NCBI GenBank assembly: GCA_963555755.3
Contig: OY820905.2
Location: 4,480,001-4,544,000 of the forward strand
DNA length: 64,000 bases
Direction: 5' to 3'
Origin: Nitrospirales bacterium
GTDB taxonomy: Bacteria > Nitrospirota > Nitrospiria > Nitrospirales > UBA8639
Position numbers and translations under genes: made by a program. The notes below the pieces were generated by a model. It was given only the letters and a program-made list of their open reading frames with translations. It had not been told where the DNA came from and made no database searches. Positions 1-64,000 of the stretch are shown in pieces; position 1 is the first letter of the stretch, and the number at the start of each line of letters is the position of its first letter.

Positions 1-76
1 GCCTGCCTCGTTACGACAGGGACTGGCTCAGGTCCTTGAGGGGAAGAAGCTGGGGGCTTCGCCACAGGTACTGCTA

Positions 77-2014
77 GTGGGAAATGCCATTGAGTGGTCT
101 GCCGTCCAGGCTCTGATCTTTCGACAACATGGCTGGTCGGTTGGGGAATGCCAAGGGGCGAGTGATGTTGCGTCGTACATTGCGGCCCATTCCCCCGATC
201 TCATCGTCATCCATCACCCTGTCCTGGAACACACGAGTTTGCAGTGGGTGCCTGAGTTAAAAAGACAGTCGTCGTCCGCCAGAATATTTGTGGCCACAGC
301 CGATCCAGAATCACAGTTAGCCTTGGAGTTCCTCCAGTACGGTGCAAACGAATTCGTGCGCGGATATCTTAACCAAGCCTCTCTTGATGTGTTGTTCCCC
401 AAGGTGGAGCACGAACGAGTCGGCTACCGTAGGTCATGGGAAGGTAGAGACGTTTCATCAGGTCCCAGTCAATCTACCGAGGAAATCAAAAAATTTCTCC
501 GTGAGTTCGACGAGATCGTGATCCTGACCGATGATGAGGGAGTGATTGTTGATATCAATGCCTATGGGAGTCGAGTCCTCGATTGGCCGGTTGAAGAAAT
601 CCGTGGACATACGTTGACGATGCTTGAACCCTCTGGACCGTTGAATTGGCCTTCTTCCGTGCAGGGTGTTGGGCAACACCGGGAGACTCGGTTTCGGACT
701 CGAGGGGGTGCGACCATAGAGCTGCTGGTCTCTGGCTATCCGGTGTGTTGGAACGATGGAGTCAGGTGTATTCTTGTGGCGAAAAACGTACAAGAACTGG
801 CTTTTCTCCGAACTGAAGTGCAGAGATTACAGGAGCAGGTGGAGCAATTACAAGAACTGGAGTCAGTCGGAAAGCTGGCGGGAGGCATTGCCCATGATGT
901 CAATAATATTCTGACGGCCATTCAGGGGCATGCCAGTCTCCTCGCGCATAAAGGATCCACGGATACTTCGATCCAACAACCTGTGAAAGTCATTCGTCAA
1001 GCGGTTCATCGCGGACAAGAGCTGACGGCACAACTTCTCGGTACGGCACGGCGAGAGAACGAACGTCGATCGTCTCTCAACGTGCATGACACGATTGAAG
1101 AAGTGCTTGCCCTCCTCTCTGGCGATCGGGCCAATGGAATTCAGATTACCAGAGAATTTGAGGCTCGAGATTCCTGGATCAAGGGGAATGCCCGGCAACT
1201 GCATCAGGTCTTGTTAAACCTTATCGTGAACGCCTGTGATGCCATGCCGGAAGGGGGAACGATCACGATTGCCACGGTTTCCTATTTACAAGGAGACCTC
1301 ACTGGTCACCAGGCCTTCCCTCTTCAAGGACATCCCTTTTTAGAAATTCGTGTGACGGACTCAGGATGTGGTATCCCGGATGAACTCCGACAGGCTGTGT
1401 TTGAGCCATTTTTTTCGACCAAACCTTCTACGAAGGGATCGGGAATGGGGTTAGCCATCGTCAAAGAGATCGTGGAAGCGCATGGTGGTCGAATCACCAT
1501 GTCCAGCCAGGTCAATCACGGCACGTCCTTTCACCTCTATTTCCCACAAGTCCAACAGACTCAGTCTGATCTGATCCACTTGCCCACTGTGTTGGGGAGG
1601 CCCAATCCAAGAATTCTTGTTGTGGATGATGAGCCCCTTGTCGTGGAAACCACAGCGGAAATGTTGCGACTCTTTGAATGCGAACCGCGGGTTGTTCCCA
1701 GTGGTGAAGAGGCGATTGCATGGTATCGAGAACATCCCGACGAGATTGACTTGATTGTGTTGGATCTCTCCATGCCGTCGATGAGTGGGGAAGATTGTTT
1801 CCAAGGACTTCGGGCGATTAACCCCTCGGTGAAGGTGGTGTTTGCCAGTGGGGCTGAGAAATTTTTTCCCGTTCAACAGCTCATCGACGACGGTTTGGCA
1901 GGGTTTGTGCAAAAGCCTTTTGATGTTGAGGATTTGTCTCAGGCCCTCAAGAAGGTGTGCGTGAACGATCGGGAAGATGCTTCGTATGCCCTGTCCGGTC
2001 TTTCGGCAACATGA
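77..2014 (+). CDS. Hybrid sensor histidine kinase/response regulator (receiver-like, PAS, HisKA, HATPase, REC); frame is open back to the window edge so it may be 5'-truncated
   Basis: H-box LAGGIAHDVNNILTAI, N-box QVLLNLIVNACDAM, G-boxes DSGCGI and GSGMGL, C-terminal ILVVDDE...DLSMP...KPF. Confidence 0.93.
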   Translation: MGNAIEWSAVQALIFRQHGWSVGECQGASDVASYIAAHSPDLIVIHHPVLEHTSLQWVPELKRQSSSARIFVATADPESQLALEFLQYGANEFVRGYLNQASLDVLFPKVEHERVGYRRSWEGRDVSSGPSQSTEEIKKFLREFDEIVILTDDEGVIVDINAYGSRVLDWPVEEIRGHTLTMLEPSGPLNWPSSVQGVGQHRETRFRTRGGATIELLVSGYPVCWNDGVRCILVAKNVQELAFLRTEVQRLQEQVEQLQELESVGKLAGGIAHDVNNILTAIQGHASLLAHKGSTDTSIQQPVKVIRQAVHRGQELTAQLLGTARRENERRSSLNVHDTIEEVLALLSGDRANGIQITREFEARDSWIKGNARQLHQVLLNLIVNACDAMPEGGTITIATVSYLQGDLTGHQAFPLQGHPFLEIRVTDSGCGIPDELRQAVFEPFFSTKPSTKGSGMGLAIVKEIVEAHGGRITMSSQVNHGTSFHLYFPQVQQTQSDLIHLPTVLGRPNPRILVVDDEPLVVETTAEMLRLFECEPRVVPSGEEAIAWYREHPDEIDLIVLDLSMPSMSGEDCFQGLRAINPSVKVVFASGAEKFFPVQQLIDDGLAGFVQKPFDVEDLSQALKKVCVNDREDASYALSGLSAT

Positions 2015-2038
2015 GGGAAGGAATCTAACTTCTTGAAA

Positions 2039-2160
2039 GGGAACGTTGAAAAAAGCCGCCAGCGGCGTTCTCGCCATTTTGCCGTGCTCACGTACTCCAT
2101 GTACGCTCCGCGCGTCAAAATGGGTGCGGCCTTGCTGGACGGACTTTTTTGAACATTCCC
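2039..2160. mobile_element. MITE-like element, family A
   Basis: Terminal inverted repeats GGGAACGTTGAAAAAAG / CTTTTTTGAACATTCCC; TGAAA on both flanks (2034-2038, 2161-2165); related copies at 29568 and 41911. Confidence 0.85.
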
Positions 2161-2166
2161 TGAAAG

Positions 2167-2661
2167 GTGAGTGACTCTATGGTGGAAATTGTGACGAGTC
2201 GATTCGGTCCTTTGGAGATCCCGGACGAAGATGTGCTCACGTTCCAAGCCGGATTGATCGGGTTTAGCCAACATACCCGGTTTTCCTTGCTTGGGGGGGG
2301 GCGAGGGCTAGGGTATGAATGGCTGCAATCTCTCGATGACGGGAATATCGCTTTTGTGGTGGTACAGCCTGGGTTAATCAAGCCGGATTATCATATCCAG
2401 ATTCAGGATGACGCCTTGCATGAAATCGAGTTCCAAGAAGGGGATGATGTGGTGGTATTATCGATCGTGACCATTCCGCCGAACGAACCTGAAAAAGCCA
2501 CCGTGAATTTGCAAGGGCCTCTGATCATCAATGCCACGCGGAATCGGGGAAAACAAATCATTCTCAACGAGTCATTTCCCATTCGGTATCCCTTAAATTC
2601 CGCTAAACCCGAGGTTGAGCAAGAAGTGGAAAATCCTGCGCAAACCGCAGTGAATACCTAG
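2167..2661 (+). CDS. fliW: Flagellar assembly factor FliW (anti-CsrA)
   Basis: TSRFG...GLIGF...WLQSLDD...ATVNLQGPLIIN...GKQIIL; directly upstream of csrA. Confidence 0.93.
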   Translation: MSDSMVEIVTSRFGPLEIPDEDVLTFQAGLIGFSQHTRFSLLGGGRGLGYEWLQSLDDGNIAFVVVQPGLIKPDYHIQIQDDALHEIEFQEGDDVVVLSIVTIPPNEPEKATVNLQGPLIINATRNRGKQIILNESFPIRYPLNSAKPEVEQEVENPAQTAVNT

Positions 2662-2722
2662 TGTAGATGGTGCGCTGAAGACAAGTATGAAATTTTGACG
2701 TTTGTCTGCCAAGGAGGGCGAC

Positions 2723-2977
2723 ATGTTAATTTTGACTCGCAAGGAAGGCGAAGGAATCCGTCTCGGGGACGATATTCGAATAGTGCTTGTCCAGTTGAGA
2801 GGCAATCAGGTGAGACTCGGGATCGAGTGCCCGAAAAACATGCGTGTGCTACGGGATGAATTGTATCAAGCGGTTTGCAAGGAAAACCTCGCGGCGATGG
2901 CTGCTGATCCGACGCATGTGCCAGATCTGACCATACATATCCTTCCGCAAACTTCCAATGATTCTCCGAATCCCTAG
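2723..2977 (+). CDS. csrA: Carbon storage regulator CsrA
   Basis: MLILTRKEGEGIRLGDDI...QVRLGIECP...VLRDELY; SD AAGGAGG before ATG 2723. Confidence 0.95.
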   Translation: MLILTRKEGEGIRLGDDIRIVLVQLRGNQVRLGIECPKNMRVLRDELYQAVCKENLAAMAADPTHVPDLTIHILPQTSNDSPNP

Positions 2978-3041
2978 TCTCGTTGCTCGTCTCTCGTCGC
3001 TCGAAAAAAATGAACCTACAGTCACCAGCGACTAGTGACTA
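2975..3041. repeat. Inverted heptamer-repeat array starting at the csrA stop
   Basis: (GTCTCGTT/GCTCGTC/TCTCGTC/GCTCG) left arm and CAGCGAC/TAGTGAC right arm; same family at 31531. Confidence 0.6.
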
Positions 3042-3192
3042 ATTTGCCTCCCGGTCAAATTTTCCTATCCCGTTTGAGTGGGACATCCTGTTCCTGGGTC
3101 GCGGGTGAGTGCCACTGCCCGTCAATTCACCGTTTGATGCTCGAATGACGTCAAGTCTGACAACGAATCTCACAAAACCAACAGAAAAAGTG

Positions 3193-3208
3193 TGGCACGG
3201 ATATTGGA
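3193..3208 (+). promoter_or_regulatory. Possible sigma-54 promoter of the pse operon
   Basis: TGGCACGGATATTGGA: consensus -24 TGGCACG with correct spacing, but -12 is GG rather than GC. Confidence 0.4.
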
Positions 3209-3255
3209 AGGTATCACCAAGAGAACCTGTTGCCTCAGGAAGGAGTGTCTCTGCA

Positions 3256-4332
3256 ATGGCCAAAAATTTATCGAGTCTCATCCAGCGAAATCTTCAGGGC
3301 AAGACCATTTTGTTAACGGGAGGAACAGGGTCATTTGGTCAACGGTTGACCAAGATCTTGGTCGAGCACTTCTCGTTTAAAGCCCTGAGGATCTTTAGCC
3401 GCGACGAGTTGAAACAGCACGATATGGCTCGCCAGTTCACTGATGATCGGATTCGGTTTTTTATTGGCGATGTGCGGGATGCGAGTCGAGTGGAACGAGC
3501 GGCGCAGGGGGCAAACGTGATTATTCACGCAGCCGCGATGAAACAAGTCCCGATCTGCGAATACAATCCGTTTGAAGCGGTACGGACGAACGTGCTCGGC
3601 GCCCAAAATCTCATTGATGCGGCGATTGATCAACATGTGCAACAAATTTTGGCCCTGAGTACGGATAAAGCGGTGAATCCGATTAACCTCTATGGCGCCA
3701 CAAAGCTCTGTGCCGAACGTATTTTTATTCAGGGGAATAGTTATGCTGGTACGCGGCCCACCCGGATGAGCTGTGTCCGTTATGGGAATGTGCTGGGAAG
3801 CCGTGGCAGTGTGGTGCCAATCTTCGAGTTTCAACGGAGCCAAGGCAACGTTACGGTAACGGATAAGCGGATGACGCGGTTCTGGCTGACATTGGATCAA
3901 GCGGCCTGGTTTGTATTGCGCTCCCTCACACTTGCCCGTGGTGGAGAAATCTTCGTGCCCAAAATCCCTAGTATTAGGATTTTGGATTTGGTTGAGGCTA
4001 TGGCGCCGGACTGTTCCATCCAATATATAGGGCTTCGGCCGGGAGAAAAGCTTCACGAAGTCCTGTTGACTGAAGATGAGAGTCGGCATGCGATGGAATA
4101 TGACGATTTGTTTACGATTCTTCCTGAATATCAATCGTGGCAGGGGCGGGCACGCGAAGGGACTGCGGGAAGACGCCGATCCCTTCCCGAAGGCTTCCGG
4201 TACAGCAGTGACAACAACACCCACTGGCTGTGCGTTCCCGAACTAAGAACTCTCTTAGTGCAAAATGGGTTTAGTACGGGAACCTTAGCGAACAAGAAGT
4301 CTCGCGGGTTGGTGGTGTATGCAAAAGTTTGA
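3256..4332 (+). CDS. pseB: UDP-N-acetylglucosamine 4,6-dehydratase (inverting) PseB
   Basis: TGGTGSFG, FSRDELKQ, HAAAMKQVP, STDKAVNPINLYGATK, RYGNVLGSRGSV, GLRPGEKLHE; SD before ATG 3256. Confidence 0.93.
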   Translation: MAKNLSSLIQRNLQGKTILLTGGTGSFGQRLTKILVEHFSFKALRIFSRDELKQHDMARQFTDDRIRFFIGDVRDASRVERAAQGANVIIHAAAMKQVPICEYNPFEAVRTNVLGAQNLIDAAIDQHVQQILALSTDKAVNPINLYGATKLCAERIFIQGNSYAGTRPTRMSCVRYGNVLGSRGSVVPIFEFQRSQGNVTVTDKRMTRFWLTLDQAAWFVLRSLTLARGGEIFVPKIPSIRILDLVEAMAPDCSIQYIGLRPGEKLHEVLLTEDESRHAMEYDDLFTILPEYQSWQGRAREGTAGRRRSLPEGFRYSSDNNTHWLCVPELRTLLVQNGFSTGTLANKKSRGLVVYAKV

Positions 4333-4337
4333 GGCTC

Positions 4338-5747
4338 ATGATTCCCTACGGACGGCACAGTATTGACGACGCTGACATCGCTGCAGTGGTGGATGTCTTG
4401 GCATCGGATTGGTTGACCACGGGGCCGACACTTGTCGAGTTCGAACAGGCGGTGGCCCATACGGTAGATGCACCAGAGGCTGTTGCTGTTTCCAATGGAA
4501 CCGCTGCGCTTCATTGCGCGATACATGCCATTGGATTGCAACCGGGAGATGAAGTCATTCTCCCGCCGCTCACGTTCGTGGCCACCGCCAATGCCATTGT
4601 GATGTGTGGGGGTGTGCCGGTGTTTTCCGATGTCGATCCCGAGACTCTGTTACTCGATCCTCAAGCCGTTGAAGAGAAAGTGACTCCTCGAACCAAGGCT
4701 ATCCTTGCGGTGGATTATGCGGGACAACCATGTGACTACCATGCGCTTCGTCATATTGCGAAGCGGCACGGGTTGGTCCTTATGGCTGACGCCTGCCACG
4801 CCTTAGGGGCTTCGCTTCATGGTTGCCCAGTGGGTTCGTTGGCTGACCTCACGATCTTTAGTTTTCATCCGGTGAAGGCCATGACCACAGGCGAAGGTGG
4901 AATGGTGGTCACGCAGCAACCCGAGTATGCCAACCGGATGCGAATCTTTCGCAACCATGGCATTACCACGGATCATCAAGAACGGTTGGCGAGACAGACG
5001 TGGGAATATCAGATGATCTGTTTGGGCATGAATTACCGATTGACAGATTTTCAATGTGCGTTGGGGCTGAGCCAGTTACGGAAACTTCAGAGGTGGGTCA
5101 TGCGTCGCCAGACCATTGCCTCTCAGTATGACAACGCTTTGGCCACTATTCCTGGGATTCATCCGGTCTTGGCCCGTTCTGGTGTGTCTCATGCCTACCA
5201 TTTGTATGTGATTCAGGTCGAGAAAGAAAAGTTTGGAGTAGACCGCGGCACCTTGTTTTCGTTACTGCGAGAACAAGGGATCGGCGTTCAGGTGCATTAC
5301 ATTCCCGTACATTTACAACCGTTTTATCAAAATCAATTTGGAACAGGTCCGGGGCTGTGCCCGATTGCAGAGGCAGCATACGAAAAGATGCTTTCCCTTC
5401 CGATTTATCCGTTACTTCAAGATCAAGAAGTTGATGGAATTGTTAACGCTATTCAAAAGGAGGCAAAAAGAATGTCAACGTTTAGTTTGAGTGATCCAAA
5501 CCTTAGCTCAAGCATTAGAGGGCTTTTCCTTTTCCGAATAGGTCAACGAGTATGTCCCCTTCACCAGGATGGGAGACCAGATCTTGGTAAGGTAGGGGAA
5601 GTCATTGATGGAGAATTAAAAGTTGCGAATCCTGAAAAAGCCGGGTCGCGTGGTGAGACCTATCAGGTCCGCTTAGAGAATGGTGAAGTTATAGCCCTAA
5701 ATTTTCCTGAAATAACTGAGGCCCCAGAAATGGTATCCCAGGCGTAA
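4338..5747 (+). CDS. pseC: DegT/DnrJ-family sugar aminotransferase PseC with an extra ~91-aa C-terminal domain
   Basis: MIPYGRHSIDDADI, SNGTAALH, DACHALGA, FSFHPVKAMTTGEGG, QVHYIPVH; tail starts at internal ATG 5472. Confidence 0.9.
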   Translation: MIPYGRHSIDDADIAAVVDVLASDWLTTGPTLVEFEQAVAHTVDAPEAVAVSNGTAALHCAIHAIGLQPGDEVILPPLTFVATANAIVMCGGVPVFSDVDPETLLLDPQAVEEKVTPRTKAILAVDYAGQPCDYHALRHIAKRHGLVLMADACHALGASLHGCPVGSLADLTIFSFHPVKAMTTGEGGMVVTQQPEYANRMRIFRNHGITTDHQERLARQTWEYQMICLGMNYRLTDFQCALGLSQLRKLQRWVMRRQTIASQYDNALATIPGIHPVLARSGVSHAYHLYVIQVEKEKFGVDRGTLFSLLREQGIGVQVHYIPVHLQPFYQNQFGTGPGLCPIAEAAYEKMLSLPIYPLLQDQEVDGIVNAIQKEAKRMSTFSLSDPNLSSSIRGLFLFRIGQRVCPLHQDGRPDLGKVGEVIDGELKVANPEKAGSRGETYQVRLENGEVIALNFPEITEAPEMVSQA

Positions 5748-5785
5748 GCTGTTCAATGTGCAAATGAATTTCCCAAAAGAAAATA

Positions 5786-6679
5786 ATGGTTCAGAAATTA
5801 AATCCTAGAAACATTTCTTTCGTCGCAGAAGTCTCAAGTAATCATCACCAAGACTTGGAGCGGTGTTTTTCGTTTATCGATCGCGCCGCTGCCATAGGAT
5901 GTGCGGCAGTCAAGTTTCAGTTGTTTAAAATACGCGAGCTCTTTGCACCTGCAGCATTCGAACACAATGAGGCGCTGTTGCGGCGGGAACAATGGGAATT
6001 GCCAGTGTCCTTCATCCCGCAATTGGCTGATCGATGTTGTCAACAACGCATTCAATTTTCTTGCACACCTTTTTATCTGGAGGCTGTGACGGAACTCGAA
6101 CCGTATATTGATTTTTACAAGGTCGCCTCATACGAGTTGTTGTGGGACGATTTGCTCAAGGCTTGTGCTCGAACTGGAAAACCCGTGGTGCTCTCCACGG
6201 GGATGGCGACACTCGATGAAGTGGTCCATGCCACAAGGATAGTGCGCGACGCCGGATGTCACGATCTGACGGTGTTGCACTGTGTCTCCGGGTACCCCGC
6301 TGCTCCCGATGAGTGCAATCTCTCCTGCATCGAGACACTCCGCGGACAGTGCGGATGTTTGGTTGGGTGGTCGGACCATACGGTCAACCCTGCGGTGATT
6401 CATCGCGCGGTGCATCGATGGGGCGCCACGATGGTGGAATTTCATTTGGACTTGGATCAACAGGGTGAAGAATATCAGTCTGGGCATTGCTGGCTTCCGG
6501 AAGAAATCGCTCCAGTGATTCAAAGTCTGGGCTGTGGTTTTGGTGCCGATGGGCATGGCGAAAAAGTGCCAACCGCCAGTGAGATGGATGAGCGCCAATG
6601 GCGTGCCGATCCTGTCGATGGTTTACGACCGCTTCAAGAAGTGAGGGAAGCATGGAAACAACCAGCCAGCGTCCTGTAG
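5786..6679 (+). CDS. Nonulosonic acid synthase (NeuB/PseI/SpsE family), short form without SAF domain
   Basis: VAEVSSNH, AVKFQ, KVASYE, LSTGMATLDEV, LHCVSGYP, GWSDHT, VEFH. Confidence 0.88.
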   Translation: MVQKLNPRNISFVAEVSSNHHQDLERCFSFIDRAAAIGCAAVKFQLFKIRELFAPAAFEHNEALLRREQWELPVSFIPQLADRCCQQRIQFSCTPFYLEAVTELEPYIDFYKVASYELLWDDLLKACARTGKPVVLSTGMATLDEVVHATRIVRDAGCHDLTVLHCVSGYPAAPDECNLSCIETLRGQCGCLVGWSDHTVNPAVIHRAVHRWGATMVEFHLDLDQQGEEYQSGHCWLPEEIAPVIQSLGCGFGADGHGEKVPTASEMDERQWRADPVDGLRPLQEVREAWKQPASVL

Positions 6680-7431
6680 CGATTGTGCAGGCTCGGATGG
6701 GCTCGACCCGCTTGCCGGGAAAAGTCATGCGATCTCTGATCGGGAGGCCAGTTCTCTGGCATGTCGTGGATCGTCTCCGGTTCTGTCAGAACATCGGTGC
6801 GATCGTCGTCGCCACGACAACTGAGCGGGAAGACGATGTTATTGATGAGTGGTGTTGTGCGCATTGGGTTCGATGCTTTCGTGGGAGCCAAGAGGATGTC
6901 CTCGATCGCTATTATCACGCCGCGAAGTTTTATCAGGCGGCTTCCATCCTTCGGATCACTGCAGATTGTCCGGCCCTCGATCCCGTGGTGGTTGATGAAT
7001 TGCTGAGCCAATATGAGGCCCATGCCTATGATGCTTGTGGATTAGCGGGAGGATTCCCTGATGGACTGGATTGTGAGGTGATGTCATTCTCTGCGTTAGA
7101 ACGAGCGTGGAAGGAAGCCGAGATGGCATCGGAGCGTGAGCACGTCACACCCTATATTCATGCACACCCTGATCTCTTTCGCGTGGGAAAATTTGAGCGA
7201 TTTTACAATCTTGCACATCATCGATGGACGCTTGACGAAGAACCGGATTTCCATTTTCTGGAGCGAGTGTTTCATCGCTTGTATCAGGAAGATCGCCCGT
7301 TTCTGACGTCGGATATTTTGGCCCTGTTAGAGCGTGAGCCTGCATTGATGGACATCAATCAAGGGATCACTCGAAACGAAGGCTATCTCCGATCCCTTCA
7401 ATCCGATTATCGTGTCGGTTCAAGGACCTGA
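6652..7431 (+). CDS. SpsF-like cytidylyltransferase (CMP-nonulosonate synthetase family)
   Basis: AIVQARMGSTRLPGKV, RGSQEDVLDRY, RITADCP, PDGLDCEV, REHVTPYI, RWTLDE. Confidence 0.88.
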   Translation: METTSQRPVAIVQARMGSTRLPGKVMRSLIGRPVLWHVVDRLRFCQNIGAIVVATTTEREDDVIDEWCCAHWVRCFRGSQEDVLDRYYHAAKFYQAASILRITADCPALDPVVVDELLSQYEAHAYDACGLAGGFPDGLDCEVMSFSALERAWKEAEMASEREHVTPYIHAHPDLFRVGKFERFYNLAHHRWTLDEEPDFHFLERVFHRLYQEDRPFLTSDILALLEREPALMDINQGITRNEGYLRSLQSDYRVGSRT

Positions 7432-7602
7432 GAGAAAATAACTTGGACATCTTGCATCCAATCTTCGGGCCGTCTTTGAACGGGCCTCAATCGAAAAACC
7501 CTCAACATAGCTGTGCTATGCCTCGGGTTTTTCTCAATCGTTCCGTCCAAATCCGACCCAAATCTTGGCGCGAGATTGTCCAAGATATTTTCTCTCAGGT
7601 CC
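7424..7602. mobile_element. MITE family B (3-bp TSD type)
   Basis: TIR GGACCTGAGAGAAAATAACTTGGAC / GTCCAAGATATTTTCTCTCAGGTCC; flanks CAA/TAA; near-identical copies at 41682 and 45054; supplies the spsF-like stop codon. Confidence 0.9.
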
Positions 7603-7614
7603 TAAGGGGTTAAT

Positions 7615-8973
7615 ATGGTTGCCCTTACTCATTCATCTCCTCTTGCGGTTTCTCCCGAACGGAAATCTTCCGGACAACGGTTGTATGACAAGGCCAAACG
7701 GCTGATTCCCGGGGGCACGCAATTGTTGTCCAAGCGGCCGGAATTAATTTTGCCGGAGCAGTGGCCTGTGTATTATGCCCAGGCGAAGGGCATTGACGTC
7801 ATCGATCTCGACGGCAACGTGTATAAAGATATGAGCCTCATGGGAGTTGGGGCCTGTGTGTTGGGCTATGCCGATCCTGAAGTCGATGGGGCGGTCAAAG
7901 CGGCGGTGGACCATGGCGTGATGTGTACGCTCAATGCACCGGAAGAAGTGGAATTAGCCGAATTATTGTGTGAACTGCATCCCTGGGCTCAGATGGTACG
8001 GTATGCCAAGACCGGTGGGGAAGCCATGGCCATCGCGGTGCGTATAGCACGGGCACATACCGCACGAGAGAAGGTGGCCTTTTGTGGCTATCATGGGTGG
8101 GCGGACTGGTACCTGGCTGCCAATCTTGGCGATGACGATGCGCTTGATGGTCATTTATTACCTGGCTTGGAACCAGCAGGGGTGCCCAGAGGGTTACGGG
8201 GGACAGCATTGCCCTTCCATTATAATCGGATCGATCAATTGCGAAAGATTGTGGATGAACATCGAGACGATGTGGCGGCGATTGTGATGGAACCGCAACG
8301 GGGCCAGAGTCCTGACCCCGGATTTCTGGAAAATGTTCGGGATCTCGCCAGACAAACCGGCGCGGTGTTGATCTTTGATGAAATTACCACCGGGTTTCGG
8401 ATGACCACCGGAGGCATTCATCTCCTGTTGGGGGTGGCGCCGGATATCGCGGTGTTCGCCAAAGGCATGGCGAATGGATATCCCATGGCTGCAATTCTTG
8501 GTACGTCGACGGTCATGGAGTCGGCGCAACGCACCTTCATCAGCAGTACGAATTGGACGGAACGAATCGGACCCGTGGCGGCGTTGGCCACCATTCGGAA
8601 GCATCGGCGCGAACACGTCGCCTCCCATCTGATCATGATTGGGAATATGGTCAAAATGGGATGGCGAAAGGCTGCGGAACATGTTGGGCTTCGAATCTAC
8701 TTGGAGGGCCTGCCGAGTTTAGCGCATTTTGGGTTTAACCATAGCGATCATATTAACCTGACGACATTGTTTTCCCAATTGATGTTGGAGAAGGGTTTCC
8801 TGGCTTGCGACCAGTTCAAACCGTCCTATGCCCATGAGATTGATGATATTGCCGAATATTTGGAAGCGGTATCGGATGCGTTCTTAACGATTGCCGAAGC
8901 CGTGGCCTGGGGTGATGTGGAGCGACACTTAAAAGGCCCTCCGGCGCAAAAAGGATTTTATCGTCTGACATGA
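7615..8973 (+). CDS. Class III PLP aminotransferase (GSA-aminomutase-like, glycan-cluster type)
   Basis: IPGGTQLLSKRPE, KTGGEA, CGYHGWADW, LIFDEITTGFR, PDIAVFAKGMANGYP. Confidence 0.88.
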   Translation: MVALTHSSPLAVSPERKSSGQRLYDKAKRLIPGGTQLLSKRPELILPEQWPVYYAQAKGIDVIDLDGNVYKDMSLMGVGACVLGYADPEVDGAVKAAVDHGVMCTLNAPEEVELAELLCELHPWAQMVRYAKTGGEAMAIAVRIARAHTAREKVAFCGYHGWADWYLAANLGDDDALDGHLLPGLEPAGVPRGLRGTALPFHYNRIDQLRKIVDEHRDDVAAIVMEPQRGQSPDPGFLENVRDLARQTGAVLIFDEITTGFRMTTGGIHLLLGVAPDIAVFAKGMANGYPMAAILGTSTVMESAQRTFISSTNWTERIGPVAALATIRKHRREHVASHLIMIGNMVKMGWRKAAEHVGLRIYLEGLPSLAHFGFNHSDHINLTTLFSQLMLEKGFLACDQFKPSYAHEIDDIAEYLEAVSDAFLTIAEAVAWGDVERHLKGPPAQKGFYRLT

Positions 8974-9033
8974 TGATGCAGACCGTGGTCATGTATCATT
9001 CCGTCATTCTCAACTATCGCAGAGTCAGAAGAC

Positions 9034-10119
9034 ATGGGCCAGGACACTTCACCAATCATTCTCATTCGATGTGATGGAAGTTATGATGTTGGCTTAGGGC
9101 ATGTGATTCGTTGCCTAGCGTTAGCAGATGAACTGTGTTCTGTTCATGAATGTCGGGTGAAGTTTCTTATGCGATATGGTCCTGAAGGAATTGATATGGC
9201 GCGAACTCACGGGTATTCCGTGCTCACGCCTGGGCATGAAATACAGGCACACGATATCACCTGGCCCCTCAGTCTGATTCGTCGTGCCCCAGTAGATATG
9301 GTGGTGTTTGATATTCGTGATGACTTTCCCCGACATGCGATGGACTCCTTGCGAGAAAGCGGAACGGTAGTAGCTGTGATCGATGATATCAGTCCCCGGT
9401 GTTTGTCAGCAGACTTGGGCTTTTTCCCGCCAGTGCCGCAACTCGACCGTATTGATTGGAGAGGAAGTCCTGGTCAGCGTTTTGTGGGGTGGGAGTGGGT
9501 GCTGTTACGGCGAGATATTCGAGAATTACAAAATGTGTCAAAACCCCAACAAGAAAAAGTGCAAGTTCTTGTGACCATGGGTGGAAGTGATCCGCATGGG
9601 TTTACGCTCAAAGCTATCCGGGCTTGTCAAAGGGTGAGGACGAACATTGAAGTGAAAGTCGTTCTTGGCCCGGGGTTTTCAGCTCACCAAGAATTGCAGA
9701 AACTCGTGAATGGGTTGAACGATCATATGCAAATTTATTCGAATATCAAAAATCTTCCGGAGCTGATTCATCAGTCTGATTTGGTCGTAGGGGCTTTTGG
9801 AAATACGGCCTATGAGGCTGCGGCCTTGAAACGATTTGGGATGTATCTGTGTGGAACACCGGACCATGTGGAATCCGCATCACGATATATGCAGGCAGGC
9901 TTTGGTGTGTCCTTAGGGCTGGGTAGTGAAGTGACTGATGAGCAGTTAGCCCTGGCAATCGGAAAATATTCGAACTCTTCGTTGGAGATTAGCATCGACC
10001 AACCAGGCACGAATGACAATTCAATTGATGGTTTAGGCGTGACCAGGATTGCGGAAAAACTCGTTCAGGAGATACATGGCTCGCGAAATGGAATCCAGCA
10101 GGCAGTGGCAGCAACATAG
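9034..10119 (+). CDS. pseG: PseG/SpsG-like UDP-sugar hydrolase (GT28-like fold)
   Basis: IRCDGSYDVGLGHVIRCLALA, LVTMGGSDP, IDGLGVTRIA. Confidence 0.82.
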   Translation: MGQDTSPIILIRCDGSYDVGLGHVIRCLALADELCSVHECRVKFLMRYGPEGIDMARTHGYSVLTPGHEIQAHDITWPLSLIRRAPVDMVVFDIRDDFPRHAMDSLRESGTVVAVIDDISPRCLSADLGFFPPVPQLDRIDWRGSPGQRFVGWEWVLLRRDIRELQNVSKPQQEKVQVLVTMGGSDPHGFTLKAIRACQRVRTNIEVKVVLGPGFSAHQELQKLVNGLNDHMQIYSNIKNLPELIHQSDLVVGAFGNTAYEAAALKRFGMYLCGTPDHVESASRYMQAGFGVSLGLGSEVTDEQLALAIGKYSNSSLEISIDQPGTNDNSIDGLGVTRIAEKLVQEIHGSRNGIQQAVAAT

Positions 10120-11011
10120 TGGCTTGGTGCTTGATCGTGTCAATGAGTTTGATGTGATTGAGTGCCTGTCTTGTGGTTACAAACATGTCGTGCCGATTCC
10201 CACTCAAGAGGAATTAGAGCAGGTCTATCGTGAAGATTATTATTCTCATGAAAAACCCTTGTATTTGGATGAACATCAGGAAGATTTGGATTGGTGGAAT
10301 CTTGTCTATGACGAACGCTATGACTACCTAGAGTCTCAACTTCCAGGGGAATCAAGAAGTCTTGTAGATATTGGCTCTGGGCCAGGCTATTTTCTTCTTC
10401 GAGGAAAGGCCCGTGGGTGGAAAACGACTGGAGTTGAGCCGTCAAAGCGTGCGGCCGCTCATAGCCGAGACCTTGGGTTAGATGTTCGAGAAGGGTTTGT
10501 GGATGAGCCCTTGGTGAAATCGTTGGGTACTTTCGATGTGGTCTATTTGCATGAGGTATTGGAACATATCCCGAATCCTGCTTCTTTGTTATCGATCGTG
10601 ACTCAATTACTCAAACCTGGAGGCATTCTGTGTGTCATTGTTCCCAATGATTATAATCCCCTTCAAAAGGCACTGAGAACGACCATGAACTTTGAGCCCT
10701 GGTGGCTCGCGCCACCGCATCATATTAATTATTTTGATCATGAGTCGTTGCTGACATTGTTGAAAAACCAGGGGTTCGGCATTCTTTCCCGAAGCTCCAC
10801 GTTTCCGATTGAATTGTTTCTGCTGATGGGGATGAACTATGTCGGAGATTCCTCCATGGGGCGCATGGTTCATCGGCAAAGAAAAAACATGGAATTGAAC
10901 CTGACAAAAATTGGTTGTGCTGAATGGAAACAACGTACATACCAGGCATTTGCGCAACAAGGCATTGGTCGAGAGGTTGTCGTGTACGCACGCTTGGCCT
11001 CGTTCGAATAA
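10076..11011 (+). CDS. Class I SAM-dependent methyltransferase with N-terminal CxxC
   Basis: ECLSCGY, LVDIGSGPG, GVEPS, EVLEHIPNP, LKPGG, PPHHINYF. Confidence 0.88.
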   Translation: MAREMESSRQWQQHSGLVLDRVNEFDVIECLSCGYKHVVPIPTQEELEQVYREDYYSHEKPLYLDEHQEDLDWWNLVYDERYDYLESQLPGESRSLVDIGSGPGYFLLRGKARGWKTTGVEPSKRAAAHSRDLGLDVREGFVDEPLVKSLGTFDVVYLHEVLEHIPNPASLLSIVTQLLKPGGILCVIVPNDYNPLQKALRTTMNFEPWWLAPPHHINYFDHESLLTLLKNQGFGILSRSSTFPIELFLLMGMNYVGDSSMGRMVHRQRKNMELNLTKIGCAEWKQRTYQAFAQQGIGREVVVYARLASFE

Positions 11012-11029
11012 ACGGCTTCCATATGTGAC

Positions 11030-11920
11030 GTGTTACAAAATATGAATAATTTGTATCAGGACATAGATTGCAAATTCCTTCTTATTGGACGAGGGTCAAT
11101 TGGTAGGAAGCATGAACAGAATGCCCACGTTTTAGGCGCACAGATCGTTACCGTTGATCCTGACCCAAAACAGGAAGCCGACTTTCATACTGTTGAACAG
11201 GCAATGGCTTCTTGTGGGGAAGATTTTTTCTCCCATGCCCTTGTGGCTTCTCCTGTGCAATGTCATTACGCCACCCTTCGACAGTTATTAGAGTATCGGG
11301 TGCCGGCAATTCTTGTGGAAAAACCGCTGGTGTTGCCAGAAGAACTCGCGTTAGTTCGTGCACTGTCGTCGCATTCATCACACCAATCAGTGTTTGTGGG
11401 TTTTAATTGGCGGTTTAATTCTGCAGTTCAACATCTCAAACAAGAAATAGTACGTGGTGCCCTCGGTCCCATTCATGTGGTGCAGTTGTGGGCGCGGGAA
11501 TGGGTGCCCCGTTACCATGGACATGTGGTCCTGGAAAGTGGATCTCATATTTTGGACACCGCACGGTACTTGCTTGGGAACATGAGAGTGGTCGGAGCAC
11601 ATGTGAGTCAGCATGGAATGTTGGGGGATGCCGATGAGGCTGGGTCCTTTTTATTGGAAAGTGAGTGTGGCGCTCATGTATCGGTCCATGTCAATTTTAT
11701 TCATTTCGGGTCCTATGACTATACGATTAACATTCAAGGAGAGATTGACAGTGTGAGCTGTCAACCTGATCGTTTTGAACCTATGCACCTGCGAGAGCTT
11801 GAAGCGTTTTTCCAGGGCAACCCAACGGTGTTGGCGACCTTAGACGATGGTGTGAAAAATATGGAATTATTAGAGGGCATTCTCGTGCCTGGGAGTGGTG
11901 CGATGGCACATGCGAGGTAA
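11030..11920 (+). CDS. Gfo/Idh/MocA oxidoreductase
   Basis: LIGRGSIG, ILVEKP, VGFNWRF, ESGSHILD. Confidence 0.82.
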   Translation: MLQNMNNLYQDIDCKFLLIGRGSIGRKHEQNAHVLGAQIVTVDPDPKQEADFHTVEQAMASCGEDFFSHALVASPVQCHYATLRQLLEYRVPAILVEKPLVLPEELALVRALSSHSSHQSVFVGFNWRFNSAVQHLKQEIVRGALGPIHVVQLWAREWVPRYHGHVVLESGSHILDTARYLLGNMRVVGAHVSQHGMLGDADEAGSFLLESECGAHVSVHVNFIHFGSYDYTINIQGEIDSVSCQPDRFEPMHLRELEAFFQGNPTVLATLDDGVKNMELLEGILVPGSGAMAHAR

Positions 11921-11947
11921 TGTAGGCAATCAAGGAATCTCATATCT

Positions 11948-13147
11948 ATGCTACTGGTGAATCCTCAAACCGCGTTTCAATGGACGGGGCCGTTGGATAT
12001 TAACGGGGTTCCGATGAAAGGGATCCGTGAAAAACAAGGTCATTCGTTTACTCGGATTGGATACCTGGCAGGAAAAGAATCTGCTGCCTGTGACCCTGAT
12101 GAAGTAGGGAGTCTCCATCGGCAGCAGCTTCGTCCCCTGTCCAAGCCAACGTTGCTTCAAGCTCGACAAGAATATGCTCAACGGCAGGTGCCAACTTTTC
12201 CGCGCTATTTTATTATCGAGCCGACCAATGTGTGCAATAAGGTCTGTCCCTTTTGTACCATTAATGTCATGGACCGAAGAGATGCGGATGGAAAAGTGGT
12301 CAAGGGATTTATGCCCTGGGGAACCTTCATGAGGTTGATGGAGGAAACCCGGCACTATCCGGTGTATGGAATCAGTTTGTATCAACTTGGCGAGTCGTTC
12401 CTATGGCATGGAAAAGATGAGTCAGGTCGAACACTCAATATCTCGGATATGGTCAATGCCGCAAAACGAGTTGGGGGTTTTCGTGCCGTGAATCTCTCAA
12501 CAAATGGTGACGTGCCAAACTTGGCGTGTATCTTCGATTCTGAATTGGATGATTTAATTATCTCAATCGATGGAATGACGAAACGTGTGTACGAGGAAAA
12601 CCGGCCCGGAGCTTCCGGATTGGAAACCTTTGAACGAACCATTGATCGAGTGCGTGAATTTTTGGAGGCCAAACAACAGAGGGGGCTCTCCAAACCCTTT
12701 GTCCGAATGCAAATTATCAATAAAGATAATACGGCTGATCAAATCGTGGACTTCATTCGGCATTGGATGGACGTGCCTGGAGTCGATGATGTGTTTATCA
12801 AGGATTTGGATTCGATGCGAAGTTGGTTGGGGAGCGCGGTGGTGGATGATGAGGAGGATCGTTTGAAAGCCGAGCGAGTGGCCCTCATGCCTTGTCAGCA
12901 TTTGTTTGCCATTGGGTCAATGGTGGTGAATGGTGATTTAAATGGATGCTGTCATGATGCGCAAACTCAGCTTGTTCAAACCGTGACCTTGCCGGATGGT
13001 CGGACGGGAAATGCCAACATTCACAATATGTCATTTGCCGATTGGTGGAATGGTGCGTTTATGACGGAACTGAGAGGTGAACATTGCGAGGGCCATTTCC
13101 GAATGCCTTGCCGGGATTGTCGGGAGCGTGACCCATGGTTGGGTTAA
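11948..13147 (+). CDS. Radical SAM protein with SPASM/Twitch domain
   Basis: EPTNVCNKVCPFC (CxxxCxxC), LSTNG, ISIDG, C-terminal PCQH...GCCHD...PCRDC. Confidence 0.9.
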   Translation: MLLVNPQTAFQWTGPLDINGVPMKGIREKQGHSFTRIGYLAGKESAACDPDEVGSLHRQQLRPLSKPTLLQARQEYAQRQVPTFPRYFIIEPTNVCNKVCPFCTINVMDRRDADGKVVKGFMPWGTFMRLMEETRHYPVYGISLYQLGESFLWHGKDESGRTLNISDMVNAAKRVGGFRAVNLSTNGDVPNLACIFDSELDDLIISIDGMTKRVYEENRPGASGLETFERTIDRVREFLEAKQQRGLSKPFVRMQIINKDNTADQIVDFIRHWMDVPGVDDVFIKDLDSMRSWLGSAVVDDEEDRLKAERVALMPCQHLFAIGSMVVNGDLNGCCHDAQTQLVQTVTLPDGRTGNANIHNMSFADWWNGAFMTELRGEHCEGHFRMPCRDCRERDPWLG

Positions 13148-13764
13148 AAGGAAAAACGGCTTGTCTTTCTCGAAATGGTCGAGGAGGCATTGGGTCTATT
13201 CTCCGCGAGTCTTTGATGAAGTCCGGAGTCACAATCCTGGATGATGGTGAATCTCCTGAGGCGGTAGATTTTGCTATTTGCACGGCAGGGAAAATGTTTG
13301 TGCGGGATCCGGGAACGTTGGCGGAGGATGAAGTCAATCAATTGTATGATGCGAACTATTTCTTCCCCCGAATGTTTACGGAACGGCATATCCAAGCCAT
13401 GCGGACTGCCAAGAAACCTGGAATCATTTTGCATGTGGGATCCAACGCGTCGCGATACGGAAATCTCGGCGCCGCCGATTATGCAGCGATGAAGGCCGGG
13501 CTTGCGAAGTATTTGGAATTGCGTGGGCAAAGTGTTCGAGGAGATGGCATACGGTTATCGTTGATTAATCTTGGCGCAGTGGACTCAGAGTTTTGGGGGA
13601 AGGTGTGCCAATCCGCGGATCCGGCGTTATTGAAAACCATTATGCCGGCTCCGGAAAAAGCCCTGACGTTGGAAGAAGTCTCTGACTTGCTCTTAGCGGT
13701 TCTTCAGATGCCCACACGGTTAGTTGTGAAAGATGCCCTGGTCGTGAGTGCCGACTTTCAATAA
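13135..13764 (+). CDS. Short-chain dehydrogenase/reductase
   Basis: GRGGIG, CTAG, VGS, DYAAMK (YxxxK), INLGAVDSEFW. Confidence 0.8.
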   Translation: MVGLKGKTACLSRNGRGGIGSILRESLMKSGVTILDDGESPEAVDFAICTAGKMFVRDPGTLAEDEVNQLYDANYFFPRMFTERHIQAMRTAKKPGIILHVGSNASRYGNLGAADYAAMKAGLAKYLELRGQSVRGDGIRLSLINLGAVDSEFWGKVCQSADPALLKTIMPAPEKALTLEEVSDLLLAVLQMPTRLVVKDALVVSADFQ

Positions 13765-13893
13765 ACGGGCTGTTGGTCATCTGTCCCAGTCGATTCTCGT
13801 TCTGCTTGATGAGCCTCTCTCTCTTCGTGATTCAGGGATGTGGCGAAATCAGACCTATCATGTGACCGTTACCAGGAGTGTCATCATTACGAG

Positions 13894-15135
13894 ATGAGTA
13901 GTTCTCACAAAAAGCGATTGCTCTTGGTCGGGGCAGGACAAGAACAAATTGCCGCGATCAAGGCCGCTTATGAAATGGATCTGTTTGTTATTGCGGTCGA
14001 TGGCAATCCGCGGGCTCCGGGGTTGCGACTTGCCCATCAAGGCATCTGCGGAGATATTCGAAATGTCGAATATCTGACCCAGCTTGGGAAACATGAACAC
14101 GTCCATGGGATATTTAGTCATGCCGTAGATTTGCCACATGTCGTCGCATCGGTCGCTCAACAATTAGGCCTTCCTGGACTTGCCCCTGACGTGGCCGTTC
14201 GGGCCACGAATAAGTGGCGTCGCTATCAATGTTTGGAGTCGCATGGAGTCCCGTGTCCCACGTTTGCCCTGGTGCATTCAATCGAGGAGGCACAGGGCGT
14301 GGCGGCGGAGTTTGGCTATCCTGTGGTGCTCAAGCCCTTGGAAAGTGCGGGTGCACGTGGCGTGCGTAAGGTCACTACTGTTGGTGAGCTTGATACGGCA
14401 TTCCGGTGCGCATTGAAATTTTCTTCTGAACCCTCTGTGCTTGTTGAGGAGTTTCTCCAGGGGTGGGAGATCAGCACAGAATCCGTCATCGTCGATGGCT
14501 GTATTGTGACCACGGGTTTTGCCGACCGGAATTATATCTCAAAGGAACGATTTGCTCCGTATTTCATTGAGGATGGGCATACGATTCCATCGGTTTTGCC
14601 TCATGACCAACAAGCCCGAGTGGTGAAGGTCGTTGAACAAGCCATTCGATCTCTTGATATTCACTGGGGCGTGGCAAAGGGCGATGTGATTCTTGGGGAT
14701 TCCGGCCCTGTCATTTTGGAAATGGCGCCTCGGACAAGTGGGGGACGATTTTGTGCTGACATGGTGCCGTTGGCCACAGGCATAAACATTTTGCCCACTC
14801 TTATTTCGATGGCTGTTGGTGATGAGGTTTCTGAGGGAGGACTCAGTCCAAAATTTCGACGAGGTGCCGCTCAGCGATTTATATTTCCAGACCCTGGTGA
14901 AATAGTCGGCATACATGGGGTTGAAACCGCTCGCGGTCTTCCAGGAATGTACGACGTTATGTTGCGAAATGATATGACCATGGGAAAAATGGTTTCTCCG
15001 GTGACGAATCATAGTGACCGAATTGGCCATGTGATTGCTTCTGGAGACACAAGAGAAGAAGCTGTGCGGAATGCCGAACATGCCATCCACACGATTCGAA
15101 TTGAGACGAGGTCTTTAGCCGGAGTCGAGACATGA
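13894..15135 (+). CDS. ATP-grasp ligase
   Basis: LLVGAGQEQ, YPVVLKPLESAGARGV, VEEFLQGWEIS, ILEMAPRTSGG, C-terminal DRIGHVIASG. Confidence 0.88.
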   Translation: MSSSHKKRLLLVGAGQEQIAAIKAAYEMDLFVIAVDGNPRAPGLRLAHQGICGDIRNVEYLTQLGKHEHVHGIFSHAVDLPHVVASVAQQLGLPGLAPDVAVRATNKWRRYQCLESHGVPCPTFALVHSIEEAQGVAAEFGYPVVLKPLESAGARGVRKVTTVGELDTAFRCALKFSSEPSVLVEEFLQGWEISTESVIVDGCIVTTGFADRNYISKERFAPYFIEDGHTIPSVLPHDQQARVVKVVEQAIRSLDIHWGVAKGDVILGDSGPVILEMAPRTSGGRFCADMVPLATGINILPTLISMAVGDEVSEGGLSPKFRRGAAQRFIFPDPGEIVGIHGVETARGLPGMYDVMLRNDMTMGKMVSPVTNHSDRIGHVIASGDTREEAVRNAEHAIHTIRIETRSLAGVET

Positions 15136-16337
15136 TGGGGCAGCCTGTTGAGGTGCTGATTGTCGGGACGGGGATGTATGTCTGCGGTCGTGGCACTGAC
15201 GGGTATGGGACCATCTTACCCAGTGTGATGCAAGCGTATCGTGATGGATTGGTCAGCCGAATAGTGGTCGCTGGCACCCGAGAGTCCTCCATCAAGTTTC
15301 TCAACAATCAAGTCGAGGCATTACGCCAGCAATTAGGGATTGATGTAGAGGTTGAGGGGTATCCGAAATCGGGAAATGATCCCGAGGCGTATCGAAAGGC
15401 CCTTACTCAACTTGGGCCACGAAGCTGTGTGATCGTTGCGGTGCCTGACCATCTGCATGGTCCCATCGCTCGAGAGATGTTGGAGGCGAATCAACCGGTT
15501 ATGCTCGTGAAGCCTTTCACGCCGACAGTCAAAGAAGGGCAGGAGTTATGCCAATTGGCACGGGCTAAAAATCTCTATGGGGTTGTTGAATTTCATAAGC
15601 GATGGGATTTAGCCAACAGAAAACTCCAGGAGGTGATCGAGCACAAACGATTGGGTATTCCGTTGTATGCGCTTGTAGAATTCAGTCAGCGAAAACGTGT
15701 TCCACAAGAAATATTTGGGAGTTGGGTCGAGCAGACGAATGTGTTTCAGTATCTTGGGGTTCATTATGTTGATCTCCTGGCCCATGTTTTTAAAGCGATA
15801 CCACAACGTGCCATGGCGGTTGGACAATCAGCCTATCTCAATGGTTGTGGGAAACATACGCAAGATTCCATTCAAGCAATAGTAGAGTGGGCCATTCCAG
15901 GATCGGTCACGCCGTTTGTTTCCATGTTTTTGGTGAACTGGGTAGATCCGAATTCTTCCTCCGCCATGTCCTATCAGGCGATTAAGGTTATTGGAACCAA
16001 AGGTCGTTACGAAAGTGATCAAAAATGTCGTGGCCAACAACTCGTGACAGACGATGACGGAATAGAGGACATCAATCCTTACTTCACGCAATCGTATTCC
16101 TATGGGACAGAGGGCCGAAAGGAATACCTTGGCTATGGTATTGAGAGTATTCGAACCTTTTTAGATGATGTGTGGCGCTTACTTGAAAAGACAGTCACTC
16201 TTGAGGAACTGGAACAATCCCGTCCCACCTTTCAACAGGCATTGATTTCAACAGCGGTAACCGAAGCGGTTGGGCAGAGTCTGGAGTGCGGAGGTATTTG
16301 GATACCCATAAAGAATGTGTCGGAAGCTATGGCCTGA
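15132..16337 (+). CDS. Gfo/Idh/MocA oxidoreductase
   Basis: IVGTGMY, VAVPDHLH, MLVKPF, VEFHKRWD, YLGVHYVD. Confidence 0.82.
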   Translation: MMGQPVEVLIVGTGMYVCGRGTDGYGTILPSVMQAYRDGLVSRIVVAGTRESSIKFLNNQVEALRQQLGIDVEVEGYPKSGNDPEAYRKALTQLGPRSCVIVAVPDHLHGPIAREMLEANQPVMLVKPFTPTVKEGQELCQLARAKNLYGVVEFHKRWDLANRKLQEVIEHKRLGIPLYALVEFSQRKRVPQEIFGSWVEQTNVFQYLGVHYVDLLAHVFKAIPQRAMAVGQSAYLNGCGKHTQDSIQAIVEWAIPGSVTPFVSMFLVNWVDPNSSSAMSYQAIKVIGTKGRYESDQKCRGQQLVTDDDGIEDINPYFTQSYSYGTEGRKEYLGYGIESIRTFLDDVWRLLEKTVTLEELEQSRPTFQQALISTAVTEAVGQSLECGGIWIPIKNVSEAMA

Positions 16338-16343
16338 GAGAAG
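16309..16343 (+). repeat. 35-bp direct repeat, copy 1 (3' end of the oxidoreductase gene)
   Basis: TAAAGAATGTGTCGGAAGCTATGGCCTGAGAGAAG, identical at 17059-17093. Confidence 0.95.
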
Positions 16344-16478
16344 AGGTGTTCCTCCAGATTGATGGTCTCGAGGAGGACCTCTTCGGAATGTCTCCGTGAC
16401 CACCTTGATGAAGTCCGCCGTGAGTGCCGGTGGTTGTGGCAGGAGAATACCCGTCTGCGGGGCATGAGTTTCTGGTCT

Positions 16479-16730
16479 TTACCTTGTGGTCAGAGATTCC
16501 TCAACCGCCTTTCGAATATATTTCTGGTAAGAGACGCCTTGTTCGCTGGCCTTTTTTCGGACTTCAAAAAGCAGTTCAGGGGGAAAGCGTAGATTGACCT
16601 TTTCTGTTTTCGGAAGAAATTCGAATGTCACCCGTTGGGCTTTTCTGGGGTCAATATAGTCAGTCAGATCCTGTTCCAGAAACTGTTCAACTTCTTTATC
16701 GGATTTAAATTTCGGCGATTTTTTCTTCAT
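16479..16730 (-). CDS. BrnA/CopG-like antitoxin
   Basis: PKFKSDKEVEQF...DLTDY...KVNLRFP...GVSYQKYIR (RHH-like C-terminus); overlaps the toxin gene. Confidence 0.85.
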   Translation of the reverse strand: MKKKSPKFKSDKEVEQFLEQDLTDYIDPRKAQRVTFEFLPKTEKVNLRFPPELLFEVRKKASEQGVSYQKYIRKAVEESLTTR

Positions 16731-17013
16731 ATTCCTTAGCCTCCTTCTTGTGCATGTGCCTGGCACTGATGGGCCTGATCAGTGTTTCAGCATCCTGGAT
16801 ACGAAAGGTAAAAGCTACAAGCATGGGCCTCCCTTTGGGAGACGGGCCATAGGCGATATATCTTTCTTCCGATTGGGAGTGATGGATATCCGGTATGACA
16901 AACAGGCCACTCTGCTGGAAAAATTCTTCGATTCCCTTAGGGCGAAGGCCGTGTTTACAGCACTTGTGCTTGTTGGCAGAATCCCAATCAAATCCTAGAG
17001 CCTGTATTTTCAT
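16705..17013 (-). CDS. BrnT family toxin
   Basis: GFDWDSANKHK..KHG...HSQSEERY...VAFTFR...IRPISARHM. Confidence 0.9.
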   Translation of the reverse strand: MKIQALGFDWDSANKHKCCKHGLRPKGIEEFFQQSGLFVIPDIHHSQSEERYIAYGPSPKGRPMLVAFTFRIQDAETLIRPISARHMHKKEAKEYEEKIAEI

Positions 17014-17022
17014 GTTATCATA

Positions 17023-17052
17023 AGCCTATTCTTTTGTCCATACATTTGTCAA
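17023..17052 (-). promoter_or_regulatory. Sigma-70 promoter of the brnTA cassette (near-leaderless)
   Basis: Minus strand TTGACA-N18-TAGGCT ending 9 nt before the ATG. Confidence 0.55.
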
Positions 17053-17058
17053 CTCATT

Positions 17059-17093
17059 TAAAGAATGTGTCGGAAGCTATGGCCTGAGAGAAG
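17059..17093 (+). repeat. 35-bp direct repeat, copy 2
   Basis: Identical to 16309-16343, 750 bp downstream. Confidence 0.95.
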
Positions 17094-17162
17094 GCGTGTT
17101 CTTTTCCCATCCTTCGCCATGTATTCCTCATGTTTTAACGGAAAATAACCGATAAGAATGAA

Positions 17163-19190
17163 GTGCAACTGTATGCAATTTTCCATCTGAACCTCCTGTA
17201 TTCATCCATTAAAGAAGAACAACGGTATGAAGTGCTGCACTGTTGCTATTGGCCATTACTCCGTTTGGCCCAAGACCTTAACCTTCCCATTGGCATTGAA
17301 GCCTCCGGGCTCACCCTTGAAATTGCTGAGGCTTTGGATCCTGCTTGGGTCCAGACATTGCGTCATCTAGTGACTGAGGGGTCTTGTGAATGGCTTGGTA
17401 GTGGTTACACGCAGCTGATTGGCCCTTTGGTGCCAGCTCAGGTCAATGCCAAGAATCTTCAATTAGGTCATGAAGTATATGAACGTCTTCTTGGTCTGCG
17501 CCCGAAGGTGGCGTTTGTCAATGAACAAGCGTATTCCGCAGGCCTCGTTCAGCACTACCTGAATGCCGGCTACCAAGCCATTGTGATGGAGTGGGAGAAT
17601 CCTGCCCATAATCATCCAGAGTGGGATCCAGCGTGGCAGTATCTTCCGCAACGAGCCTGTGGTTTGGATGGCGAGAGTATCCCGATAATTTGGAATACAT
17701 CCCTCTCCTTTCAAAAGTTCCAGCGTTATGTACATGGGGAAATGAACTTACCTCACTACATTGAATATGTGGCCCAACATCGTTCGGACCGTGTAAGAGC
17801 GTTTTCCGTGTATGGGAATGATGCGGAAGTTTTCGGTTTTCGCCCTGGGCGATATGAAACAGAAGCGCCTCTTCATCCGGAAAGAGAATGGACACGAATC
17901 CAGGAGGCCTTTCGTACTATTCATGCGGACCCACGATTTGAATTTGTGACACCTAGCCAAGTTCTTAACCTGGAAGCTCTTCCAGGAGCTGGTCATTATT
18001 TGACCTTGGAATCTGTTTCGAGTCCTGTCCCTGTAAAAAAACAAGCCAAGTATAACCTGCTTCGCTGGGCGGTGACGGGGCGGGATGATTCTCAAATTAA
18101 TGCAAGGTGTTGGCAAATCTATGAATGGTTTCAAGGAAAAGATTCTGTCACACCACAAGCCTGGCGAGAGTTGTGTTATCTCTGGAGCAGTGATTTCCGC
18201 ACACACATTTCTCCGAAGCGATGGCAGGCTTTTCAATCTCAATTGGAGACTGTTCAACAAGCCTTTGTGGATAAGGCTACTCAATCTCATAAGAAGAAAG
18301 AAGCCATTCCGACGAGAAGATCCTTATCCAAACAGTGGGTAATCCACCGGGATCGTACCATGGTGACGGTTGAAACAGATTGTGTAAAGCTTCGAGTAAA
18401 TTGTTTGAAAGGGTTGGCGATTGACGGGCTTTGGATAAAACAGGTATCAGATTTTCCATTAATTGGGACTCTGCCACATGGATTTTATCACGACATTTCC
18501 ATGGGAGCTGATTACTTTTCCGGACATCTCGTATTCGAATCTCCTGTGCAACCCAAGGTGACAGATTTATCACCTGTTGAGCCAATCGTTGAGTCAATGG
18601 ATGGAAATGCCGTTGTCAAGATTAGTGGCAGTATTGCCACTAAGTTCGGGATGATTCGAAAAGAATTGGTCATTGCCGGCGATGGTCAGGTCACGCTTCG
18701 ATATGATTTAGATTGGAGGGAAGTTCCCCCTGGGGCTCTTCGATTGGGCCATGTGACTCTTCATCCATCTGCCTATGATGTAGAAGATCTCATATTTGAA
18801 ACCCACAATGGTGGATATAGTCCAGAGACGTTTCCTCTAAAAGATTGTTCCGTGGATCATGGACGTCCGGTCTCATTTCTTGTATCAGCCAACAATGGTT
18901 TTGGGTACACCGAGGGAAGTTTAGTATTTCGGGATACACGAACTAGCATCCGTGTGCAAAGTCGCCAGTCCCAAGGGTATGTCATTCCTCTCTTATCTGT
19001 GCATCCCGTGTCACCTTCCTATTTTTGTCGCATCAGTTTTTCCGCCATGGAATTCGATGACACCACTCGTGATCCTATAGCCCGAACACGTCGGGAGGTG
19101 TACGAATTTATGCTTTCGGCAAAGCGGGAAACACCTTCTCGCGTTCTGCAGGATCAACAGGAAGGGATTGTATCGGCAGTATCATGTTGA
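17163..19190 (+). CDS. Glycoside hydrolase family 57-like (deacetylase/GH57 barrel) protein
   Basis: FHLNLLYSSI, CYWPLL, IEASGLTLE, GSGYTQLIGPL, VNEQAYS, YGNDAE, WSSDFRTH. Confidence 0.7.
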   Translation: MQLYAIFHLNLLYSSIKEEQRYEVLHCCYWPLLRLAQDLNLPIGIEASGLTLEIAEALDPAWVQTLRHLVTEGSCEWLGSGYTQLIGPLVPAQVNAKNLQLGHEVYERLLGLRPKVAFVNEQAYSAGLVQHYLNAGYQAIVMEWENPAHNHPEWDPAWQYLPQRACGLDGESIPIIWNTSLSFQKFQRYVHGEMNLPHYIEYVAQHRSDRVRAFSVYGNDAEVFGFRPGRYETEAPLHPEREWTRIQEAFRTIHADPRFEFVTPSQVLNLEALPGAGHYLTLESVSSPVPVKKQAKYNLLRWAVTGRDDSQINARCWQIYEWFQGKDSVTPQAWRELCYLWSSDFRTHISPKRWQAFQSQLETVQQAFVDKATQSHKKKEAIPTRRSLSKQWVIHRDRTMVTVETDCVKLRVNCLKGLAIDGLWIKQVSDFPLIGTLPHGFYHDISMGADYFSGHLVFESPVQPKVTDLSPVEPIVESMDGNAVVKISGSIATKFGMIRKELVIAGDGQVTLRYDLDWREVPPGALRLGHVTLHPSAYDVEDLIFETHNGGYSPETFPLKDCSVDHGRPVSFLVSANNGFGYTEGSLVFRDTRTSIRVQSRQSQGYVIPLLSVHPVSPSYFCRISFSAMEFDDTTRDPIARTRREVYEFMLSAKRETPSRVLQDQQEGIVSAVSC

Positions 19191-20227
19191 ATTCACCAAC
19201 ACAGGAGAACATGCTTTGTTCCGAAACAGGAAGAAGTCGTGCTGGAACTGAGCGCAAGCATATCACTATCGCCAAAGATCCGACTCGCCATTTAGCGTTC
19301 CCTGATGTGTGCCAGGCACGATCAGGTGAGATGTATGTCGTGTATCGGGACGGTCAGCAACATGTCGATCAGTCGGGTCGAGTCATGGTTGTTCAAGGAT
19401 CGGGCTCTGCCGAACAGTGGGAATTTGGTCAGCCTATGGTCGTGTGTGATACAGATTGGGATGATCGAGATCCATCCATTGTTGAACTGTCCAATGGATC
19501 GCTTCTTATTAATTTTTTTCGATTGAATATTGCGACCAAGGAATTGAAATTATCACTGACCCAGTCTTGGGATAAAGGAGAGACCTGGTCAGAGCCATGG
19601 GATGTGCACGTTCCAGGATTTACCAATACCTTGGCCGTGAGTGATGCGATTGTGGAATTGCCATCTGGAGAATGCCTGATGGCGGTCTATGGAGTATCGA
19701 ATTCAGGGGAGAGTGGATCGTTTGTGTTGAGATCCCAAGATACGGGGAAAACGTGGCCTGATGTCATACCGGTAGCCGTCGCAGACGCTCCCATTTATGA
19801 AGAGCCTGCGTTGGTGTATCGGGAGAATGGGCAACTTGTGACCTTGTTAAGAACAGATAATCGTGGGTTGGGGTATGTGTATCAGATGACTTCTTTTGAT
19901 GATGGCTACACTTGGAGTCAACCGGAACGTTTAGATCTTTGGGGATACCCTTCTGATTTGGTGGCATTGGCAAATGGTGAGTTGCTTGCCACGTATGGAT
20001 ATCGTCAGTTGCCAACCGGGATTCGATACTGTCTCGCCAAAGGACCAAACCGTTGGTCTATTCGTCAAGAAAGAATCCTTCGGTCAGATGGTCATGATGG
20101 AGGAGAGGTAGGCTATCCATCTTCTGTTGAGTTAGGAGGGGGCGAAGTTGTGACGGTCTATTATTTTACAGACCCATGTGGAGGCATGCCCTATATTGCA
20201 GGGACCGTCTTTCGATATGAATCTTAG
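19184..20227 (+). CDS. Sialidase-like beta-propeller (BNR/Asp-box), no signal peptide
   Basis: Asp-boxes SWDKGETW, SQDTGKTW, SFDDGYTW; HLAFP, DDRDPSI, YEEP, GYPSSV. Confidence 0.82.
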   Translation: MLNSPTQENMLCSETGRSRAGTERKHITIAKDPTRHLAFPDVCQARSGEMYVVYRDGQQHVDQSGRVMVVQGSGSAEQWEFGQPMVVCDTDWDDRDPSIVELSNGSLLINFFRLNIATKELKLSLTQSWDKGETWSEPWDVHVPGFTNTLAVSDAIVELPSGECLMAVYGVSNSGESGSFVLRSQDTGKTWPDVIPVAVADAPIYEEPALVYRENGQLVTLLRTDNRGLGYVYQMTSFDDGYTWSQPERLDLWGYPSDLVALANGELLATYGYRQLPTGIRYCLAKGPNRWSIRQERILRSDGHDGGEVGYPSSVELGGGEVVTVYYFTDPCGGMPYIAGTVFRYES

Positions 20228-20383
20228 GGTTCGCGCAAGAATAACTTCCCATGTTTTGGCGTCGATCCATCCCGTCTGGCGGCGTTGCTCGTCCTTTCCA
20301 TACGAGGAGTATGCGCAGTCCTCGCGCCTTGCCAGACCGGCGTCTCAGCACCCAAACAGGGGAAGTTATTCTTGCGCGAACCC
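20227..20383. mobile_element. MITE with family-B-type ends and family-A-like interior
   Basis: Perfect TIR GGGTTCGCGCAAGAATAACTTCCC; flanks TTA/ATA; located at the sialidase stop. Confidence 0.85.
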
Positions 20384-20398
20384 ATAGCAGGTACGTCT

Positions 20399-23071
20399 AT
20401 GACCATTTATCAGAAAAACCTTAAGGCCCTCAGTATTCACCATCCAGAATTGGTCGAACTCTTGAACGGTGAGATCTCCGTTGCCCATATACAAGTATTG
20501 CGAGCCAAAAGCGGAGCCCGTCGTCTTCTGGTTCGTGGAGAATCAGGGGCAGCTGTGGCTATACACAATGAAAGCGATCCTGAAGGGGTCGCACAGCGCA
20601 CGGCAAAAAAAATCTCCCATCGCCAAGGGGTGTTGGTATTGCTGGGAATGGGATTAGGGTACCTTGCCAAACTTCTCGGTCAGCGTGTCAACGAAGAGTT
20701 AGCCTTGCTGGTGTATGAAGCCGACCCCGGCATTTTTAAAACAGCCATGGAATACGTGGATTTAACGAAACTCTTAAATTCCTCCATGGTGAAAATTCTT
20801 GTTGGGAGTGAGGCCAACGTAGGGTCTTGGTGTTATAGCTATATGCTGAAAACTTTCGGGCATGTTCATGTGATTTCCTATGAACCAGCATTTCGGGCGG
20901 CTCCGACGGTGTACCATCAAAAACGAGATAAGGAATTATTGCCCTATACTCAAATCAATCTTATTAATCATGCTACGGCGAATCATTTAGGCCCGCTTTT
21001 CGTTCGAGGGATGTTGGAAGCTATTCCGCATGTGGTCAGGGTCCCTGGAGTGAATCGATTGCGCAATCTTTTCGCCGGCAAGCCAGCTATCCTCATTGCT
21101 GCCGGACCATCGTTAGGAAAAAATGTCCATTACTTGAAATCGGCAAAGGGGCGCGCTGTTCTTATTTCTGCGGATACGGTGTTAGGGTATCTCTTGGCCC
21201 GTGGGATCATTCCAGATTTTGTGGTGAGCGTGGATCCTCAAGATGAAACATATACGAAGTACCATGGTGTTGATATTCCTAGTGAGTTGGCTTTGGTTTT
21301 TCATCCGTCCTGTAACGCAGAGATTGTGAAACATTTTCCTGGGCCAAAATATGTGAGTGCCAGCAGTATGGGAATCTATCAATGGCTACAGAATTTCTGG
21401 CCAGAAAAGGGAAGCGTGGAACAAGATGTGCAATGTCAAGTGCATCTAGGATTTAATCTTGCACAATGGCTTGGCTGTGATCCTATCATTATCGTGGGAC
21501 ACGATCTCTGCTACACAGATGATTTGATGCATGTCAAAGGTGGAAGCTATCTCACAAGAGAAGAAGAAGACAAGCACGTGGCTGAAGGGGTGAACACCCG
21601 TAATATATTTGGACAGATTGTCGGAACCTATCCTGTTTTTTGGGGATACAAGGCCACGATGGAACGAAAAATCGAGGCTTTTCCAGGCCGAGTCGTGAAT
21701 GCGACGGAGGGTGGGGTCAACTTACAAGGAGCAGAAAATCTTCTTTTTCAAGATGCCTTTGCGGAATGTTGGGCTGGAGAAGTTATTGATGTCGGTCAAT
21801 CCCTTCGAAAAGTGAATCAGAGCTGTGTGGAAAGCCCGGACTGGGAAGGTCTTCTTCAGGAGCTGAGAGATCGGGCAAGAGATTATTTTAGGCTTGAGCG
21901 GGTGTCCAAACGGTTATGTTCGCTTATGGACAAAATAGAAAAACATGTGGAGGGAACCCAAGAGATTGATCACAATCTTAGCAAGCTGACGAATCAAGCC
22001 GAACGGCTCACGCAGCAAGTCCCTCGGTATGGTACAGCACTCGGGCTTCTTCAGTTGATTGATTTTCGGTTAGAGGAATATATGTGGAAGGAGAAGACCG
22101 ATGCCATCGATTCCATAGAAGACCCACTCGATCGACTGAGGAAACAGCTTAATCGAGGCCGACGTTTTTATGGCGATGTGATGAAGGCCATTGCCTTTTT
22201 TCGACCGGATTTGAAACGGTTAGAGGAACGACTAGAGTGTCAGTGGAAGCAAGAGTTGAGGAATGAGCCTGGTCTTGCGATCGCGTCTAGGTTGGATAGG
22301 ACAGAAGAACTTATCTCTATTGGACTGTTTGATGCGGCCTCGCAATTAATTTCTCCACTGTTGGAGTCTGAGAGACAAGCTTCGACAGAGCCTCGATTAG
22401 CCCTTTTGAGTCTTCGTGTTCCCCTTACACTGAATCAAATCAGTCTTGCCTGGAAACGATCTCAAGAATTTAGGACGTTACTTTCTGTCACTTCTGAGGG
22501 GAAGGACTTGATGGCCCAAGCCAAAACTTTATGGGTTACTTGGCAAAAAAAGCAGCAGGAAGTCAATATATTGGGCAGTCTTTCCTCATCCCCTACCATG
22601 GAATCCGGAAATTTTTATTTTCGAGCTGGAAACCATACACGAGCGGCTCAACACTACAAGAACTTTTCAGAATCTTCCAATATCGATGATGCGGTTCGTG
22701 GAGAAGCACTGTATAGGCTTTCAAAGGCGTACCAGGCTTTAGGAGATATGATGGCTTCAGTTGAGGCTTTGGAAGGTGCGATGCTAGCCAGTCCAGCCGA
22801 TCCACGAGTGTATTATGACCTTGGGGTGCTTTCTCTCCAAGAACAACGAGTGGAGGTGGCTGAGCAGTTTTTCGAGAAAGGCACAGAAGTCGCCCTTGAG
22901 GATCCTGCTTTTTGTGAGGCAGTTGGGGCCGTGTTCGCTGCGGCGGGAGCTCATGAACAGGCTATACAATTTTTTGAGAGAGCCTTGATGCAGTGTCCTC
23001 AAGATCCTGACCTGATAAAAAAAATTGCGCAATCCTGCCAGGCCTTTGGTGAACCGGTTCACCTGGTCTAA
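20399..23071 (+). CDS. Motility-associated factor (Maf/DUF115) flagellin glycosyltransferase with C-terminal TPRs
   Basis: IYQKNLKAL, LGMGLGY, AAGPSLGKN, PDFVVSVDP, GHDLCY, VVNATEGG; TPR-like helices in the last ~170 aa; directly upstream of fliC. Confidence 0.88.
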   Translation: MTIYQKNLKALSIHHPELVELLNGEISVAHIQVLRAKSGARRLLVRGESGAAVAIHNESDPEGVAQRTAKKISHRQGVLVLLGMGLGYLAKLLGQRVNEELALLVYEADPGIFKTAMEYVDLTKLLNSSMVKILVGSEANVGSWCYSYMLKTFGHVHVISYEPAFRAAPTVYHQKRDKELLPYTQINLINHATANHLGPLFVRGMLEAIPHVVRVPGVNRLRNLFAGKPAILIAAGPSLGKNVHYLKSAKGRAVLISADTVLGYLLARGIIPDFVVSVDPQDETYTKYHGVDIPSELALVFHPSCNAEIVKHFPGPKYVSASSMGIYQWLQNFWPEKGSVEQDVQCQVHLGFNLAQWLGCDPIIIVGHDLCYTDDLMHVKGGSYLTREEEDKHVAEGVNTRNIFGQIVGTYPVFWGYKATMERKIEAFPGRVVNATEGGVNLQGAENLLFQDAFAECWAGEVIDVGQSLRKVNQSCVESPDWEGLLQELRDRARDYFRLERVSKRLCSLMDKIEKHVEGTQEIDHNLSKLTNQAERLTQQVPRYGTALGLLQLIDFRLEEYMWKEKTDAIDSIEDPLDRLRKQLNRGRRFYGDVMKAIAFFRPDLKRLEERLECQWKQELRNEPGLAIASRLDRTEELISIGLFDAASQLISPLLESERQASTEPRLALLSLRVPLTLNQISLAWKRSQEFRTLLSVTSEGKDLMAQAKTLWVTWQKKQQEVNILGSLSSSPTMESGNFYFRAGNHTRAAQHYKNFSESSNIDDAVRGEALYRLSKAYQALGDMMASVEALEGAMLASPADPRVYYDLGVLSLQEQRVEVAEQFFEKGTEVALEDPAFCEAVGAVFAAAGAHEQAIQFFERALMQCPQDPDLIKKIAQSCQAFGEPVHLV

Positions 23072-23173
23072 AACCGCATGTCATCCATTCAAAAAAAACA
23101 CATAAAAACAATAGGTTACAGCATTGGTTTTTCCAAAAAGATTCCTCCAAGGATGTGCCAGATGGGCTGGCTT

Positions 23174-23200
23174 TCAGATTGTACTATGAGAGACCGATAG
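23174..23200 (+). promoter_or_regulatory. Sigma-28 (FliA)-like promoter of fliC
   Basis: TCAG-N15-ACCGATAG versus consensus TAAA-N15-GCCGATAA. Confidence 0.6.
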
Positions 23201-23357
23201 AGGTTCTAGCAAGGGAAAGCATTAAAGCAATAAAGATGCGAACGGGGCCTTCCGAAAAGGAAGCCAAGCATTTTTAAGGCGGAAAAGAATATTGACCAAG
23301 ATGATAATGATGCCACGAAAGGCAACATAACCCCTATCGATTCAAGGAGGAATCAAC

Positions 23358-25178
23358 ATGCCACTTATTGTTAATACCAACATTGCCAGTCTCAATACCC
23401 AACGGCAATTGACTATTGCCAACAACGCCATTAACAAATCTCTTGAGCGGTTATCTTCAGGGTTGAGGATTAATCGTGCATCCGACGACGCTGCGGGTTT
23501 GGCCATTGCCACAAGATTGCAAGCGCAAGTTCGTGGTCTCCAACAAGCTTCTCGGAATGCCAACAATGCGATTTCGTTAGTGCAAACCGCAGAAGGTGCG
23601 CTCAATTCGGTCACCAACATTTTACAGCGGCTTCGTGAATTGGCCGTGCAAGCCGCTTCTGACGATAATACAGACCAAGATCGAGTGGCTCTCAATAATG
23701 AAGCCACACAGTTACGTGATGAGTTAACACGATTGGCGCAAACCGTGGAGTTCAACGGTACGACATTGTTGGATGGGAGTTTTAGTGGGAAAAAATTCCA
23801 AATTGGTGCCAATGCGGATCAAACCCTGACTTTTGAAATCGCTGACGTCCGAGCCACGGCTATTGGACAATTTGCGACGCTGGCCGCTAATGTCGGAGAC
23901 GGTATAGCTTCACCTACCAGCGATGGCGTAGGGAATCTTTCTTCAGGTGAATTCAGCATTAATGGAACTGATGTGTTGGCCACCTCAAATAGTGATGATC
24001 AGGTTTCGGTCCTTCAACTCGGTGGGCAAAACCTCGACTCGGCTGTAGTCAGTGGTGGTACGATATATAATTCGAATATTACCAGTGCATCACTCTTTGT
24101 GAATGGGACAACTATTGATCTAAGCGCCCTAGTTGGTTCAAGTATCGCTTCTCTGGTGGTAGACATTGCGTCACTGGTGAATTCGGCTTCTATTACAAAT
24201 GTGACGGCTCGGGTGATTGAAACCAGCAACCTGATTTTGGAGGCCACGGCTGGAAACAATTTAGTGCTTGGAGCCAGTAACACAGGTGCCACCGTATTCA
24301 GTCTGGCGGCTGACTTAGCCACTGCGTTGGGCATTGGGAGTGGGTTTGTAGGTTCTACTGGAACCACGAGTGCAATCACCACCTACAATGGACAGTCTTC
24401 TTCGTTGGCTAAAGCAGCGGCAATTAATGGAATTAAGTCAACAACCGGTGTGACTGCCACAGTCCAATCCAATTCCGTCACCTTCACACTGTCCGTCGCA
24501 TCCAGTTCAATTTCTTCCGGTGATTTTTTTATTAATGGCACGAACATTGGAGCCGTCGACGTTTCCACAAATGATTCCAACGGGGCCCTTGCTGCGGCCA
24601 TTAACGCGCAGTCGGGTACTACTGGTGTGAAGGCAACGGTATCTTCAGGAAAGTTAACGCTGACCGCAAGTGATGGACGGAATATTACCTTTGGCGCCAC
24701 AAGCGCAGCTCAGGCGGCATTGGGGAATAGCGGTGATGTGACGTTTACAGGAAAGGTCGGTATTGTCCGTGGCTCAATCACCCTGACCTCGACGAGTAAC
24801 TTTACGGTTGCTGGGACGACAGCCGATATCGGGGGAATTGCCACTACTACTTTTGTCGCTTCTGGGAATTTGAGCACCCTGGCCATTACGAGTCGGTTGC
24901 AAGCGAATACGGCCATCACCCAACTTGATTCGGCCTTAGATACTGTCAATGCGATTCGGGCGAGCATCGGTGCGGTGCAGAGCCGACTCAATACGGCCAT
25001 CTCATTCTTGGATAATGCCGCTGAGAATCAGGCGGCATCTGAATCTCGAATCCGGGATGCCGACTTCGCCCTTGAAACGGCCCAATTTACCCGGGCTCAG
25101 ATTTTGGTACAGGCGGCAACCGCGATTTTGGCTCAGGCGAATGCTCAGCCACAGATTGCTTTACAGTTGCTGCAGTAG
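23358..25178 (+). CDS. fliC: Flagellin
   Basis: NTNIASL...ERLSSGLRINRASDDAAGLAI...QTAEGAL; C-terminal ESRIRDADFA...QANAQPQIALQLL. Confidence 0.98.
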   Translation: MPLIVNTNIASLNTQRQLTIANNAINKSLERLSSGLRINRASDDAAGLAIATRLQAQVRGLQQASRNANNAISLVQTAEGALNSVTNILQRLRELAVQAASDDNTDQDRVALNNEATQLRDELTRLAQTVEFNGTTLLDGSFSGKKFQIGANADQTLTFEIADVRATAIGQFATLAANVGDGIASPTSDGVGNLSSGEFSINGTDVLATSNSDDQVSVLQLGGQNLDSAVVSGGTIYNSNITSASLFVNGTTIDLSALVGSSIASLVVDIASLVNSASITNVTARVIETSNLILEATAGNNLVLGASNTGATVFSLAADLATALGIGSGFVGSTGTTSAITTYNGQSSSLAKAAAINGIKSTTGVTATVQSNSVTFTLSVASSSISSGDFFINGTNIGAVDVSTNDSNGALAAAINAQSGTTGVKATVSSGKLTLTASDGRNITFGATSAAQAALGNSGDVTFTGKVGIVRGSITLTSTSNFTVAGTTADIGGIATTTFVASGNLSTLAITSRLQANTAITQLDSALDTVNAIRASIGAVQSRLNTAISFLDNAAENQAASESRIRDADFALETAQFTRAQILVQAATAILAQANAQPQIALQLLQ

Positions 25179-25328
25179 ATAGCATGGTAGGAGGAAAGGG
25201 TTTGCCATGATTGGTGAGACCTCTCCCAACCCTTTTCGTTGCTTTCATGCTTGGTTCTTTTGTTGATGATCAGGAAAGTTCAGAGGTCGTGGGAATCGAG
25301 CTGGCCCTTGGTGGGCCATTTCTGAGAG

Positions 25329-25742
25329 ATGTTTATGGAGGAATTCAGTGTCATAAGAGCATTCGGCCAATCGACACCTGGTCCTCCCAAGCCTCCTGCT
25401 GTTCCTTCACGACTTCCCAAACTTGGTGGAAGTGAAACCAAGGTTGCAGGTTTGCCGGGAGCGGGGGGAGAGAGTGTAGGCGCTACTTCTCAATCTCCCA
25501 AAAGTGTCAGTTCGGCTGAAGTGAAACCTGCCGTTGAGGATTTAAATCTTCAGTTGGAAATAGCCAATCGTATACTTCGGTTTTAGGTCGATGAGACTAT
25601 CAAGGAAATCAAGGTTCTGGTCATTGACGAAGAAACTGGAGAGGTCGTGAGGACCATACCCCCGGAAGCTTCCATAAGGTTTGCCGCCAATGGGCACCAC
25701 GTGGGCTCTTTACGGTACAGGGGTAATCCCATTCTTGATTGA
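25329..25742 (+). pseudogene. flaG: FlaG with in-frame TAG at 25584-25586 and a probable downstream 1-bp deletion
   Basis: ORF stops at ILRF*, but the same frame continues VDETIKEIKVLVIDEETGEVVRTIPPE, the FlaG core; lies between fliC and fliD. Confidence 0.85.
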
Positions 25743-25799
25743 ATAGGGGACAGTCGGGTATTTGCGCAGTGCGCATGACTTCAGGAGGAAGAATGTAGC

Positions 25800-28157
25800 A
25801 TGGGGCTAGCCACGGCAACCGGACTCATATCCGGCATCAACTTCACTGAAGTCGTCAGTCAGCTGGCTGAACTCGAGTCTCGCCCTATTCTTCTTCTCCA
25901 ATCGAAAAAAGCCGATCTCCAAACCGTCAGTGCTGAGCTGAGTACGCTCAGTGTGAAACTGTCCGCCCTACAAACTGCGGCGAGTAGTCTCTCCTCGTTT
26001 TCCAATTTTAATACCAATACCGTTTCGGTGACCCAGACCACGTCTGGAGTCGCGTTATTATCCGCTACCGTGGATAGCACGGCCATTCCCGGGACGTCGC
26101 AAGTCAAGGTCAACCAATTGGCCCAAACCCATTCGGTTGCTTCGCAGGGATTCGTGGATGATGATACCACGGCAGTGGCCAGTGCAGCGGGTACCCTGAA
26201 ATTTAAGGTGGGAACAGCTGGAGCCGTGACCTCCGTCAGCGTGACCACCGAAACCACCCTGGTTCAGTTGCGCGATGCGATCAATGGTGCCAATGGATCG
26301 GTCAACGCATCGATTATTAATGATGGATCCGGCTCTAATCCCTATCGGTTGGTTCTGACTGCGAAAGATTCAGGGGCAGCCAATACGATATCGATTACGA
26401 GTAATCCTACGACATTAGATTTCACGAATAAACAAGTGGAAGCAGCCTTTGCCAAGACGACCAATAGTTATTCCGGAACGGTGTCGTCGAATTCAGGGAA
26501 TAATTATCTTGGAACCACTAACAAAACGTTTCTGGTGGAGATTGTGGCTGGAGGTGACCCAGGGACGGCGACCTATAAATATTCGATTGATGGCGGCATA
26601 ACATTTTTAGGTGCAAGTGGAGCTGCCTATGTCGCTGGGTCGAATGAAATTACGACGCAGACGGCTTTGACCCTTTACATTGATGGCCAAGCATCGACCA
26701 GTACGACAGAAGGTCAAAACGAAGGTGTCCAAATATCCTTTGGTGCATCCTCAGGGGATCTTGTTGCTGGGGACCAATTCACCATTGATGTCTTTAATCC
26801 TACGTTACAGGATCCGAAAGATGCAGTCATTGAAGTCGGAACCCTGACCATCACCAAATCCTCAAACACCATCTCAGACGTGATTCAGGGAGTCACGTTA
26901 GATCTCCTACAGGCTGGAGCCAGCACTGATACCATTGAGGTGAAAGTATCCAATGATACAAGCGGAATCAAAAGCCAAGTGGATAGTTTTATTTCTGCCT
27001 ATAACGATGTGATCAGGTATTTGCAAGATCAACTGTCTTTCGACCCCGAAGACCCAGAGACCAGCACCGCCAAGCCGTTGCTAGGCGATGGCACGGCAAT
27101 TACTTTAAATCGGAAATTACAAGACCTCATTGGTTCAACCGTGCCTGGGGCGAGCAGCGGGTTGAACAGTTTGGCCCAACTCGGGGTGTCCACTGATACG
27201 GATACCTCTGAAATCAGTTTGGATGATTCGAAGTTTCAGGCTGCTCTTGCCCTAAGCCTCACCGATGTCACGCGGCTCTTTATTGGGATTGGAGTTCCCA
27301 CAAATTCCCAGATTGAATTCGTGAGTAAAACGGATGACACCGATCCGGGAACCTATGGGCTCGTGATCAATACGGCACCGACTCGGGCTACCGTTGATGC
27401 CGATCATGCTATCCAATCTGGTGGGATTGCCGCTCAAGAAGTCATATCGGTGAATGTATTTACCAATGCGACCTCTACGAGTGATCCCCCCACGACCGTT
27501 CAAATCACCGCAGTGGCTGGCAGTACGGTGAATGATATTGTCAATGCCTTAAACAGTGCCTTTGCGACAACGGGCATTGACATCAGTGCCTCGAACAACA
27601 ATGGCGCCATCCGGATACGATCGGCTAAGTATGGTGATGATGTCAAGATTCAAGTGCTTTCTGATAAGGATAATTCCTCCAATCAATCAGGGCTAGGGAC
27701 GGCAGGTAGTACTTTCAAGGAAAATACGGGCGTGAACATCGCCGGCACGATTAACGGGTTTAAGGCCAATGGGAAGGGGGCGGTCCTCACCAGTGGGTCA
27801 GGGTCTGGTGAGGATGGCCTTTCAGTCAGAGCCGAAGTCTCAACCACAGGAAATTTTGGGACTATTACGGTGTCCTCAGGTGTTGCGGATCGGATGGGCG
27901 CATTGATAGCCACGATCGTCGACACCTCGAATGGAACGATTAAAATTCGACAGGACGGCATTGCAGGCACTGTTGAAGATATTGACGAGCAAATCCAGAG
28001 AAAATCAATCTTGGTAGCTGCCTTTGAACAGCGGACGCTTGAAAAATTTCAACGGTTGGAGCTGTTGTTGGCCCAGTTCCAAACGCAAAGCAATGCCCTC
28101 GCTGCAGGGTTAGCCGGTATTCAAGGCCTTCAAACACAAATCAACAATCGTCGATAG
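25800..28157 (+). CDS. fliD: Flagellar filament cap protein FliD
   Basis: GLISGINFTEVVSQL, VNQLAQTH, YRLVLTAKDSG, SNTISDVIQGVTLDL, C-terminal EKFQRLE. Confidence 0.95.
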   Translation: MGLATATGLISGINFTEVVSQLAELESRPILLLQSKKADLQTVSAELSTLSVKLSALQTAASSLSSFSNFNTNTVSVTQTTSGVALLSATVDSTAIPGTSQVKVNQLAQTHSVASQGFVDDDTTAVASAAGTLKFKVGTAGAVTSVSVTTETTLVQLRDAINGANGSVNASIINDGSGSNPYRLVLTAKDSGAANTISITSNPTTLDFTNKQVEAAFAKTTNSYSGTVSSNSGNNYLGTTNKTFLVEIVAGGDPGTATYKYSIDGGITFLGASGAAYVAGSNEITTQTALTLYIDGQASTSTTEGQNEGVQISFGASSGDLVAGDQFTIDVFNPTLQDPKDAVIEVGTLTITKSSNTISDVIQGVTLDLLQAGASTDTIEVKVSNDTSGIKSQVDSFISAYNDVIRYLQDQLSFDPEDPETSTAKPLLGDGTAITLNRKLQDLIGSTVPGASSGLNSLAQLGVSTDTDTSEISLDDSKFQAALALSLTDVTRLFIGIGVPTNSQIEFVSKTDDTDPGTYGLVINTAPTRATVDADHAIQSGGIAAQEVISVNVFTNATSTSDPPTTVQITAVAGSTVNDIVNALNSAFATTGIDISASNNNGAIRIRSAKYGDDVKIQVLSDKDNSSNQSGLGTAGSTFKENTGVNIAGTINGFKANGKGAVLTSGSGSGEDGLSVRAEVSTTGNFGTITVSSGVADRMGALIATIVDTSNGTIKIRQDGIAGTVEDIDEQIQRKSILVAAFEQRTLEKFQRLELLLAQFQTQSNALAAGLAGIQGLQTQINNRR

Positions 28158-28162
28158 GCTTT

Positions 28163-28597
28163 TTGGTTGTGAATTCCCAACTTCAGATTTATCGTCAGCA
28201 GCAAGTCCAGCATGAAATTGAACAGGCGTCGCCCGTTCGGCTTGTCGTCATGCTGTATGACAAAGCCATGTCGCTTCTTCGGCAAGCCGTGCTCCATATC
28301 GATCGGAATAATGTCAAAGCCAAAGGTGAAGCCCTCAATCGGGTCGTGGAGATCATAGGGGAATTGCAGGCTGTCCTGAATGGGGAAGAGGGGGGAGTGG
28401 TCGCACAAAACTTGGATGCCATGTATGAATTCATGATTCGATCGGTCACCTTGGCCAATTTGAATAACGACCCCCAACCCCTTGATGGTGTCTTGATGGT
28501 GTTGGAAGAATTGCGAAAAGGCTGGCAAGAACTTGAACAGATGACTCAAGACGGCGAGGTTGCCGCTGTGACCAGTCCACTCAACAGCGTGGGGTAG
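28163..28597 (+). CDS. fliS: Flagellin export chaperone FliS
   Basis: ASPVRLVVMLYDKA, IIGEL, VAQNLDAMYEF, LEELRKGW. Confidence 0.95.
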   Translation: MVVNSQLQIYRQQQVQHEIEQASPVRLVVMLYDKAMSLLRQAVLHIDRNNVKAKGEALNRVVEIIGELQAVLNGEEGGVVAQNLDAMYEFMIRSVTLANLNNDPQPLDGVLMVLEELRKGWQELEQMTQDGEVAAVTSPLNSVG

Positions 28598-28604
28598 AAA
28601 CTTG

Positions 28605-28731
28605 GTAACTACGCAGGTGGATAGACTGAAGGCTGAAGGCTTTTAGGGGGAAATCATGCGTGATCATACAACACGTCGGGCATTTCTGAGTGATAGCCTT
28701 CAGCCTTCAGCCTACATGCCTGAGTAGTCAC
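28605..28731. mobile_element. 127-bp MITE with 8-bp TSD carrying an inverted heptamer array
   Basis: TIR GTAACTACGCAGG / CCTGAGTAGTCAC; GAAACTTG at 28597-28604 and 28732-28739; internal (CTGAAGG)n...(CCTTCAG)n. Confidence 0.85.
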
Positions 28732-28742
28732 GAAACTTGCTT

Positions 28743-29270
28743 ATGTCGAACATCCCTACATTCATTGAACAGCATCAAGCCTATCTTCATCTTCAACAAC
28801 AGATCTCGAAGGCGATCCATAACCGTGACGAGAGCCTATTGGTCCAATTGAAACAGGTGAGCCATGAATTATTCGCTCAACTTGATGCGGCCAGGAAAGA
28901 ACTCGTAACGGCCACTGGCTCTGCATGGCCCAATCAGTTTTTTCCTCAATCAGATCTTGCCCAATTGGTTCAGCTCATGGAACAGGCTCAGCGACATGTC
29001 CAAGAAAACGAAACGGCCCTTCAAACCTGGTTAGGCCAAATGAAGGTCGATATCCAACACTATCAGACGTCTCAATCACAACGTGGAGTGTTGGCAGCCT
29101 ATATCCAGCAAAGGCAAGCTGGATCCCACCGAACCACTGCATTTGAACACGATACGCTCTCTCCTGAGTCGTTGGATGTCGCCCCATCCCCAACGATCCC
29201 GTCGAGTCCTTGGGTGGTCCCTCCCAAAGATCCGGAAATGGTGGGACACCAAGTCAACGAACAATCCTAA
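28743..29270 (+). CDS. Hypothetical helical protein in the FliT/FlgN position
   Basis: Q-rich amphipathic helices, P-rich tail; follows fliS. Confidence 0.6.
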   Translation: MSNIPTFIEQHQAYLHLQQQISKAIHNRDESLLVQLKQVSHELFAQLDAARKELVTATGSAWPNQFFPQSDLAQLVQLMEQAQRHVQENETALQTWLGQMKVDIQHYQTSQSQRGVLAAYIQQRQAGSHRTTAFEHDTLSPESLDVAPSPTIPSSPWVVPPKDPEMVGHQVNEQS

Positions 29271-29449
29271 GGGCCTGTGAAACAATAACTTAGACATCTC
29301 GCATTCCATATTCGGGCCATCTTTGAACGCGCCTCAATCGAAAAAACCTCAACATAGGCCTGCTATGTCTCGGCTTTTTCTCAATCGTTACGTCCAAATC
29401 TGACCCAAATCTGGACGCGATCTTGTCCAAGTTATTGTTTCACCGGCCC
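29271..29449. mobile_element. MITE family B variant
   Basis: TIR GGGCCTGTGAAACAATAACTT / AAGTTATTGTTTCACCGGCCC; TAA duplicated, the left copy being the upstream stop codon. Confidence 0.88.
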
Positions 29450-29567
29450 TAATATTCCTTCTGGTGTCCAGACTAAATGTGTTTCTGTCTTTCCTGGTTG
29501 GGTCTGTCGAATATTTCATGACAAAAACCCACAAATGCGCCAGGACATACGACCAACATCAGTGAGA

Positions 29568-29689
29568 GGGAATGTTCAAAAAAGTCCGTCCAGCAAGGCC
29601 GCAGCCCTTTTGACGCGCGGAGCGTACTCTCAGTACGTGAGCACGGCAAAATGGCGAGAACGCCGCTGGCGGCTTTTTTCAACATTCCC
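29568..29689. mobile_element. MITE family A, inverted relative to the 2039 copy
   Basis: Near reverse complement of 2039-2160. Confidence 0.88.
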
Positions 29690-29790
29690 CGGTTGTCAAT
29701 TCTTTGACCTGGATGTGTCAAAAAGTCAGGGATTTTGCTCCATACCGTTCATAAGTTTCGGTGTGGGGCGAGTTCTGTCACTGATAAGGG

Positions 29791-29879
29791 TGGAACAAAA
29801 ATTGCTTTGTATATCTTAGAGTTACACAGGCGGGTTGGGGGCATATGGTGTTGAGGCCTCAAGTGGCTCAAAAATTGCT
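29791..29879 (+). promoter_or_regulatory. Two tandem sigma-54 promoter motifs
   Basis: TGGAACAAAAATTGCT (29791) and TGGCTCAAAAATTGCT (29864), both with exact GG-N10-GC spacing. Confidence 0.6.
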
Positions 29880-30008
29880 AGATATCTAGTGGAGCGAGAG
29901 AGACGCTCTAGGAGCCTGTCCGAGATTAGCGATCGTTGCGAGGGTGTGCTGGTTTGAGTCAGATGTTTCGATTGTGTGAGGCGAATAGTGGGACTATTCA
30001 ACGAAAAC

Positions 30009-30133
30009 AGGAAATGCTCAAAAAGCCTGCCCTCGCGGAGGCGGGGGGCCGTCCAGCAAGCCCGAGGACGCAGCTGGCTTGTCTGCCGTAGCCTTGGCGA
30101 AGGAGGCTGTGGCGGCCTTTTTCAACATTCCCC
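30009..30133. mobile_element. Degenerate family A MITE with small REP-like palindromes inside
   Basis: Ends GGAAATGCTCAAAAAG / CTTTTTCAACATTCCC; inserts CCTGCCCTCGCGGAGGCGGG and GTCTGCCGTAGCCTTGGCGAAGGAGG. Confidence 0.65.
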
Positions 30134-30247
30134 GAAAAGGATGGGGAAATCTGGCCAACTCCGGCGCATCCGCAGTAGATTCGTCTAATCTGGGACAGGT
30201 TTCTAGCTGCGTGAGCCGGTGAGAATGCGTTGGTTTATTGATTCTCT

Positions 30248-30580
30248 ATGAAAAACCAAAACACTCAAGACTCTGTGGCCCAGAAAGAGGTTCCTTGGCT
30301 CGATGAATATTGGGTGTCAAAAATGCCTATTGTGTTGCATGCCCTAGCCAATAAATTGCTTCCGATTATGGCCTTTTCGGATTTGGGTTCCCGGCGTTGT
30401 GACGATCCACAACTTCGTGAGTATTTTGACAAGATCCGTAAGGCGGCTGCCGACTCTCGAGAGTTCATTAATCAACTTCGGCAAGAATTTCAACAGAATC
30501 AGCCACAGAGTCAGCCACAGAGTCAGATGAACCCGTCCGAACCTATTCGTTCCTCATCCGACGACGGGCTGGTATCATGA
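30248..30580 (+). CDS. Small protein resembling a stand-alone HisKA/DHp phosphoacceptor domain
   Basis: IVLHALANKLLPIMAFSDL...YFDKIRKAAADSREFINQLR; QPQS repeat tail. Confidence 0.55.
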   Translation: MKNQNTQDSVAQKEVPWLDEYWVSKMPIVLHALANKLLPIMAFSDLGSRRCDDPQLREYFDKIRKAAADSREFINQLRQEFQQNQPQSQPQSQMNPSEPIRSSSDDGLVS

Positions 30581-30774
30581 GTGTTGATGATGGTGTCATG
30601 GTCGTCATGTATCGGTGGGTGGTGCTTGTGCAAAGGTCACGAATGAAATGAGTGTCTTACTTTTTATGTTTTGGCGGCGAAGGTGGAAAAACCGGTGCTT
30701 ATGGGAATGGCGTCCCTGGGAAAAATTGTAACCCTGGGCCCGGCCCTGACCCAAAAAGGGCCGAATTTGTAATG

Positions 30775-30899
30775 GGTGACGCGTCATGCGTGATGAGTAA
30801 GGAGGCAAGAAGGTGAAAGTTAACACGACTCCTCCGCTTCACATATCACACTTCACGTCTTTCAAAGAACGCCGCGGACGCCCTTTTTCAACATTCCCC
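30775..30899. repeat. Inverted heptamer array plus right end of a family A MITE
   Basis: GGTGACG/CGTCATG/CGTGATG...TTCACAT/ATCACAC/TTCACGT, then GAACGCCGC...CTTTTTCAACATTCCC. Confidence 0.6.
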
Positions 30900-30915
30900 A
30901 GAAAGGACGGGAAGG

Positions 30916-31533
30916 ATGAGTGACCACCCGCTGAATGAATCCCAGAATGATGAGCGACGACAGGATTTTCGCGCCGATGTGTCCATGTGCATCTCGGTCG
31001 ATATGCCGTTGGCCCTTTCTTACGAGCCGGTCACCCCAGGCAATGGGTACTCGATGCCATGGCAATGGGATGACTTAGCGGTGTCACCTGATTTGGTGAA
31101 GGCCATGGTCAAACAAGTGGATTTGGTGACTCAGGAGCCCATGTTACTGCAAATGCTCACACGGATTGATTGGATGCTAACGACCGTCATGAAAATCTTG
31201 GGAAAAGACCATCATGTGCAACAAGCCTTTCCTGAATTTTTAACCGCCAATGTGAGCGGGTCGGGTATTCGATTCGTGGGTCGGCAAGAATTTCAGGTCA
31301 ACAACCATTTGGTGCTTCGAATGATACTTCGGCCTTTTGTCCCCATCCAGGCCTTGGCCAAAGTTCTTCGAGTTCGGACGGTGACGGTTGACGGCGAATC
31401 CCGATGGGAAGCCGCCTGTGAATTTTCAGAGATCGGACCTGATGATCGGGAAGCCATCATCCGGCATGTCTTGCGCGCTCAAGCGGTCCTGCAACGTCAA
31501 CGTCAGGCTAGTGAAGAAGCCGTAACGCTCTAG
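30916..31533 (+). CDS. PilZ domain protein (c-di-GMP effector)
   Basis: RxxxR (ERRQDFR) and NxSxxG (NVSGSG) motifs; ACEFSEI...DREAIIRHV. Confidence 0.85.
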   Translation: MSDHPLNESQNDERRQDFRADVSMCISVDMPLALSYEPVTPGNGYSMPWQWDDLAVSPDLVKAMVKQVDLVTQEPMLLQMLTRIDWMLTTVMKILGKDHHVQQAFPEFLTANVSGSGIRFVGRQEFQVNNHLVLRMILRPFVPIQALAKVLRVRTVTVDGESRWEAACEFSEIGPDDREAIIRHVLRAQAVLQRQRQASEEAVTL

Positions 31534-31612
31534 TTCGTCGCTGGTTGCTAGTACCTTCGGATCTTTAGCACCTCTTTTTTTTCTAGCAACCAGCGACGAG
31601 AAACGAGCGACT
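31531..31612. repeat. Inverted heptamer array starting at the PilZ stop
   Basis: TCGTCGC/TGGTTGC/TAGT...CTAGCAA/CCAGCGA/CGAGAAA/CGAGCGA. Confidence 0.65.
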
Positions 31613-31720
31613 GATAATCTTCCGAGTGGTTGTGGAAAGTCCTGATGCATGGTGGTCATGGGATGTCCAATTGGACCAAGTGCTGAAAAAGGTTGGGGTG
31701 GACGTTCCCAGCCTTGGTCT

Positions 31721-33397
31721 ATGGGACTGCTCGTCTATGTCGTGTGGGTTGCGAGTTTGATCCTTGGCTGTGCCGAGGTCGAGAATCCAACGGTCCTTCC
31801 TACAGCCATCCATGATCCAGCCTCCCTGCCCTCTGTTGTCACTCTTCAGCCGGTTTCTCCACCGTATTCCCTCGCCATCCTTCCCTTTGAAGATTATTCC
31901 AATCGACCTGATTTGAGTTGGTTGCGACAAGGTTTGCCCGACATGTTGGTCACGGACTTGGCACTGCTTCCGGGGGTTCGAGTCGTGTCACGGCATCGGC
32001 TGGGCGAAGTCCTCCGAGAGCAATGGCTGCAGCACCGCGGTTCGTTTGAAGAGGCGTCTACCGTTCGGTTGGGACGATTGCTTGGCGCCCGCTATCTCTT
32101 GAGTGGCCAGTATTATGGTGGAGGAGACGACTTGGTCTTGGAAGTCCATCTGCTTGGGGTGGAGCATGGGGCGGTCATCCGTACGTTTCGGGTGACTGGT
32201 TCGGCCGATGCCATCCAGGATTTGGAACTCGATCTCGCGTCCCGTTTAGGACGGGTGTTTGATTCCGCGGCGATAGGGCAGACTGAGGATGCGGGTTCCG
32301 ATTCTGTTGTGGAGGACAACTCTCCAGCGAGGCAATTTGATCCCCAGGAGATACGTGCAATTCAAAAAGAGGTTATGACTCAGGACCAATTACCTGAAGC
32401 GCATGACCCACTCACGACGACCCTCCGGATCGATACGGTCTTGGGGTTGGAGCGCCTCCGATATGTGCGTGAGGCAGCGGCGCGTATAGCTCATGACCTG
32501 TGGACCCAGTCTCTAGTCATTCGATTGGGGGCATTGCGGTACGAGTCTCAAGCTGGAAATGATCTAGGTCCGGATTCCTTGATCGTGAGCGTTCCGTTGT
32601 CGGCCACCATTCGGGAAGAAACCATTCGACGGCTCGACTCAACGTTAACGATTGTGGAGCCTGATGATGGTGTGGAAGGAACTGATCTTGTTCTGCGGTA
32701 TGAAGAATCCGATGCTGGAGCGCAACAATTGTTTCGCGAAGCCCTCCAATCACCTCGACGAATATTTGTTCGTGCGATTCGAGAATCAGGGGAGGTGCTC
32801 GCGGTTTCTTCCGAATGGTCCTGGCGAACGGATTTGCATGTTCGTGTTCAACCTGATGGAACAGTCAGTCTCCTTCAATCCTCATCTCCATTCCTGAAAG
32901 GGAACGCCACATTTGGAGGGGCGCTCCTGACTAGCCACGATTCCACCATCACGTTTGATGCCGTGGTCGTTCCGGTTCCTGAAGAATCCCGATCCATCTC
33001 CGTTGAATTCGTCATGGATCAGCGCGAGGTGGACGATCCTCTCGCGACAGAAAGGGAATTGGCCGCATCTGTTCAAACCTGGTTGCTTCATCGTTGGTTT
33101 CCGCCTGTGGCGGAATCCATTCCCACGCCGGGGTATCTTCCTGGTAACCGCCGTCGAGGTGTGGCGTTGGTTTCGGGTAAAGGCGGGACGATCTCTCGGA
33201 TCCAGGTCATTCAGATCGATGAAGAGGAAAAATTTGCCCAAAGTGTGAACGATGCATTGCGAAAATTGCCGGGGACCTGTTTCCGAGAATGCGGGAAGCT
33301 TGACCCCAAGAAGGCCCCACCCAAATCGTTTTCCCTGCGAGTCCAGTTTGAATTAACGAAGGATATTCGGCATGCCGGACTCGGTCGTCTGAGATAA
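31721..33397 (+). CDS. Putative lipoprotein with CsgG/FlgO/TolB-N-like domain and TonB-C-like C-terminus
   Basis: Lipobox LILGC; LAILPFED...LPDMLVTDL...VVSRHRL...LGRLLGARYLLSG. Confidence 0.65.
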   Translation: MGLLVYVVWVASLILGCAEVENPTVLPTAIHDPASLPSVVTLQPVSPPYSLAILPFEDYSNRPDLSWLRQGLPDMLVTDLALLPGVRVVSRHRLGEVLREQWLQHRGSFEEASTVRLGRLLGARYLLSGQYYGGGDDLVLEVHLLGVEHGAVIRTFRVTGSADAIQDLELDLASRLGRVFDSAAIGQTEDAGSDSVVEDNSPARQFDPQEIRAIQKEVMTQDQLPEAHDPLTTTLRIDTVLGLERLRYVREAAARIAHDLWTQSLVIRLGALRYESQAGNDLGPDSLIVSVPLSATIREETIRRLDSTLTIVEPDDGVEGTDLVLRYEESDAGAQQLFREALQSPRRIFVRAIRESGEVLAVSSEWSWRTDLHVRVQPDGTVSLLQSSSPFLKGNATFGGALLTSHDSTITFDAVVVPVPEESRSISVEFVMDQREVDDPLATERELAASVQTWLLHRWFPPVAESIPTPGYLPGNRRRGVALVSGKGGTISRIQVIQIDEEEKFAQSVNDALRKLPGTCFRECGKLDPKKAPPKSFSLRVQFELTKDIRHAGLGRLR

Positions 33398-33740
33398 GGG
33401 CCGGCTAAACAATAACTGGGACAAAATCGCACCTAGATTTGGGGCGACTTTGGACGTAACGATTGAGAAAAAGCCATGGCATAGCACCGCTATGTTGAGG
33501 CTGTTTCGATTGAGGTATGTTCAACCTAGAAACGGCGGTTGGGCACAAAAAAGCCGTGCAAGCTATTGGTGTGCATGGTGACATACAAAAAGTCGTGGTC
33601 ACCTTGGTGGTGATGAGACATTTTTGTATTTTGCCAGGTGCGCCAAGAGGTTGTGCGGACTTTTGTGATCCAACTGCCGTTTCTAGGTTCAAAGGTGGTC
33701 CGAAGATGGGATGGGATTTTGTCCCAGTTTTGGAAGGCCC
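33398..33740. mobile_element. Family B MITE interrupted by a family C MITE
   Basis: B-type left end GGGCCGGCTAAACAATAAC right after the TAA stop; B interior resumes after 33692. Confidence 0.8.
33525..33687. mobile_element. MITE family C (163 bp) with 5-bp TSD
   Basis: TIR CCTAGAAACGGC(G/A)GTTGG; TTCAA at 33520-33524 and 33688-33692; partial copy at 58820-58936. Confidence 0.9.
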
Positions 33741-34015
33741 ATATTGGGCTGCCTTGCGTGAGCCGATTCTGATATGGACCGATCTGTTTGATTCAACCAA
33801 GAGTCATGTCGATTCCACATCCCGTGAGGACCTTCACTCCAACTCGAAGAACTTTTCCCTGGAAACCACTTTCGTTCCTTAGGCTCTTGTTCGCGCATTC
33901 CTTAAAAAATTGGGGCCTTCCGTGTTTTCCATGAGTCGTCCCCAGCCTGTTTCTGATCCCTCTCCTTAGAAAGGAGGGGAATTTAAGGACGATTAGCCAT
34001 ACTGTTTACTCATGC

Positions 34016-35449
34016 TCATGTGGAAGAACCAAGAACTTTTCGTGATGGCTTGAGGGCTTGCTCCGCGGCCTGAGCTAACGCGGTATCGGCGCGGTGATCT
34101 TCTGAAAATATGCGAAGTTGCACGATCCGTGAAGGCAGAAATTCGAATAACTCGCGGAGGGTTTCTTTCTCCACGGCTTTGGTGGCTGGGTCGTAGACAT
34201 AAAATTGAAACTGTCCCATGTTGAGGACATTGATGGGGCGGGTATCCTTGCTGGCGATATCCACGCGAAAGATTGTGGTGGCGAGGCGGCGGGGAAGTTT
34301 TTTTCGAATCTTATGTTCAAGCGCTACGGCATTGGTGGCTGAGCCTCTTTCCTGATAGTCCCGCAAAGAGAGCAAGGCGCTATAGGCCATCTTCCATTTC
34401 ACTTTTCTCCCCAAGATTTGAGCCCATTCCTGTCCTAACCGTTGCTTGTTTCGATTCCGGGAAGAGGGCCATGTCCGAACCTGTTCCAACAGTGACCAGT
34501 CGGTGAGTTGCAGGTATTGTTTCATTCGTTGAAGAGGGTGGTGTGGAAAAATGACTTGCATCGTGTCATGAAAAATCTCGCGCAAGTGAAGATCGATGGC
34601 CCTGGTGGTGCGGTGGAAGTAGACATTGGAATAGAGATAGAGCCTGGCATTTAAAAACATCTGGAGGGCCGAAAGCCCATTTTTATGCAGGGTGACCCCT
34701 TTACGAGTGATGAGGGTATAGTGAATGAGCCGGTCGATATCAACCGGGCCTACGGCTACCCCACACATATACGAGTCGCGTAACACATAGTCGAAGTTGT
34801 CCGCTGTAAAGAGTCCACCGATCAGTGGCTGGAGGAGTCGAAGCCAATACGGGTATCCCTGACTCTTTTTTTGAGGATCTTTCAAAATGAGGAATGCGAG
34901 ATAGTCAGGATCGAGTTCCTCTCCTTGCGCAAACGCTCCAGACGGACTACGTCGTAACTTTTTAATGATTGGACCCAGATGCTCTCGTATGATGACCTGT
35001 CCGACCAACTCATGTGATAGCCCAAAATGGTTTAACACGTGATGATCAAAAAAGTGGCAGAAGGGGCCATGCCCCACGTCGTGTAACAGGGCTGTCACGC
35101 GGAGGAGTTCTTCGATAAACGGAAGGGACGGAGTCTCTGGATCAGTGAGGGCAAGACTCGAATACACTTGTTGCGCGAATCGGCCAGCCAGGTGCATGGC
35201 CCCCAGTGAATGCTGAAAGCGACTATGTTCCGCCGAGGGATAGACCCATCGTGCGCTCTGTAATTGATAGATGTATCGAAGCCGTTGGATCCACGGTGAA
35301 TCGATGAGGTCCTTCTCTGTGGTTTCCTGAGAGGGAGAGGTCTCTAGAGGAACGGTGAATTGGATGTATTGATGAATCGGGTCGGCAATGAGCGATATGT
35401 GGTTCAACAGTGGGTACGGCATGGGGGGCGGATGTTCGGTTATGGGCAA
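34016..35449 (-). CDS. HD-domain phosphohydrolase (YwfO/SAMHD1-like dNTPase family)
   Basis: DPIHQYI, IQRLRYIYQL, HSRFQHSLG, LLHDVGHGPFCH, ADNFDYVLRD, VYFHRT. Confidence 0.9.
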   Translation of the reverse strand: MPITEHPPPMPYPLLNHISLIADPIHQYIQFTVPLETSPSQETTEKDLIDSPWIQRLRYIYQLQSARWVYPSAEHSRFQHSLGAMHLAGRFAQQVYSSLALTDPETPSLPFIEELLRVTALLHDVGHGPFCHFFDHHVLNHFGLSHELVGQVIIREHLGPIIKKLRRSPSGAFAQGEELDPDYLAFLILKDPQKKSQGYPYWLRLLQPLIGGLFTADNFDYVLRDSYMCGVAVGPVDIDRLIHYTLITRKGVTLHKNGLSALQMFLNARLYLYSNVYFHRTTRAIDLHLREIFHDTMQVIFPHHPLQRMKQYLQLTDWSLLEQVRTWPSSRNRNKQRLGQEWAQILGRKVKWKMAYSALLSLRDYQERGSATNAVALEHKIRKKLPRRLATTIFRVDIASKDTRPINVLNMGQFQFYVYDPATKAVEKETLRELFEFLPSRIVQLRIFSEDHRADTALAQAAEQALKPSRKVLGSST

Positions 35450-35472
35450 TATTGAATTGGGCTGATTTTAAC

Positions 35473-35961
35473 TTAGGCTGGCTTTTCTGAACAACTAGCA
35501 GGATCGTGTGTGCCCACGGCGTGGTGTTTTCGGTGCCGGGAGATAAGGAGCAGTCCTAAAGGGTATGCAATCAACGCACCCAAAAGACTCAGCGTGCAGG
35601 CGCCAATGGTAAAGGGTAGGAGGTAGGGCACGATGACTTCGTAAAGGGCTTCCGTTGAAAGATTGTCCCAAGAAATGGCTGGAAGTTCCGGCATGCCGAG
35701 AAGCAGAAAGCCCGTCCACATGGTGGCCCCAAGAATTGGCACGGTGGTCCAGGGATTATTCACAAAGTTTCCTAGCAGTATGGCGGCAAAATTTAAGCGA
35801 AAGGCCCATGCGAAAAATATGGCGGAGAGGGTATGCAGCCCATAGGTTGGGCTAAAGGCAATGAATATACCCAGTGCAAAGGCCAGCGCCGTTCGGTGCG
35901 GTGACTCTTGAAGATGTAATACTTGAGTGAGTTGAGAACGAATAGAGGCGAGTGAAAACAC
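35473..35961 (-). CDS. DUF2062 membrane protein
   Basis: SPHRTALAFALGIFIAFSP...NNPWT. Confidence 0.85.
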   Translation of the reverse strand: MFSLASIRSQLTQVLHLQESPHRTALAFALGIFIAFSPTYGLHTLSAIFFAWAFRLNFAAILLGNFVNNPWTTVPILGATMWTGFLLLGMPELPAISWDNLSTEALYEVIVPYLLPFTIGACTLSLLGALIAYPLGLLLISRHRKHHAVGTHDPASCSEKPA

Positions 35962-35974
35962 GATGATGGAATAC

Positions 35975-37024
35975 TCAGGGTTTGGTGGAAAAGTGATCGT
36001 AACTCTGTCTCATGATTTTTCGGTTGATCCCGTCTTCTAACGTGAGCCTAAGGCCAAAGGGTTTCGGCTTTATTTCCCCGATACAGGTCATGGTGGTCTT
36101 GAGCGTGTGAGAGAGCTCGGTTACTCTGCCTTGATTTCGAGGGTTGATGGTAAACAGTAACTCGTAATCTTCCCCCCCCTCCAGCGCTATGTCAATGGGG
36201 TTGCACCGATGCGCTGCCGCGTAGGCATGGCATTGACGCGAAATGGGAAGGTGAGTGGCCCACAATTCGACTCCGACGCAACTCGCATGGCAGAGGTGGT
36301 GGATATCTCCTGAAAGTCCATCTGAGACATCAATGGCCGCATGGGCAAGACGACCCTGGGAAAGATGCTGTCCGATGGCCAGTCTCGGTGTCGGGCGCAG
36401 GTGTCTCTTTTTGAGAAATGTTTCATATGGCTGATGGGTAGTAGTTTTTTTCTGTTTCCTTTGGCGTTGCAAAATCTGAAGCCCGGCTTTGGAATCGCCC
36501 AATGTGCCGGTCACATACACTTGATCTCCTACTTTGGCGCCTTGACGGGTCAATGCACGATTGGCTCTCACATGTCCCAGGATGGTGAGACAAAGAAACA
36601 GGCCTGACTTTGATGTAGAGGTATCGCCTCCGACAAGAGAAATATTGTATTGCCGGCATGGTTTTTTAAATCCCTGATACAATGTTCGCACATTGTGTAT
36701 CGAATACGAAGGCGGAATTGCCAAAGCCACAAGGAGAAATTTTGGGATGCCCCCCATCGCGGCGATATCACTGATATTCGCCACGGCGATTCGATAGCCC
36801 ACGTCTTGTAATGATTCAAAGGCTAAATCAAAGTGGACCCCTTCAATGGCGAGGTCGGTGCTGGCAAGAAGGGATTCCTTGGGTGAGGTGCGCAGAATGG
36901 CGGCATCATCTCCAATGCCTTGGATGACCTCGGAACCGAGTGTGTGACAATGTTTGTGCAGGTCGCGAATAAGGCCAAATTCTCCGAGGGCGTGAAGCGT
37001 TGATGGCCGCGACGCAGGTGTCAT
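35975..37024 (-). CDS. thiL: Thiamine-monophosphate kinase
   Basis: GEFGLI, GIGDDAA, EGVHF, NISDIAAMGG, VGGDT, IDVSDGL, GGEDYELLFT. Confidence 0.96.
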   Translation of the reverse strand: MTPASRPSTLHALGEFGLIRDLHKHCHTLGSEVIQGIGDDAAILRTSPKESLLASTDLAIEGVHFDLAFESLQDVGYRIAVANISDIAAMGGIPKFLLVALAIPPSYSIHNVRTLYQGFKKPCRQYNISLVGGDTSTSKSGLFLCLTILGHVRANRALTRQGAKVGDQVYVTGTLGDSKAGLQILQRQRKQKKTTTHQPYETFLKKRHLRPTPRLAIGQHLSQGRLAHAAIDVSDGLSGDIHHLCHASCVGVELWATHLPISRQCHAYAAAHRCNPIDIALEGGEDYELLFTINPRNQGRVTELSHTLKTTMTCIGEIKPKPFGLRLTLEDGINRKIMRQSYDHFSTKP

Positions 37025-39543
37025 CGTGAGGAATGGGGTGGGGAAAGAGTCCGGTTCGCTTTTGCGCGGGGCGTAGGAGCCGCCGCCACGCGTTTTTTCT
37101 GATTCGCCGTTGATGTTCGGGAGCGCAGCGATTTGATTGTTTTGGATTTTGTGTGCGGGGCTTTGACCGGTTTCAGTTTTCTCCGCATATGTGGAGGTAA
37201 ATGAAGGGCGGCTTGGAACACATCATCCATCGTTTCCGCGAAAATGAAGTGGACCTCTTTGAGGAGGTGTTTGGGGAGCTCCTCCAAATCTTTTTCATTG
37301 CGTTTAGGAATAATGATATTGGTGACGGTCGCCCGTTTGGCTGCGAGGACTTTTTCCTTGAGTCCGCCGATGGGGAGCACGCGTCCTCTTAACGTGACTT
37401 CGCCGGTCATGGCGACATCATGCCGAGTCGGGAGGTTGGCTAAACTCGAGGTAATGGCCGCGGCCATGGTAATGCCCGCCGAGGGCCCGTCTTTGGGTAT
37501 GGCACCTGCGGGGACATGAATGTGGATATCCGTTTTCGAGAAGGTATCGGGTTTGATGCCGAGTCGTTGGGCTTGTGACCGAACGTAGCTCAACGCCGCT
37601 TGCGCCGATTCTTTCATGACATCTCCCAAATGTCCGGTCAGCGTTAACTGGCCTTTCCCCTTCATGGCCGTGGCTTCGATGTGCAGAATTTCTCCCCCGG
37701 ATTCGGTCCAGGCAAGGCCCGTGGCGACACCAACCTGATCTTTTTCTTTCTCGGTTTCCGGCATATACTTGGGGACGCCCAAGTATTTTTGCAGGGACGT
37801 TGGGGTAATCGTGTGGAGTGTGACTTTTCCTTCGGCGACACGCTTGGCGACTTTGCGCATGGCATTGGCGATTTCTCGCTCGAGGTTTCTGACTCCCGCT
37901 TCGCGGGTATAGTGACTGATGATTCGTTGAAGGGCCGGGTCCATGAGGCGGAAATGCTTTTCCGTAATCCCATGTTCTTCCAGTTGGCGGGGTAGCAAGA
38001 AGCGACGGGCAATGCCCAGTTTCTCTTCCTCCGTGTAACCGGGGATTGCGATGATTTCCATACGATCGCGCAGGGCGGAAAGGATGGGATCAATCACGTT
38101 GGCGGTGGTGATGAACATGACATTACTGAGGTCAAACGGGACTCCCAAGTAATGGTCGGAAAACGCGTGGTTTTGTTCGGGGTCCAACACTTCTAACAGG
38201 GCGGCGGAGGGGTCCCCGCGATAATCCATACCGACCTTATCGATTTCATCAAGCATGAAAACAGGATTGTTGGTGCCGGCTTGCTTGATCCCTTGCATGA
38301 TGCGTCCGGGAAGCGCGCCGACATACGTGCGGCGGTGTCCACGGATCTCTGCTTCATCCCGCACCCCGCCAAGGCTGATGCGAACGAATTCTCGGCCTAG
38401 CGCACGTGCAATCGATTTGCCCAGGGATGTTTTGCCAACCCCAGGAGGACCCGCAAAGCACAAGATTGGGCCTTTGAGTTTGTTTTTTAATTTTCGAACG
38501 GCCAGGTATTCCAAAATCCGTTCCTTGACTTTTTCCAGGTCATAGTGGTCGTCGTTGAGCACTTTATGCGCGGCGGGAATATCCAGGTTATCGTCCGAGG
38601 CCTTGCTCCAGGGAATTTCAACCAACCACTCCAAATAGGTCCGAACCGTCGCCGCTTCCGCGGTGTCGGGGTGCATTTTTTCTAGACGCTTCAGTTGTTT
38701 TTCGGCTTCTTTCAACACTTTCTCTGGCATGGCAGCTTCTTGAATCCGTTTGCGAAATTCTGCGGCTTCTTCCGCGCGTTCATCGAGTTCGCCCAGTTCT
38801 TTTTGAATGGCCTTGAGTTGTTCGCGAAGAAAATATTCTCGTTGGGTTTTATCGATTTCGCCCTTGGCCTCAGCTTGGATTTTTTGCTGCATCGACATTA
38901 CTTCGATTTCTTTTCCCAGAATGTCGGTCACTTGCTTCAAGCGGGCAAGGGGGTCTTCGGTTTCCAAAATCTCCTGGGTCACATCGACTTTTTGGGCGAG
39001 ATTCGAAATGATGATGTCAGCCAACCTTCCCGGTTCATCCAAGTTTTCAATCACGACCATCACATCTGGCATCAACATCTTCCCGAGGCTGGTCAATCGG
39101 TCCAAGGTTTCCTTGGCGGTGCGAAGTACGGCTTCCGTTTCGAGTGACGGTGGGCTGGCCGGAATCGCCGGGAGTTGATCAACCTGAACCGAATAGTATG
39201 GATTGCTCTGGATGTATTCGGTGATCCTTCCTTTCATAACACCTTGAACGAGAATTTTGATCCGCTCATCCGGGAGTTTGAGCATCCGCATGATCATGCC
39301 CACGGTTCCAATGGTAAAGATTTCCTCGGGGCCGGGTGTTTCCGTGTCGTGCGATTTCTGAGTCGCTAAAAACACCATTCGGTCTCCCTCGAGTGCGGCC
39401 TCGATCGCTTTAATCGACATGTCGCGGCCGACAAACAACGGGAGCACCATGTACGGGAACACCACGATATCTCTGACGGGGATCAGTGGAAGGGTGTCGG
39501 GGATTTTCACATTCTGGGGATCTAGGGCAAGTTCTTCAGACAT
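37021..39543 (-). CDS. lon: ATP-dependent Lon protease
   Basis: [44 protein letters not shown]. Confidence 0.98.
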
Positions 39544-39784
39544 AGATGAAATAACCTTAGCAATGTCAATTCGACATTTTTTGGTGTGGTTGACGATTGT
39601 GTTGAAATTTCCAACTGGGCTTAAATCATGGGGAAGCTGGATACTAGGTGAAGGAAAAAATGAATGTCAAGGAAGGAAAAGCATTGCAACAGGGCTATTT
39701 CATATTAAAGTGTAACTTTATAGATAATAAGGAATAATCGATTTAGGCTGGCTTTTTCTTTTCGTTTACGGCATACTCTTTTGC

Positions 39785-40912
39785 ATGCCAGACGAATCGC
39801 CAAGCGGACAGCCGGACATTGATCTGAGGCAAGTCGTGGTTCGCCCAATTGTCCGAGACGAAAAGGACGCCTTCAAGACCCTTCTCGACAGACACCACTA
39901 CCTCGGTCATGCCCCGCTGATTGGCCAATCGATACAATATCTCGCCTGTGTGCAGGATCGCTGGCTGGCCTTGCTGGTGTTTGCGGCGGCGGCCCTCAAA
40001 TCGAGACCGCGAGACCACTGGATCGGCTGGCCCCCCTGTTTTCAATGGCAACGACTCCATTTACTGGCCAACAACACCTGGTTTCTCATGCTGCCGGGCT
40101 GTTCGCAAAAGAACCTCGCCTCGAAAGTCCTGTCGCTCTGCGCGAAACGGATCTCGGCCGATTGGCAACTGTACCACGGCTACCCCTTGCTCCTCTTAGA
40201 GACCTTCGTCGATCCTGCCCGCTTCACCGGGACCTGCTATCGGGCCGCCGGGTGGCACGAGCTCGGTCTGACACGAGGGTTTCGCAAGTCGAACACGTGT
40301 TATGTTCAGCATGAGAGACCGAAGCGCATCCTAGTCGTGCGGCTGCATCCCCAAGCCCGAGAGATCCTTGCACGCCCGATGCTTGATCAGCCCTATCAGA
40401 AAGGAGAAGCGCCTCAGATGAGATTGAATACAAAACAGACGGACTCCCTCTTTACGTATGTGGTGCAGCTGACCGATCCCCGCCATTTGCAAGGGCAACG
40501 GCACACCCGACGCGCCCTCACGGCGATCATGTTCTGTGCCACCTTGTGCGGCGCGCGCGGCTATGAAGCGATCTCGGACTGGGCCCAGCAGTTATCGCAG
40601 CCGATGCGCAAGCGGCTAGGCTGTACTCAGCGAGGGGGGCGCTACCTCGTCCCGAGCCGCAGCACTCTTTACCGCTTTATCACGGCCGTCGACCCCTGTG
40701 AAGTCGATACCCTGCTCGGCCGGTGGCTGGACACCTTCGGCGGGGAGGATCAGGGCATTGCCATTGATGGGAAGACCATGCGGGGGACGTCGAAGGTCCC
40801 AAGCGAACAGACCCACGTCCTCAGCGCCGTCACCCATCAAGCCGGGCGCCACCTCACCCAAAAAAAGTTCACTCCAAGACCAATGAGATCCCCTGCGTGC
40901 GGCCCCTGTTAG
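39785..40912 (+). CDS. IS OrfA: DUF4338 (DruA-like) domain fused to the N-terminal part of the ISAs1 transposase
   Basis: HHYLG, RDHWIGW, ANNTWFL, NLASKVLS, LLETFVDPARFTGTCYRAAGW; then DPRHLQGQRH, IAIDGKTMRG. Confidence 0.88.
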   Translation: MPDESPSGQPDIDLRQVVVRPIVRDEKDAFKTLLDRHHYLGHAPLIGQSIQYLACVQDRWLALLVFAAAALKSRPRDHWIGWPPCFQWQRLHLLANNTWFLMLPGCSQKNLASKVLSLCAKRISADWQLYHGYPLLLLETFVDPARFTGTCYRAAGWHELGLTRGFRKSNTCYVQHERPKRILVVRLHPQAREILARPMLDQPYQKGEAPQMRLNTKQTDSLFTYVVQLTDPRHLQGQRHTRRALTAIMFCATLCGARGYEAISDWAQQLSQPMRKRLGCTQRGGRYLVPSRSTLYRFITAVDPCEVDTLLGRWLDTFGGEDQGIAIDGKTMRGTSKVPSEQTHVLSAVTHQAGRHLTQKKFTPRPMRSPACGPC

Positions 40913-41532
40913 ATGCGCTCGAGATCGCAGGGAAGGTGATCACGGCGGATGCGCTCCTCACCCAGAAAGAGATTGCCGAGTACCTGGTGCACGAACGCGG
41001 CGCCGACTTCGTCTTCACCGTCAAGGGAAACCAGCCCACCTTGAAGCACGACATTGAGGCCTTAGCGTTGCGAGCACGCCGGTGCGATTATGCCACCACC
41101 GAGAAAGGCCATGGGCAGATCACGACCCGCAGGATCTGGTGCGATGACTCCCTGAATGCCTATGTCAACTTTCCTCATGTCCAGCAAGTCTTCTGCATTG
41201 AGAGGGAAGTGACGCATCTCAAGCAGGGCCTCACGACCGTCGAAGCGGTCTGCGGTGTCACGAGTCAGTCCAAAGACAAGGCGGGGCCGAAGACCATCCT
41301 CTCGCAAAACCGAAAGCATTGGAGTGTGGAGAATAAGCAGCATTATGTGTTGGACGTCACCTTTGATGAAGACAGGAGTCAGATACGAAGTCTCAATGGC
41401 CCAATGGTCATGACCTGTCTGAGACGCTATGCCATCAGTCTCTTACGCCTGAAAGGCTACACCAATATCGCGCAGGCGTGTAGACTGCTCTGGGGCAAGC
41501 CCCATTTAGCCATCCGCATGGCCCTGCCCTGA
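40897..41532 (+). CDS. IS OrfB: C-terminal DDE part of the ISAs1 transposase, joined by -1 frameshift
   Basis: -1 frame reads KKVHSKTNEIPCVRPLLDAL; ITADALLTQ, VKGNQPTL, EKGHG, HWSVEN, DVTFDED; slippery A_AAA_AAG at 40861-40867. Confidence 0.9.
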   Translation: MRPLLDALEIAGKVITADALLTQKEIAEYLVHERGADFVFTVKGNQPTLKHDIEALALRARRCDYATTEKGHGQITTRRIWCDDSLNAYVNFPHVQQVFCIEREVTHLKQGLTTVEAVCGVTSQSKDKAGPKTILSQNRKHWSVENKQHYVLDVTFDEDRSQIRSLNGPMVMTCLRRYAISLLRLKGYTNIAQACRLLWGKPHLAIRMALP

Positions 41533-41612
41533 AAAAGAGCGCACAAAAAACCTCATGGAATCCCTTGCTTATAAAAAGAATGAAATGGCCCTGAGCATTG
41601 CAATGACAATAC

Positions 41613-41641
41613 TTTACAAGGACAGGGTGGCACATTATAAT
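41613..41641 (+). promoter_or_regulatory. Sigma-70 promoter candidate for the bamA-lpx operon
   Basis: TTTACA-N17-TATAAT. Confidence 0.55.
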
Positions 41642-41681
41642 GCCTGTGCCCACCAGGGTCTTCGGATGGTCCGGGGTCTGA

Positions 41682-41860
41682 GGACCTGAGAGAAAATAAC
41701 TTGGCCATCTCGCATCCAAGGTTCGGGCCATCTTTGAACGGGTCTCAATCGAAACACCCTCACCATAGCTGTGCTATGCCTCGGGTGTTTCTCAATCGTT
41801 CCGTCCAAATCCGCCCCAAATCTTGGCGCAATATTGTCCAAGTTATTTTCTCTCAGGTCC
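41682..41860. mobile_element. MITE family B
   Basis: TIR GGACCTGAGAGAAAATAACTTGG; TGA duplicated on both sides. Confidence 0.9.
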
Positions 41861-41910
41861 TGAGCGGCCATTTCGGGGTTTCTGTTTATAATGGTAAAAA
41901 ATTTCTGATC

Positions 41911-42033
41911 CGGGGCTGTTGAAAAAGGCTGTCCAGCAAGGCCGCAGGGGATTTGGCGCCCGCAGCGTACATGGAGTACGTGAGGACGACAAAGCCCCGA
42001 GAACGCCGCTGGCGGACTTTTTCGACAGCCCCG
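41911..42033. mobile_element. MITE family A variant
   Basis: TIR CGGGGCTGTTGAAAAAG / CTTTTTCGACAGCCCCG; same internal motifs as the 29568 copy. Confidence 0.85.
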
Positions 42034-42123
42034 ATTTTCGAACTTTCAGATCACAAGTGGTTTGGTCTACTGGCTCCTTCCTTGTGTAGTTGCCTTCCAA
42101 GCCGTAAACCGACAGGCTGTTGA

Positions 42124-44451
42124 ATGGATGGACTGAAAAGGCTCGGGCCCCTGGATGAGGGGCCTGACGCCATACGTGTTGACATGTTTCGCTGGGTCAC
42201 CGCATTTCTCTGTGTTGTTGTCGGTGGTTGGGGTGTGGCTGCCGAGATGGTCTTTGGGCAAACGTTAGGATTGAAGATCCAGTCCATTGGTATTGAGGGG
42301 AATCAACGAATCGAAGATTCTGCCATTCTTGGCAGGTTGACCGTGCAGCCAGGGGATCTCATTACTTCGATCATTGCTCGTCAGCAAATACAGCGCATTT
42401 ACGATATGGGGTTTTTTGATGACGTGCAAGTACGGACAGAGTCTATTGCCAATGGTGTCCTGGTGATTTTTCTTGTGAAGGAAAAACCGTTTACCGTCGA
42501 CATTGTGTTTGATGGTAATGAAGAACTGTCTGACGATAAGTTGAAGGAAGTGGTGACATTGCAAAGTCAGGTGTTTTTGGATAAGAAGGAAGTAAAAGCC
42601 AGTGCTGAGAAAATTCGTGAAGAGTATCAAATAGAAGGGTATCATCATGCCAAAGTGATTCCCATTGTGCAGGCGCTTGATGATACCCGGAACCGGATTA
42701 CCTTTTTTATTCAGGAAGGCACACGCGCCAGGATTCGCACCATTATTTTCGCAGGCATGACCGTGGTGAGCAAGAGTGATTTATTAGGGGTCACGGCGAA
42801 TCGGGAATGGGTGCCGCTGCTCTCGCTGTTGACGGATGCCGGCATTCTTCGTCGGGAAGAATTGTCCAACGACGTGGAACGGATCAAAGAATTCTATTCG
42901 AACAAAGGGTACCTCGATGTCCAGGTTGGCATTCCCCGCATCGACCTGAGTGAGGACAAAGAGTCGTTTATTGTCACATTTCGGATCATCGAGGGCCAAC
43001 CGTATACTATTGGTTCCGTGACGTTCACGGGCAATACGATCTTCGAGACGGAAGAGTTAGAACTCGGATCCTTCCTCCGTTCGACTGATGTGTTTCAACG
43101 GTCATTGATCCGTCAGGAAGTGACACGGATAACGGATAAATATGGGGTAAAGGGGTATTCTTTTGCGGAGGTGACCCCCTCATTGGTTCCGAATCCTCAA
43201 ACCTTGACGACGCAGATTACTTTTACCATTACGGAAGGTCATCTGATTCGTGTTCGCGAGATTCACATATCCGGAAATGATAAAACCCGAGACAATGTCA
43301 TTCGTCGTGAGATCCGAGTTGATGAACAGGAGGCCATTAACTCGGTCGCGATCAAGCGGAGTTTTCAGCGGCTCAATAATCTAAATTTTTTTGAAACCGT
43401 GGAAATTCTTCCCACCCAGGTTGAAGAGGATAAAGTCGATCTGGAAGTGAAGGTGAAGGAAAAACCAACAGGATCGTTTAGTATCGGTGGTGGGTTTAGT
43501 ACGTTGGACCAATTTACCGCGATTGCCAATATTTCTGAGGGCAATTTGTTCGGAAAGGGATATTTAGTGCGGATCCGTGGACAGCTCGGCCTTCGGCGGA
43601 CGTTAGGGGTCCTCACCTTTCGGAATCCCGCTTTATATGACGGTCCCACCTCATTTCAAGTCGACGGCTTCAGTACCAATACGAATTTTCTTACGTATGA
43701 GGAAGAGCGGATTGGGGGGACCATGCAATTTGGCCAAGCTTTTTCGGAATTTATTGCGGGCAGCTTTACGCTGGTGGCCGAAGCCATTACAATTAAAAAC
43801 CCGTCGTCTGATGCTCCGACTTTTATCCTCAGTCAGGTGGGCGACCAATCGACGACTGGGTTTCGCGCCAGCTTGTTTCGTGATACAAGGGATAATTTTC
43901 AAAGCCCACGGAGTGGGTCACGTACTGGAATTCGATTGGGTTTTGGGTCCGAGGCCTTTGGTGGGTCGAATAATTTCTACCGCGTGAGTCTTGATGGGCT
44001 CAAATATGTGCCGTTCCCAATTTGGGACATGCGGATGTCCTTTCGTGGTCGGTTTGGGCTTGTCGAAGGCTACGGAGGGGATCCGGTACCTTTGACCGAA
44101 CTCTATTTCGTCGGAGGTATCAACTCCGTTCGTGGTTTTAAATTCGGTCGTGCGGGTCCTGTCACCTCTGGTGGTACCTTAGAGGGTGGGAATAAGCAGG
44201 TCATTCTCAATGTGAATGTGATTTTCCCTATAATAGAGGGGGCGAAACTCGACGGCGTGGTCTTTTTTGATTATGGAAAAGGGTTTGCTGAAGTGGAGGA
44301 CCTTTCGTTGGATCTCAGGCCCGCGACCGGTCTTGAAGTTCGGTGGGTTTCTCCATTCGGCCCCCTGCGAGCTGCGTGGGGAATTAATTTAGATGCCAAA
44401 CCAAATGAACAGGAAACCGTGTTCGAATTTTCGGTTGGAAATGTCTTTTAG
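42124..44451 (+). CDS. bamA: Outer membrane protein assembly factor BamA (start may be ATG 42184)
   Basis: POTRA repeats (GNQRI, GNDKTRDNVIRRE), GGINSVRGF, SPFGP, terminal FSVGNVF. Confidence 0.96.
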   Translation: MDGLKRLGPLDEGPDAIRVDMFRWVTAFLCVVVGGWGVAAEMVFGQTLGLKIQSIGIEGNQRIEDSAILGRLTVQPGDLITSIIARQQIQRIYDMGFFDDVQVRTESIANGVLVIFLVKEKPFTVDIVFDGNEELSDDKLKEVVTLQSQVFLDKKEVKASAEKIREEYQIEGYHHAKVIPIVQALDDTRNRITFFIQEGTRARIRTIIFAGMTVVSKSDLLGVTANREWVPLLSLLTDAGILRREELSNDVERIKEFYSNKGYLDVQVGIPRIDLSEDKESFIVTFRIIEGQPYTIGSVTFTGNTIFETEELELGSFLRSTDVFQRSLIRQEVTRITDKYGVKGYSFAEVTPSLVPNPQTLTTQITFTITEGHLIRVREIHISGNDKTRDNVIRREIRVDEQEAINSVAIKRSFQRLNNLNFFETVEILPTQVEEDKVDLEVKVKEKPTGSFSIGGGFSTLDQFTAIANISEGNLFGKGYLVRIRGQLGLRRTLGVLTFRNPALYDGPTSFQVDGFSTNTNFLTYEEERIGGTMQFGQAFSEFIAGSFTLVAEAITIKNPSSDAPTFILSQVGDQSTTGFRASLFRDTRDNFQSPRSGSRTGIRLGFGSEAFGGSNNFYRVSLDGLKYVPFPIWDMRMSFRGRFGLVEGYGGDPVPLTELYFVGGINSVRGFKFGRAGPVTSGGTLEGGNKQVILNVNVIFPIIEGAKLDGVVFFDYGKGFAEVEDLSLDLRPATGLEVRWVSPFGPLRAAWGINLDAKPNEQETVFEFSVGNVF

Positions 44452-44462
44452 AGGATACAGCT

Positions 44463-45053
44463 ATGCAGGGTTTTAGTTGGATTTCACAGGATCCGAGAAC
44501 ACTTGTCCACCTCGGTGCCGGGTGGTTGGTATCGGGGATTCTGTTGCTTGGCAGCGGTTGCATGTCGTCTTCCCCCGTCACTGAAAAAAAATCTGTCTCA
44601 CCGATCGCCATTGGTGTGGTGGATACGCAGTGGTTGCTCAAAGAGTCCAAATTGGGGCAGCGTGTGACGGAGACGCTCAATGTGTTCATGAAAGATCGTC
44701 AAACATTAATTGAGCTGGAGCAGAAAGAACTCCGAAACCTGGAAAGCCAATTGTTGCGGCAAGGGAGTGTCTTAAGCCAGTCGGCTCAGCAACAACGCGA
44801 AGAACAATTTCGGCGACGGATGGGGGAGTATCAGCAAAAAGTGGCGAATATGAACCAGGAAGTTCAGGCCAAACAGGGGCAATTGTTTTTGGAATTTCGA
44901 GAAAGCGTTGATGCGATTATTGAAAATTTTGCCCAGCGCCGTGGCCTGGCCCTTGTGATGGAAAAAGGCGCGAATACGCCGACTCGCTATTATCAGCCCA
45001 GTTTAGATATTTCCAAGGAAGTGCTCGCTGAATTGAATCAACGTTACCCCTAA
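44463..45053 (+). CDS. skp: OmpH/Skp periplasmic chaperone
   Basis: IGVVDTQ, long coiled coil, LDISKEVL; follows bamA. Confidence 0.85.
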   Translation: MQGFSWISQDPRTLVHLGAGWLVSGILLLGSGCMSSSPVTEKKSVSPIAIGVVDTQWLLKESKLGQRVTETLNVFMKDRQTLIELEQKELRNLESQLLRQGSVLSQSAQQQREEQFRRRMGEYQQKVANMNQEVQAKQGQLFLEFRESVDAIIENFAQRRGLALVMEKGANTPTRYYQPSLDISKEVLAELNQRYP

Positions 45054-45233
45054 GGACCTGAGAGAAAGTAACTTGGACAATATTGCGCCAAGATTTGGGT
45101 CGGATTTGGACGGAACGATTGAGAAAACCCCGAGGCATAGCACAGCTATGTTGAGGGTTTTTCGATTGAGGCCCGTTCAAAGATGGCCCGAAGATTGGAT
45201 GCGAGATTGACCAAGTTATTTTCTCTCAGGTCC
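45054..45233. mobile_element. MITE family B, inverted
   Basis: TIR GGACCTGAGAGAAA; TAA duplicated, the left copy being the skp stop codon. Confidence 0.9.
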
Positions 45234-45305
45234 TAAGGGGCAGGGTTCTTTTGGAACGTGACGCGTGAGACGTGAAGCGGAAGAGTTTGGTGGAGGAGCC
45301 TTTTT

Positions 45306-45773
45306 ATGGGTGAGACCCCGATCGAGAACATTGATATTCAAGCTATTCTCCCTCACCGGTATCCGTTTTTATTAGTGGATCGGGTGACGGAATTACACAC
45401 TGATCAGATGGCTGTTGGGGTGAAAAACGTCACGATCAATGAACCGTTTTTTCAGGGACACTTTCCTGGCCATCCTATTTTTCCAGGGGTTCTCATTCTT
45501 GAGGCTTTAGCGCAGCTTGGTGGAATCCTGGCTATACTCTCAACTCCAGGAAATACTCCGCCGGTTGTATTTTTAACGGGTATTGATAAAGCAAAGTTTC
45601 GTAAGCCCGTGGTTCCTGGTGATCAATTGCGTCTCCAGGTCACGGTGATTAAAAGACGTCCTCCCTTTTGGAAAATGCAGGGCAAAGCCTTTGTTGGCAA
45701 TGACTTAGTGTGCGAAGCTGAATCGACGGCGATGGTCACGACGACCACTGAGTCGGAGTCGGTGCGCGAGTAG
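45306..45773 (+). CDS. fabZ: 3-hydroxyacyl-ACP dehydratase
   Basis: LPHRYPFLLVDRV, NEPFFQGHFP, PGVLILEALAQ. Confidence 0.97.
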   Translation: MGETPIENIDIQAILPHRYPFLLVDRVTELHTDQMAVGVKNVTINEPFFQGHFPGHPIFPGVLILEALAQLGGILAILSTPGNTPPVVFLTGIDKAKFRKPVVPGDQLRLQVTVIKRRPPFWKMQGKAFVGNDLVCEAESTAMVTTTTESESVRE

Positions 45774-45788
45774 GATGAGAAGCTGAGT

Positions 45789-46598
45789 ATGTCTATCCAT
45801 TCCACAGCCATTGTGCATCCCAAGGCGGAACTCGATGAAGATGTTACAATTGGGCCGTATTGCATAGTCGGAGAGCATGTGCACATTGGGCGTGGAACCG
45901 AGTTGCTCTCCCATGTCTGCGTGGAAGGATGGACCGAAATCGGTCAACGATGCAAGATCTTTCCATACGTGTCCATCGGCACCCCTCCCCAACACCTTCA
46001 GTATCATGATGAGCCCACCAAAGTCATCATTGGGGACCAAAATATTTTGCGGGAATATGTCACCGTGAATCGAGGGACGGCGTTTGGCGGGGGCATTACC
46101 TCATTGGGGAAACATAATTTTTTGATGGCCTACGTGCATATCGCGCATGATTGTCACTTGGGAGATTCGGTCGTAATGGCCAATGCAGCGACGTTGGCCG
46201 GGCATATCACCATCGGGAGTTATTCCGTGATCGGTGGGTTGGTTGGGGTCCATCAGTATGTCCGTATTGGCGATTATGCCATGATTGGCGGATGCTCGGC
46301 TGTGGCTCGTGATGTGCCGCCGTATATGCGGGCAGTCGGGAACCGCGCCAAACTCTATGGGCTCAATTCCATTGGCCTTCGCCGTGGTGGGTTTTCCAAT
46401 GCGCGTATCCGTATTCTCAAACAGGCCTATCAGCTTTTATTTCGGAAGGGCCAACGTTTGGCCGAGGCCACGAAACTCGCCAGACATCAATTTCAAGATA
46501 GCCAGGATGTCTTGATGATGTTGACCTTTTTGGAAGCCTCAACGCGAGGCGCTTGCCGACCTGCACGAAAAGGCCAGGACGATCAAGAGGAATTCTAA
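45789..46598 (+). CDS. lpxA: UDP-N-acetylglucosamine acyltransferase
   Basis: Hexapeptide repeats, REYVTVNRGT, MAYVHIAHDC, VHQYVRIG. Confidence 0.97.
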   Translation: MSIHSTAIVHPKAELDEDVTIGPYCIVGEHVHIGRGTELLSHVCVEGWTEIGQRCKIFPYVSIGTPPQHLQYHDEPTKVIIGDQNILREYVTVNRGTAFGGGITSLGKHNFLMAYVHIAHDCHLGDSVVMANAATLAGHITIGSYSVIGGLVGVHQYVRIGDYAMIGGCSAVARDVPPYMRAVGNRAKLYGLNSIGLRRGGFSNARIRILKQAYQLLFRKGQRLAEATKLARHQFQDSQDVLMMLTFLEASTRGACRPARKGQDDQEEF

Positions 46599-47465
46599 TT
46601 GATCTCAGACTCCCTTTCTTCGAATGATCCTTCCTCCCCTGTGGAACCGGTGTCACCAGGTGAATCGATTGGGTTGATTGCCGGGAACGGTCGGTTTCCG
46701 ATTATCTTTGCGGAAAATGCCAAAAAACTAGGGTATGCCGTGTCGGCGGTCGCGCATGTGGGTGAGACCGATCCGGCGCTTGAACAGGCGGTGGATCGCA
46801 TTCATTGGATCCGAATTGGCCAGTTGAATAAAATGATTCGAGCCCTCAAAGATGATGGGGTCCGTCAGGCTGTCATGTTGGGGGGGATCAAAAAAACGCA
46901 TCTGTTTTCAGATGTTCGTCCTGACCTCCGCGCCATTGCCTTGTTTTCCCGTCTCAAGGTCTGGAAGGACGATGGGATTTTGCGAGCCATTGCCAAGGAA
47001 ATTGAAAGCGAAGGGATCACAATCCGGGAATCGACGTTTGGCCTACGCGATATTTTAGTGCCGGTCGGGGAACTATCAAAACGGCGGCCCACGAAAAAAG
47101 AACTCGAAGATATTCACTTTGGGTGGGCCATTGCGAAGGAAATCTGCCAGATTGATATTGGGCAATGTGTGGTTGTGAAGGATAAGGTCATCGTCGCGGT
47201 GGAAGCGGTGGAAGGCACAGATGAAGCCATTCGTCGTGGTGGGGCCTTGGCTCGAAAGGGGGCCGTGGTAGTGAAACGTTCGAAACCTCAGCAAGACCTT
47301 CGGTTTGACCTACCGGCAGTTGGTCCTCGGACCATCGAGGTGATGCGGGAGGTCAAGGCATCGGTTTTGGCTTTAGAGGCGGACAAAACGATTTTTCTCG
47401 ATCGAGAAGACATGCTGGAACAAGCCAATCGTGCTGGTATCGCTATTGTCGGATTAAAAGCGTGA
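46599..47465 (+). CDS. lpxI: UDP-2,3-diacylglucosamine diphosphatase LpxI
   Basis: IGLIAGNGRFP, DIGQCVVV, AVEAVEGTD, KPQQDLRFDLP. Confidence 0.93.
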   Translation: MISDSLSSNDPSSPVEPVSPGESIGLIAGNGRFPIIFAENAKKLGYAVSAVAHVGETDPALEQAVDRIHWIRIGQLNKMIRALKDDGVRQAVMLGGIKKTHLFSDVRPDLRAIALFSRLKVWKDDGILRAIAKEIESEGITIRESTFGLRDILVPVGELSKRRPTKKELEDIHFGWAIAKEICQIDIGQCVVVKDKVIVAVEAVEGTDEAIRRGGALARKGAVVVKRSKPQQDLRFDLPAVGPRTIEVMREVKASVLALEADKTIFLDREDMLEQANRAGIAIVGLKA

Positions 47466-47540
47466 TACGTAATGCGTGATGCGTAACGCGTAGGAAATTT
47501 TCCTTTTCACGCATTACGCTTCACGGATCACGCATTACGA
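47460..47540. repeat. Inverted heptamer array starting at the lpxI stop
   Basis: CGTGATA/CGTAATG/CGTGATG/CGTAACG/CGTAG...TCACGCA/TTACGCT/TCACGGA/TCACGCA/TTACG. Confidence 0.8.
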
Positions 47541-47558
47541 TATTTGGGGTTCTCACAC

Positions 47559-48533
47559 ATGGATCGTCTCAAAGTCGGCGTCATTGGGGTGGGGCACTTA
47601 GGCCAACACCATGTTCGACTGTATTCTCAGTTTTCGGATACCCAGCTCGTGGGTATCGTGGATCTTGATCGTGATCGTGCAGAGGCGATTGGACAACGGC
47701 ATGGTGTCCCGGTGTTTTCTCATGTCAAAGAGTTGTTAGGCGTTGTCGATGCGGTGAGCGTGGCTGTGCCGACTTCTCATCATCGAGAAGTCGTGCAGAC
47801 CTGTTTGGAGGCCGGGGTGCATGTCCTGGTGGAAAAGCCTCTGGCGTCCACTGTTGCCGAGGCCAGGGCCATGGTCGAATTCGCGAACCAACGCGGCTTG
47901 TGGTTACAGGTCGGGCATGTGGAACGGTTCAATCCGATTATGGATGGCATTCGAAAGGTCATTCACACCCCTGGATTCATCGAATGTCATCGTCTCGCTC
48001 CGTATCAACCGCGTGGGACGGATGTGGATGTGGTGTTGGATCTCATGATCCACGACTTGGATCTGATTTTGTCTTTCAACTTGGGCGAGCCAGAAAAAGT
48101 TGAAGCGGCGGGGGTGACGGTGCTGTCCTCACAAATTGATTTTGCGAATGCCCGTGTTGAATTTTCTGGTGGGTGTATCGTCAGCTTTACCGCCAGCCGA
48201 ATGTCCACGGGCCGCCTGCGGAAAATGCGTTTATTTCAATCTGATCTGTATCTGTCCGTGGATTTTCAATCACGGCAAGGCTTTGGGTATAGACGGACTG
48301 TTCTTTCAGGCGGAGAGTCCTCCGTGGCAGAAGAGTCGATTCAGGGCAATGATGAAGAGCCCCTCAAGCGAGAGTTGCACGCATTTGTGCAATCTGTCCA
48401 GTCGGGTGTGGCACTCGGAGTGTCGGGGGAAGAGGGGCTTCGTGCATTGGAACTGGCCCATGCCATCAACGAATCGATCCTTAAGGCTGGTTTGCGTGAA
48501 CCGTTCACACAGAGAGCAGGTTCTTCTTTTTGA
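47559..48533 (+). CDS. Gfo/Idh/MocA oxidoreductase, GnnA-like (UDP-GlcNAc 3-dehydrogenase)
   Basis: GVIGVGHLG, HVLVEKP, QVGHVERFNP, DVVLDLMIHD; located between lpxI and lpxB. Confidence 0.8.
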   Translation: MDRLKVGVIGVGHLGQHHVRLYSQFSDTQLVGIVDLDRDRAEAIGQRHGVPVFSHVKELLGVVDAVSVAVPTSHHREVVQTCLEAGVHVLVEKPLASTVAEARAMVEFANQRGLWLQVGHVERFNPIMDGIRKVIHTPGFIECHRLAPYQPRGTDVDVVLDLMIHDLDLILSFNLGEPEKVEAAGVTVLSSQIDFANARVEFSGGCIVSFTASRMSTGRLRKMRLFQSDLYLSVDFQSRQGFGYRRTVLSGGESSVAEESIQGNDEEPLKRELHAFVQSVQSGVALGVSGEEGLRALELAHAINESILKAGLREPFTQRAGSSF

Positions 48534-48593
48534 AGAACGGGTAAAAAAGCATGCTCTCGCGAAGGGAAGGGTGCCAGCGGGGTTTTCCTGGAA

Positions 48594-48720
48594 CGTAACA
48601 CGTGAAGCGTGGAAGAAACATCGGGGTACGTGTCCCCAATACTTCACGCATGACGCTTCACATCCCACGAATCTTGGCTTTCCTTCGGCAACACTTAGGA
48701 CAGGTTTTGAACAGTCCCTT
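48594..48720. repeat. Inverted heptamer array plus REP/MITE remnant
   Basis: CGTAACA/CGTGAAG/CGTGG...TTCACGC/ATGACGC/TTCACAT; then CCTTCGGCAACACTTAGGACAGG and TTTTGAACAGTCCC. Confidence 0.6.
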
Positions 48721-48738
48721 TGATTGTCTATTGTTACT

Positions 48739-49875
48739 ATGGCTGCCCTCACTATTCTGATTGTCGCAGGAGAGGCCTCAGGAGATCTGCACGGTGCAAA
48801 CTTGGCGAAGGCATTAAAGATCCGTGAGCCCAATGTGAAGTTGCTTGGAGTTGGCGGCCAGCACATGCGTTCCACTGGGGTTGAGCTGTTAGGCGGCATA
48901 CAACGACTGGACGCCGTGGGAGTTCCAGGGCCAGTGACGATTGGCAAGGGGATAGCGAATATTTTGAGGATGAAGCGATTTTTCAAGGAACAGGCCTTGG
49001 ATGGCGTGGTCTTCATCGATAACCCGTCCATGAATCTTCGGTTGGCCCGAATTGCGGCAAAACTTGGGCACCGGGTAATCTATTATATCGCCCCACAAAT
49101 TTGGGCATGGGGCCAGCATCGGATCCATTTAATTAAACGTGTCGTTCGCCGCATGATCGTGATTTTGCCCTTCGAAGAAGCCATCTATCGTGACGCCGGC
49201 GTGCCCTGTGATTTCGTCGGGCATCCGTTACTCGATACGTTGGCACCTCAGTATGACCGGCGAATGGTGCGGAAGCAGCTGGGGTTGCCTGAAGAGGGTT
49301 TGATCATCGGGGTCTTGCCGGGCAGCCGCATATCAGAGGTCCAATCGCTGTTACCCGAAATGATTCAGGCGGTGAAGCAGCTGAGAGATTTTGCCCCCGA
49401 TGTGCAATGTGTCATTGGTCAGGCCCAGTCCATTTCCGGTGAATACCTCGAAGGGCTGTTCGATCGTGAGGGATTGCCCGTGACCATGATCGCTGATCAG
49501 ACGAATGAGGTCATGGCGGCTTCTGACTTGCTGCTCGTGGCGTCGGGAACGGTCACGCTTCAGGCCGCGCTGGTGGGGACGCCCATGATTATTACGTATC
49601 GGTTATCGTGGTTGACTTACCAGATTGCCACACGCATTGCCTTGGTGAACCATCTCGGGTTGGTTAATGTGGTGGCTGGACGTGGTATTGTGCCGGAATT
49701 GCTCCAAGCGGAGGCAACTGCCGAACGATTATATGAAGAGGCCCTGAGTCTGTTAACGGATCGTGGCCGGTATCATCAGATGCAAGAAGCGTTTCAATGT
49801 ATTCGTGAACAAATGGGTACGCCCGGGGCGTCAGACCGGGCGGCTCAAGTGGTATTAGCCGAATGTCGAGCGTAA
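48739..49875 (+). CDS. lpxB: Lipid A disaccharide synthase
   Basis: AGEASGDLHG, YYIAPQIWAW, ILPFE, FVGHPL, LPGSR, ASGTVTL. Confidence 0.96.
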   Translation: MAALTILIVAGEASGDLHGANLAKALKIREPNVKLLGVGGQHMRSTGVELLGGIQRLDAVGVPGPVTIGKGIANILRMKRFFKEQALDGVVFIDNPSMNLRLARIAAKLGHRVIYYIAPQIWAWGQHRIHLIKRVVRRMIVILPFEEAIYRDAGVPCDFVGHPLLDTLAPQYDRRMVRKQLGLPEEGLIIGVLPGSRISEVQSLLPEMIQAVKQLRDFAPDVQCVIGQAQSISGEYLEGLFDREGLPVTMIADQTNEVMAASDLLLVASGTVTLQAALVGTPMIITYRLSWLTYQIATRIALVNHLGLVNVVAGRGIVPELLQAEATAERLYEEALSLLTDRGRYHQMQEAFQCIREQMGTPGASDRAAQVVLAECRA

Positions 49876-51620
49876 ACGTTTTCCTCAGGATTATCTCCTA
49901 TCTTCGTGGGTATCAGATGAGGCTGGCGGCCGCATGTGTGTGTGCCGCGGGCGTCGCTGGGATGACCGGCGCGTATGCCTGGCTCATTCAGCCCGTGATG
50001 GATGAGCTGTTCATTGCCAAAGATGAGTCACTGCTCCTGGTCTTGCCACTGGCGCTCCTTAGCGTGGCGGTCCTGAAAGGTCTCTTTTCCTATGGTCAGG
50101 CCTACCTCATGAGTTATGTGGGACATCGACTCGTTGCGAACGTGCGTCAGCAATTGTTCGGGCAATTTCTTCGTCTCCCCCTGCCGTTTCATCATGCCCA
50201 TACCTCGGGGCGTCTCCTGGCACGAGTGGTCAATGATGTCAATGAAATGGGAAATGCGATTCCTACCGTGGTGAAAGATCTTTTTCAGCAGGGTTTAACA
50301 TTTATTGCCATGTTGGGTTTGGCATTTTATCAGAATTGGAAATTGGCGACGATTGTGCTTCTGGTGTTCCCCATCTCGGGCTATGTTATCGTCCAAATTG
50401 GCAAGCGAATTCGGAAATTGGCTACCAAGGGGCAGGAGTCGATGGGGGATATGGCCTCAGTGGTTAGCGAAGCACTCAAAGGGATTCGTATTGTGAAAGC
50501 GTACGGGGCAGAAGACATTGAACAACAACGTTTTAGCCAAAGTAACAACTCCTTTATGCGGGCCAATATTAAGTCGGCACAGGTTTCGGCCATAGCTTCT
50601 CCCTTTTTAGAAATTATCGGAGTGGGGGGAATTGCCGTCATCATTTGGTATGGTGGATTTTTGGTGATTGACGGCCAGATGAAACCCGGGGAATTTTTTT
50701 CGTTCTTGCTTGCATTGGGTCTGGCGTATGGACCTGTTCGCAAACTGGCTGGGGCCAATGTCTCGATACAACGAGCATTAGCCGCAGGGATTCGTGTCTT
50801 TGATATGCTCGATCGACAGAATGAATATGAACAAGATCGTGGACATATCGTGTTACCACCAGTCGCGCATTCTTTGGAATTTCGGAACGTGCACTTTTGT
50901 TATGAAGACAGTGAGCAGCCGGCGCTGATAAATATTAACTTAACGATTCAGGCCGGGGAAGTGGTCGCGCTGGTAGGCCGAAGTGGAAGTGGCAAAACCA
51001 CGCTCGTGAGTCTTGTGGCACGGTTATTTCATCCCTCAGAGGGAATGATTGCTATCGATGGACAAGATATTCAACATGTGATGCTTGACTCATTGCGATC
51101 GCAAATTGCCATGGTCTCGCAGGATACGATTTTGTTCGATGAAACCATACGGGCCAATATTGCGTACGGTCGAATGGACGCCAGTGATGCCGACGTGCTT
51201 GGGGCAGCCAAGGCTGCGCATGCATGGGAGTTCATTGATCAGTTGCCGGAGGGCCTGGATACATTGATCGGAGAAAATGGGGTCAAGCTGTCCGGAGGCC
51301 AACGGCAGCGATTGGCGATTGCGCGGGCGATTTTGCGGGATCCGCCCTTGCTCATTCTCGATGAAGCCACCTCCTCACTCGATACCGAATCCGAGCGCAT
51401 GGTTCAAGCCGCCTTAACGACCTTAATGAACAATCGGACGACTCTCGTGATTGCCCATCGTCTCTCAACCGTTCAGCATGCGAATCGCATCGTGGTGTTG
51501 AATGAGGGGCGCATCTTGGAAGTTGGCACCCATTCGGAACTCCTTCGTCGAAATGGGGCATACACGCGGTTGTATCAGACGCAATTTCACGACGTATCGG
51601 TGGAATCGATCATCAGTTAA
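49863..51620 (+). CDS. msbA: Lipid A flippase ABC transporter
   Basis: TM domain, GRSGSGKT, LSGGQRQR, ILDEATS; inside the lpx operon. Confidence 0.9.
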   Translation: MSSVNVFLRIISYLRGYQMRLAAACVCAAGVAGMTGAYAWLIQPVMDELFIAKDESLLLVLPLALLSVAVLKGLFSYGQAYLMSYVGHRLVANVRQQLFGQFLRLPLPFHHAHTSGRLLARVVNDVNEMGNAIPTVVKDLFQQGLTFIAMLGLAFYQNWKLATIVLLVFPISGYVIVQIGKRIRKLATKGQESMGDMASVVSEALKGIRIVKAYGAEDIEQQRFSQSNNSFMRANIKSAQVSAIASPFLEIIGVGGIAVIIWYGGFLVIDGQMKPGEFFSFLLALGLAYGPVRKLAGANVSIQRALAAGIRVFDMLDRQNEYEQDRGHIVLPPVAHSLEFRNVHFCYEDSEQPALININLTIQAGEVVALVGRSGSGKTTLVSLVARLFHPSEGMIAIDGQDIQHVMLDSLRSQIAMVSQDTILFDETIRANIAYGRMDASDADVLGAAKAAHAWEFIDQLPEGLDTLIGENGVKLSGGQRQRLAIARAILRDPPLLILDEATSSLDTESERMVQAALTTLMNNRTTLVIAHRLSTVQHANRIVVLNEGRILEVGTHSELLRRNGAYTRLYQTQFHDVSVESIIS

Positions 51621-51643
51621 CCTCCAAGTCAGGGCTCATCGAG

Positions 51644-52339
51644 ATGAAACGTTGGTTGATACACAGAATAGTGCCTTCCGTTGGTTACTGGCTTATCAGA
51701 TTCTTGGGATGGACCAATGCTCTACAGTTTCAGGGTTATGACATGGTTCGTACACTCCGATCGCAATATGGAGGACTCATCTTTGCATTTTGGCATAGCC
51801 ACCAATTACTCATGCCATTAGTCTTTCACGAAAAACCGGCTTGTGTGCTGATTAGCCAACATCGTGATGGCGAACTCATTTGCGGAATCATTCAACGATT
51901 TGGACATTCCGCAATCCGTGGGTCAACGACTAGAGGAGGCGGATTGGCATTTCGTCAATTGATTCGGGCTGGCCGAACCGGCGGTGATCTTGTGGTGACG
52001 CCTGACGGCCCCAAGGGGCCACGGGAGGTAGTGAAACTGGGAGTGATTCATTTGGCGAAAATGACGGGGTTGCCCGTTGTCCCGTTAGTGTTTGCCTGCT
52101 CAAAAAAAAAGTCTTTTCAAGCTGGGACCGTTTTGTCTTTCCCTATCCATTTGGCAAAGGCCTTTTTGTGTGGGGGCAGCCTCTCTGGGTTGACAGGTCG
52201 GCTGATGACCAAAGTTTGGAACGTCAACGCCAAGAATTGGAAAGGGTTCTGTGTTCCATGCTTGCTGAAGCCACAGAAGTGGTCAGTCGAAAATAATCAC
52301 GTTGATCCTTCTGTAGAATACCTTCCTTCGTGGATCTGA
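51644..52339 (+). CDS. DUF374 lysophospholipid acyltransferase-like protein; family-like C-terminus is in the -1 frame (ends 52296)
   Basis: FWH, ISQHRDGE, RGSTTRGG, TPDGPKGP; after the A9 run (52102-52110) the -1 frame reads VFSSWDRFVFPYPFGKG. Confidence 0.85.
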   Translation: MKRWLIHRIVPSVGYWLIRFLGWTNALQFQGYDMVRTLRSQYGGLIFAFWHSHQLLMPLVFHEKPACVLISQHRDGELICGIIQRFGHSAIRGSTTRGGGLAFRQLIRAGRTGGDLVVTPDGPKGPREVVKLGVIHLAKMTGLPVVPLVFACSKKKSFQAGTVLSFPIHLAKAFLCGGSLSGLTGRLMTKVWNVNAKNWKGFCVPCLLKPQKWSVENNHVDPSVEYLPSWI

Positions 52340-52347
52340 AAACATAA

Positions 52348-52487
52348 GGGCACCTCTACAAACCAGGCATTTTGGTGAGGGCAAGGAAGCCGCGCGCGGA
52401 AAACCGGAGTGTATGGGCGAATACATGAGGATTTGAGCACGCGGCTGACGCCGCCATCACAGAAAAGGACGGCTTTTAGAGGTGCCC
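52348..52487. mobile_element. MITE with 4-bp TSD and family-A-like interior
   Basis: TIR GGGCACCTCTA / TAGAGGTGCCC; ATAA at 52344-52347 and 52488-52491. Confidence 0.85.
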
Positions 52488-52535
52488 ATAAGCCGTCTTT
52501 GCCCCAATCTTCGCCGGTACGATACATCTTCCCGA

Positions 52536-53831
52536 ATGTGGTACTTCCTTTACAATATCCTTCTCTTGGTCAGTGCTCCGGTCATTATTCTGATCTTATT
52601 ACTGAAGAAGCGTTGTCGTCGTGGGTTTGGGCAACGATTGGGCCTCGCTCTTCCTGAGGAATTTTCCTCTGACAAAGAGGTCCTGTGGATTCATGCGGTG
52701 TCGATGGGTGAAGTCCTTGCCGTTGTACCACTGGTGACGGCTATCCACCATGCCTATCCTCATCTCGCCATTATCATTTCGACGATTACGGACACGGGAC
52801 GTGAGGCGGTGGAGCAGCGTTTGAGCGGAATCGCCCGACATTGTTATTTGCCTCTTGATTGGCCCTGGACGGTTCGCCGGTTTATCCTGCACCTTCGTCC
52901 CAAAGCGTTTCTTGTCGTGGAAACGGAATTGTGGCCCAATTTGCTCAAGGAACTTCAGGCTCATGGGGTGTCGAGTGTGCTGGTGAATGGCCGTCTTTCT
53001 ACTAAATCTTTTGAACGGTATCTTTGGGTGAAGTCCTTCATGAAACATGTGCTTTCTTCCTTCAGTTTATGCCTGGTGCAGTCTGATCGGGACGCGCGCC
53101 GTTTGATTGTCTTGGGGGCCAAGGGAGAGTGGGTTCATCGAACTGGCAATATGAAGTTCGATGTTGAACTTGTGGGAATTGACGGCCAAGAGAACAGGAT
53201 AGGTCCTCAACTCATTGACTTACATGATGGCGAAATACTGATTGTGGCTGGAAGTACCCATCCAAAAGAGGAAAAAGAATTGCTCTCGTGTTATCAAGAC
53301 ATCTTGGAAGAGTACCCTCAGGCGGTGATACTGATGGCACCTCGGCATATAGAACGGAGTGACCAGCTTGAAGACACCATACGATCATTTGGGTTTGAGG
53401 TGGTGAGACGAAGTCGGCTTGGCACACATGAAAGTGGCTCGATAGCTGGGACAAGGCCAAGAGTTATCGTGCTTGATACTCGAGGTGAACTTGCTCAGGT
53501 GTATGCCTTGGCCCGAGTGACGTTTGTCGGAGGCACATTTGTCCCGGTGGGTGGGCATAATCTCCTGGAACCAGCCTCCTGGGGAAAACCGGTGTTGTTT
53601 GGTCCGTTTACCGATCATTGTCAGGAAATTGCGGACCTCCTTATTGAGAGCGGGGGAGGGAACCAGGTATGCGATGGACATGAGATGGCTTCTCTGGTGG
53701 TGAAGATTCTGAACGATCAGTCTTTGGCCCATCGAATGGGACAAGCCGCTCGCCAGGTTGTTCTCGACAATCAAGGTGTGGTGAAACGAAATATGGAACT
53801 GCTGCGTCCACTGCTAGAGTCTCGACGGTAA
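52536..53831 (+). CDS. waaA: Kdo transferase
   Basis: WIHAVSMGE, ETELWPN, NGRLS, TGNMKFD, AGSTH, APRH, GGHNLLEP. Confidence 0.96.
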   Translation: MWYFLYNILLLVSAPVIILILLLKKRCRRGFGQRLGLALPEEFSSDKEVLWIHAVSMGEVLAVVPLVTAIHHAYPHLAIIISTITDTGREAVEQRLSGIARHCYLPLDWPWTVRRFILHLRPKAFLVVETELWPNLLKELQAHGVSSVLVNGRLSTKSFERYLWVKSFMKHVLSSFSLCLVQSDRDARRLIVLGAKGEWVHRTGNMKFDVELVGIDGQENRIGPQLIDLHDGEILIVAGSTHPKEEKELLSCYQDILEEYPQAVILMAPRHIERSDQLEDTIRSFGFEVVRRSRLGTHESGSIAGTRPRVIVLDTRGELAQVYALARVTFVGGTFVPVGGHNLLEPASWGKPVLFGPFTDHCQEIADLLIESGGGNQVCDGHEMASLVVKILNDQSLAHRMGQAARQVVLDNQGVVKRNMELLRPLLESRR

Positions 53832-53856
53832 TTCAACTGAGTCATGAGGGTTCTGA

Positions 53857-54879
53857 ATGCTGACCGATCTGATAACGTTTCCCTATCAGGTGGCAGTGTG
53901 TTCGCGTCTTTGGCTGTACACCCATGGTTGGCTAAAGTCCAAGCGATTGCCTCGTCCCGTGGTAAGCGTGGGGAATCTTACTGTTGGCGGAACCGGAAAA
54001 ACCCCGATGACCATGTGGGTGGCGCACTATTTGGCCGCCAAAGGAAAGCAGGTGGCGATTCTCAGTCGAGGGTATCGGCGCCATTCTTCAAAGAAATTTC
54101 TTTTAGTCTCGAATGGCAAGGATGTCCTTACTGGGCCAGTAGAATCTGGTGACGAACCCTTTTTAATGGCCACCCGTTGTCCTGGTGTCATCGTGGCTGT
54201 TGGCGCGGATCGGTATCACTTGGGGCTTTGGGTGTTGGCGCAGCAGGCAGTCGATTGCTTTGTGCTGGATGATGGATTTCAGCATCTCAATCTTGACCGT
54301 GACTTGAACTTTCTGCTTATCGATGTGTCTGATTCCACAGGGATGCAAGCTCTCGTTCCTATTGGCCGGCTGCGCGAACCGCTCTCGAGTGCGCAACGAG
54401 CCACAGACATTCTTTGTACTCGCGTGGAGGATCCTGAGGATGTGAAGCCGGTACGGCAGGCTCTTGAATCAGCTATCGGTAGTGCGGTCTCTCCAATTAC
54501 CTCGCGCTTTGAGGCCCAGCATTTGACGTGTGGAAACGGTGATGTGACCCACGAACCTTCATGGTTGCAAGGAAAGCGAGTTTTATTATTTAGTGGTGTG
54601 GCGAATGCCCGTTCCTTCCGACGTCTAGTGGAGGGTCTCGATGCACAGGTGGTTGACGAACTGATATTCCCGGATCACATGACGTACACCCCCGATACCC
54701 TTCGCCAGATTCAAGAACGAGCGGATAGGGCCCAAGCAGATGTTCGAGTAACCACTGAGAAAGACCTAGTGAAAGTCAAACCTGTATGGCCCTATCCCGA
54801 GCCGGTATGGGCGCTGTCCCTCGGTGTTCAATTTATAGAAGGACAAGATAAACTGGAAGCACGATTAAGTAGCATCTAA
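53857..54879 (+). CDS. lpxK: Tetraacyldisaccharide 4'-kinase
   Basis: SVGNLTVGGTGKTP, SRGY, GDEP, LDDGFQH, GRLREP, FPDH, TTEKD. Confidence 0.96.
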   Translation: MLTDLITFPYQVAVCSRLWLYTHGWLKSKRLPRPVVSVGNLTVGGTGKTPMTMWVAHYLAAKGKQVAILSRGYRRHSSKKFLLVSNGKDVLTGPVESGDEPFLMATRCPGVIVAVGADRYHLGLWVLAQQAVDCFVLDDGFQHLNLDRDLNFLLIDVSDSTGMQALVPIGRLREPLSSAQRATDILCTRVEDPEDVKPVRQALESAIGSAVSPITSRFEAQHLTCGNGDVTHEPSWLQGKRVLLFSGVANARSFRRLVEGLDAQVVDELIFPDHMTYTPDTLRQIQERADRAQADVRVTTEKDLVKVKPVWPYPEPVWALSLGVQFIEGQDKLEARLSSI

Positions 54880-54884
54880 GCATG

Positions 54885-55157
54885 TTCACAGAAATTGAGA
54901 AAATCCGAAACGCGAATATCGAGAAATCTGAAACACATTCATAGGAGTTCTCTCTGTCATTTCGAGTGGAAGGAGAAATCTCTTGGTTGGGGCTGGAATG
55001 GGTGCTTTAGTGTGAGGGATGGAGAGATTTCTCCCATGGGTCGAAATGACAAGATATGAGTGAGGTGAGGTCTTTTCATCAAAAGACCCTGTTTGAAGCA
55101 TTCGAATTTTAAATTTCGGATTTGTTTTGAATTTTGATATTCGGATTTCGAATTTAA
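54885..55157. repeat. Nested palindrome: heptamer-like arms enclosing a REP-like doublet (54955-55051)
   Basis: Arms GAAAATCCGAAACGCGAATATCGAG / TTCGGATTT...TTCGGATTTCGAATTT; inner TGTCATTTCGA...GAGAAATCTC / GAGATTTCTC...TCGAAATGACA. Confidence 0.7.
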
Positions 55158-55174
55158 CTTGTAAAAGGCTCACT

Positions 55175-56281
55175 GTGTTTAGTGAATTAAAGCCTGACAC
55201 GATTCGACGGATTCTCGTTCGCGGCCCCAATTGGGTGGGCGATGCGGTGATGTGTACGCCGGCCTTGCAAGGCATTCGGCAGACATTTCCTTCGGCAGAA
55301 ATTTCGCTTCTTGCTCGACCTGCTGTGGCCAATCTGTTGAGAGGTCATTCCAGTTTTGACAGGACGATTGTGTATGAACATCAGGACGAGCATGCAGGAT
55401 TTCTTGGTACGTTCCGACTTGCTAAAACCCTGAAGGCACTGGCCTTTGATGTTGCCGTTCTGTTTCCCAACGCGTTTGATGCGGCGTTGTTGACCTTTCT
55501 CGCACGGATTCCCCGACGGTACGGGTATGCCACCGATGGGAGATCCTTGTTGCTGACCAATGCCGTCTCCCTTCCTCCTCAAGCGAACGCGTTGCATCAA
55601 GTTCGATATTTTGAGGAATTGATTCGTCCGTTGTGCCCGACGTATTCTTCTCAGCCTCCAGTGTTGACCGTTTCAGGAGACGACGAGGATCAAGCCGCCC
55701 AACTTTTCGCTAGGAACGGGGTGTCAGAGGATTGCGTTCTCGTCGGGTTGAATCCTGGGTCGATGTATGGTGGGGCCAAGCGCTGGTTGCCTGAACGGTT
55801 TGCGGAAGCCGCTGATCAAGTCGTTGAGAACCTTGCGACAAAGGAAAAATCTGCTGCTGTGCGAGTTGTCATTGTTGGGGCACCGGGCGAGGAAGTATTA
55901 GGTCATCAGATTGCCGGGTTGATGCGGATGTATCCTGCCGTTCTTTCCGGACAAACCTCTCTTGGGGTGCTCAAAGCGGTTATTAAACGGTGCCGGTTAT
56001 TTCTGACCAATGATACGGGTCCCATGCATATCGCCAATGCCTTGGGTATTCCCGTCATTGCGGTGTTTGGGCCGACCGATCACACGACGACCGCGCCTTT
56101 TGCCTCAGGACATGTGGTGGTGAGGACTCCTGTGAATTGCTCACCCTGCTTACTTCGGGAATGTCCTATCGATCATCGTTGTATGACTGGCGTGACGGTT
56201 GAGCAGGTCGTTCAAGGTGCGCAACAGGTTTTGAAGAACCGTGATAGCTCTCTTCTCAAAAAATTCCAGGTAGAACCCTGA
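55175..56281 (+). CDS. waaF: LPS heptosyltransferase II
   Basis: RGPNWVGDAVM, NPGSMYGGAKRW, TNDTGPMHIA, FGPT, CSPCLLRECP. Confidence 0.9.
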   Translation: MFSELKPDTIRRILVRGPNWVGDAVMCTPALQGIRQTFPSAEISLLARPAVANLLRGHSSFDRTIVYEHQDEHAGFLGTFRLAKTLKALAFDVAVLFPNAFDAALLTFLARIPRRYGYATDGRSLLLTNAVSLPPQANALHQVRYFEELIRPLCPTYSSQPPVLTVSGDDEDQAAQLFARNGVSEDCVLVGLNPGSMYGGAKRWLPERFAEAADQVVENLATKEKSAAVRVVIVGAPGEEVLGHQIAGLMRMYPAVLSGQTSLGVLKAVIKRCRLFLTNDTGPMHIANALGIPVIAVFGPTDHTTTAPFASGHVVVRTPVNCSPCLLRECPIDHRCMTGVTVEQVVQGAQQVLKNRDSSLLKKFQVEP

Positions 56282-56856
56282 TGTCAGTCGATCAATCCCA
56301 CGCGACGGTTTTTTTTGATCGTGATGGTACGTTGAATCATGATACGAGTTACATCAAGACTCCTGGAGAACTCGTCTTGTTTCCCGATGCTGTGACCGCA
56401 GTGAAGCGGTGTAATGATGCTGGCATACGGGTGTTGGTGGTCACGAATCAATCCGGACTGGCGCGTGGCTATTTTTCCCAGGCGGACCTAGATGGGATTC
56501 ATCGACGTTTGCGTGAGCAACTTCAGGATGGTGGGGCCTGGATCGATGACATCTTTATCTGCCCGCATCATCCTGATGACGGATGCCAGTGCCGAAAACC
56601 CAACCCGGGTATGATCGAACAGGCCATGGCTCGCTATCCGATTGATCTGGCGAGGAGCTATGTGGTCGGTGATAAATCTATCGATGTCGAGCTAGCGGCT
56701 AAGACACAAGTCAAAGGGCTGTTGGTGACAACAGGGCCTACAAGTGCAGAGGAGCTTCGGATGATCCGGGCCCATCATCTTCCTGTCGCGCATGTGGCGG
56801 AGTGCTTGCAGGACGCCGTGGATTGGATTTTGGCTGATGTTGAATGTGTTGGATGA
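56281..56856 (+). CDS. gmhB: D-glycero-D-manno-heptose 1,7-bisphosphate phosphatase
   Basis: FDRDGTLN, VTNQSG, CPHHP..GCQCRKP, VGD. Confidence 0.93.
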   Translation: MSVDQSHATVFFDRDGTLNHDTSYIKTPGELVLFPDAVTAVKRCNDAGIRVLVVTNQSGLARGYFSQADLDGIHRRLREQLQDGGAWIDDIFICPHHPDDGCQCRKPNPGMIEQAMARYPIDLARSYVVGDKSIDVELAAKTQVKGLLVTTGPTSAEELRMIRAHHLPVAHVAECLQDAVDWILADVECVG

Positions 56857-56901
56857 GGCTGCTGTTTCCCCTTAATTTCCCAAGGCCATGGGTATGGTGC
56901 C

Positions 56902-57960
56902 GTGTTGAATGTGAATCCCGAACGAATCCTCATCATAAAGCCAAGCTCGTTGGGTGATATCATTCATGCCCTGCCAACACTTGCCGCCTTACGGGCACGG
57001 TTTCCGCAGGCGTGGATTGCCTGGTTGGTCAAACAGGAATGGGCGGAAATTCTGGAAGGCAATCCGTTGTTGAATGAAGTCCTGGCCGTGAACCTTGGCG
57101 TAACACAGTGGTGGGGTGTTGTTCAGGCGGTCAGGAAACGAGGCTTTGATCTTGTCGTCGATTTGCAGGGATTGTTCCGGTCAGCCTTCATGGCCAAATT
57201 GACCGGGGCTCCTGTGGTCGTGGGCTTTGCTCAAGGTCGTGAATGCAGCCCCTGGTTCTATACGCATCGTGTGAAGTTGCCCATTTCTGCAGGGCAGTCC
57301 TGGCGTTTGTGGAATATGCACGCCGTGGATCGAAATCTCGCCGTGGCGAAATTTCTCGGGGCAAAGAGTGTTGTCCCTGAATTTTGGTTGCCCAGCCATG
57401 ACGATGATCGCCAAGCCGTTGACCAATGGTTGAAGGCCTCGGGTGTGACCGATGCCGACCGGCTTGTCGCTATGGCCCCTCTGACTCGTCAGAGTATAAA
57501 AAATTGGCCCTTGGATCGATTTGTCCAAGTGGCTCAAGCTTTGATAAAAAACAACCGGGTCAAGGTTGTGCTTATTGGAACAGAAGCTCCGCACGTCAGC
57601 CGGCAATTTGAGGTGGCATTGGGCTCCCAATTGGTAAATTTGATGGGGAAGACTCGCGTTCGCCAGCTTGGCGTCATATTTGATAGAGTGCAGCTTTTAA
57701 TTGCCAATGATTCGGCGCCGCTACATATTGCGGTAGCACGTGGGATTCCGATAGTGACGATATTTGGTCCCACAAACCCGGAAGCCACCGGGCCGTATGG
57801 GATGGAAGCAGGTTCTCATGTTCTGACGCATGCTCTTCCCTGCCGGCCTTGTGGGGAGCCAACCTGTCGGAATGACAACCCGCTTGAATGTTTGACCTCG
57901 ATATCGGTGGAGGACGTGGTGGGGCAAGCTGAGCGTATTTTGGGTGCGGTGGAAACGTAA
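56902..57960 (+). CDS. waaC: LPS heptosyltransferase (GT9, WaaC-like)
   Basis: IKPSSLGDIIH, VDLQGLFRS, ANDSAPLHIA, FGPTNP. Confidence 0.8.
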   Translation: MLNVNPERILIIKPSSLGDIIHALPTLAALRARFPQAWIAWLVKQEWAEILEGNPLLNEVLAVNLGVTQWWGVVQAVRKRGFDLVVDLQGLFRSAFMAKLTGAPVVVGFAQGRECSPWFYTHRVKLPISAGQSWRLWNMHAVDRNLAVAKFLGAKSVVPEFWLPSHDDDRQAVDQWLKASGVTDADRLVAMAPLTRQSIKNWPLDRFVQVAQALIKNNRVKVVLIGTEAPHVSRQFEVALGSQLVNLMGKTRVRQLGVIFDRVQLLIANDSAPLHIAVARGIPIVTIFGPTNPEATGPYGMEAGSHVLTHALPCRPCGEPTCRNDNPLECLTSISVEDVVGQAERILGAVET

Positions 57961-58014
57961 AGCGTGATCCGTGAAGCGTGGGGAAAGCGTAGTTATTTTT
58001 TACTCATCACGCAT
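57955..58014. repeat. Heptamer array starting at the waaC stop
   Basis: CGTAAAG/CGTGATC/CGTGAAG/CGTGG...TTACTCA/TCACGCA. Confidence 0.65.
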
Positions 58015-58049
58015 AGAGGTTGTGCACTTCTTTTTACAATATGAGCGCC

Positions 58050-58169
58050 TAGGACAAACTGGGATCGCAGCGTGGCATGGGGCGCCAGCACGCCGTGGAA
58101 GCGAATGAGATGGAGCTGTGGATGCGGAACGAGCGCGGCCAGGCGTTGGAGGGATTCCAGCGGGGTCAG
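58050..58169 (-). pseudogene. IS91/ISCR rolling-circle transposase remnant
   Basis: Minus-strand translation LTPLESLQRLAALVPHPQLHLIRFHGVLAPHATLRSQFV matches the IS91/ISCR C-terminal motif; not in the ORF track. Confidence 0.85.
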
Positions 58170-58269
58170 TGAAGAACATCATTCATTAACATTTACCCTT
58201 TTCCTCCATTTTTTCATATTGGAAATACTTCGAGCCTGCCCTCTAATGAATCTCACGCCCTAAATAACC

Positions 58270-58298
58270 TTGCACGATCATTCTGTATGCTCTAGTAT
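58270..58298 (+). promoter_or_regulatory. Sigma-70 promoter of the TA operon
   Basis: TTGCAC-N17-TAGTAT; SD AGGAGG before ATG 58332. Confidence 0.55.
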
Positions 58299-58331
58299 TA
58301 CTTGTAGTTATGCATATTACAGGAGGAAGCG

Positions 58332-58547
58332 ATGGCAACGTTAACCCTGAGAGTGGAAGACCAATTAAATCGTAAACTTCAACGCTTGGCCAAAGAGACG
58401 GAACGTCCTAAAAGCTATTTTATTAAAAAAGCTTTGGAACTCTACCTGGAGGAATATGAGGATTATCAAATAGCTCTGGCCAGACGAGCCAGTAAGGATG
58501 ATGAAATCCTGACGATGACGCAAATGAGGAAAGCGCTTGGTGTTTGA
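58332..58547 (+). CDS. RHH/CopG-type (RelB-like) antitoxin
   Basis: TLTLRV...LQRLAKETERPKSYFIKKALELYLEEYEDY. Confidence 0.85.
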   Translation: MATLTLRVEDQLNRKLQRLAKETERPKSYFIKKALELYLEEYEDYQIALARRASKDDEILTMTQMRKALGV

Positions 58548-58794
58548 GGTCCGCTTTAAAAAGTCTGTTAAGAAAGACCTGCAGAAACTCTCGAAAACCG
58601 ACCAAAAACAGGTGTTGACCAACCTTCAACGGAACTTAGCCAAAGATCCCTATAAAGGCAAAGCGTTAAGCGGAGAATTCAAAGGATTGTATCGTTGGCG
58701 GACGGGAAATATTCGAGTGATTTATGAAATTCAAAACAAACAACTGATTGTTCTCGTATTAAAAATCGGCCAACGCAAAGACGTCTATCGGTAG
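58537..58794 (+). CDS. RelE/ParE family toxin
   Basis: FKKSVKKDLQKL...GKALSG..KGLYRWRTGNIRVIYEI...IGQRKDVYR. Confidence 0.9.
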   Translation: MVFEVRFKKSVKKDLQKLSKTDQKQVLTNLQRNLAKDPYKGKALSGEFKGLYRWRTGNIRVIYEIQNKQLIVLVLKIGQRKDVYR

Positions 58795-58819
58795 GCCTCA
58801 TTTTTAATTGATCGTCCAG

Positions 58820-58936
58820 GCACCTCGCAAAATACAAAAATGTCTCATCACCACCGAGGTGACTACGACTTTTTGTATTTCACCATGCACACCAATATCT
58901 TGCACGGCTTTTTTACGTCCAACTGCCGTTTCTAGG
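58820..58936. mobile_element. Partial family C MITE
   Basis: Reverse complement of about 33525-33641; ends CCAACTGCCGTTTCTAGG. Confidence 0.8.
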
Positions 58937-59133
58937 CTCGAGGGTATTGTTCCCTGTCAAGAGGCAACCCAGACCCGGTCTGGGTTTGTTGAGTCCCTAA
59001 CCTGAGGGTAGTAGACTGCGGTTTGGCATGAACATCCCGTGAAAAATTTCCGGTAGCAACTTCCTGAAGTCCGCCGTGAGTGCCGGTTGTTCTGGCTGGA
59101 AAATACCTGTCTGGGGTGCAGGAGTGATCCTTA

Positions 59134-59931
59134 ATGAATGAATCATCGAAAAAAGTATCTGCGGTAGTCATCGCCTATAATGACGAGCCCAATATGCGGG
59201 CGTGTTTGGAAAGCCTAGCTTGGGTTGATGAACTCATTGTGGTGGATTCTCATAGCACGGATGCCACGGCGGAGATTAGTCGAGAGTTTACGGAGCAGGT
59301 GTATCAACACGATTTTGCGGGTTTCGGAAAACTTCGCAATGAGGCTGTCGCTCATGCCACTCATGACTGGGTGTTTAGTTTGGATACGGATGAACGGGCG
59401 ACGCCGGAAATTCGTGATGAAATTCGAAGGACGTTAGAGCAAGGACCTCAGGCCGATGCGTATTTTGTGCCAAGAAGGAATTATTTTCTTGGGCGGTGGA
59501 TTCGGCGGTGTGGGTGGTATCCAGATTATCGGCAGCCTCAATTGTTTCACAAGGGTCGCATGCGGTACAAAGAAGACCTTGTGCATGAGTCTTTTGAGCT
59601 TACGGGGAAGATCGGGTATCTCAGAGAACATGTGGATCAATATCCTTTTCGGGATATTGATCAGTATTTGATGAAAATGGATCGATACTCGACGTTAATG
59701 GTCCAGGAGATGGTAAAACGGAAACGGCGGTTTCATTGGCACCAACTCATCACGCACCCGGTCTTTACGTTTTTTAAAATGTTCATACTCCGGCGGGGTT
59801 TTCTCGATCGAAAGCCTGGTCTCATTCTGTCGGGCTTGTACGCCTATTACACTTTTGTGAAGTACGCGAAGTTGTGGGAAATCATGCGAAAACCGGAGCC
59901 ACAGGATTGCGAGATTGATACGGACACGTGA
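59134..59931 (+). CDS. GT2 glycosyltransferase (KdtX/WaaE-like)
   Basis: VVDSHSTD, SLDTDE, GWYPDY, VHE, RGFLD, KYAKLWE. Confidence 0.88.
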   Translation: MNESSKKVSAVVIAYNDEPNMRACLESLAWVDELIVVDSHSTDATAEISREFTEQVYQHDFAGFGKLRNEAVAHATHDWVFSLDTDERATPEIRDEIRRTLEQGPQADAYFVPRRNYFLGRWIRRCGWYPDYRQPQLFHKGRMRYKEDLVHESFELTGKIGYLREHVDQYPFRDIDQYLMKMDRYSTLMVQEMVKRKRRFHWHQLITHPVFTFFKMFILRRGFLDRKPGLILSGLYAYYTFVKYAKLWEIMRKPEPQDCEIDTDT

Positions 59932-61055
59932 GGGTCTTACGCATTCTCCATACGGAATCCTCAATGGAGCTGGGTGGCCAGGAATATGCGACGCTTGAAT
60001 TGGTGGAAGGTCTTCGGAGCCGCGGCCATGTTGTGGTTTTGTTGGTCCAGGACGGCAGTCGGTTGCTGGCTTTAGCAATGGAACGTGGAGTCCCGTGTCG
60101 GAGCATCACCATGAACAAGGCTTTGTATCCTTGGGCCATTCTTCGGCTGTGCTCCATTATTCGGGAATATCGGATTGAGGTGGTCCATACGCATGGGTCA
60201 CGAGATAGTTGGATCGGGAGCCTTGCCGCGTGGTTTTCCGCCTCGAAGCCGGTTGTCGTTTTGTCGAGACACAAATCTACTCCGATTGCGAAGCATGCGA
60301 TTAACCGGATTCTGTACCATCGTCTCGTGCAGAGGATTGTAACGACCGGGGGCGAATTGACCCGAAAGTATTTAATCGATGACCATGGGTTTTCTGAGCA
60401 GCACGTCGTGTCCATTCCGACAGGGGCTGATGTGGAGCGATTTTCTCCTGAGATCGAAGGCGTTCAATTTCGAAGAGAATTCGGGATAGATCAAGACGCA
60501 TGTCTGATCGGGACTGTGTGCTTTTTGCGGAGCTACAAAGGGCTGGATTATTTTCTTGAAGCGGCTGCGATTCTTGTAGGCGACGCGCCACATTGTCGGT
60601 TTGTGATTGTTGGGCATGGTCCGGAACGACAGCAAGTCATGGAAAAAATCACTCAACTAGGATTACAAGGTCGGGTGGTGATGACAGGGCATCGGCAGGA
60701 TGTACCGGAGGTGATGGCGGCTCTTGATGTGTTTGTCGTTTCTTCAACAGCCGGTGAAACGTTGACGCAAACGATTCCTCAGGCCTTGGCTATGGAAACG
60801 CCAGTTGTTGCTACGAATATTGGAAGTATACCAGATATCATTCATCATGGAGAAACCGGTTTTTTGGTGCCTCCAGGAAATTCGCAAGAACTTGCCGATC
60901 ATATATTGAAAATCGTTCAGGATCCTGATCGAGGCGCCACAATGGCTCGAGACGGTCGAAAACTTGTTCTGAATTCGTTTAGTTCTCAAAGTACGGTGAC
61001 CAAAAATGAAACACTCTATCAGGACCTTCTTGGCGAGGTCACCCATGCATCATAA
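59928..61055 (+). CDS. GT4 glycosyltransferase
   Basis: LGGQE, HTHGSRDSW, KGLD, QALAMETPVVATNIGSIPD. Confidence 0.9.
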   Translation: MRVLRILHTESSMELGGQEYATLELVEGLRSRGHVVVLLVQDGSRLLALAMERGVPCRSITMNKALYPWAILRLCSIIREYRIEVVHTHGSRDSWIGSLAAWFSASKPVVVLSRHKSTPIAKHAINRILYHRLVQRIVTTGGELTRKYLIDDHGFSEQHVVSIPTGADVERFSPEIEGVQFRREFGIDQDACLIGTVCFLRSYKGLDYFLEAAAILVGDAPHCRFVIVGHGPERQQVMEKITQLGLQGRVVMTGHRQDVPEVMAALDVFVVSSTAGETLTQTIPQALAMETPVVATNIGSIPDIIHHGETGFLVPPGNSQELADHILKIVQDPDRGATMARDGRKLVLNSFSSQSTVTKNETLYQDLLGEVTHAS

Positions 61056-61085
61056 CCATGACCAGCCTGATGACAGGATGACCTG

Positions 61086-61925
61086 ATGAAAGTTAGCGGG
61101 TTTACATTTATTCGTAATGCGGTTCAGTATGATTTTCCTATTGTTGAAGCCATTACCTCGGTCTTGCCTATTGTCGATGAGTTTGTCGTCAACGTTGGAC
61201 GATCGGAAGATGATACCCTGAATGTCATTCAATCGATTGGGTCAGACAAGATTCGAATCGTTGAGTCGGTGTGGGATGACAGTCTGCGAAAGGACGGGCG
61301 CATTTTGGGAATTCAGCAGGATGTGGCCTTGTCGCACTGTACTGGAGATTGGGCGTTGCTTGTTCAGGGCGATGAAGTCCTGCACGAAGACGATTATCCT
61401 ATCATTCAGGAGGCACTTCGCACGCACTATGAAAATCCAGAAGTATTGGGACTCGTGTTTCGCATGGTCCATTTTAAAGGCGATTACTGGAGTGTGGATC
61501 CTTGGATGTATCGCAAGGCGACGCGGATTGTTCGCAATCACTGCGGTATTCATTCCGCGACAGATGGTTGTGATTTCATGGCACCTGGCAAGCCGCGAAT
61601 GCTTAAGCACGACCCGAATAGCCGCTTGATCAAGGCGCGAATGTTTCATTATGGGTGGGTAAAGGCCCCAAAAGTGATGTGTCAAAAATTGCAATACCAA
61701 ATTAGTTTTTATGAAGGGGATAGGCTTTCCGGTGAAGAAATACATTGGCAAGCGGTTCTGCGTTCTGAATACCCAACATATGATATTTTAAAGGAATATC
61801 AGGAAAGCCATCCGAATGTCATGCAAAGGAGAATCGAAGGGGCAACACGGATTCGTCCTCGAAAAAACCGGTGGCTTAACCCTCAATTTTATTCAGCCAT
61901 CTTACAACATGGATTCCACGGGTAA
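61086..61925 (+). CDS. GT2-like glycosyltransferase
   Basis: SGFTFIRNA, EAITSVLP, VQGDEVLHE, FHYGWVK. Confidence 0.82.
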   Translation: MKVSGFTFIRNAVQYDFPIVEAITSVLPIVDEFVVNVGRSEDDTLNVIQSIGSDKIRIVESVWDDSLRKDGRILGIQQDVALSHCTGDWALLVQGDEVLHEDDYPIIQEALRTHYENPEVLGLVFRMVHFKGDYWSVDPWMYRKATRIVRNHCGIHSATDGCDFMAPGKPRMLKHDPNSRLIKARMFHYGWVKAPKVMCQKLQYQISFYEGDRLSGEEIHWQAVLRSEYPTYDILKEYQESHPNVMQRRIEGATRIRPRKNRWLNPQFYSAILQHGFHG

Positions 61926-61934
61926 ATCTTTTTT

Positions 61935-62726
61935 GTGGAAATCTCAGCCGTCATTCTCACCAAAAATGAAGAGGGCAATATTGGACCCTGTCTCTCCACC
62001 CTCCAATGGGTAGACGAGATTATTGTGGTTGATTCACAGAGTACGGATAATACGGTCGCACTTGCTCGGGCGTTGACCGGGCGGGTGTACGTTGAGCCCT
62101 GGCGAGGCTTTGGTCCTCAAAAGAATTTTGGAATAGATCATGCCAGTGGCGAGTGGATATTGATCATTGATGCCGATGAACGAGTAACGGAAGAGCTTCA
62201 AAAGGAAATACTTGCGGTCATCGCTTCCGTTAAGGGGAGAAGCGTTGTTGGTTTTAGAATTCCCAGGAGGAATTATTTTTATGGAAGTTGGATGAAAAAT
62301 GGTGGAATGTTTCCAGATTATCAACTTCGGTTGTTTAGGAAACAAGTTGGACGTTATGATGATACTCTTCTTCACGAAAATCTGATCATCCCTGGAAATC
62401 TGGAGACACTTCATTCCCCATTAGATCATCATTCCATACCCTCAATCGCCCATCATGTCAGAAAAATGCAGCATTATACGTCCTTAGCCGCCATGGAAAA
62501 GCTCAAAAAGATTCAGAACGTTTCAAGTTTGACTCTCATCAGTCATCATCTTGTCATCTTATTTAAAACGTTCATTCTGAAATCTGGATGGAAAGATGGT
62601 CTTCCTGGATTAGTTGCCGCTCTGTTTGCCGCAATGCACACCTTTGTGAAATATGCAAAGGCCTATGAAATGCTTGAGATTCACCCAAGTCGTAGGTACC
62701 CTTCCCATGTTTCAGATCGATTGTGA
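61935..62726 (+). CDS. GT2 glycosyltransferase (KdtX/WaaE-like)
   Basis: TKNEE, VDSQSTD, IDADE, PDYQLRLF, LHE. Confidence 0.88.
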   Translation: MEISAVILTKNEEGNIGPCLSTLQWVDEIIVVDSQSTDNTVALARALTGRVYVEPWRGFGPQKNFGIDHASGEWILIIDADERVTEELQKEILAVIASVKGRSVVGFRIPRRNYFYGSWMKNGGMFPDYQLRLFRKQVGRYDDTLLHENLIIPGNLETLHSPLDHHSIPSIAHHVRKMQHYTSLAAMEKLKKIQNVSSLTLISHHLVILFKTFILKSGWKDGLPGLVAALFAAMHTFVKYAKAYEMLEIHPSRRYPSHVSDRL

Positions 62727-62916
62727 CATCTCGTCTCAGACTTGCGGAATGGTAAATTTGGAGTCCCGCTCATGCCAGGTTCTCGGCCGATCTTTGGGAT
62801 GTCCTGAGTGTGTGTACATGTAGTCTTTCTCGCAACATCCTAGAGATGATTCCAGAATAAGATGATAACGGCTGTTTCAATAATTATTGTCTAGATTCGA
62901 TGGTTTGGAACAATTC

Positions 62917-64000
62917 ATGCGGAAGATGACTTCAATTCCGAATCATTTGAGATTATGGGTTCCCAAGATCCCCAACTCATACCAAGGGAATCTCTATTGT
63001 ATTTTAGGCCCAGGCCTTGGTGATACTGTCAATGATTTTCGGATTCTCCACGAACTTCGAAAGTATTATTCCTTTGCGACGTTTATTACATATGTCGACC
63101 CGCGATGGAAGGAACTCTACGAACTCATTCCTGAATTTGAGAAGTTGACTCTCCGCTTTTATGACGAGGCTCCTTCCGGCCAATACTCTCCTTCGCTTCA
63201 CAGGAAGCCGTACTATCAAACCTTTCATTCTCTGGTGCATGAGATATGTCAGGAGATCGAGTTGACCCCGGGTTACGTGGCTTTGGCAAGTTTTTATTGC
63301 CCAGATCAGCTACCGAAAAAAGAATCCAGTATATCCATGAAAGCCAGAGCTATTGGTCTCCCCATGAGCCGAGAGCAGCGTCGTCCTTTTTTGCCTTTTC
63401 CTGAAAGGTATGAAGCTGATGTACAACGAGTTCTACAATCGAAAGGAATGATTTCAGGGGAATATTGTGTTGTGGCTCCTCATACGTTTCCTGATAAGAT
63501 GTGGGTTGATGAATCATGGGAACATGTCATGACTGAATGTGTGGAAAAGATGTCGATACCTGTTTTATTGGTAGGACTTCCTGGATACCCATCACTCTGT
63601 CAGGGTGTGGTTCAAGAGGCTCTTGGGTTACCCCTTCATATTGTTGCGGGTCTTATTTCGAAGGCCCGATGTTTTATTGGGCTTGATTCAGGCTTAACAC
63701 ATCTTGCGGCGAGTTATGATATTCCTATCATGACATTGAACCCTCAAGGGAAATTTCCCCCATTCCTTATTGAAGTACAATCACCGATGCGATGGACGCA
63801 TTTGACTCCTGGCATTTATGGTAGTCAGACAATCCCTTCTGAATCAGTTCTTGCAATTGTGAAGAGGGCCTTACAAGAGGAAACACCTGAATGTTGTCCT
63901 CTTTGTTCAGACATACCCTATGTTTTGATTGGAAAGAATGATAAGAGACTGTTTCTTTGTCGATGTGGCCTCGTATTTCTAAGCCCTTCAATCACTAGGC
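62917..64000 (+). CDS. GT9 glycosyltransferase, 3'-truncated by the window, with a Cys-rich C-terminal segment
   Basis: Manually translated open frame: GPGLGDTV, DKMW, FIGLDSGLTHLAAS, then CPLC...CRCG; no stop before the window end. Confidence 0.8.
   Translation, partial: MRKMTSIPNHLRLWVPKIPNSYQGNLYCILGPGLGDTVNDFRILHELRKYYSFATFITYVDPRWKELYELIPEFEKLTLRFYDEAPSGQYSPSLHRKPYYQTFHSLVHEICQEIELTPGYVALASFYCPDQLPKKESSISMKARAIGLPMSREQRRPFLPFPERYEADVQRVLQSKGMISGEYCVVAPHTFPDKMWVDESWEHVMTECVEKMSIPVLLVGLPGYPSLCQGVVQEALGLPLHIVAGLISKARCFIGLDSGLTHLAASYDIPIMTLNPQGKFPPFLIEVQSPMRWTHLTPGIYGSQTIPSESVLAIVKRALQEETPECCPLCSDIPYVLIGKNDKRLFLCRCGLVFLSPSITR

Follow-up and report, generated by a model that had tools for sequence, protein, structure and literature searches.

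How a flagellin glycosylation island can carry the enzymes of a pseudaminic acid (Pse)-type pathway and dispense with the acetyltransferase PseH is the question raised by the locus described here, which lies in a 64,000-nt stretch (the window) of a Nitrospirales bacterium genome (G000, 99.4% complete).

Gene content of the island

A profile scan recovered every gene named in the first-pass annotation, all on the plus strand between 3256 and 23071 (Table 1). Neighboring genes overlap at 6 of the 15 junctions, the radical SAM and SDR genes by 13 nt, and the gene order from pseB to the GH57-like gene is conserved in G015, a member of a different genus. A BrnT toxin gene is inserted on the minus strand between gfo2 and the GH57-like gene; this toxin-antitoxin (TA) gene and two dispersed repeats indicate that the island takes up insertions. 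For the Maf gene the start was placed at ATG 20399, a longer ORF extending into a dispersed repeat. The Maf protein scores 123 bits (vs 34.6) with PF01973, and its gene ends 286 nt before fliC, which is followed by fliD and fliS. A second Maf (42% identical) is encoded at G000:C1:2382344-2384722. No flagellin was found in the genome other than the fliC product, whose central region is 29% Ser+Thr.

Table 1. Features of the flagellin glycosylation island and its flanks (positions in the window).
Feature	Position	Strand	Basis
fliW (flank)	2167..2661	+	PF02623
csrA-like ORF after fliW, putative	2702-2977	+	recognized by eye from ORF
PseB, inverting UDP-GlcNAc 4,6-dehydratase	3256..4332	+	TIGR03589 over cut-off
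PseC aminotransferase, extra C-terminal tail of ~90 aa	4338..5747	+	TIGR03588 over cut-off
SAF-less NeuB-family synthase (SfmA-like)	5786..6679	+	PF03102 only
SpsF-type CMP-sugar synthetase	6652..7431	+	PF02348
Class III (GSAM-like) aminotransferase	7615..8973	+	PF00202
PseG-like UDP-sugar hydrolase	9034..10119	+	TIGR03590 just under cut-off; aligned to 3HBM
Class I SAM methyltransferase	10079..11011	+	PF13489
Gfo1 oxidoreductase	11030..11920	+	PF01408/PF22725
Radical SAM/SPASM enzyme, small BtrN-like family	11948..13147	+	homologue alignment, PDB profile match
SDR, short and atypical, YxxxK present	13135..13764	+	PF00106
ATP-grasp ligase with LAL_C2 domain (SfmE-like)	13894..15135	+	PF18603, PF13535
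Gfo2 oxidoreductase	15132..16337	+	Gfo/Idh/MocA family profile match
BrnT toxin (16705-17013) and putative antitoxin ORF	16479..17013	-	PF04365 (toxin); antitoxin is an ORF only
GH57-like protein	17163..19190	+	PF03065
BNR beta-propeller	19184..20227	+	PF13088
Maf flagellin glycosyltransferase, C-terminal TPRs	20399..23071	+	PF01973, TPR; NF050051 (PseD) below cut-off
fliC	23358..25178	+	profile scan

The first two enzymes of the pathway are clear members of their families, PseB scoring 465 with TIGR03589 (cut-off 408) and PseC 460 with TIGR03588 (cut-off 424). The C-terminal tail of PseC is also present at loci L049 and L051 and missing in G002, G003, G005 and G008. The PseG-like protein scores 138 with TIGR03590 against a cut-off of 154, and its GLGH lines up with the GFGH motif of Campylobacter jejuni PseG. 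The lack of a GNAT (PseH) or hexapeptide acetyltransferase noted in the first-pass annotation holds for all 24 proteins scanned at the locus, and a pseH elsewhere, which would have completed the standard pathway, gave no match at E≤0.01 in a search of the whole genome. None of the 10 genome matches to the NeuD model exceeds the cut-off. Seven generic GNATs are encoded outside the island, the closest about 220 kb away, none of which matches PseH; PseH was also over the cut-off in 0 of 5 other genomes carrying the NeuB clade described below.

A NeuB clade without the SAF domain

A point absent from the first-pass annotation is that the NeuB-family synthase comprises only 297 aa and has no SAF (antifreeze-like) domain, which is the key to its identity. 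It falls below the cut-offs of both the PseI (157/340) and the NeuB model (159/400). An alignment of 44 sequences revealed the conserved tail R-x-W-R-x-D-P-x-D-G-x-R-P, the predicted model (pLDDT 89.8) has 6NCS as its top fold match, and the protein can be aligned across the E/K/Q/H/E/H motifs of Neisseria meningitidis NeuB, whose residues have functional roles there. By sequence, the synthase is assigned to a SAF-less clade and not to PseI. The second PF03102 match in the genome was set aside; its 337-aa product is encoded among aromatic-pathway genes and was read by eye as a DAHP synthase.

Members of this clade were found in 2 of 401, 6 of 301, 0 of 251 and 1 of 351 genomes of broad samples and in 9 of 115 genomes of the bacterium's own family. 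They are accompanied by PseB/C, a PseG-like protein, an ATP-grasp enzyme, a methyltransferase, an SDR and usually a GH57-like protein. Among 13 bacterial loci (G000 excluded; several end at contig ends) 8 contain the ATP-grasp and 7 the GH57 gene; in the available sequence no ATP-grasp was seen in the other 5, including G002, G476, G701 and G735 (L053-type fragments aside), and in G735 the NeuB gene stands isolated. The 46 of 110 neighboring ORFs scanned at eight of the clade's loci gave no GNAT or hexapeptide match, and the annotation of the S. carbinolicus locus, 32 features in all, lists no such enzyme; the negatives of one insensitive GNAT query, which missed the annotated GNAT of the Halorussus locus, were left out of this count. 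A variable slot in the loci is always occupied by sugar-skeleton enzymes, namely acetolactate-synthase-like proteins, transketolase halves, or KduI/IolB with a KduD-like SDR.

Relation to known nonulosonate pathways

With the canonical PseBCHGIF pathway of Campylobacter and Helicobacter the island shares PseB and PseC over the cut-offs, a PseG-like protein, a NeuB-family synthase, a CMP-synthetase and Maf. It differs in having no PseH, a SAF-less synthase below the PseI cut-off, an SpsF-type enzyme in place of PseF and nine added enzymes. A closer parallel is Shewanella oneidensis MR-1, where sfmABCDE are accompanied by pseB, pseC and two Mafs (PMC3765264; PMC3120886; bioRxiv 2023.12.03.569772) and encode a 290-aa NeuB, a ThDP enzyme, FabG, a methyltransferase and an ATP-grasp protein, with no clear PseH/G/I/F (PMC3765264). 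Its flagellin bears mono-N-acetyl-Pse (274 Da) and extra masses of 236/250/264 Da, the 236-Da unit being a structurally unsolved C9H16O7 with O-methyls that the authors left as an unresolved second residue (PMC3765264). While sfmA-D mutants lose the whole modification, the ATP-grasp (sfmE) mutant retains part of the mass and still swims (PMC3765264), a pattern not simply explained if the sole task of SfmB-D is to supply SfmE.

Judged by the published description, the island resembles the sfm system in its SAF-less NeuB of about 290 aa, PseB/PseC without PseH, an SDR, a methyltransferase, an ATP-grasp protein of about 410 aa, its flagellar location and two Mafs per genome. The likeness is drawn indirectly via G587 and G533, whose NeuB proteins are 58-63% identical to that of the island; both have the five gene types of S. 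oneidensis, similar in size, and in addition SpsF-PseG and GH57. What is new in the island is that an SfmB-type ThDP enzyme is missing (no member of the family among the island proteins in a profile scan, and no match to ThDP queries from G587 and G003), and that a radical SAM enzyme, a short atypical SDR not like FabG, Gfo1, Gfo2 and a class III aminotransferase are present instead, in addition to the BNR protein.

On balance, we lean slightly towards a PseH-less pathway of the Shewanella sfm type, in which a Pse-type sugar on flagellin would be amidated at N7 with a sugar acid by the ATP-grasp enzyme. That such a ligase with a home-made acyl group takes the place of PseH, as first proposed in the initial annotation, is supported by the gene neighborhoods and the Shewanella precedent. 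PseB and PseC would produce UDP-4-amino-4,6-dideoxy-L-AltNAc, and the ATP-grasp enzyme would link a polyhydroxy acid, not acetate, to the amine of this product, the future N7. The acid may stem from a sugar freed by the GH57-like hydrolase (a guess as regards GH57) and then oxidized by Gfo2; the radical SAM/SDR pair might deoxygenate or epimerize it before or after ligation. The methyltransferase likely O-methylates the acyl group, by analogy with the O-methyl present in the Shewanella glycan. PseG would then remove UDP, the SAF-less NeuB condense the product with PEP, SpsF form the CMP-sugar and Maf move the sugar onto Ser/Thr of FliC. In favor of such an acyl group, the nonulosonate on Treponema denticola flagellin is reported to bear a 2-methoxy-4,5,6-trihydroxyhexanoyl substituent. 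The C10 ulosonic acids of Magnetospirillum (bioRxiv 2026.04.20.719630) were considered as a parallel and set aside.

The initial suggestion of an undescribed glycan has to be narrowed: as a type the pathway is already on record, with sfmABCDE genetics and a partial formula published, and it is the gene set of the variant that is new. A literature search, with subscription papers and bioRxiv supplements mostly beyond reach, yielded no publication that deals with this cluster, or with a GH57 or radical SAM gene at any nonulosonate locus. The Shewanella flagellin glycan remains structurally unsolved in the accessible literature, and the enzyme family is widespread.

Probable exchange of the side-chain cassette, and phage copies

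The NeuB tree pairs G000 with G003 of the same genus (97/96). The ATP-grasp tree rejects this pairing (AU p=0.00019, for a grouping picked after the pairwise identities had been seen) and places G000 with G011 and G015, both of which share the radical SAM/SDR/Gfo2 block and are the only genomes with a full-length Gfo2 orthologue. Because the ATP-grasp protein of G000 does not group with that of G003, the side-chain cassette was probably swapped. Our data suggest a fixed core (PseB, PseC, SAF-less NeuB, PseG, CMP-synthetase, ATP-grasp and GH57-like protein) which accepts exchangeable cassettes, the one in the island being ThDP-free and built around a small radical SAM family.

This family has 135 homologues, with the motif CxxxCxxC and conserved C-terminal Cys/His residues in their alignment, and a full orthologue was found in 4 of 61 relatives including G000, with one further weak match. 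AprD4/AprD3 and BtrN are radical SAM sugar redox enzymes, BtrN being a radical dehydrogenase that acts ahead of a transamination. The island enzyme shares with them the C-terminal auxiliary-cluster cysteines and with AprD4/AprD3 the adjacent SDR; BtrN is its best PDB profile match (E 6.5e-8), over 66 positions only, and the island enzyme differs by a conserved N-terminal extension of 85 aa.

The radical SAM gene had no match in the plasmids or GenBank phages searched and was found in six phage contigs within related sugar modules, next to terminase- or portal-like genes in five of them. These modules comprise up to ten genes, including their own PseB and NeuB, and in them the genes for the aminotransferase, Gfo1, the SDR, the radical SAM enzyme and the ATP-grasp protein stay linked; PseC and GH57 were not found in them, and the GH57-like gene had no match in viral contigs. 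In the tree the phage ATP-grasp proteins fall apart from the G000 protein.

The GH57-like protein and a possible second sugar

The GH57-like protein has a GH57/GH38 fold with barrel, helical and beta-sandwich architecture. E121 and D220 are invariant in 54 sequences and align with the catalytic residues E123/D214 of 1K1W. Identity to characterized members is 13-15%, and glycosidase activity is a prediction. This catalytic pair and the glycosidase architecture disfavor a CE4/ArnD-type deacetylase. The retained glycosidase residues were counted against the amide model.

Since the closest fold is a 4-alpha-glucanotransferase and the catalytic Glu/Asp are invariant, the protein might act as a retaining transglycosidase, adding a rare sugar made by radical SAM, SDR and Gfo enzymes to a Pse-type sugar with a free amine, with ATP-grasp tailoring this second sugar. 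The formula C9H18O8 has by calculation one double-bond equivalent, which fits an open-chain polyhydroxy acid and a cyclic C9 sugar equally well, and the Shewanella authors' treatment of their 236-Da unit also suits such a glycan. We nevertheless consider it unlikely: neither a nucleotidyltransferase nor a dehydratase that could serve a second NDP-sugar is encoded in the island, the phage modules do without GH57, and on a nitrogen-free unit like that of Shewanella the ATP-grasp enzyme would have no amine acceptor except N7 of Pse.

The neighboring BNR protein had been annotated as a sialidase and is better described as a BNR propeller. Sialidases carry the N-terminal motif R-I-P; the motif here is AFP, and the best PDB match is the uncharacterized 5HX0 (E 7e-24), true sialidases matching partially at E≥2e-7.

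The class III aminotransferase and Gfo1

PDB relatives of the class III aminotransferase include GSAM and aminoglycoside C-6' aminotransferases. In the wording closest to the first-pass annotation, aminotransferase, Gfo1, radical SAM and SDR would jointly produce an amino acid, or an amino-sugar acid, for ligation to N7 by ATP-grasp, with no amine at C8. An L-amino acid ligase is among the best PDB matches of the ATP-grasp protein. Its LAL_C2 domain, the BtrN match and the gene set kept together in the phage modules would suit such a donor. We regard this reading as quite improbable, as the aminotransferase gene adjoins that of the CMP-synthetase or is fused to it, occurs at loci with GNATs and a normal-length synthase that lack these genes, and has a product sharing 83% identity with its G003 counterpart despite the different acyl module there. 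It is also missing from several ATP-grasp loci and absent in G587, G533, G433 and S. carbinolicus. The aminotransferase therefore probably lies outside the acyl-donor module to which it had been assigned. A still simpler scheme, in which one of the unlinked generic GNATs completes Pse5Ac7Ac, with the middle genes either working on a different glycan or being mere passengers in an island open to insertions, is very improbable given GNATs that do not match PseH, overlapping genes, a pseB-to-GH57 order retained in another genus and a synthase of the SAF-less clade.

Besides the N7 amide we propose a separate, less certain step at C8. The aminotransferase was seen at 10 loci; an aldo-keto reductase is linked to it at 3 of these, which lack Gfo1, and the other 7 contain Gfo1 and no linked aldo-keto reductase, which suggests that Gfo1 substitutes for this enzyme. 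A CMP-transferase/AKR fusion is active on C8 of Pse, and an 8-amino nonulosonate is known to exist. Gfo1 may thus oxidize the C8-OH and the aminotransferase convert it to the 8-amine, a step to which we give somewhat less than an even chance. The absence of PseC from the phage modules weakens this assignment, as the class III enzyme there may supply the C4 amine. A Gfo1-like gene without the aminotransferase is present in a second sugar locus of G003 (L078). The predicted step shares its logic with the Kdo8N pathway of Shewanella, in which KdnA/KdnB oxidize and then transaminate C8 of an ulosonic acid; KdnA itself was rejected as a class III homologue, as it sits in the sugar-aminotransferase family with nucleotide-sugar enzymes.

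EpaA/EpaB epimerize C8 of Pse in Acinetobacter prophages (PMC12053666). Common to both systems are a CMP-transferase with an oxidoreductase on C8 (predicted here) and phage-borne nonulosonate remodeling, but the partner of the oxidoreductase in the island is a class III aminotransferase and not just an SDR, and the phage modules are larger. A full combination is rather unlikely: an undescribed 5,7,8-triamino nonulosonate, bearing at N7 a sugar acid that is O-methylated and has been deoxygenated by the radical SAM enzyme, which tailed phages with the same cassette in their head-gene region make or remodel. If true, it would, as far as the literature search shows, be the earliest example both of radical SAM chemistry in the tailoring of nonulosonates and of a phage nonulosonate pathway of several genes. 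Candidates for assay are the ATP-grasp protein as a sugar-acid:amino-sugar ligase, a GH57 protein with a new job and the likely C8 aminating pair, and the phage copies suggest that nonulosonate editing by phages extends beyond the two-gene scale of EpaAB.

Gene content of the island

The existence of the island is confirmed, and its design places it among the PseH-less flagellin modification systems of the type encoded by sfmABCDE in Shewanella oneidensis MR-1; its product is a predicted glycan. It comprises 15 co-oriented genes flanked by fliW and fliC, with overlaps at 6 of 15 gene junctions and a G+C content of 46-55%, similar to that of the remaining window. All gene families named in the first-pass annotation were recovered except the "sialidase", which turned out to be a BNR propeller only. 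The source genome (G000, 99.4% complete) has no PseH match; it encodes a single synthase of the nonulosonate type, a single flagellin and two Maf proteins. No NeuD was found over the cut-off in the genome, and all seven generic GNATs are distant from the island. Close homologues carry a Nitrospirota label in their sources.

Coordinates of the island and of further features (window positions unless a contig is given)
Feature	Position	Strand	Observation
Flagellin glycosylation island	3256-23071	+	pseB through Maf
PseC in-frame tail	5460-5747		~90 aa; common to loci L049 and L051, not to other relatives; no Pfam match
Dispersed repeats (two)	7431-7606; 20222-20387		~160-175 bp, between island genes; inverted ends (by eye); ~200 genome matches each; the Maf ORF is inflated because of the repeat at 20222-20387
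BrnT toxin and putative antitoxin	16479-17013	-	inserted so as to separate gfo2 from the GH57 gene; neither G015 nor G011 has it
flaG-like region	25329-25586		between fliC and fliD; short ORFs only, versus a 133-aa ORF in G003; possibly interrupted
Transposase-like element	39785-41532		between lon and bamA; two ORFs, apparent frameshift (by eye)
Lipid A, Kdo and LPS-core genes (by eye)	42124-64000		bamA, fabZ, lpxA, lpxB, msbA, waaA, lpxK, heptosyltransferases
Second Maf	G000:C1:2382344-2384722	-	solitary, 42% identical, remote from any sugar genes
Broken island, locus L041	G002:C12:46,400-48,800		breaks off within NeuB, in a frame of 389 aa whose match reaches about residue 246; everything after NeuB through fliC/fliD missing at that place

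A SAF-less synthase and its neighbourhoods

The family-defining member of the island is the NeuB-family synthase, a protein of 297 aa without a SAF domain, with a conserved arginine-rich C-terminal tail and a predicted structure of a plain TIM barrel. SAF-less NeuBs have already been noted in environmental bacteria (PMC8208679). The homologue search retained 6,208 of 6,733 candidates at E<=1e-30, and longer NeuBs may be among them; the best 120 listed are 283-306 aa long and 64-95% identical. Of 115 genomes from the family of G000, 9 contain the clade. When the 120 listed homologues of NeuB were set beside those of GH57, at least 11 agreed in the length of their longest contig, a by-eye proxy for linkage.

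In G015, from another genus, the genes pseB through GH57 are arranged as in the island, and the contig ends at the GH57 gene; in G011, also of another genus, the same genes are split over two contigs and accompanied by a B12 radical SAM. The middle part in the same-genus genome G003 holds an aldo-keto reductase, transketolase halves, a B12 radical SAM, a sulfotransferase and an APS kinase. G008 also carries an aldo-keto reductase, together with KduI/IolB, a KduD-like SDR and two ATP-grasp genes. The S. carbinolicus plasmid carries FabG, transketolases, ATP-grasp and GH57, and in three genomes (G476, G701, G735) NeuB occurs without ATP-grasp or GH57 in the sequence examined around it. No GNAT or hexapeptide family matched at E<=1e-7 in the 46 of 110 neighbouring ORFs scanned, a selection that passed over chiefly ORFs homologous to genes of the window. 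Two more nonulosonate loci (L078, L079) are present in G003, one with a CMP-synthetase, an SDR and a Gfo1-like gene.

Relation to the Shewanella sfm genes

The sfm genes encode a NeuB of 290 aa, a ThDP enzyme (SfmB, 581 aa), a FabG (255 aa), a methyltransferase (395 aa) and an ATP-grasp protein (SfmE, 412 aa); S. oneidensis is reported to have PseB and PseC, whereas none of PseH, G, I and F is clearly recognisable, and its flagellin glycan combines mono-N-acetyl-Pse with C9H16O7 and at most two additional methyls (PMC3765264). PseB dependence, masses and two Mafs in Shewanella are also found in PMC3120886 and bioRxiv 2023.12.03.569772. Two Gammaproteobacteria (G587, G533) combine NeuB of the window clade with an SDR, a methyltransferase, an acetolactate-synthase-like enzyme, ATP-grasp, an SpsF-PseG fusion and GH57, and G587 also with Maf. 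Because the G587 gene set matches that of sfm by description, the window clade is linked indirectly to sfm. The likeness is again one of gene descriptions, and the ThDP enzyme is missing from the island, which is thus an sfm variant and not a copy: radical SAM, an atypical SDR and Gfo2, the second Gfo/Idh/MocA oxidoreductase, stand where sfm has the ThDP enzyme.

Probable exchange of the middle genes and the predicted side chain

G000 and G003 resemble each other closely in the flanking genes (PseB 86%, NeuB 77%, aminotransferase 83%, FliC 82% identity), but the middle is divergent (PseG 39%, ATP-grasp 40%, GH57 51%), while G015 and G011 reach 59-64% for ATP-grasp and 64-65% for GH57 over the sequenced parts compared. 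G000 and G003 group together in the NeuB tree (97/96). In the ATP-grasp tree (9 rows) their pairing was rejected (p-AU 0.00019), with G000 placed beside G011 and G015 (98/99), a grouping chosen for testing after the pairwise identities were known; the PseG tree gave the same trio (96/98). From this tree conflict and the identities it follows that ligase and hydrolase vary in step with the side-chain genes, the pattern predicted if both act on the side chain.

The radical SAM enzyme belongs to a small family (135 of 1,858 candidates) with a conserved C-terminal Cys/His; its best PDB match, a short one, is to BtrN, and its gene overlaps that of the atypical SDR. BtrN and AprD4/AprD3 are analogues for such a pair, by which a sugar carbon would be oxidised or dehydrated and then reduced. 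Since both catalytic residues (Glu and Asp) and the complete GH57/GH38 architecture are preserved in the GH57-like protein, it probably cleaves or transfers a glycoside. In T. denticola, a flagellin nonulosonate is reported to bear a methylated deoxy-hexonoyl group (PMC13439194).

The class III aminotransferase

The GSAM-like class III aminotransferase is probably a module separate from the acyl-donor genes. It is fused to SpsF in Pseudosulfitobacter, adjoining a GNAT and a normal PseI; in Halorussus it adjoins SpsF and Gfo, with an unlinked aldo-keto reductase ~10 kb off; and in Legionella serogroup 6 it lies between PseG and the cytidylyltransferase, near GNATs (PMC3694923). Ten loci with the aminotransferase were compared, three with a linked aldo-keto reductase and seven with a Gfo1-like gene instead. 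This co-occurrence, the action of the CMP-transferase/aldo-keto reductase fusion EpaA on C8 of Pse (PMC12053666), an 8-amino nonulosonate in Flexibacter maritimus (PMC3210612) and PDB matches that include, by name, aminators of the exocyclic C-6' of aminoglycosides together suggest that the aminotransferase with Gfo1 may give C8 amination. Against C8 stand the phage modules described below: they are without PseC, and the aminotransferase there may therefore act at C4.

Phage modules

The radical SAM was found in six viral contigs (IMG/VR) at 48-62% identity. Two of them (L082, L084) carry pseB, a divergent NeuB, the aminotransferase, Gfo1, a methyltransferase, a PseG-like gene, SDR, radical SAM, ATP-grasp and SpsF, and the other four (L080, L081, L083, L085) the later part of such a module. 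No PseC, Maf, GH57 or obvious transferase was found in the viral contigs. The literature search yielded no paper on these modules; parts of the variant and phage findings may already stand in subscription papers or bioRxiv supplements. Two further viral loci (L064, L065) have NeuB of the window clade. The modules hold up to ten genes and are mostly upstream of terminase and portal. That of L082 lies just upstream of terminase, portal and major head genes; the genes downstream in the four partial modules are like those of L082 (portal of L080 by Pfam, the rest by eye), and L084 has no such head-gene-like genes downstream. The portal genes are Mu-type.
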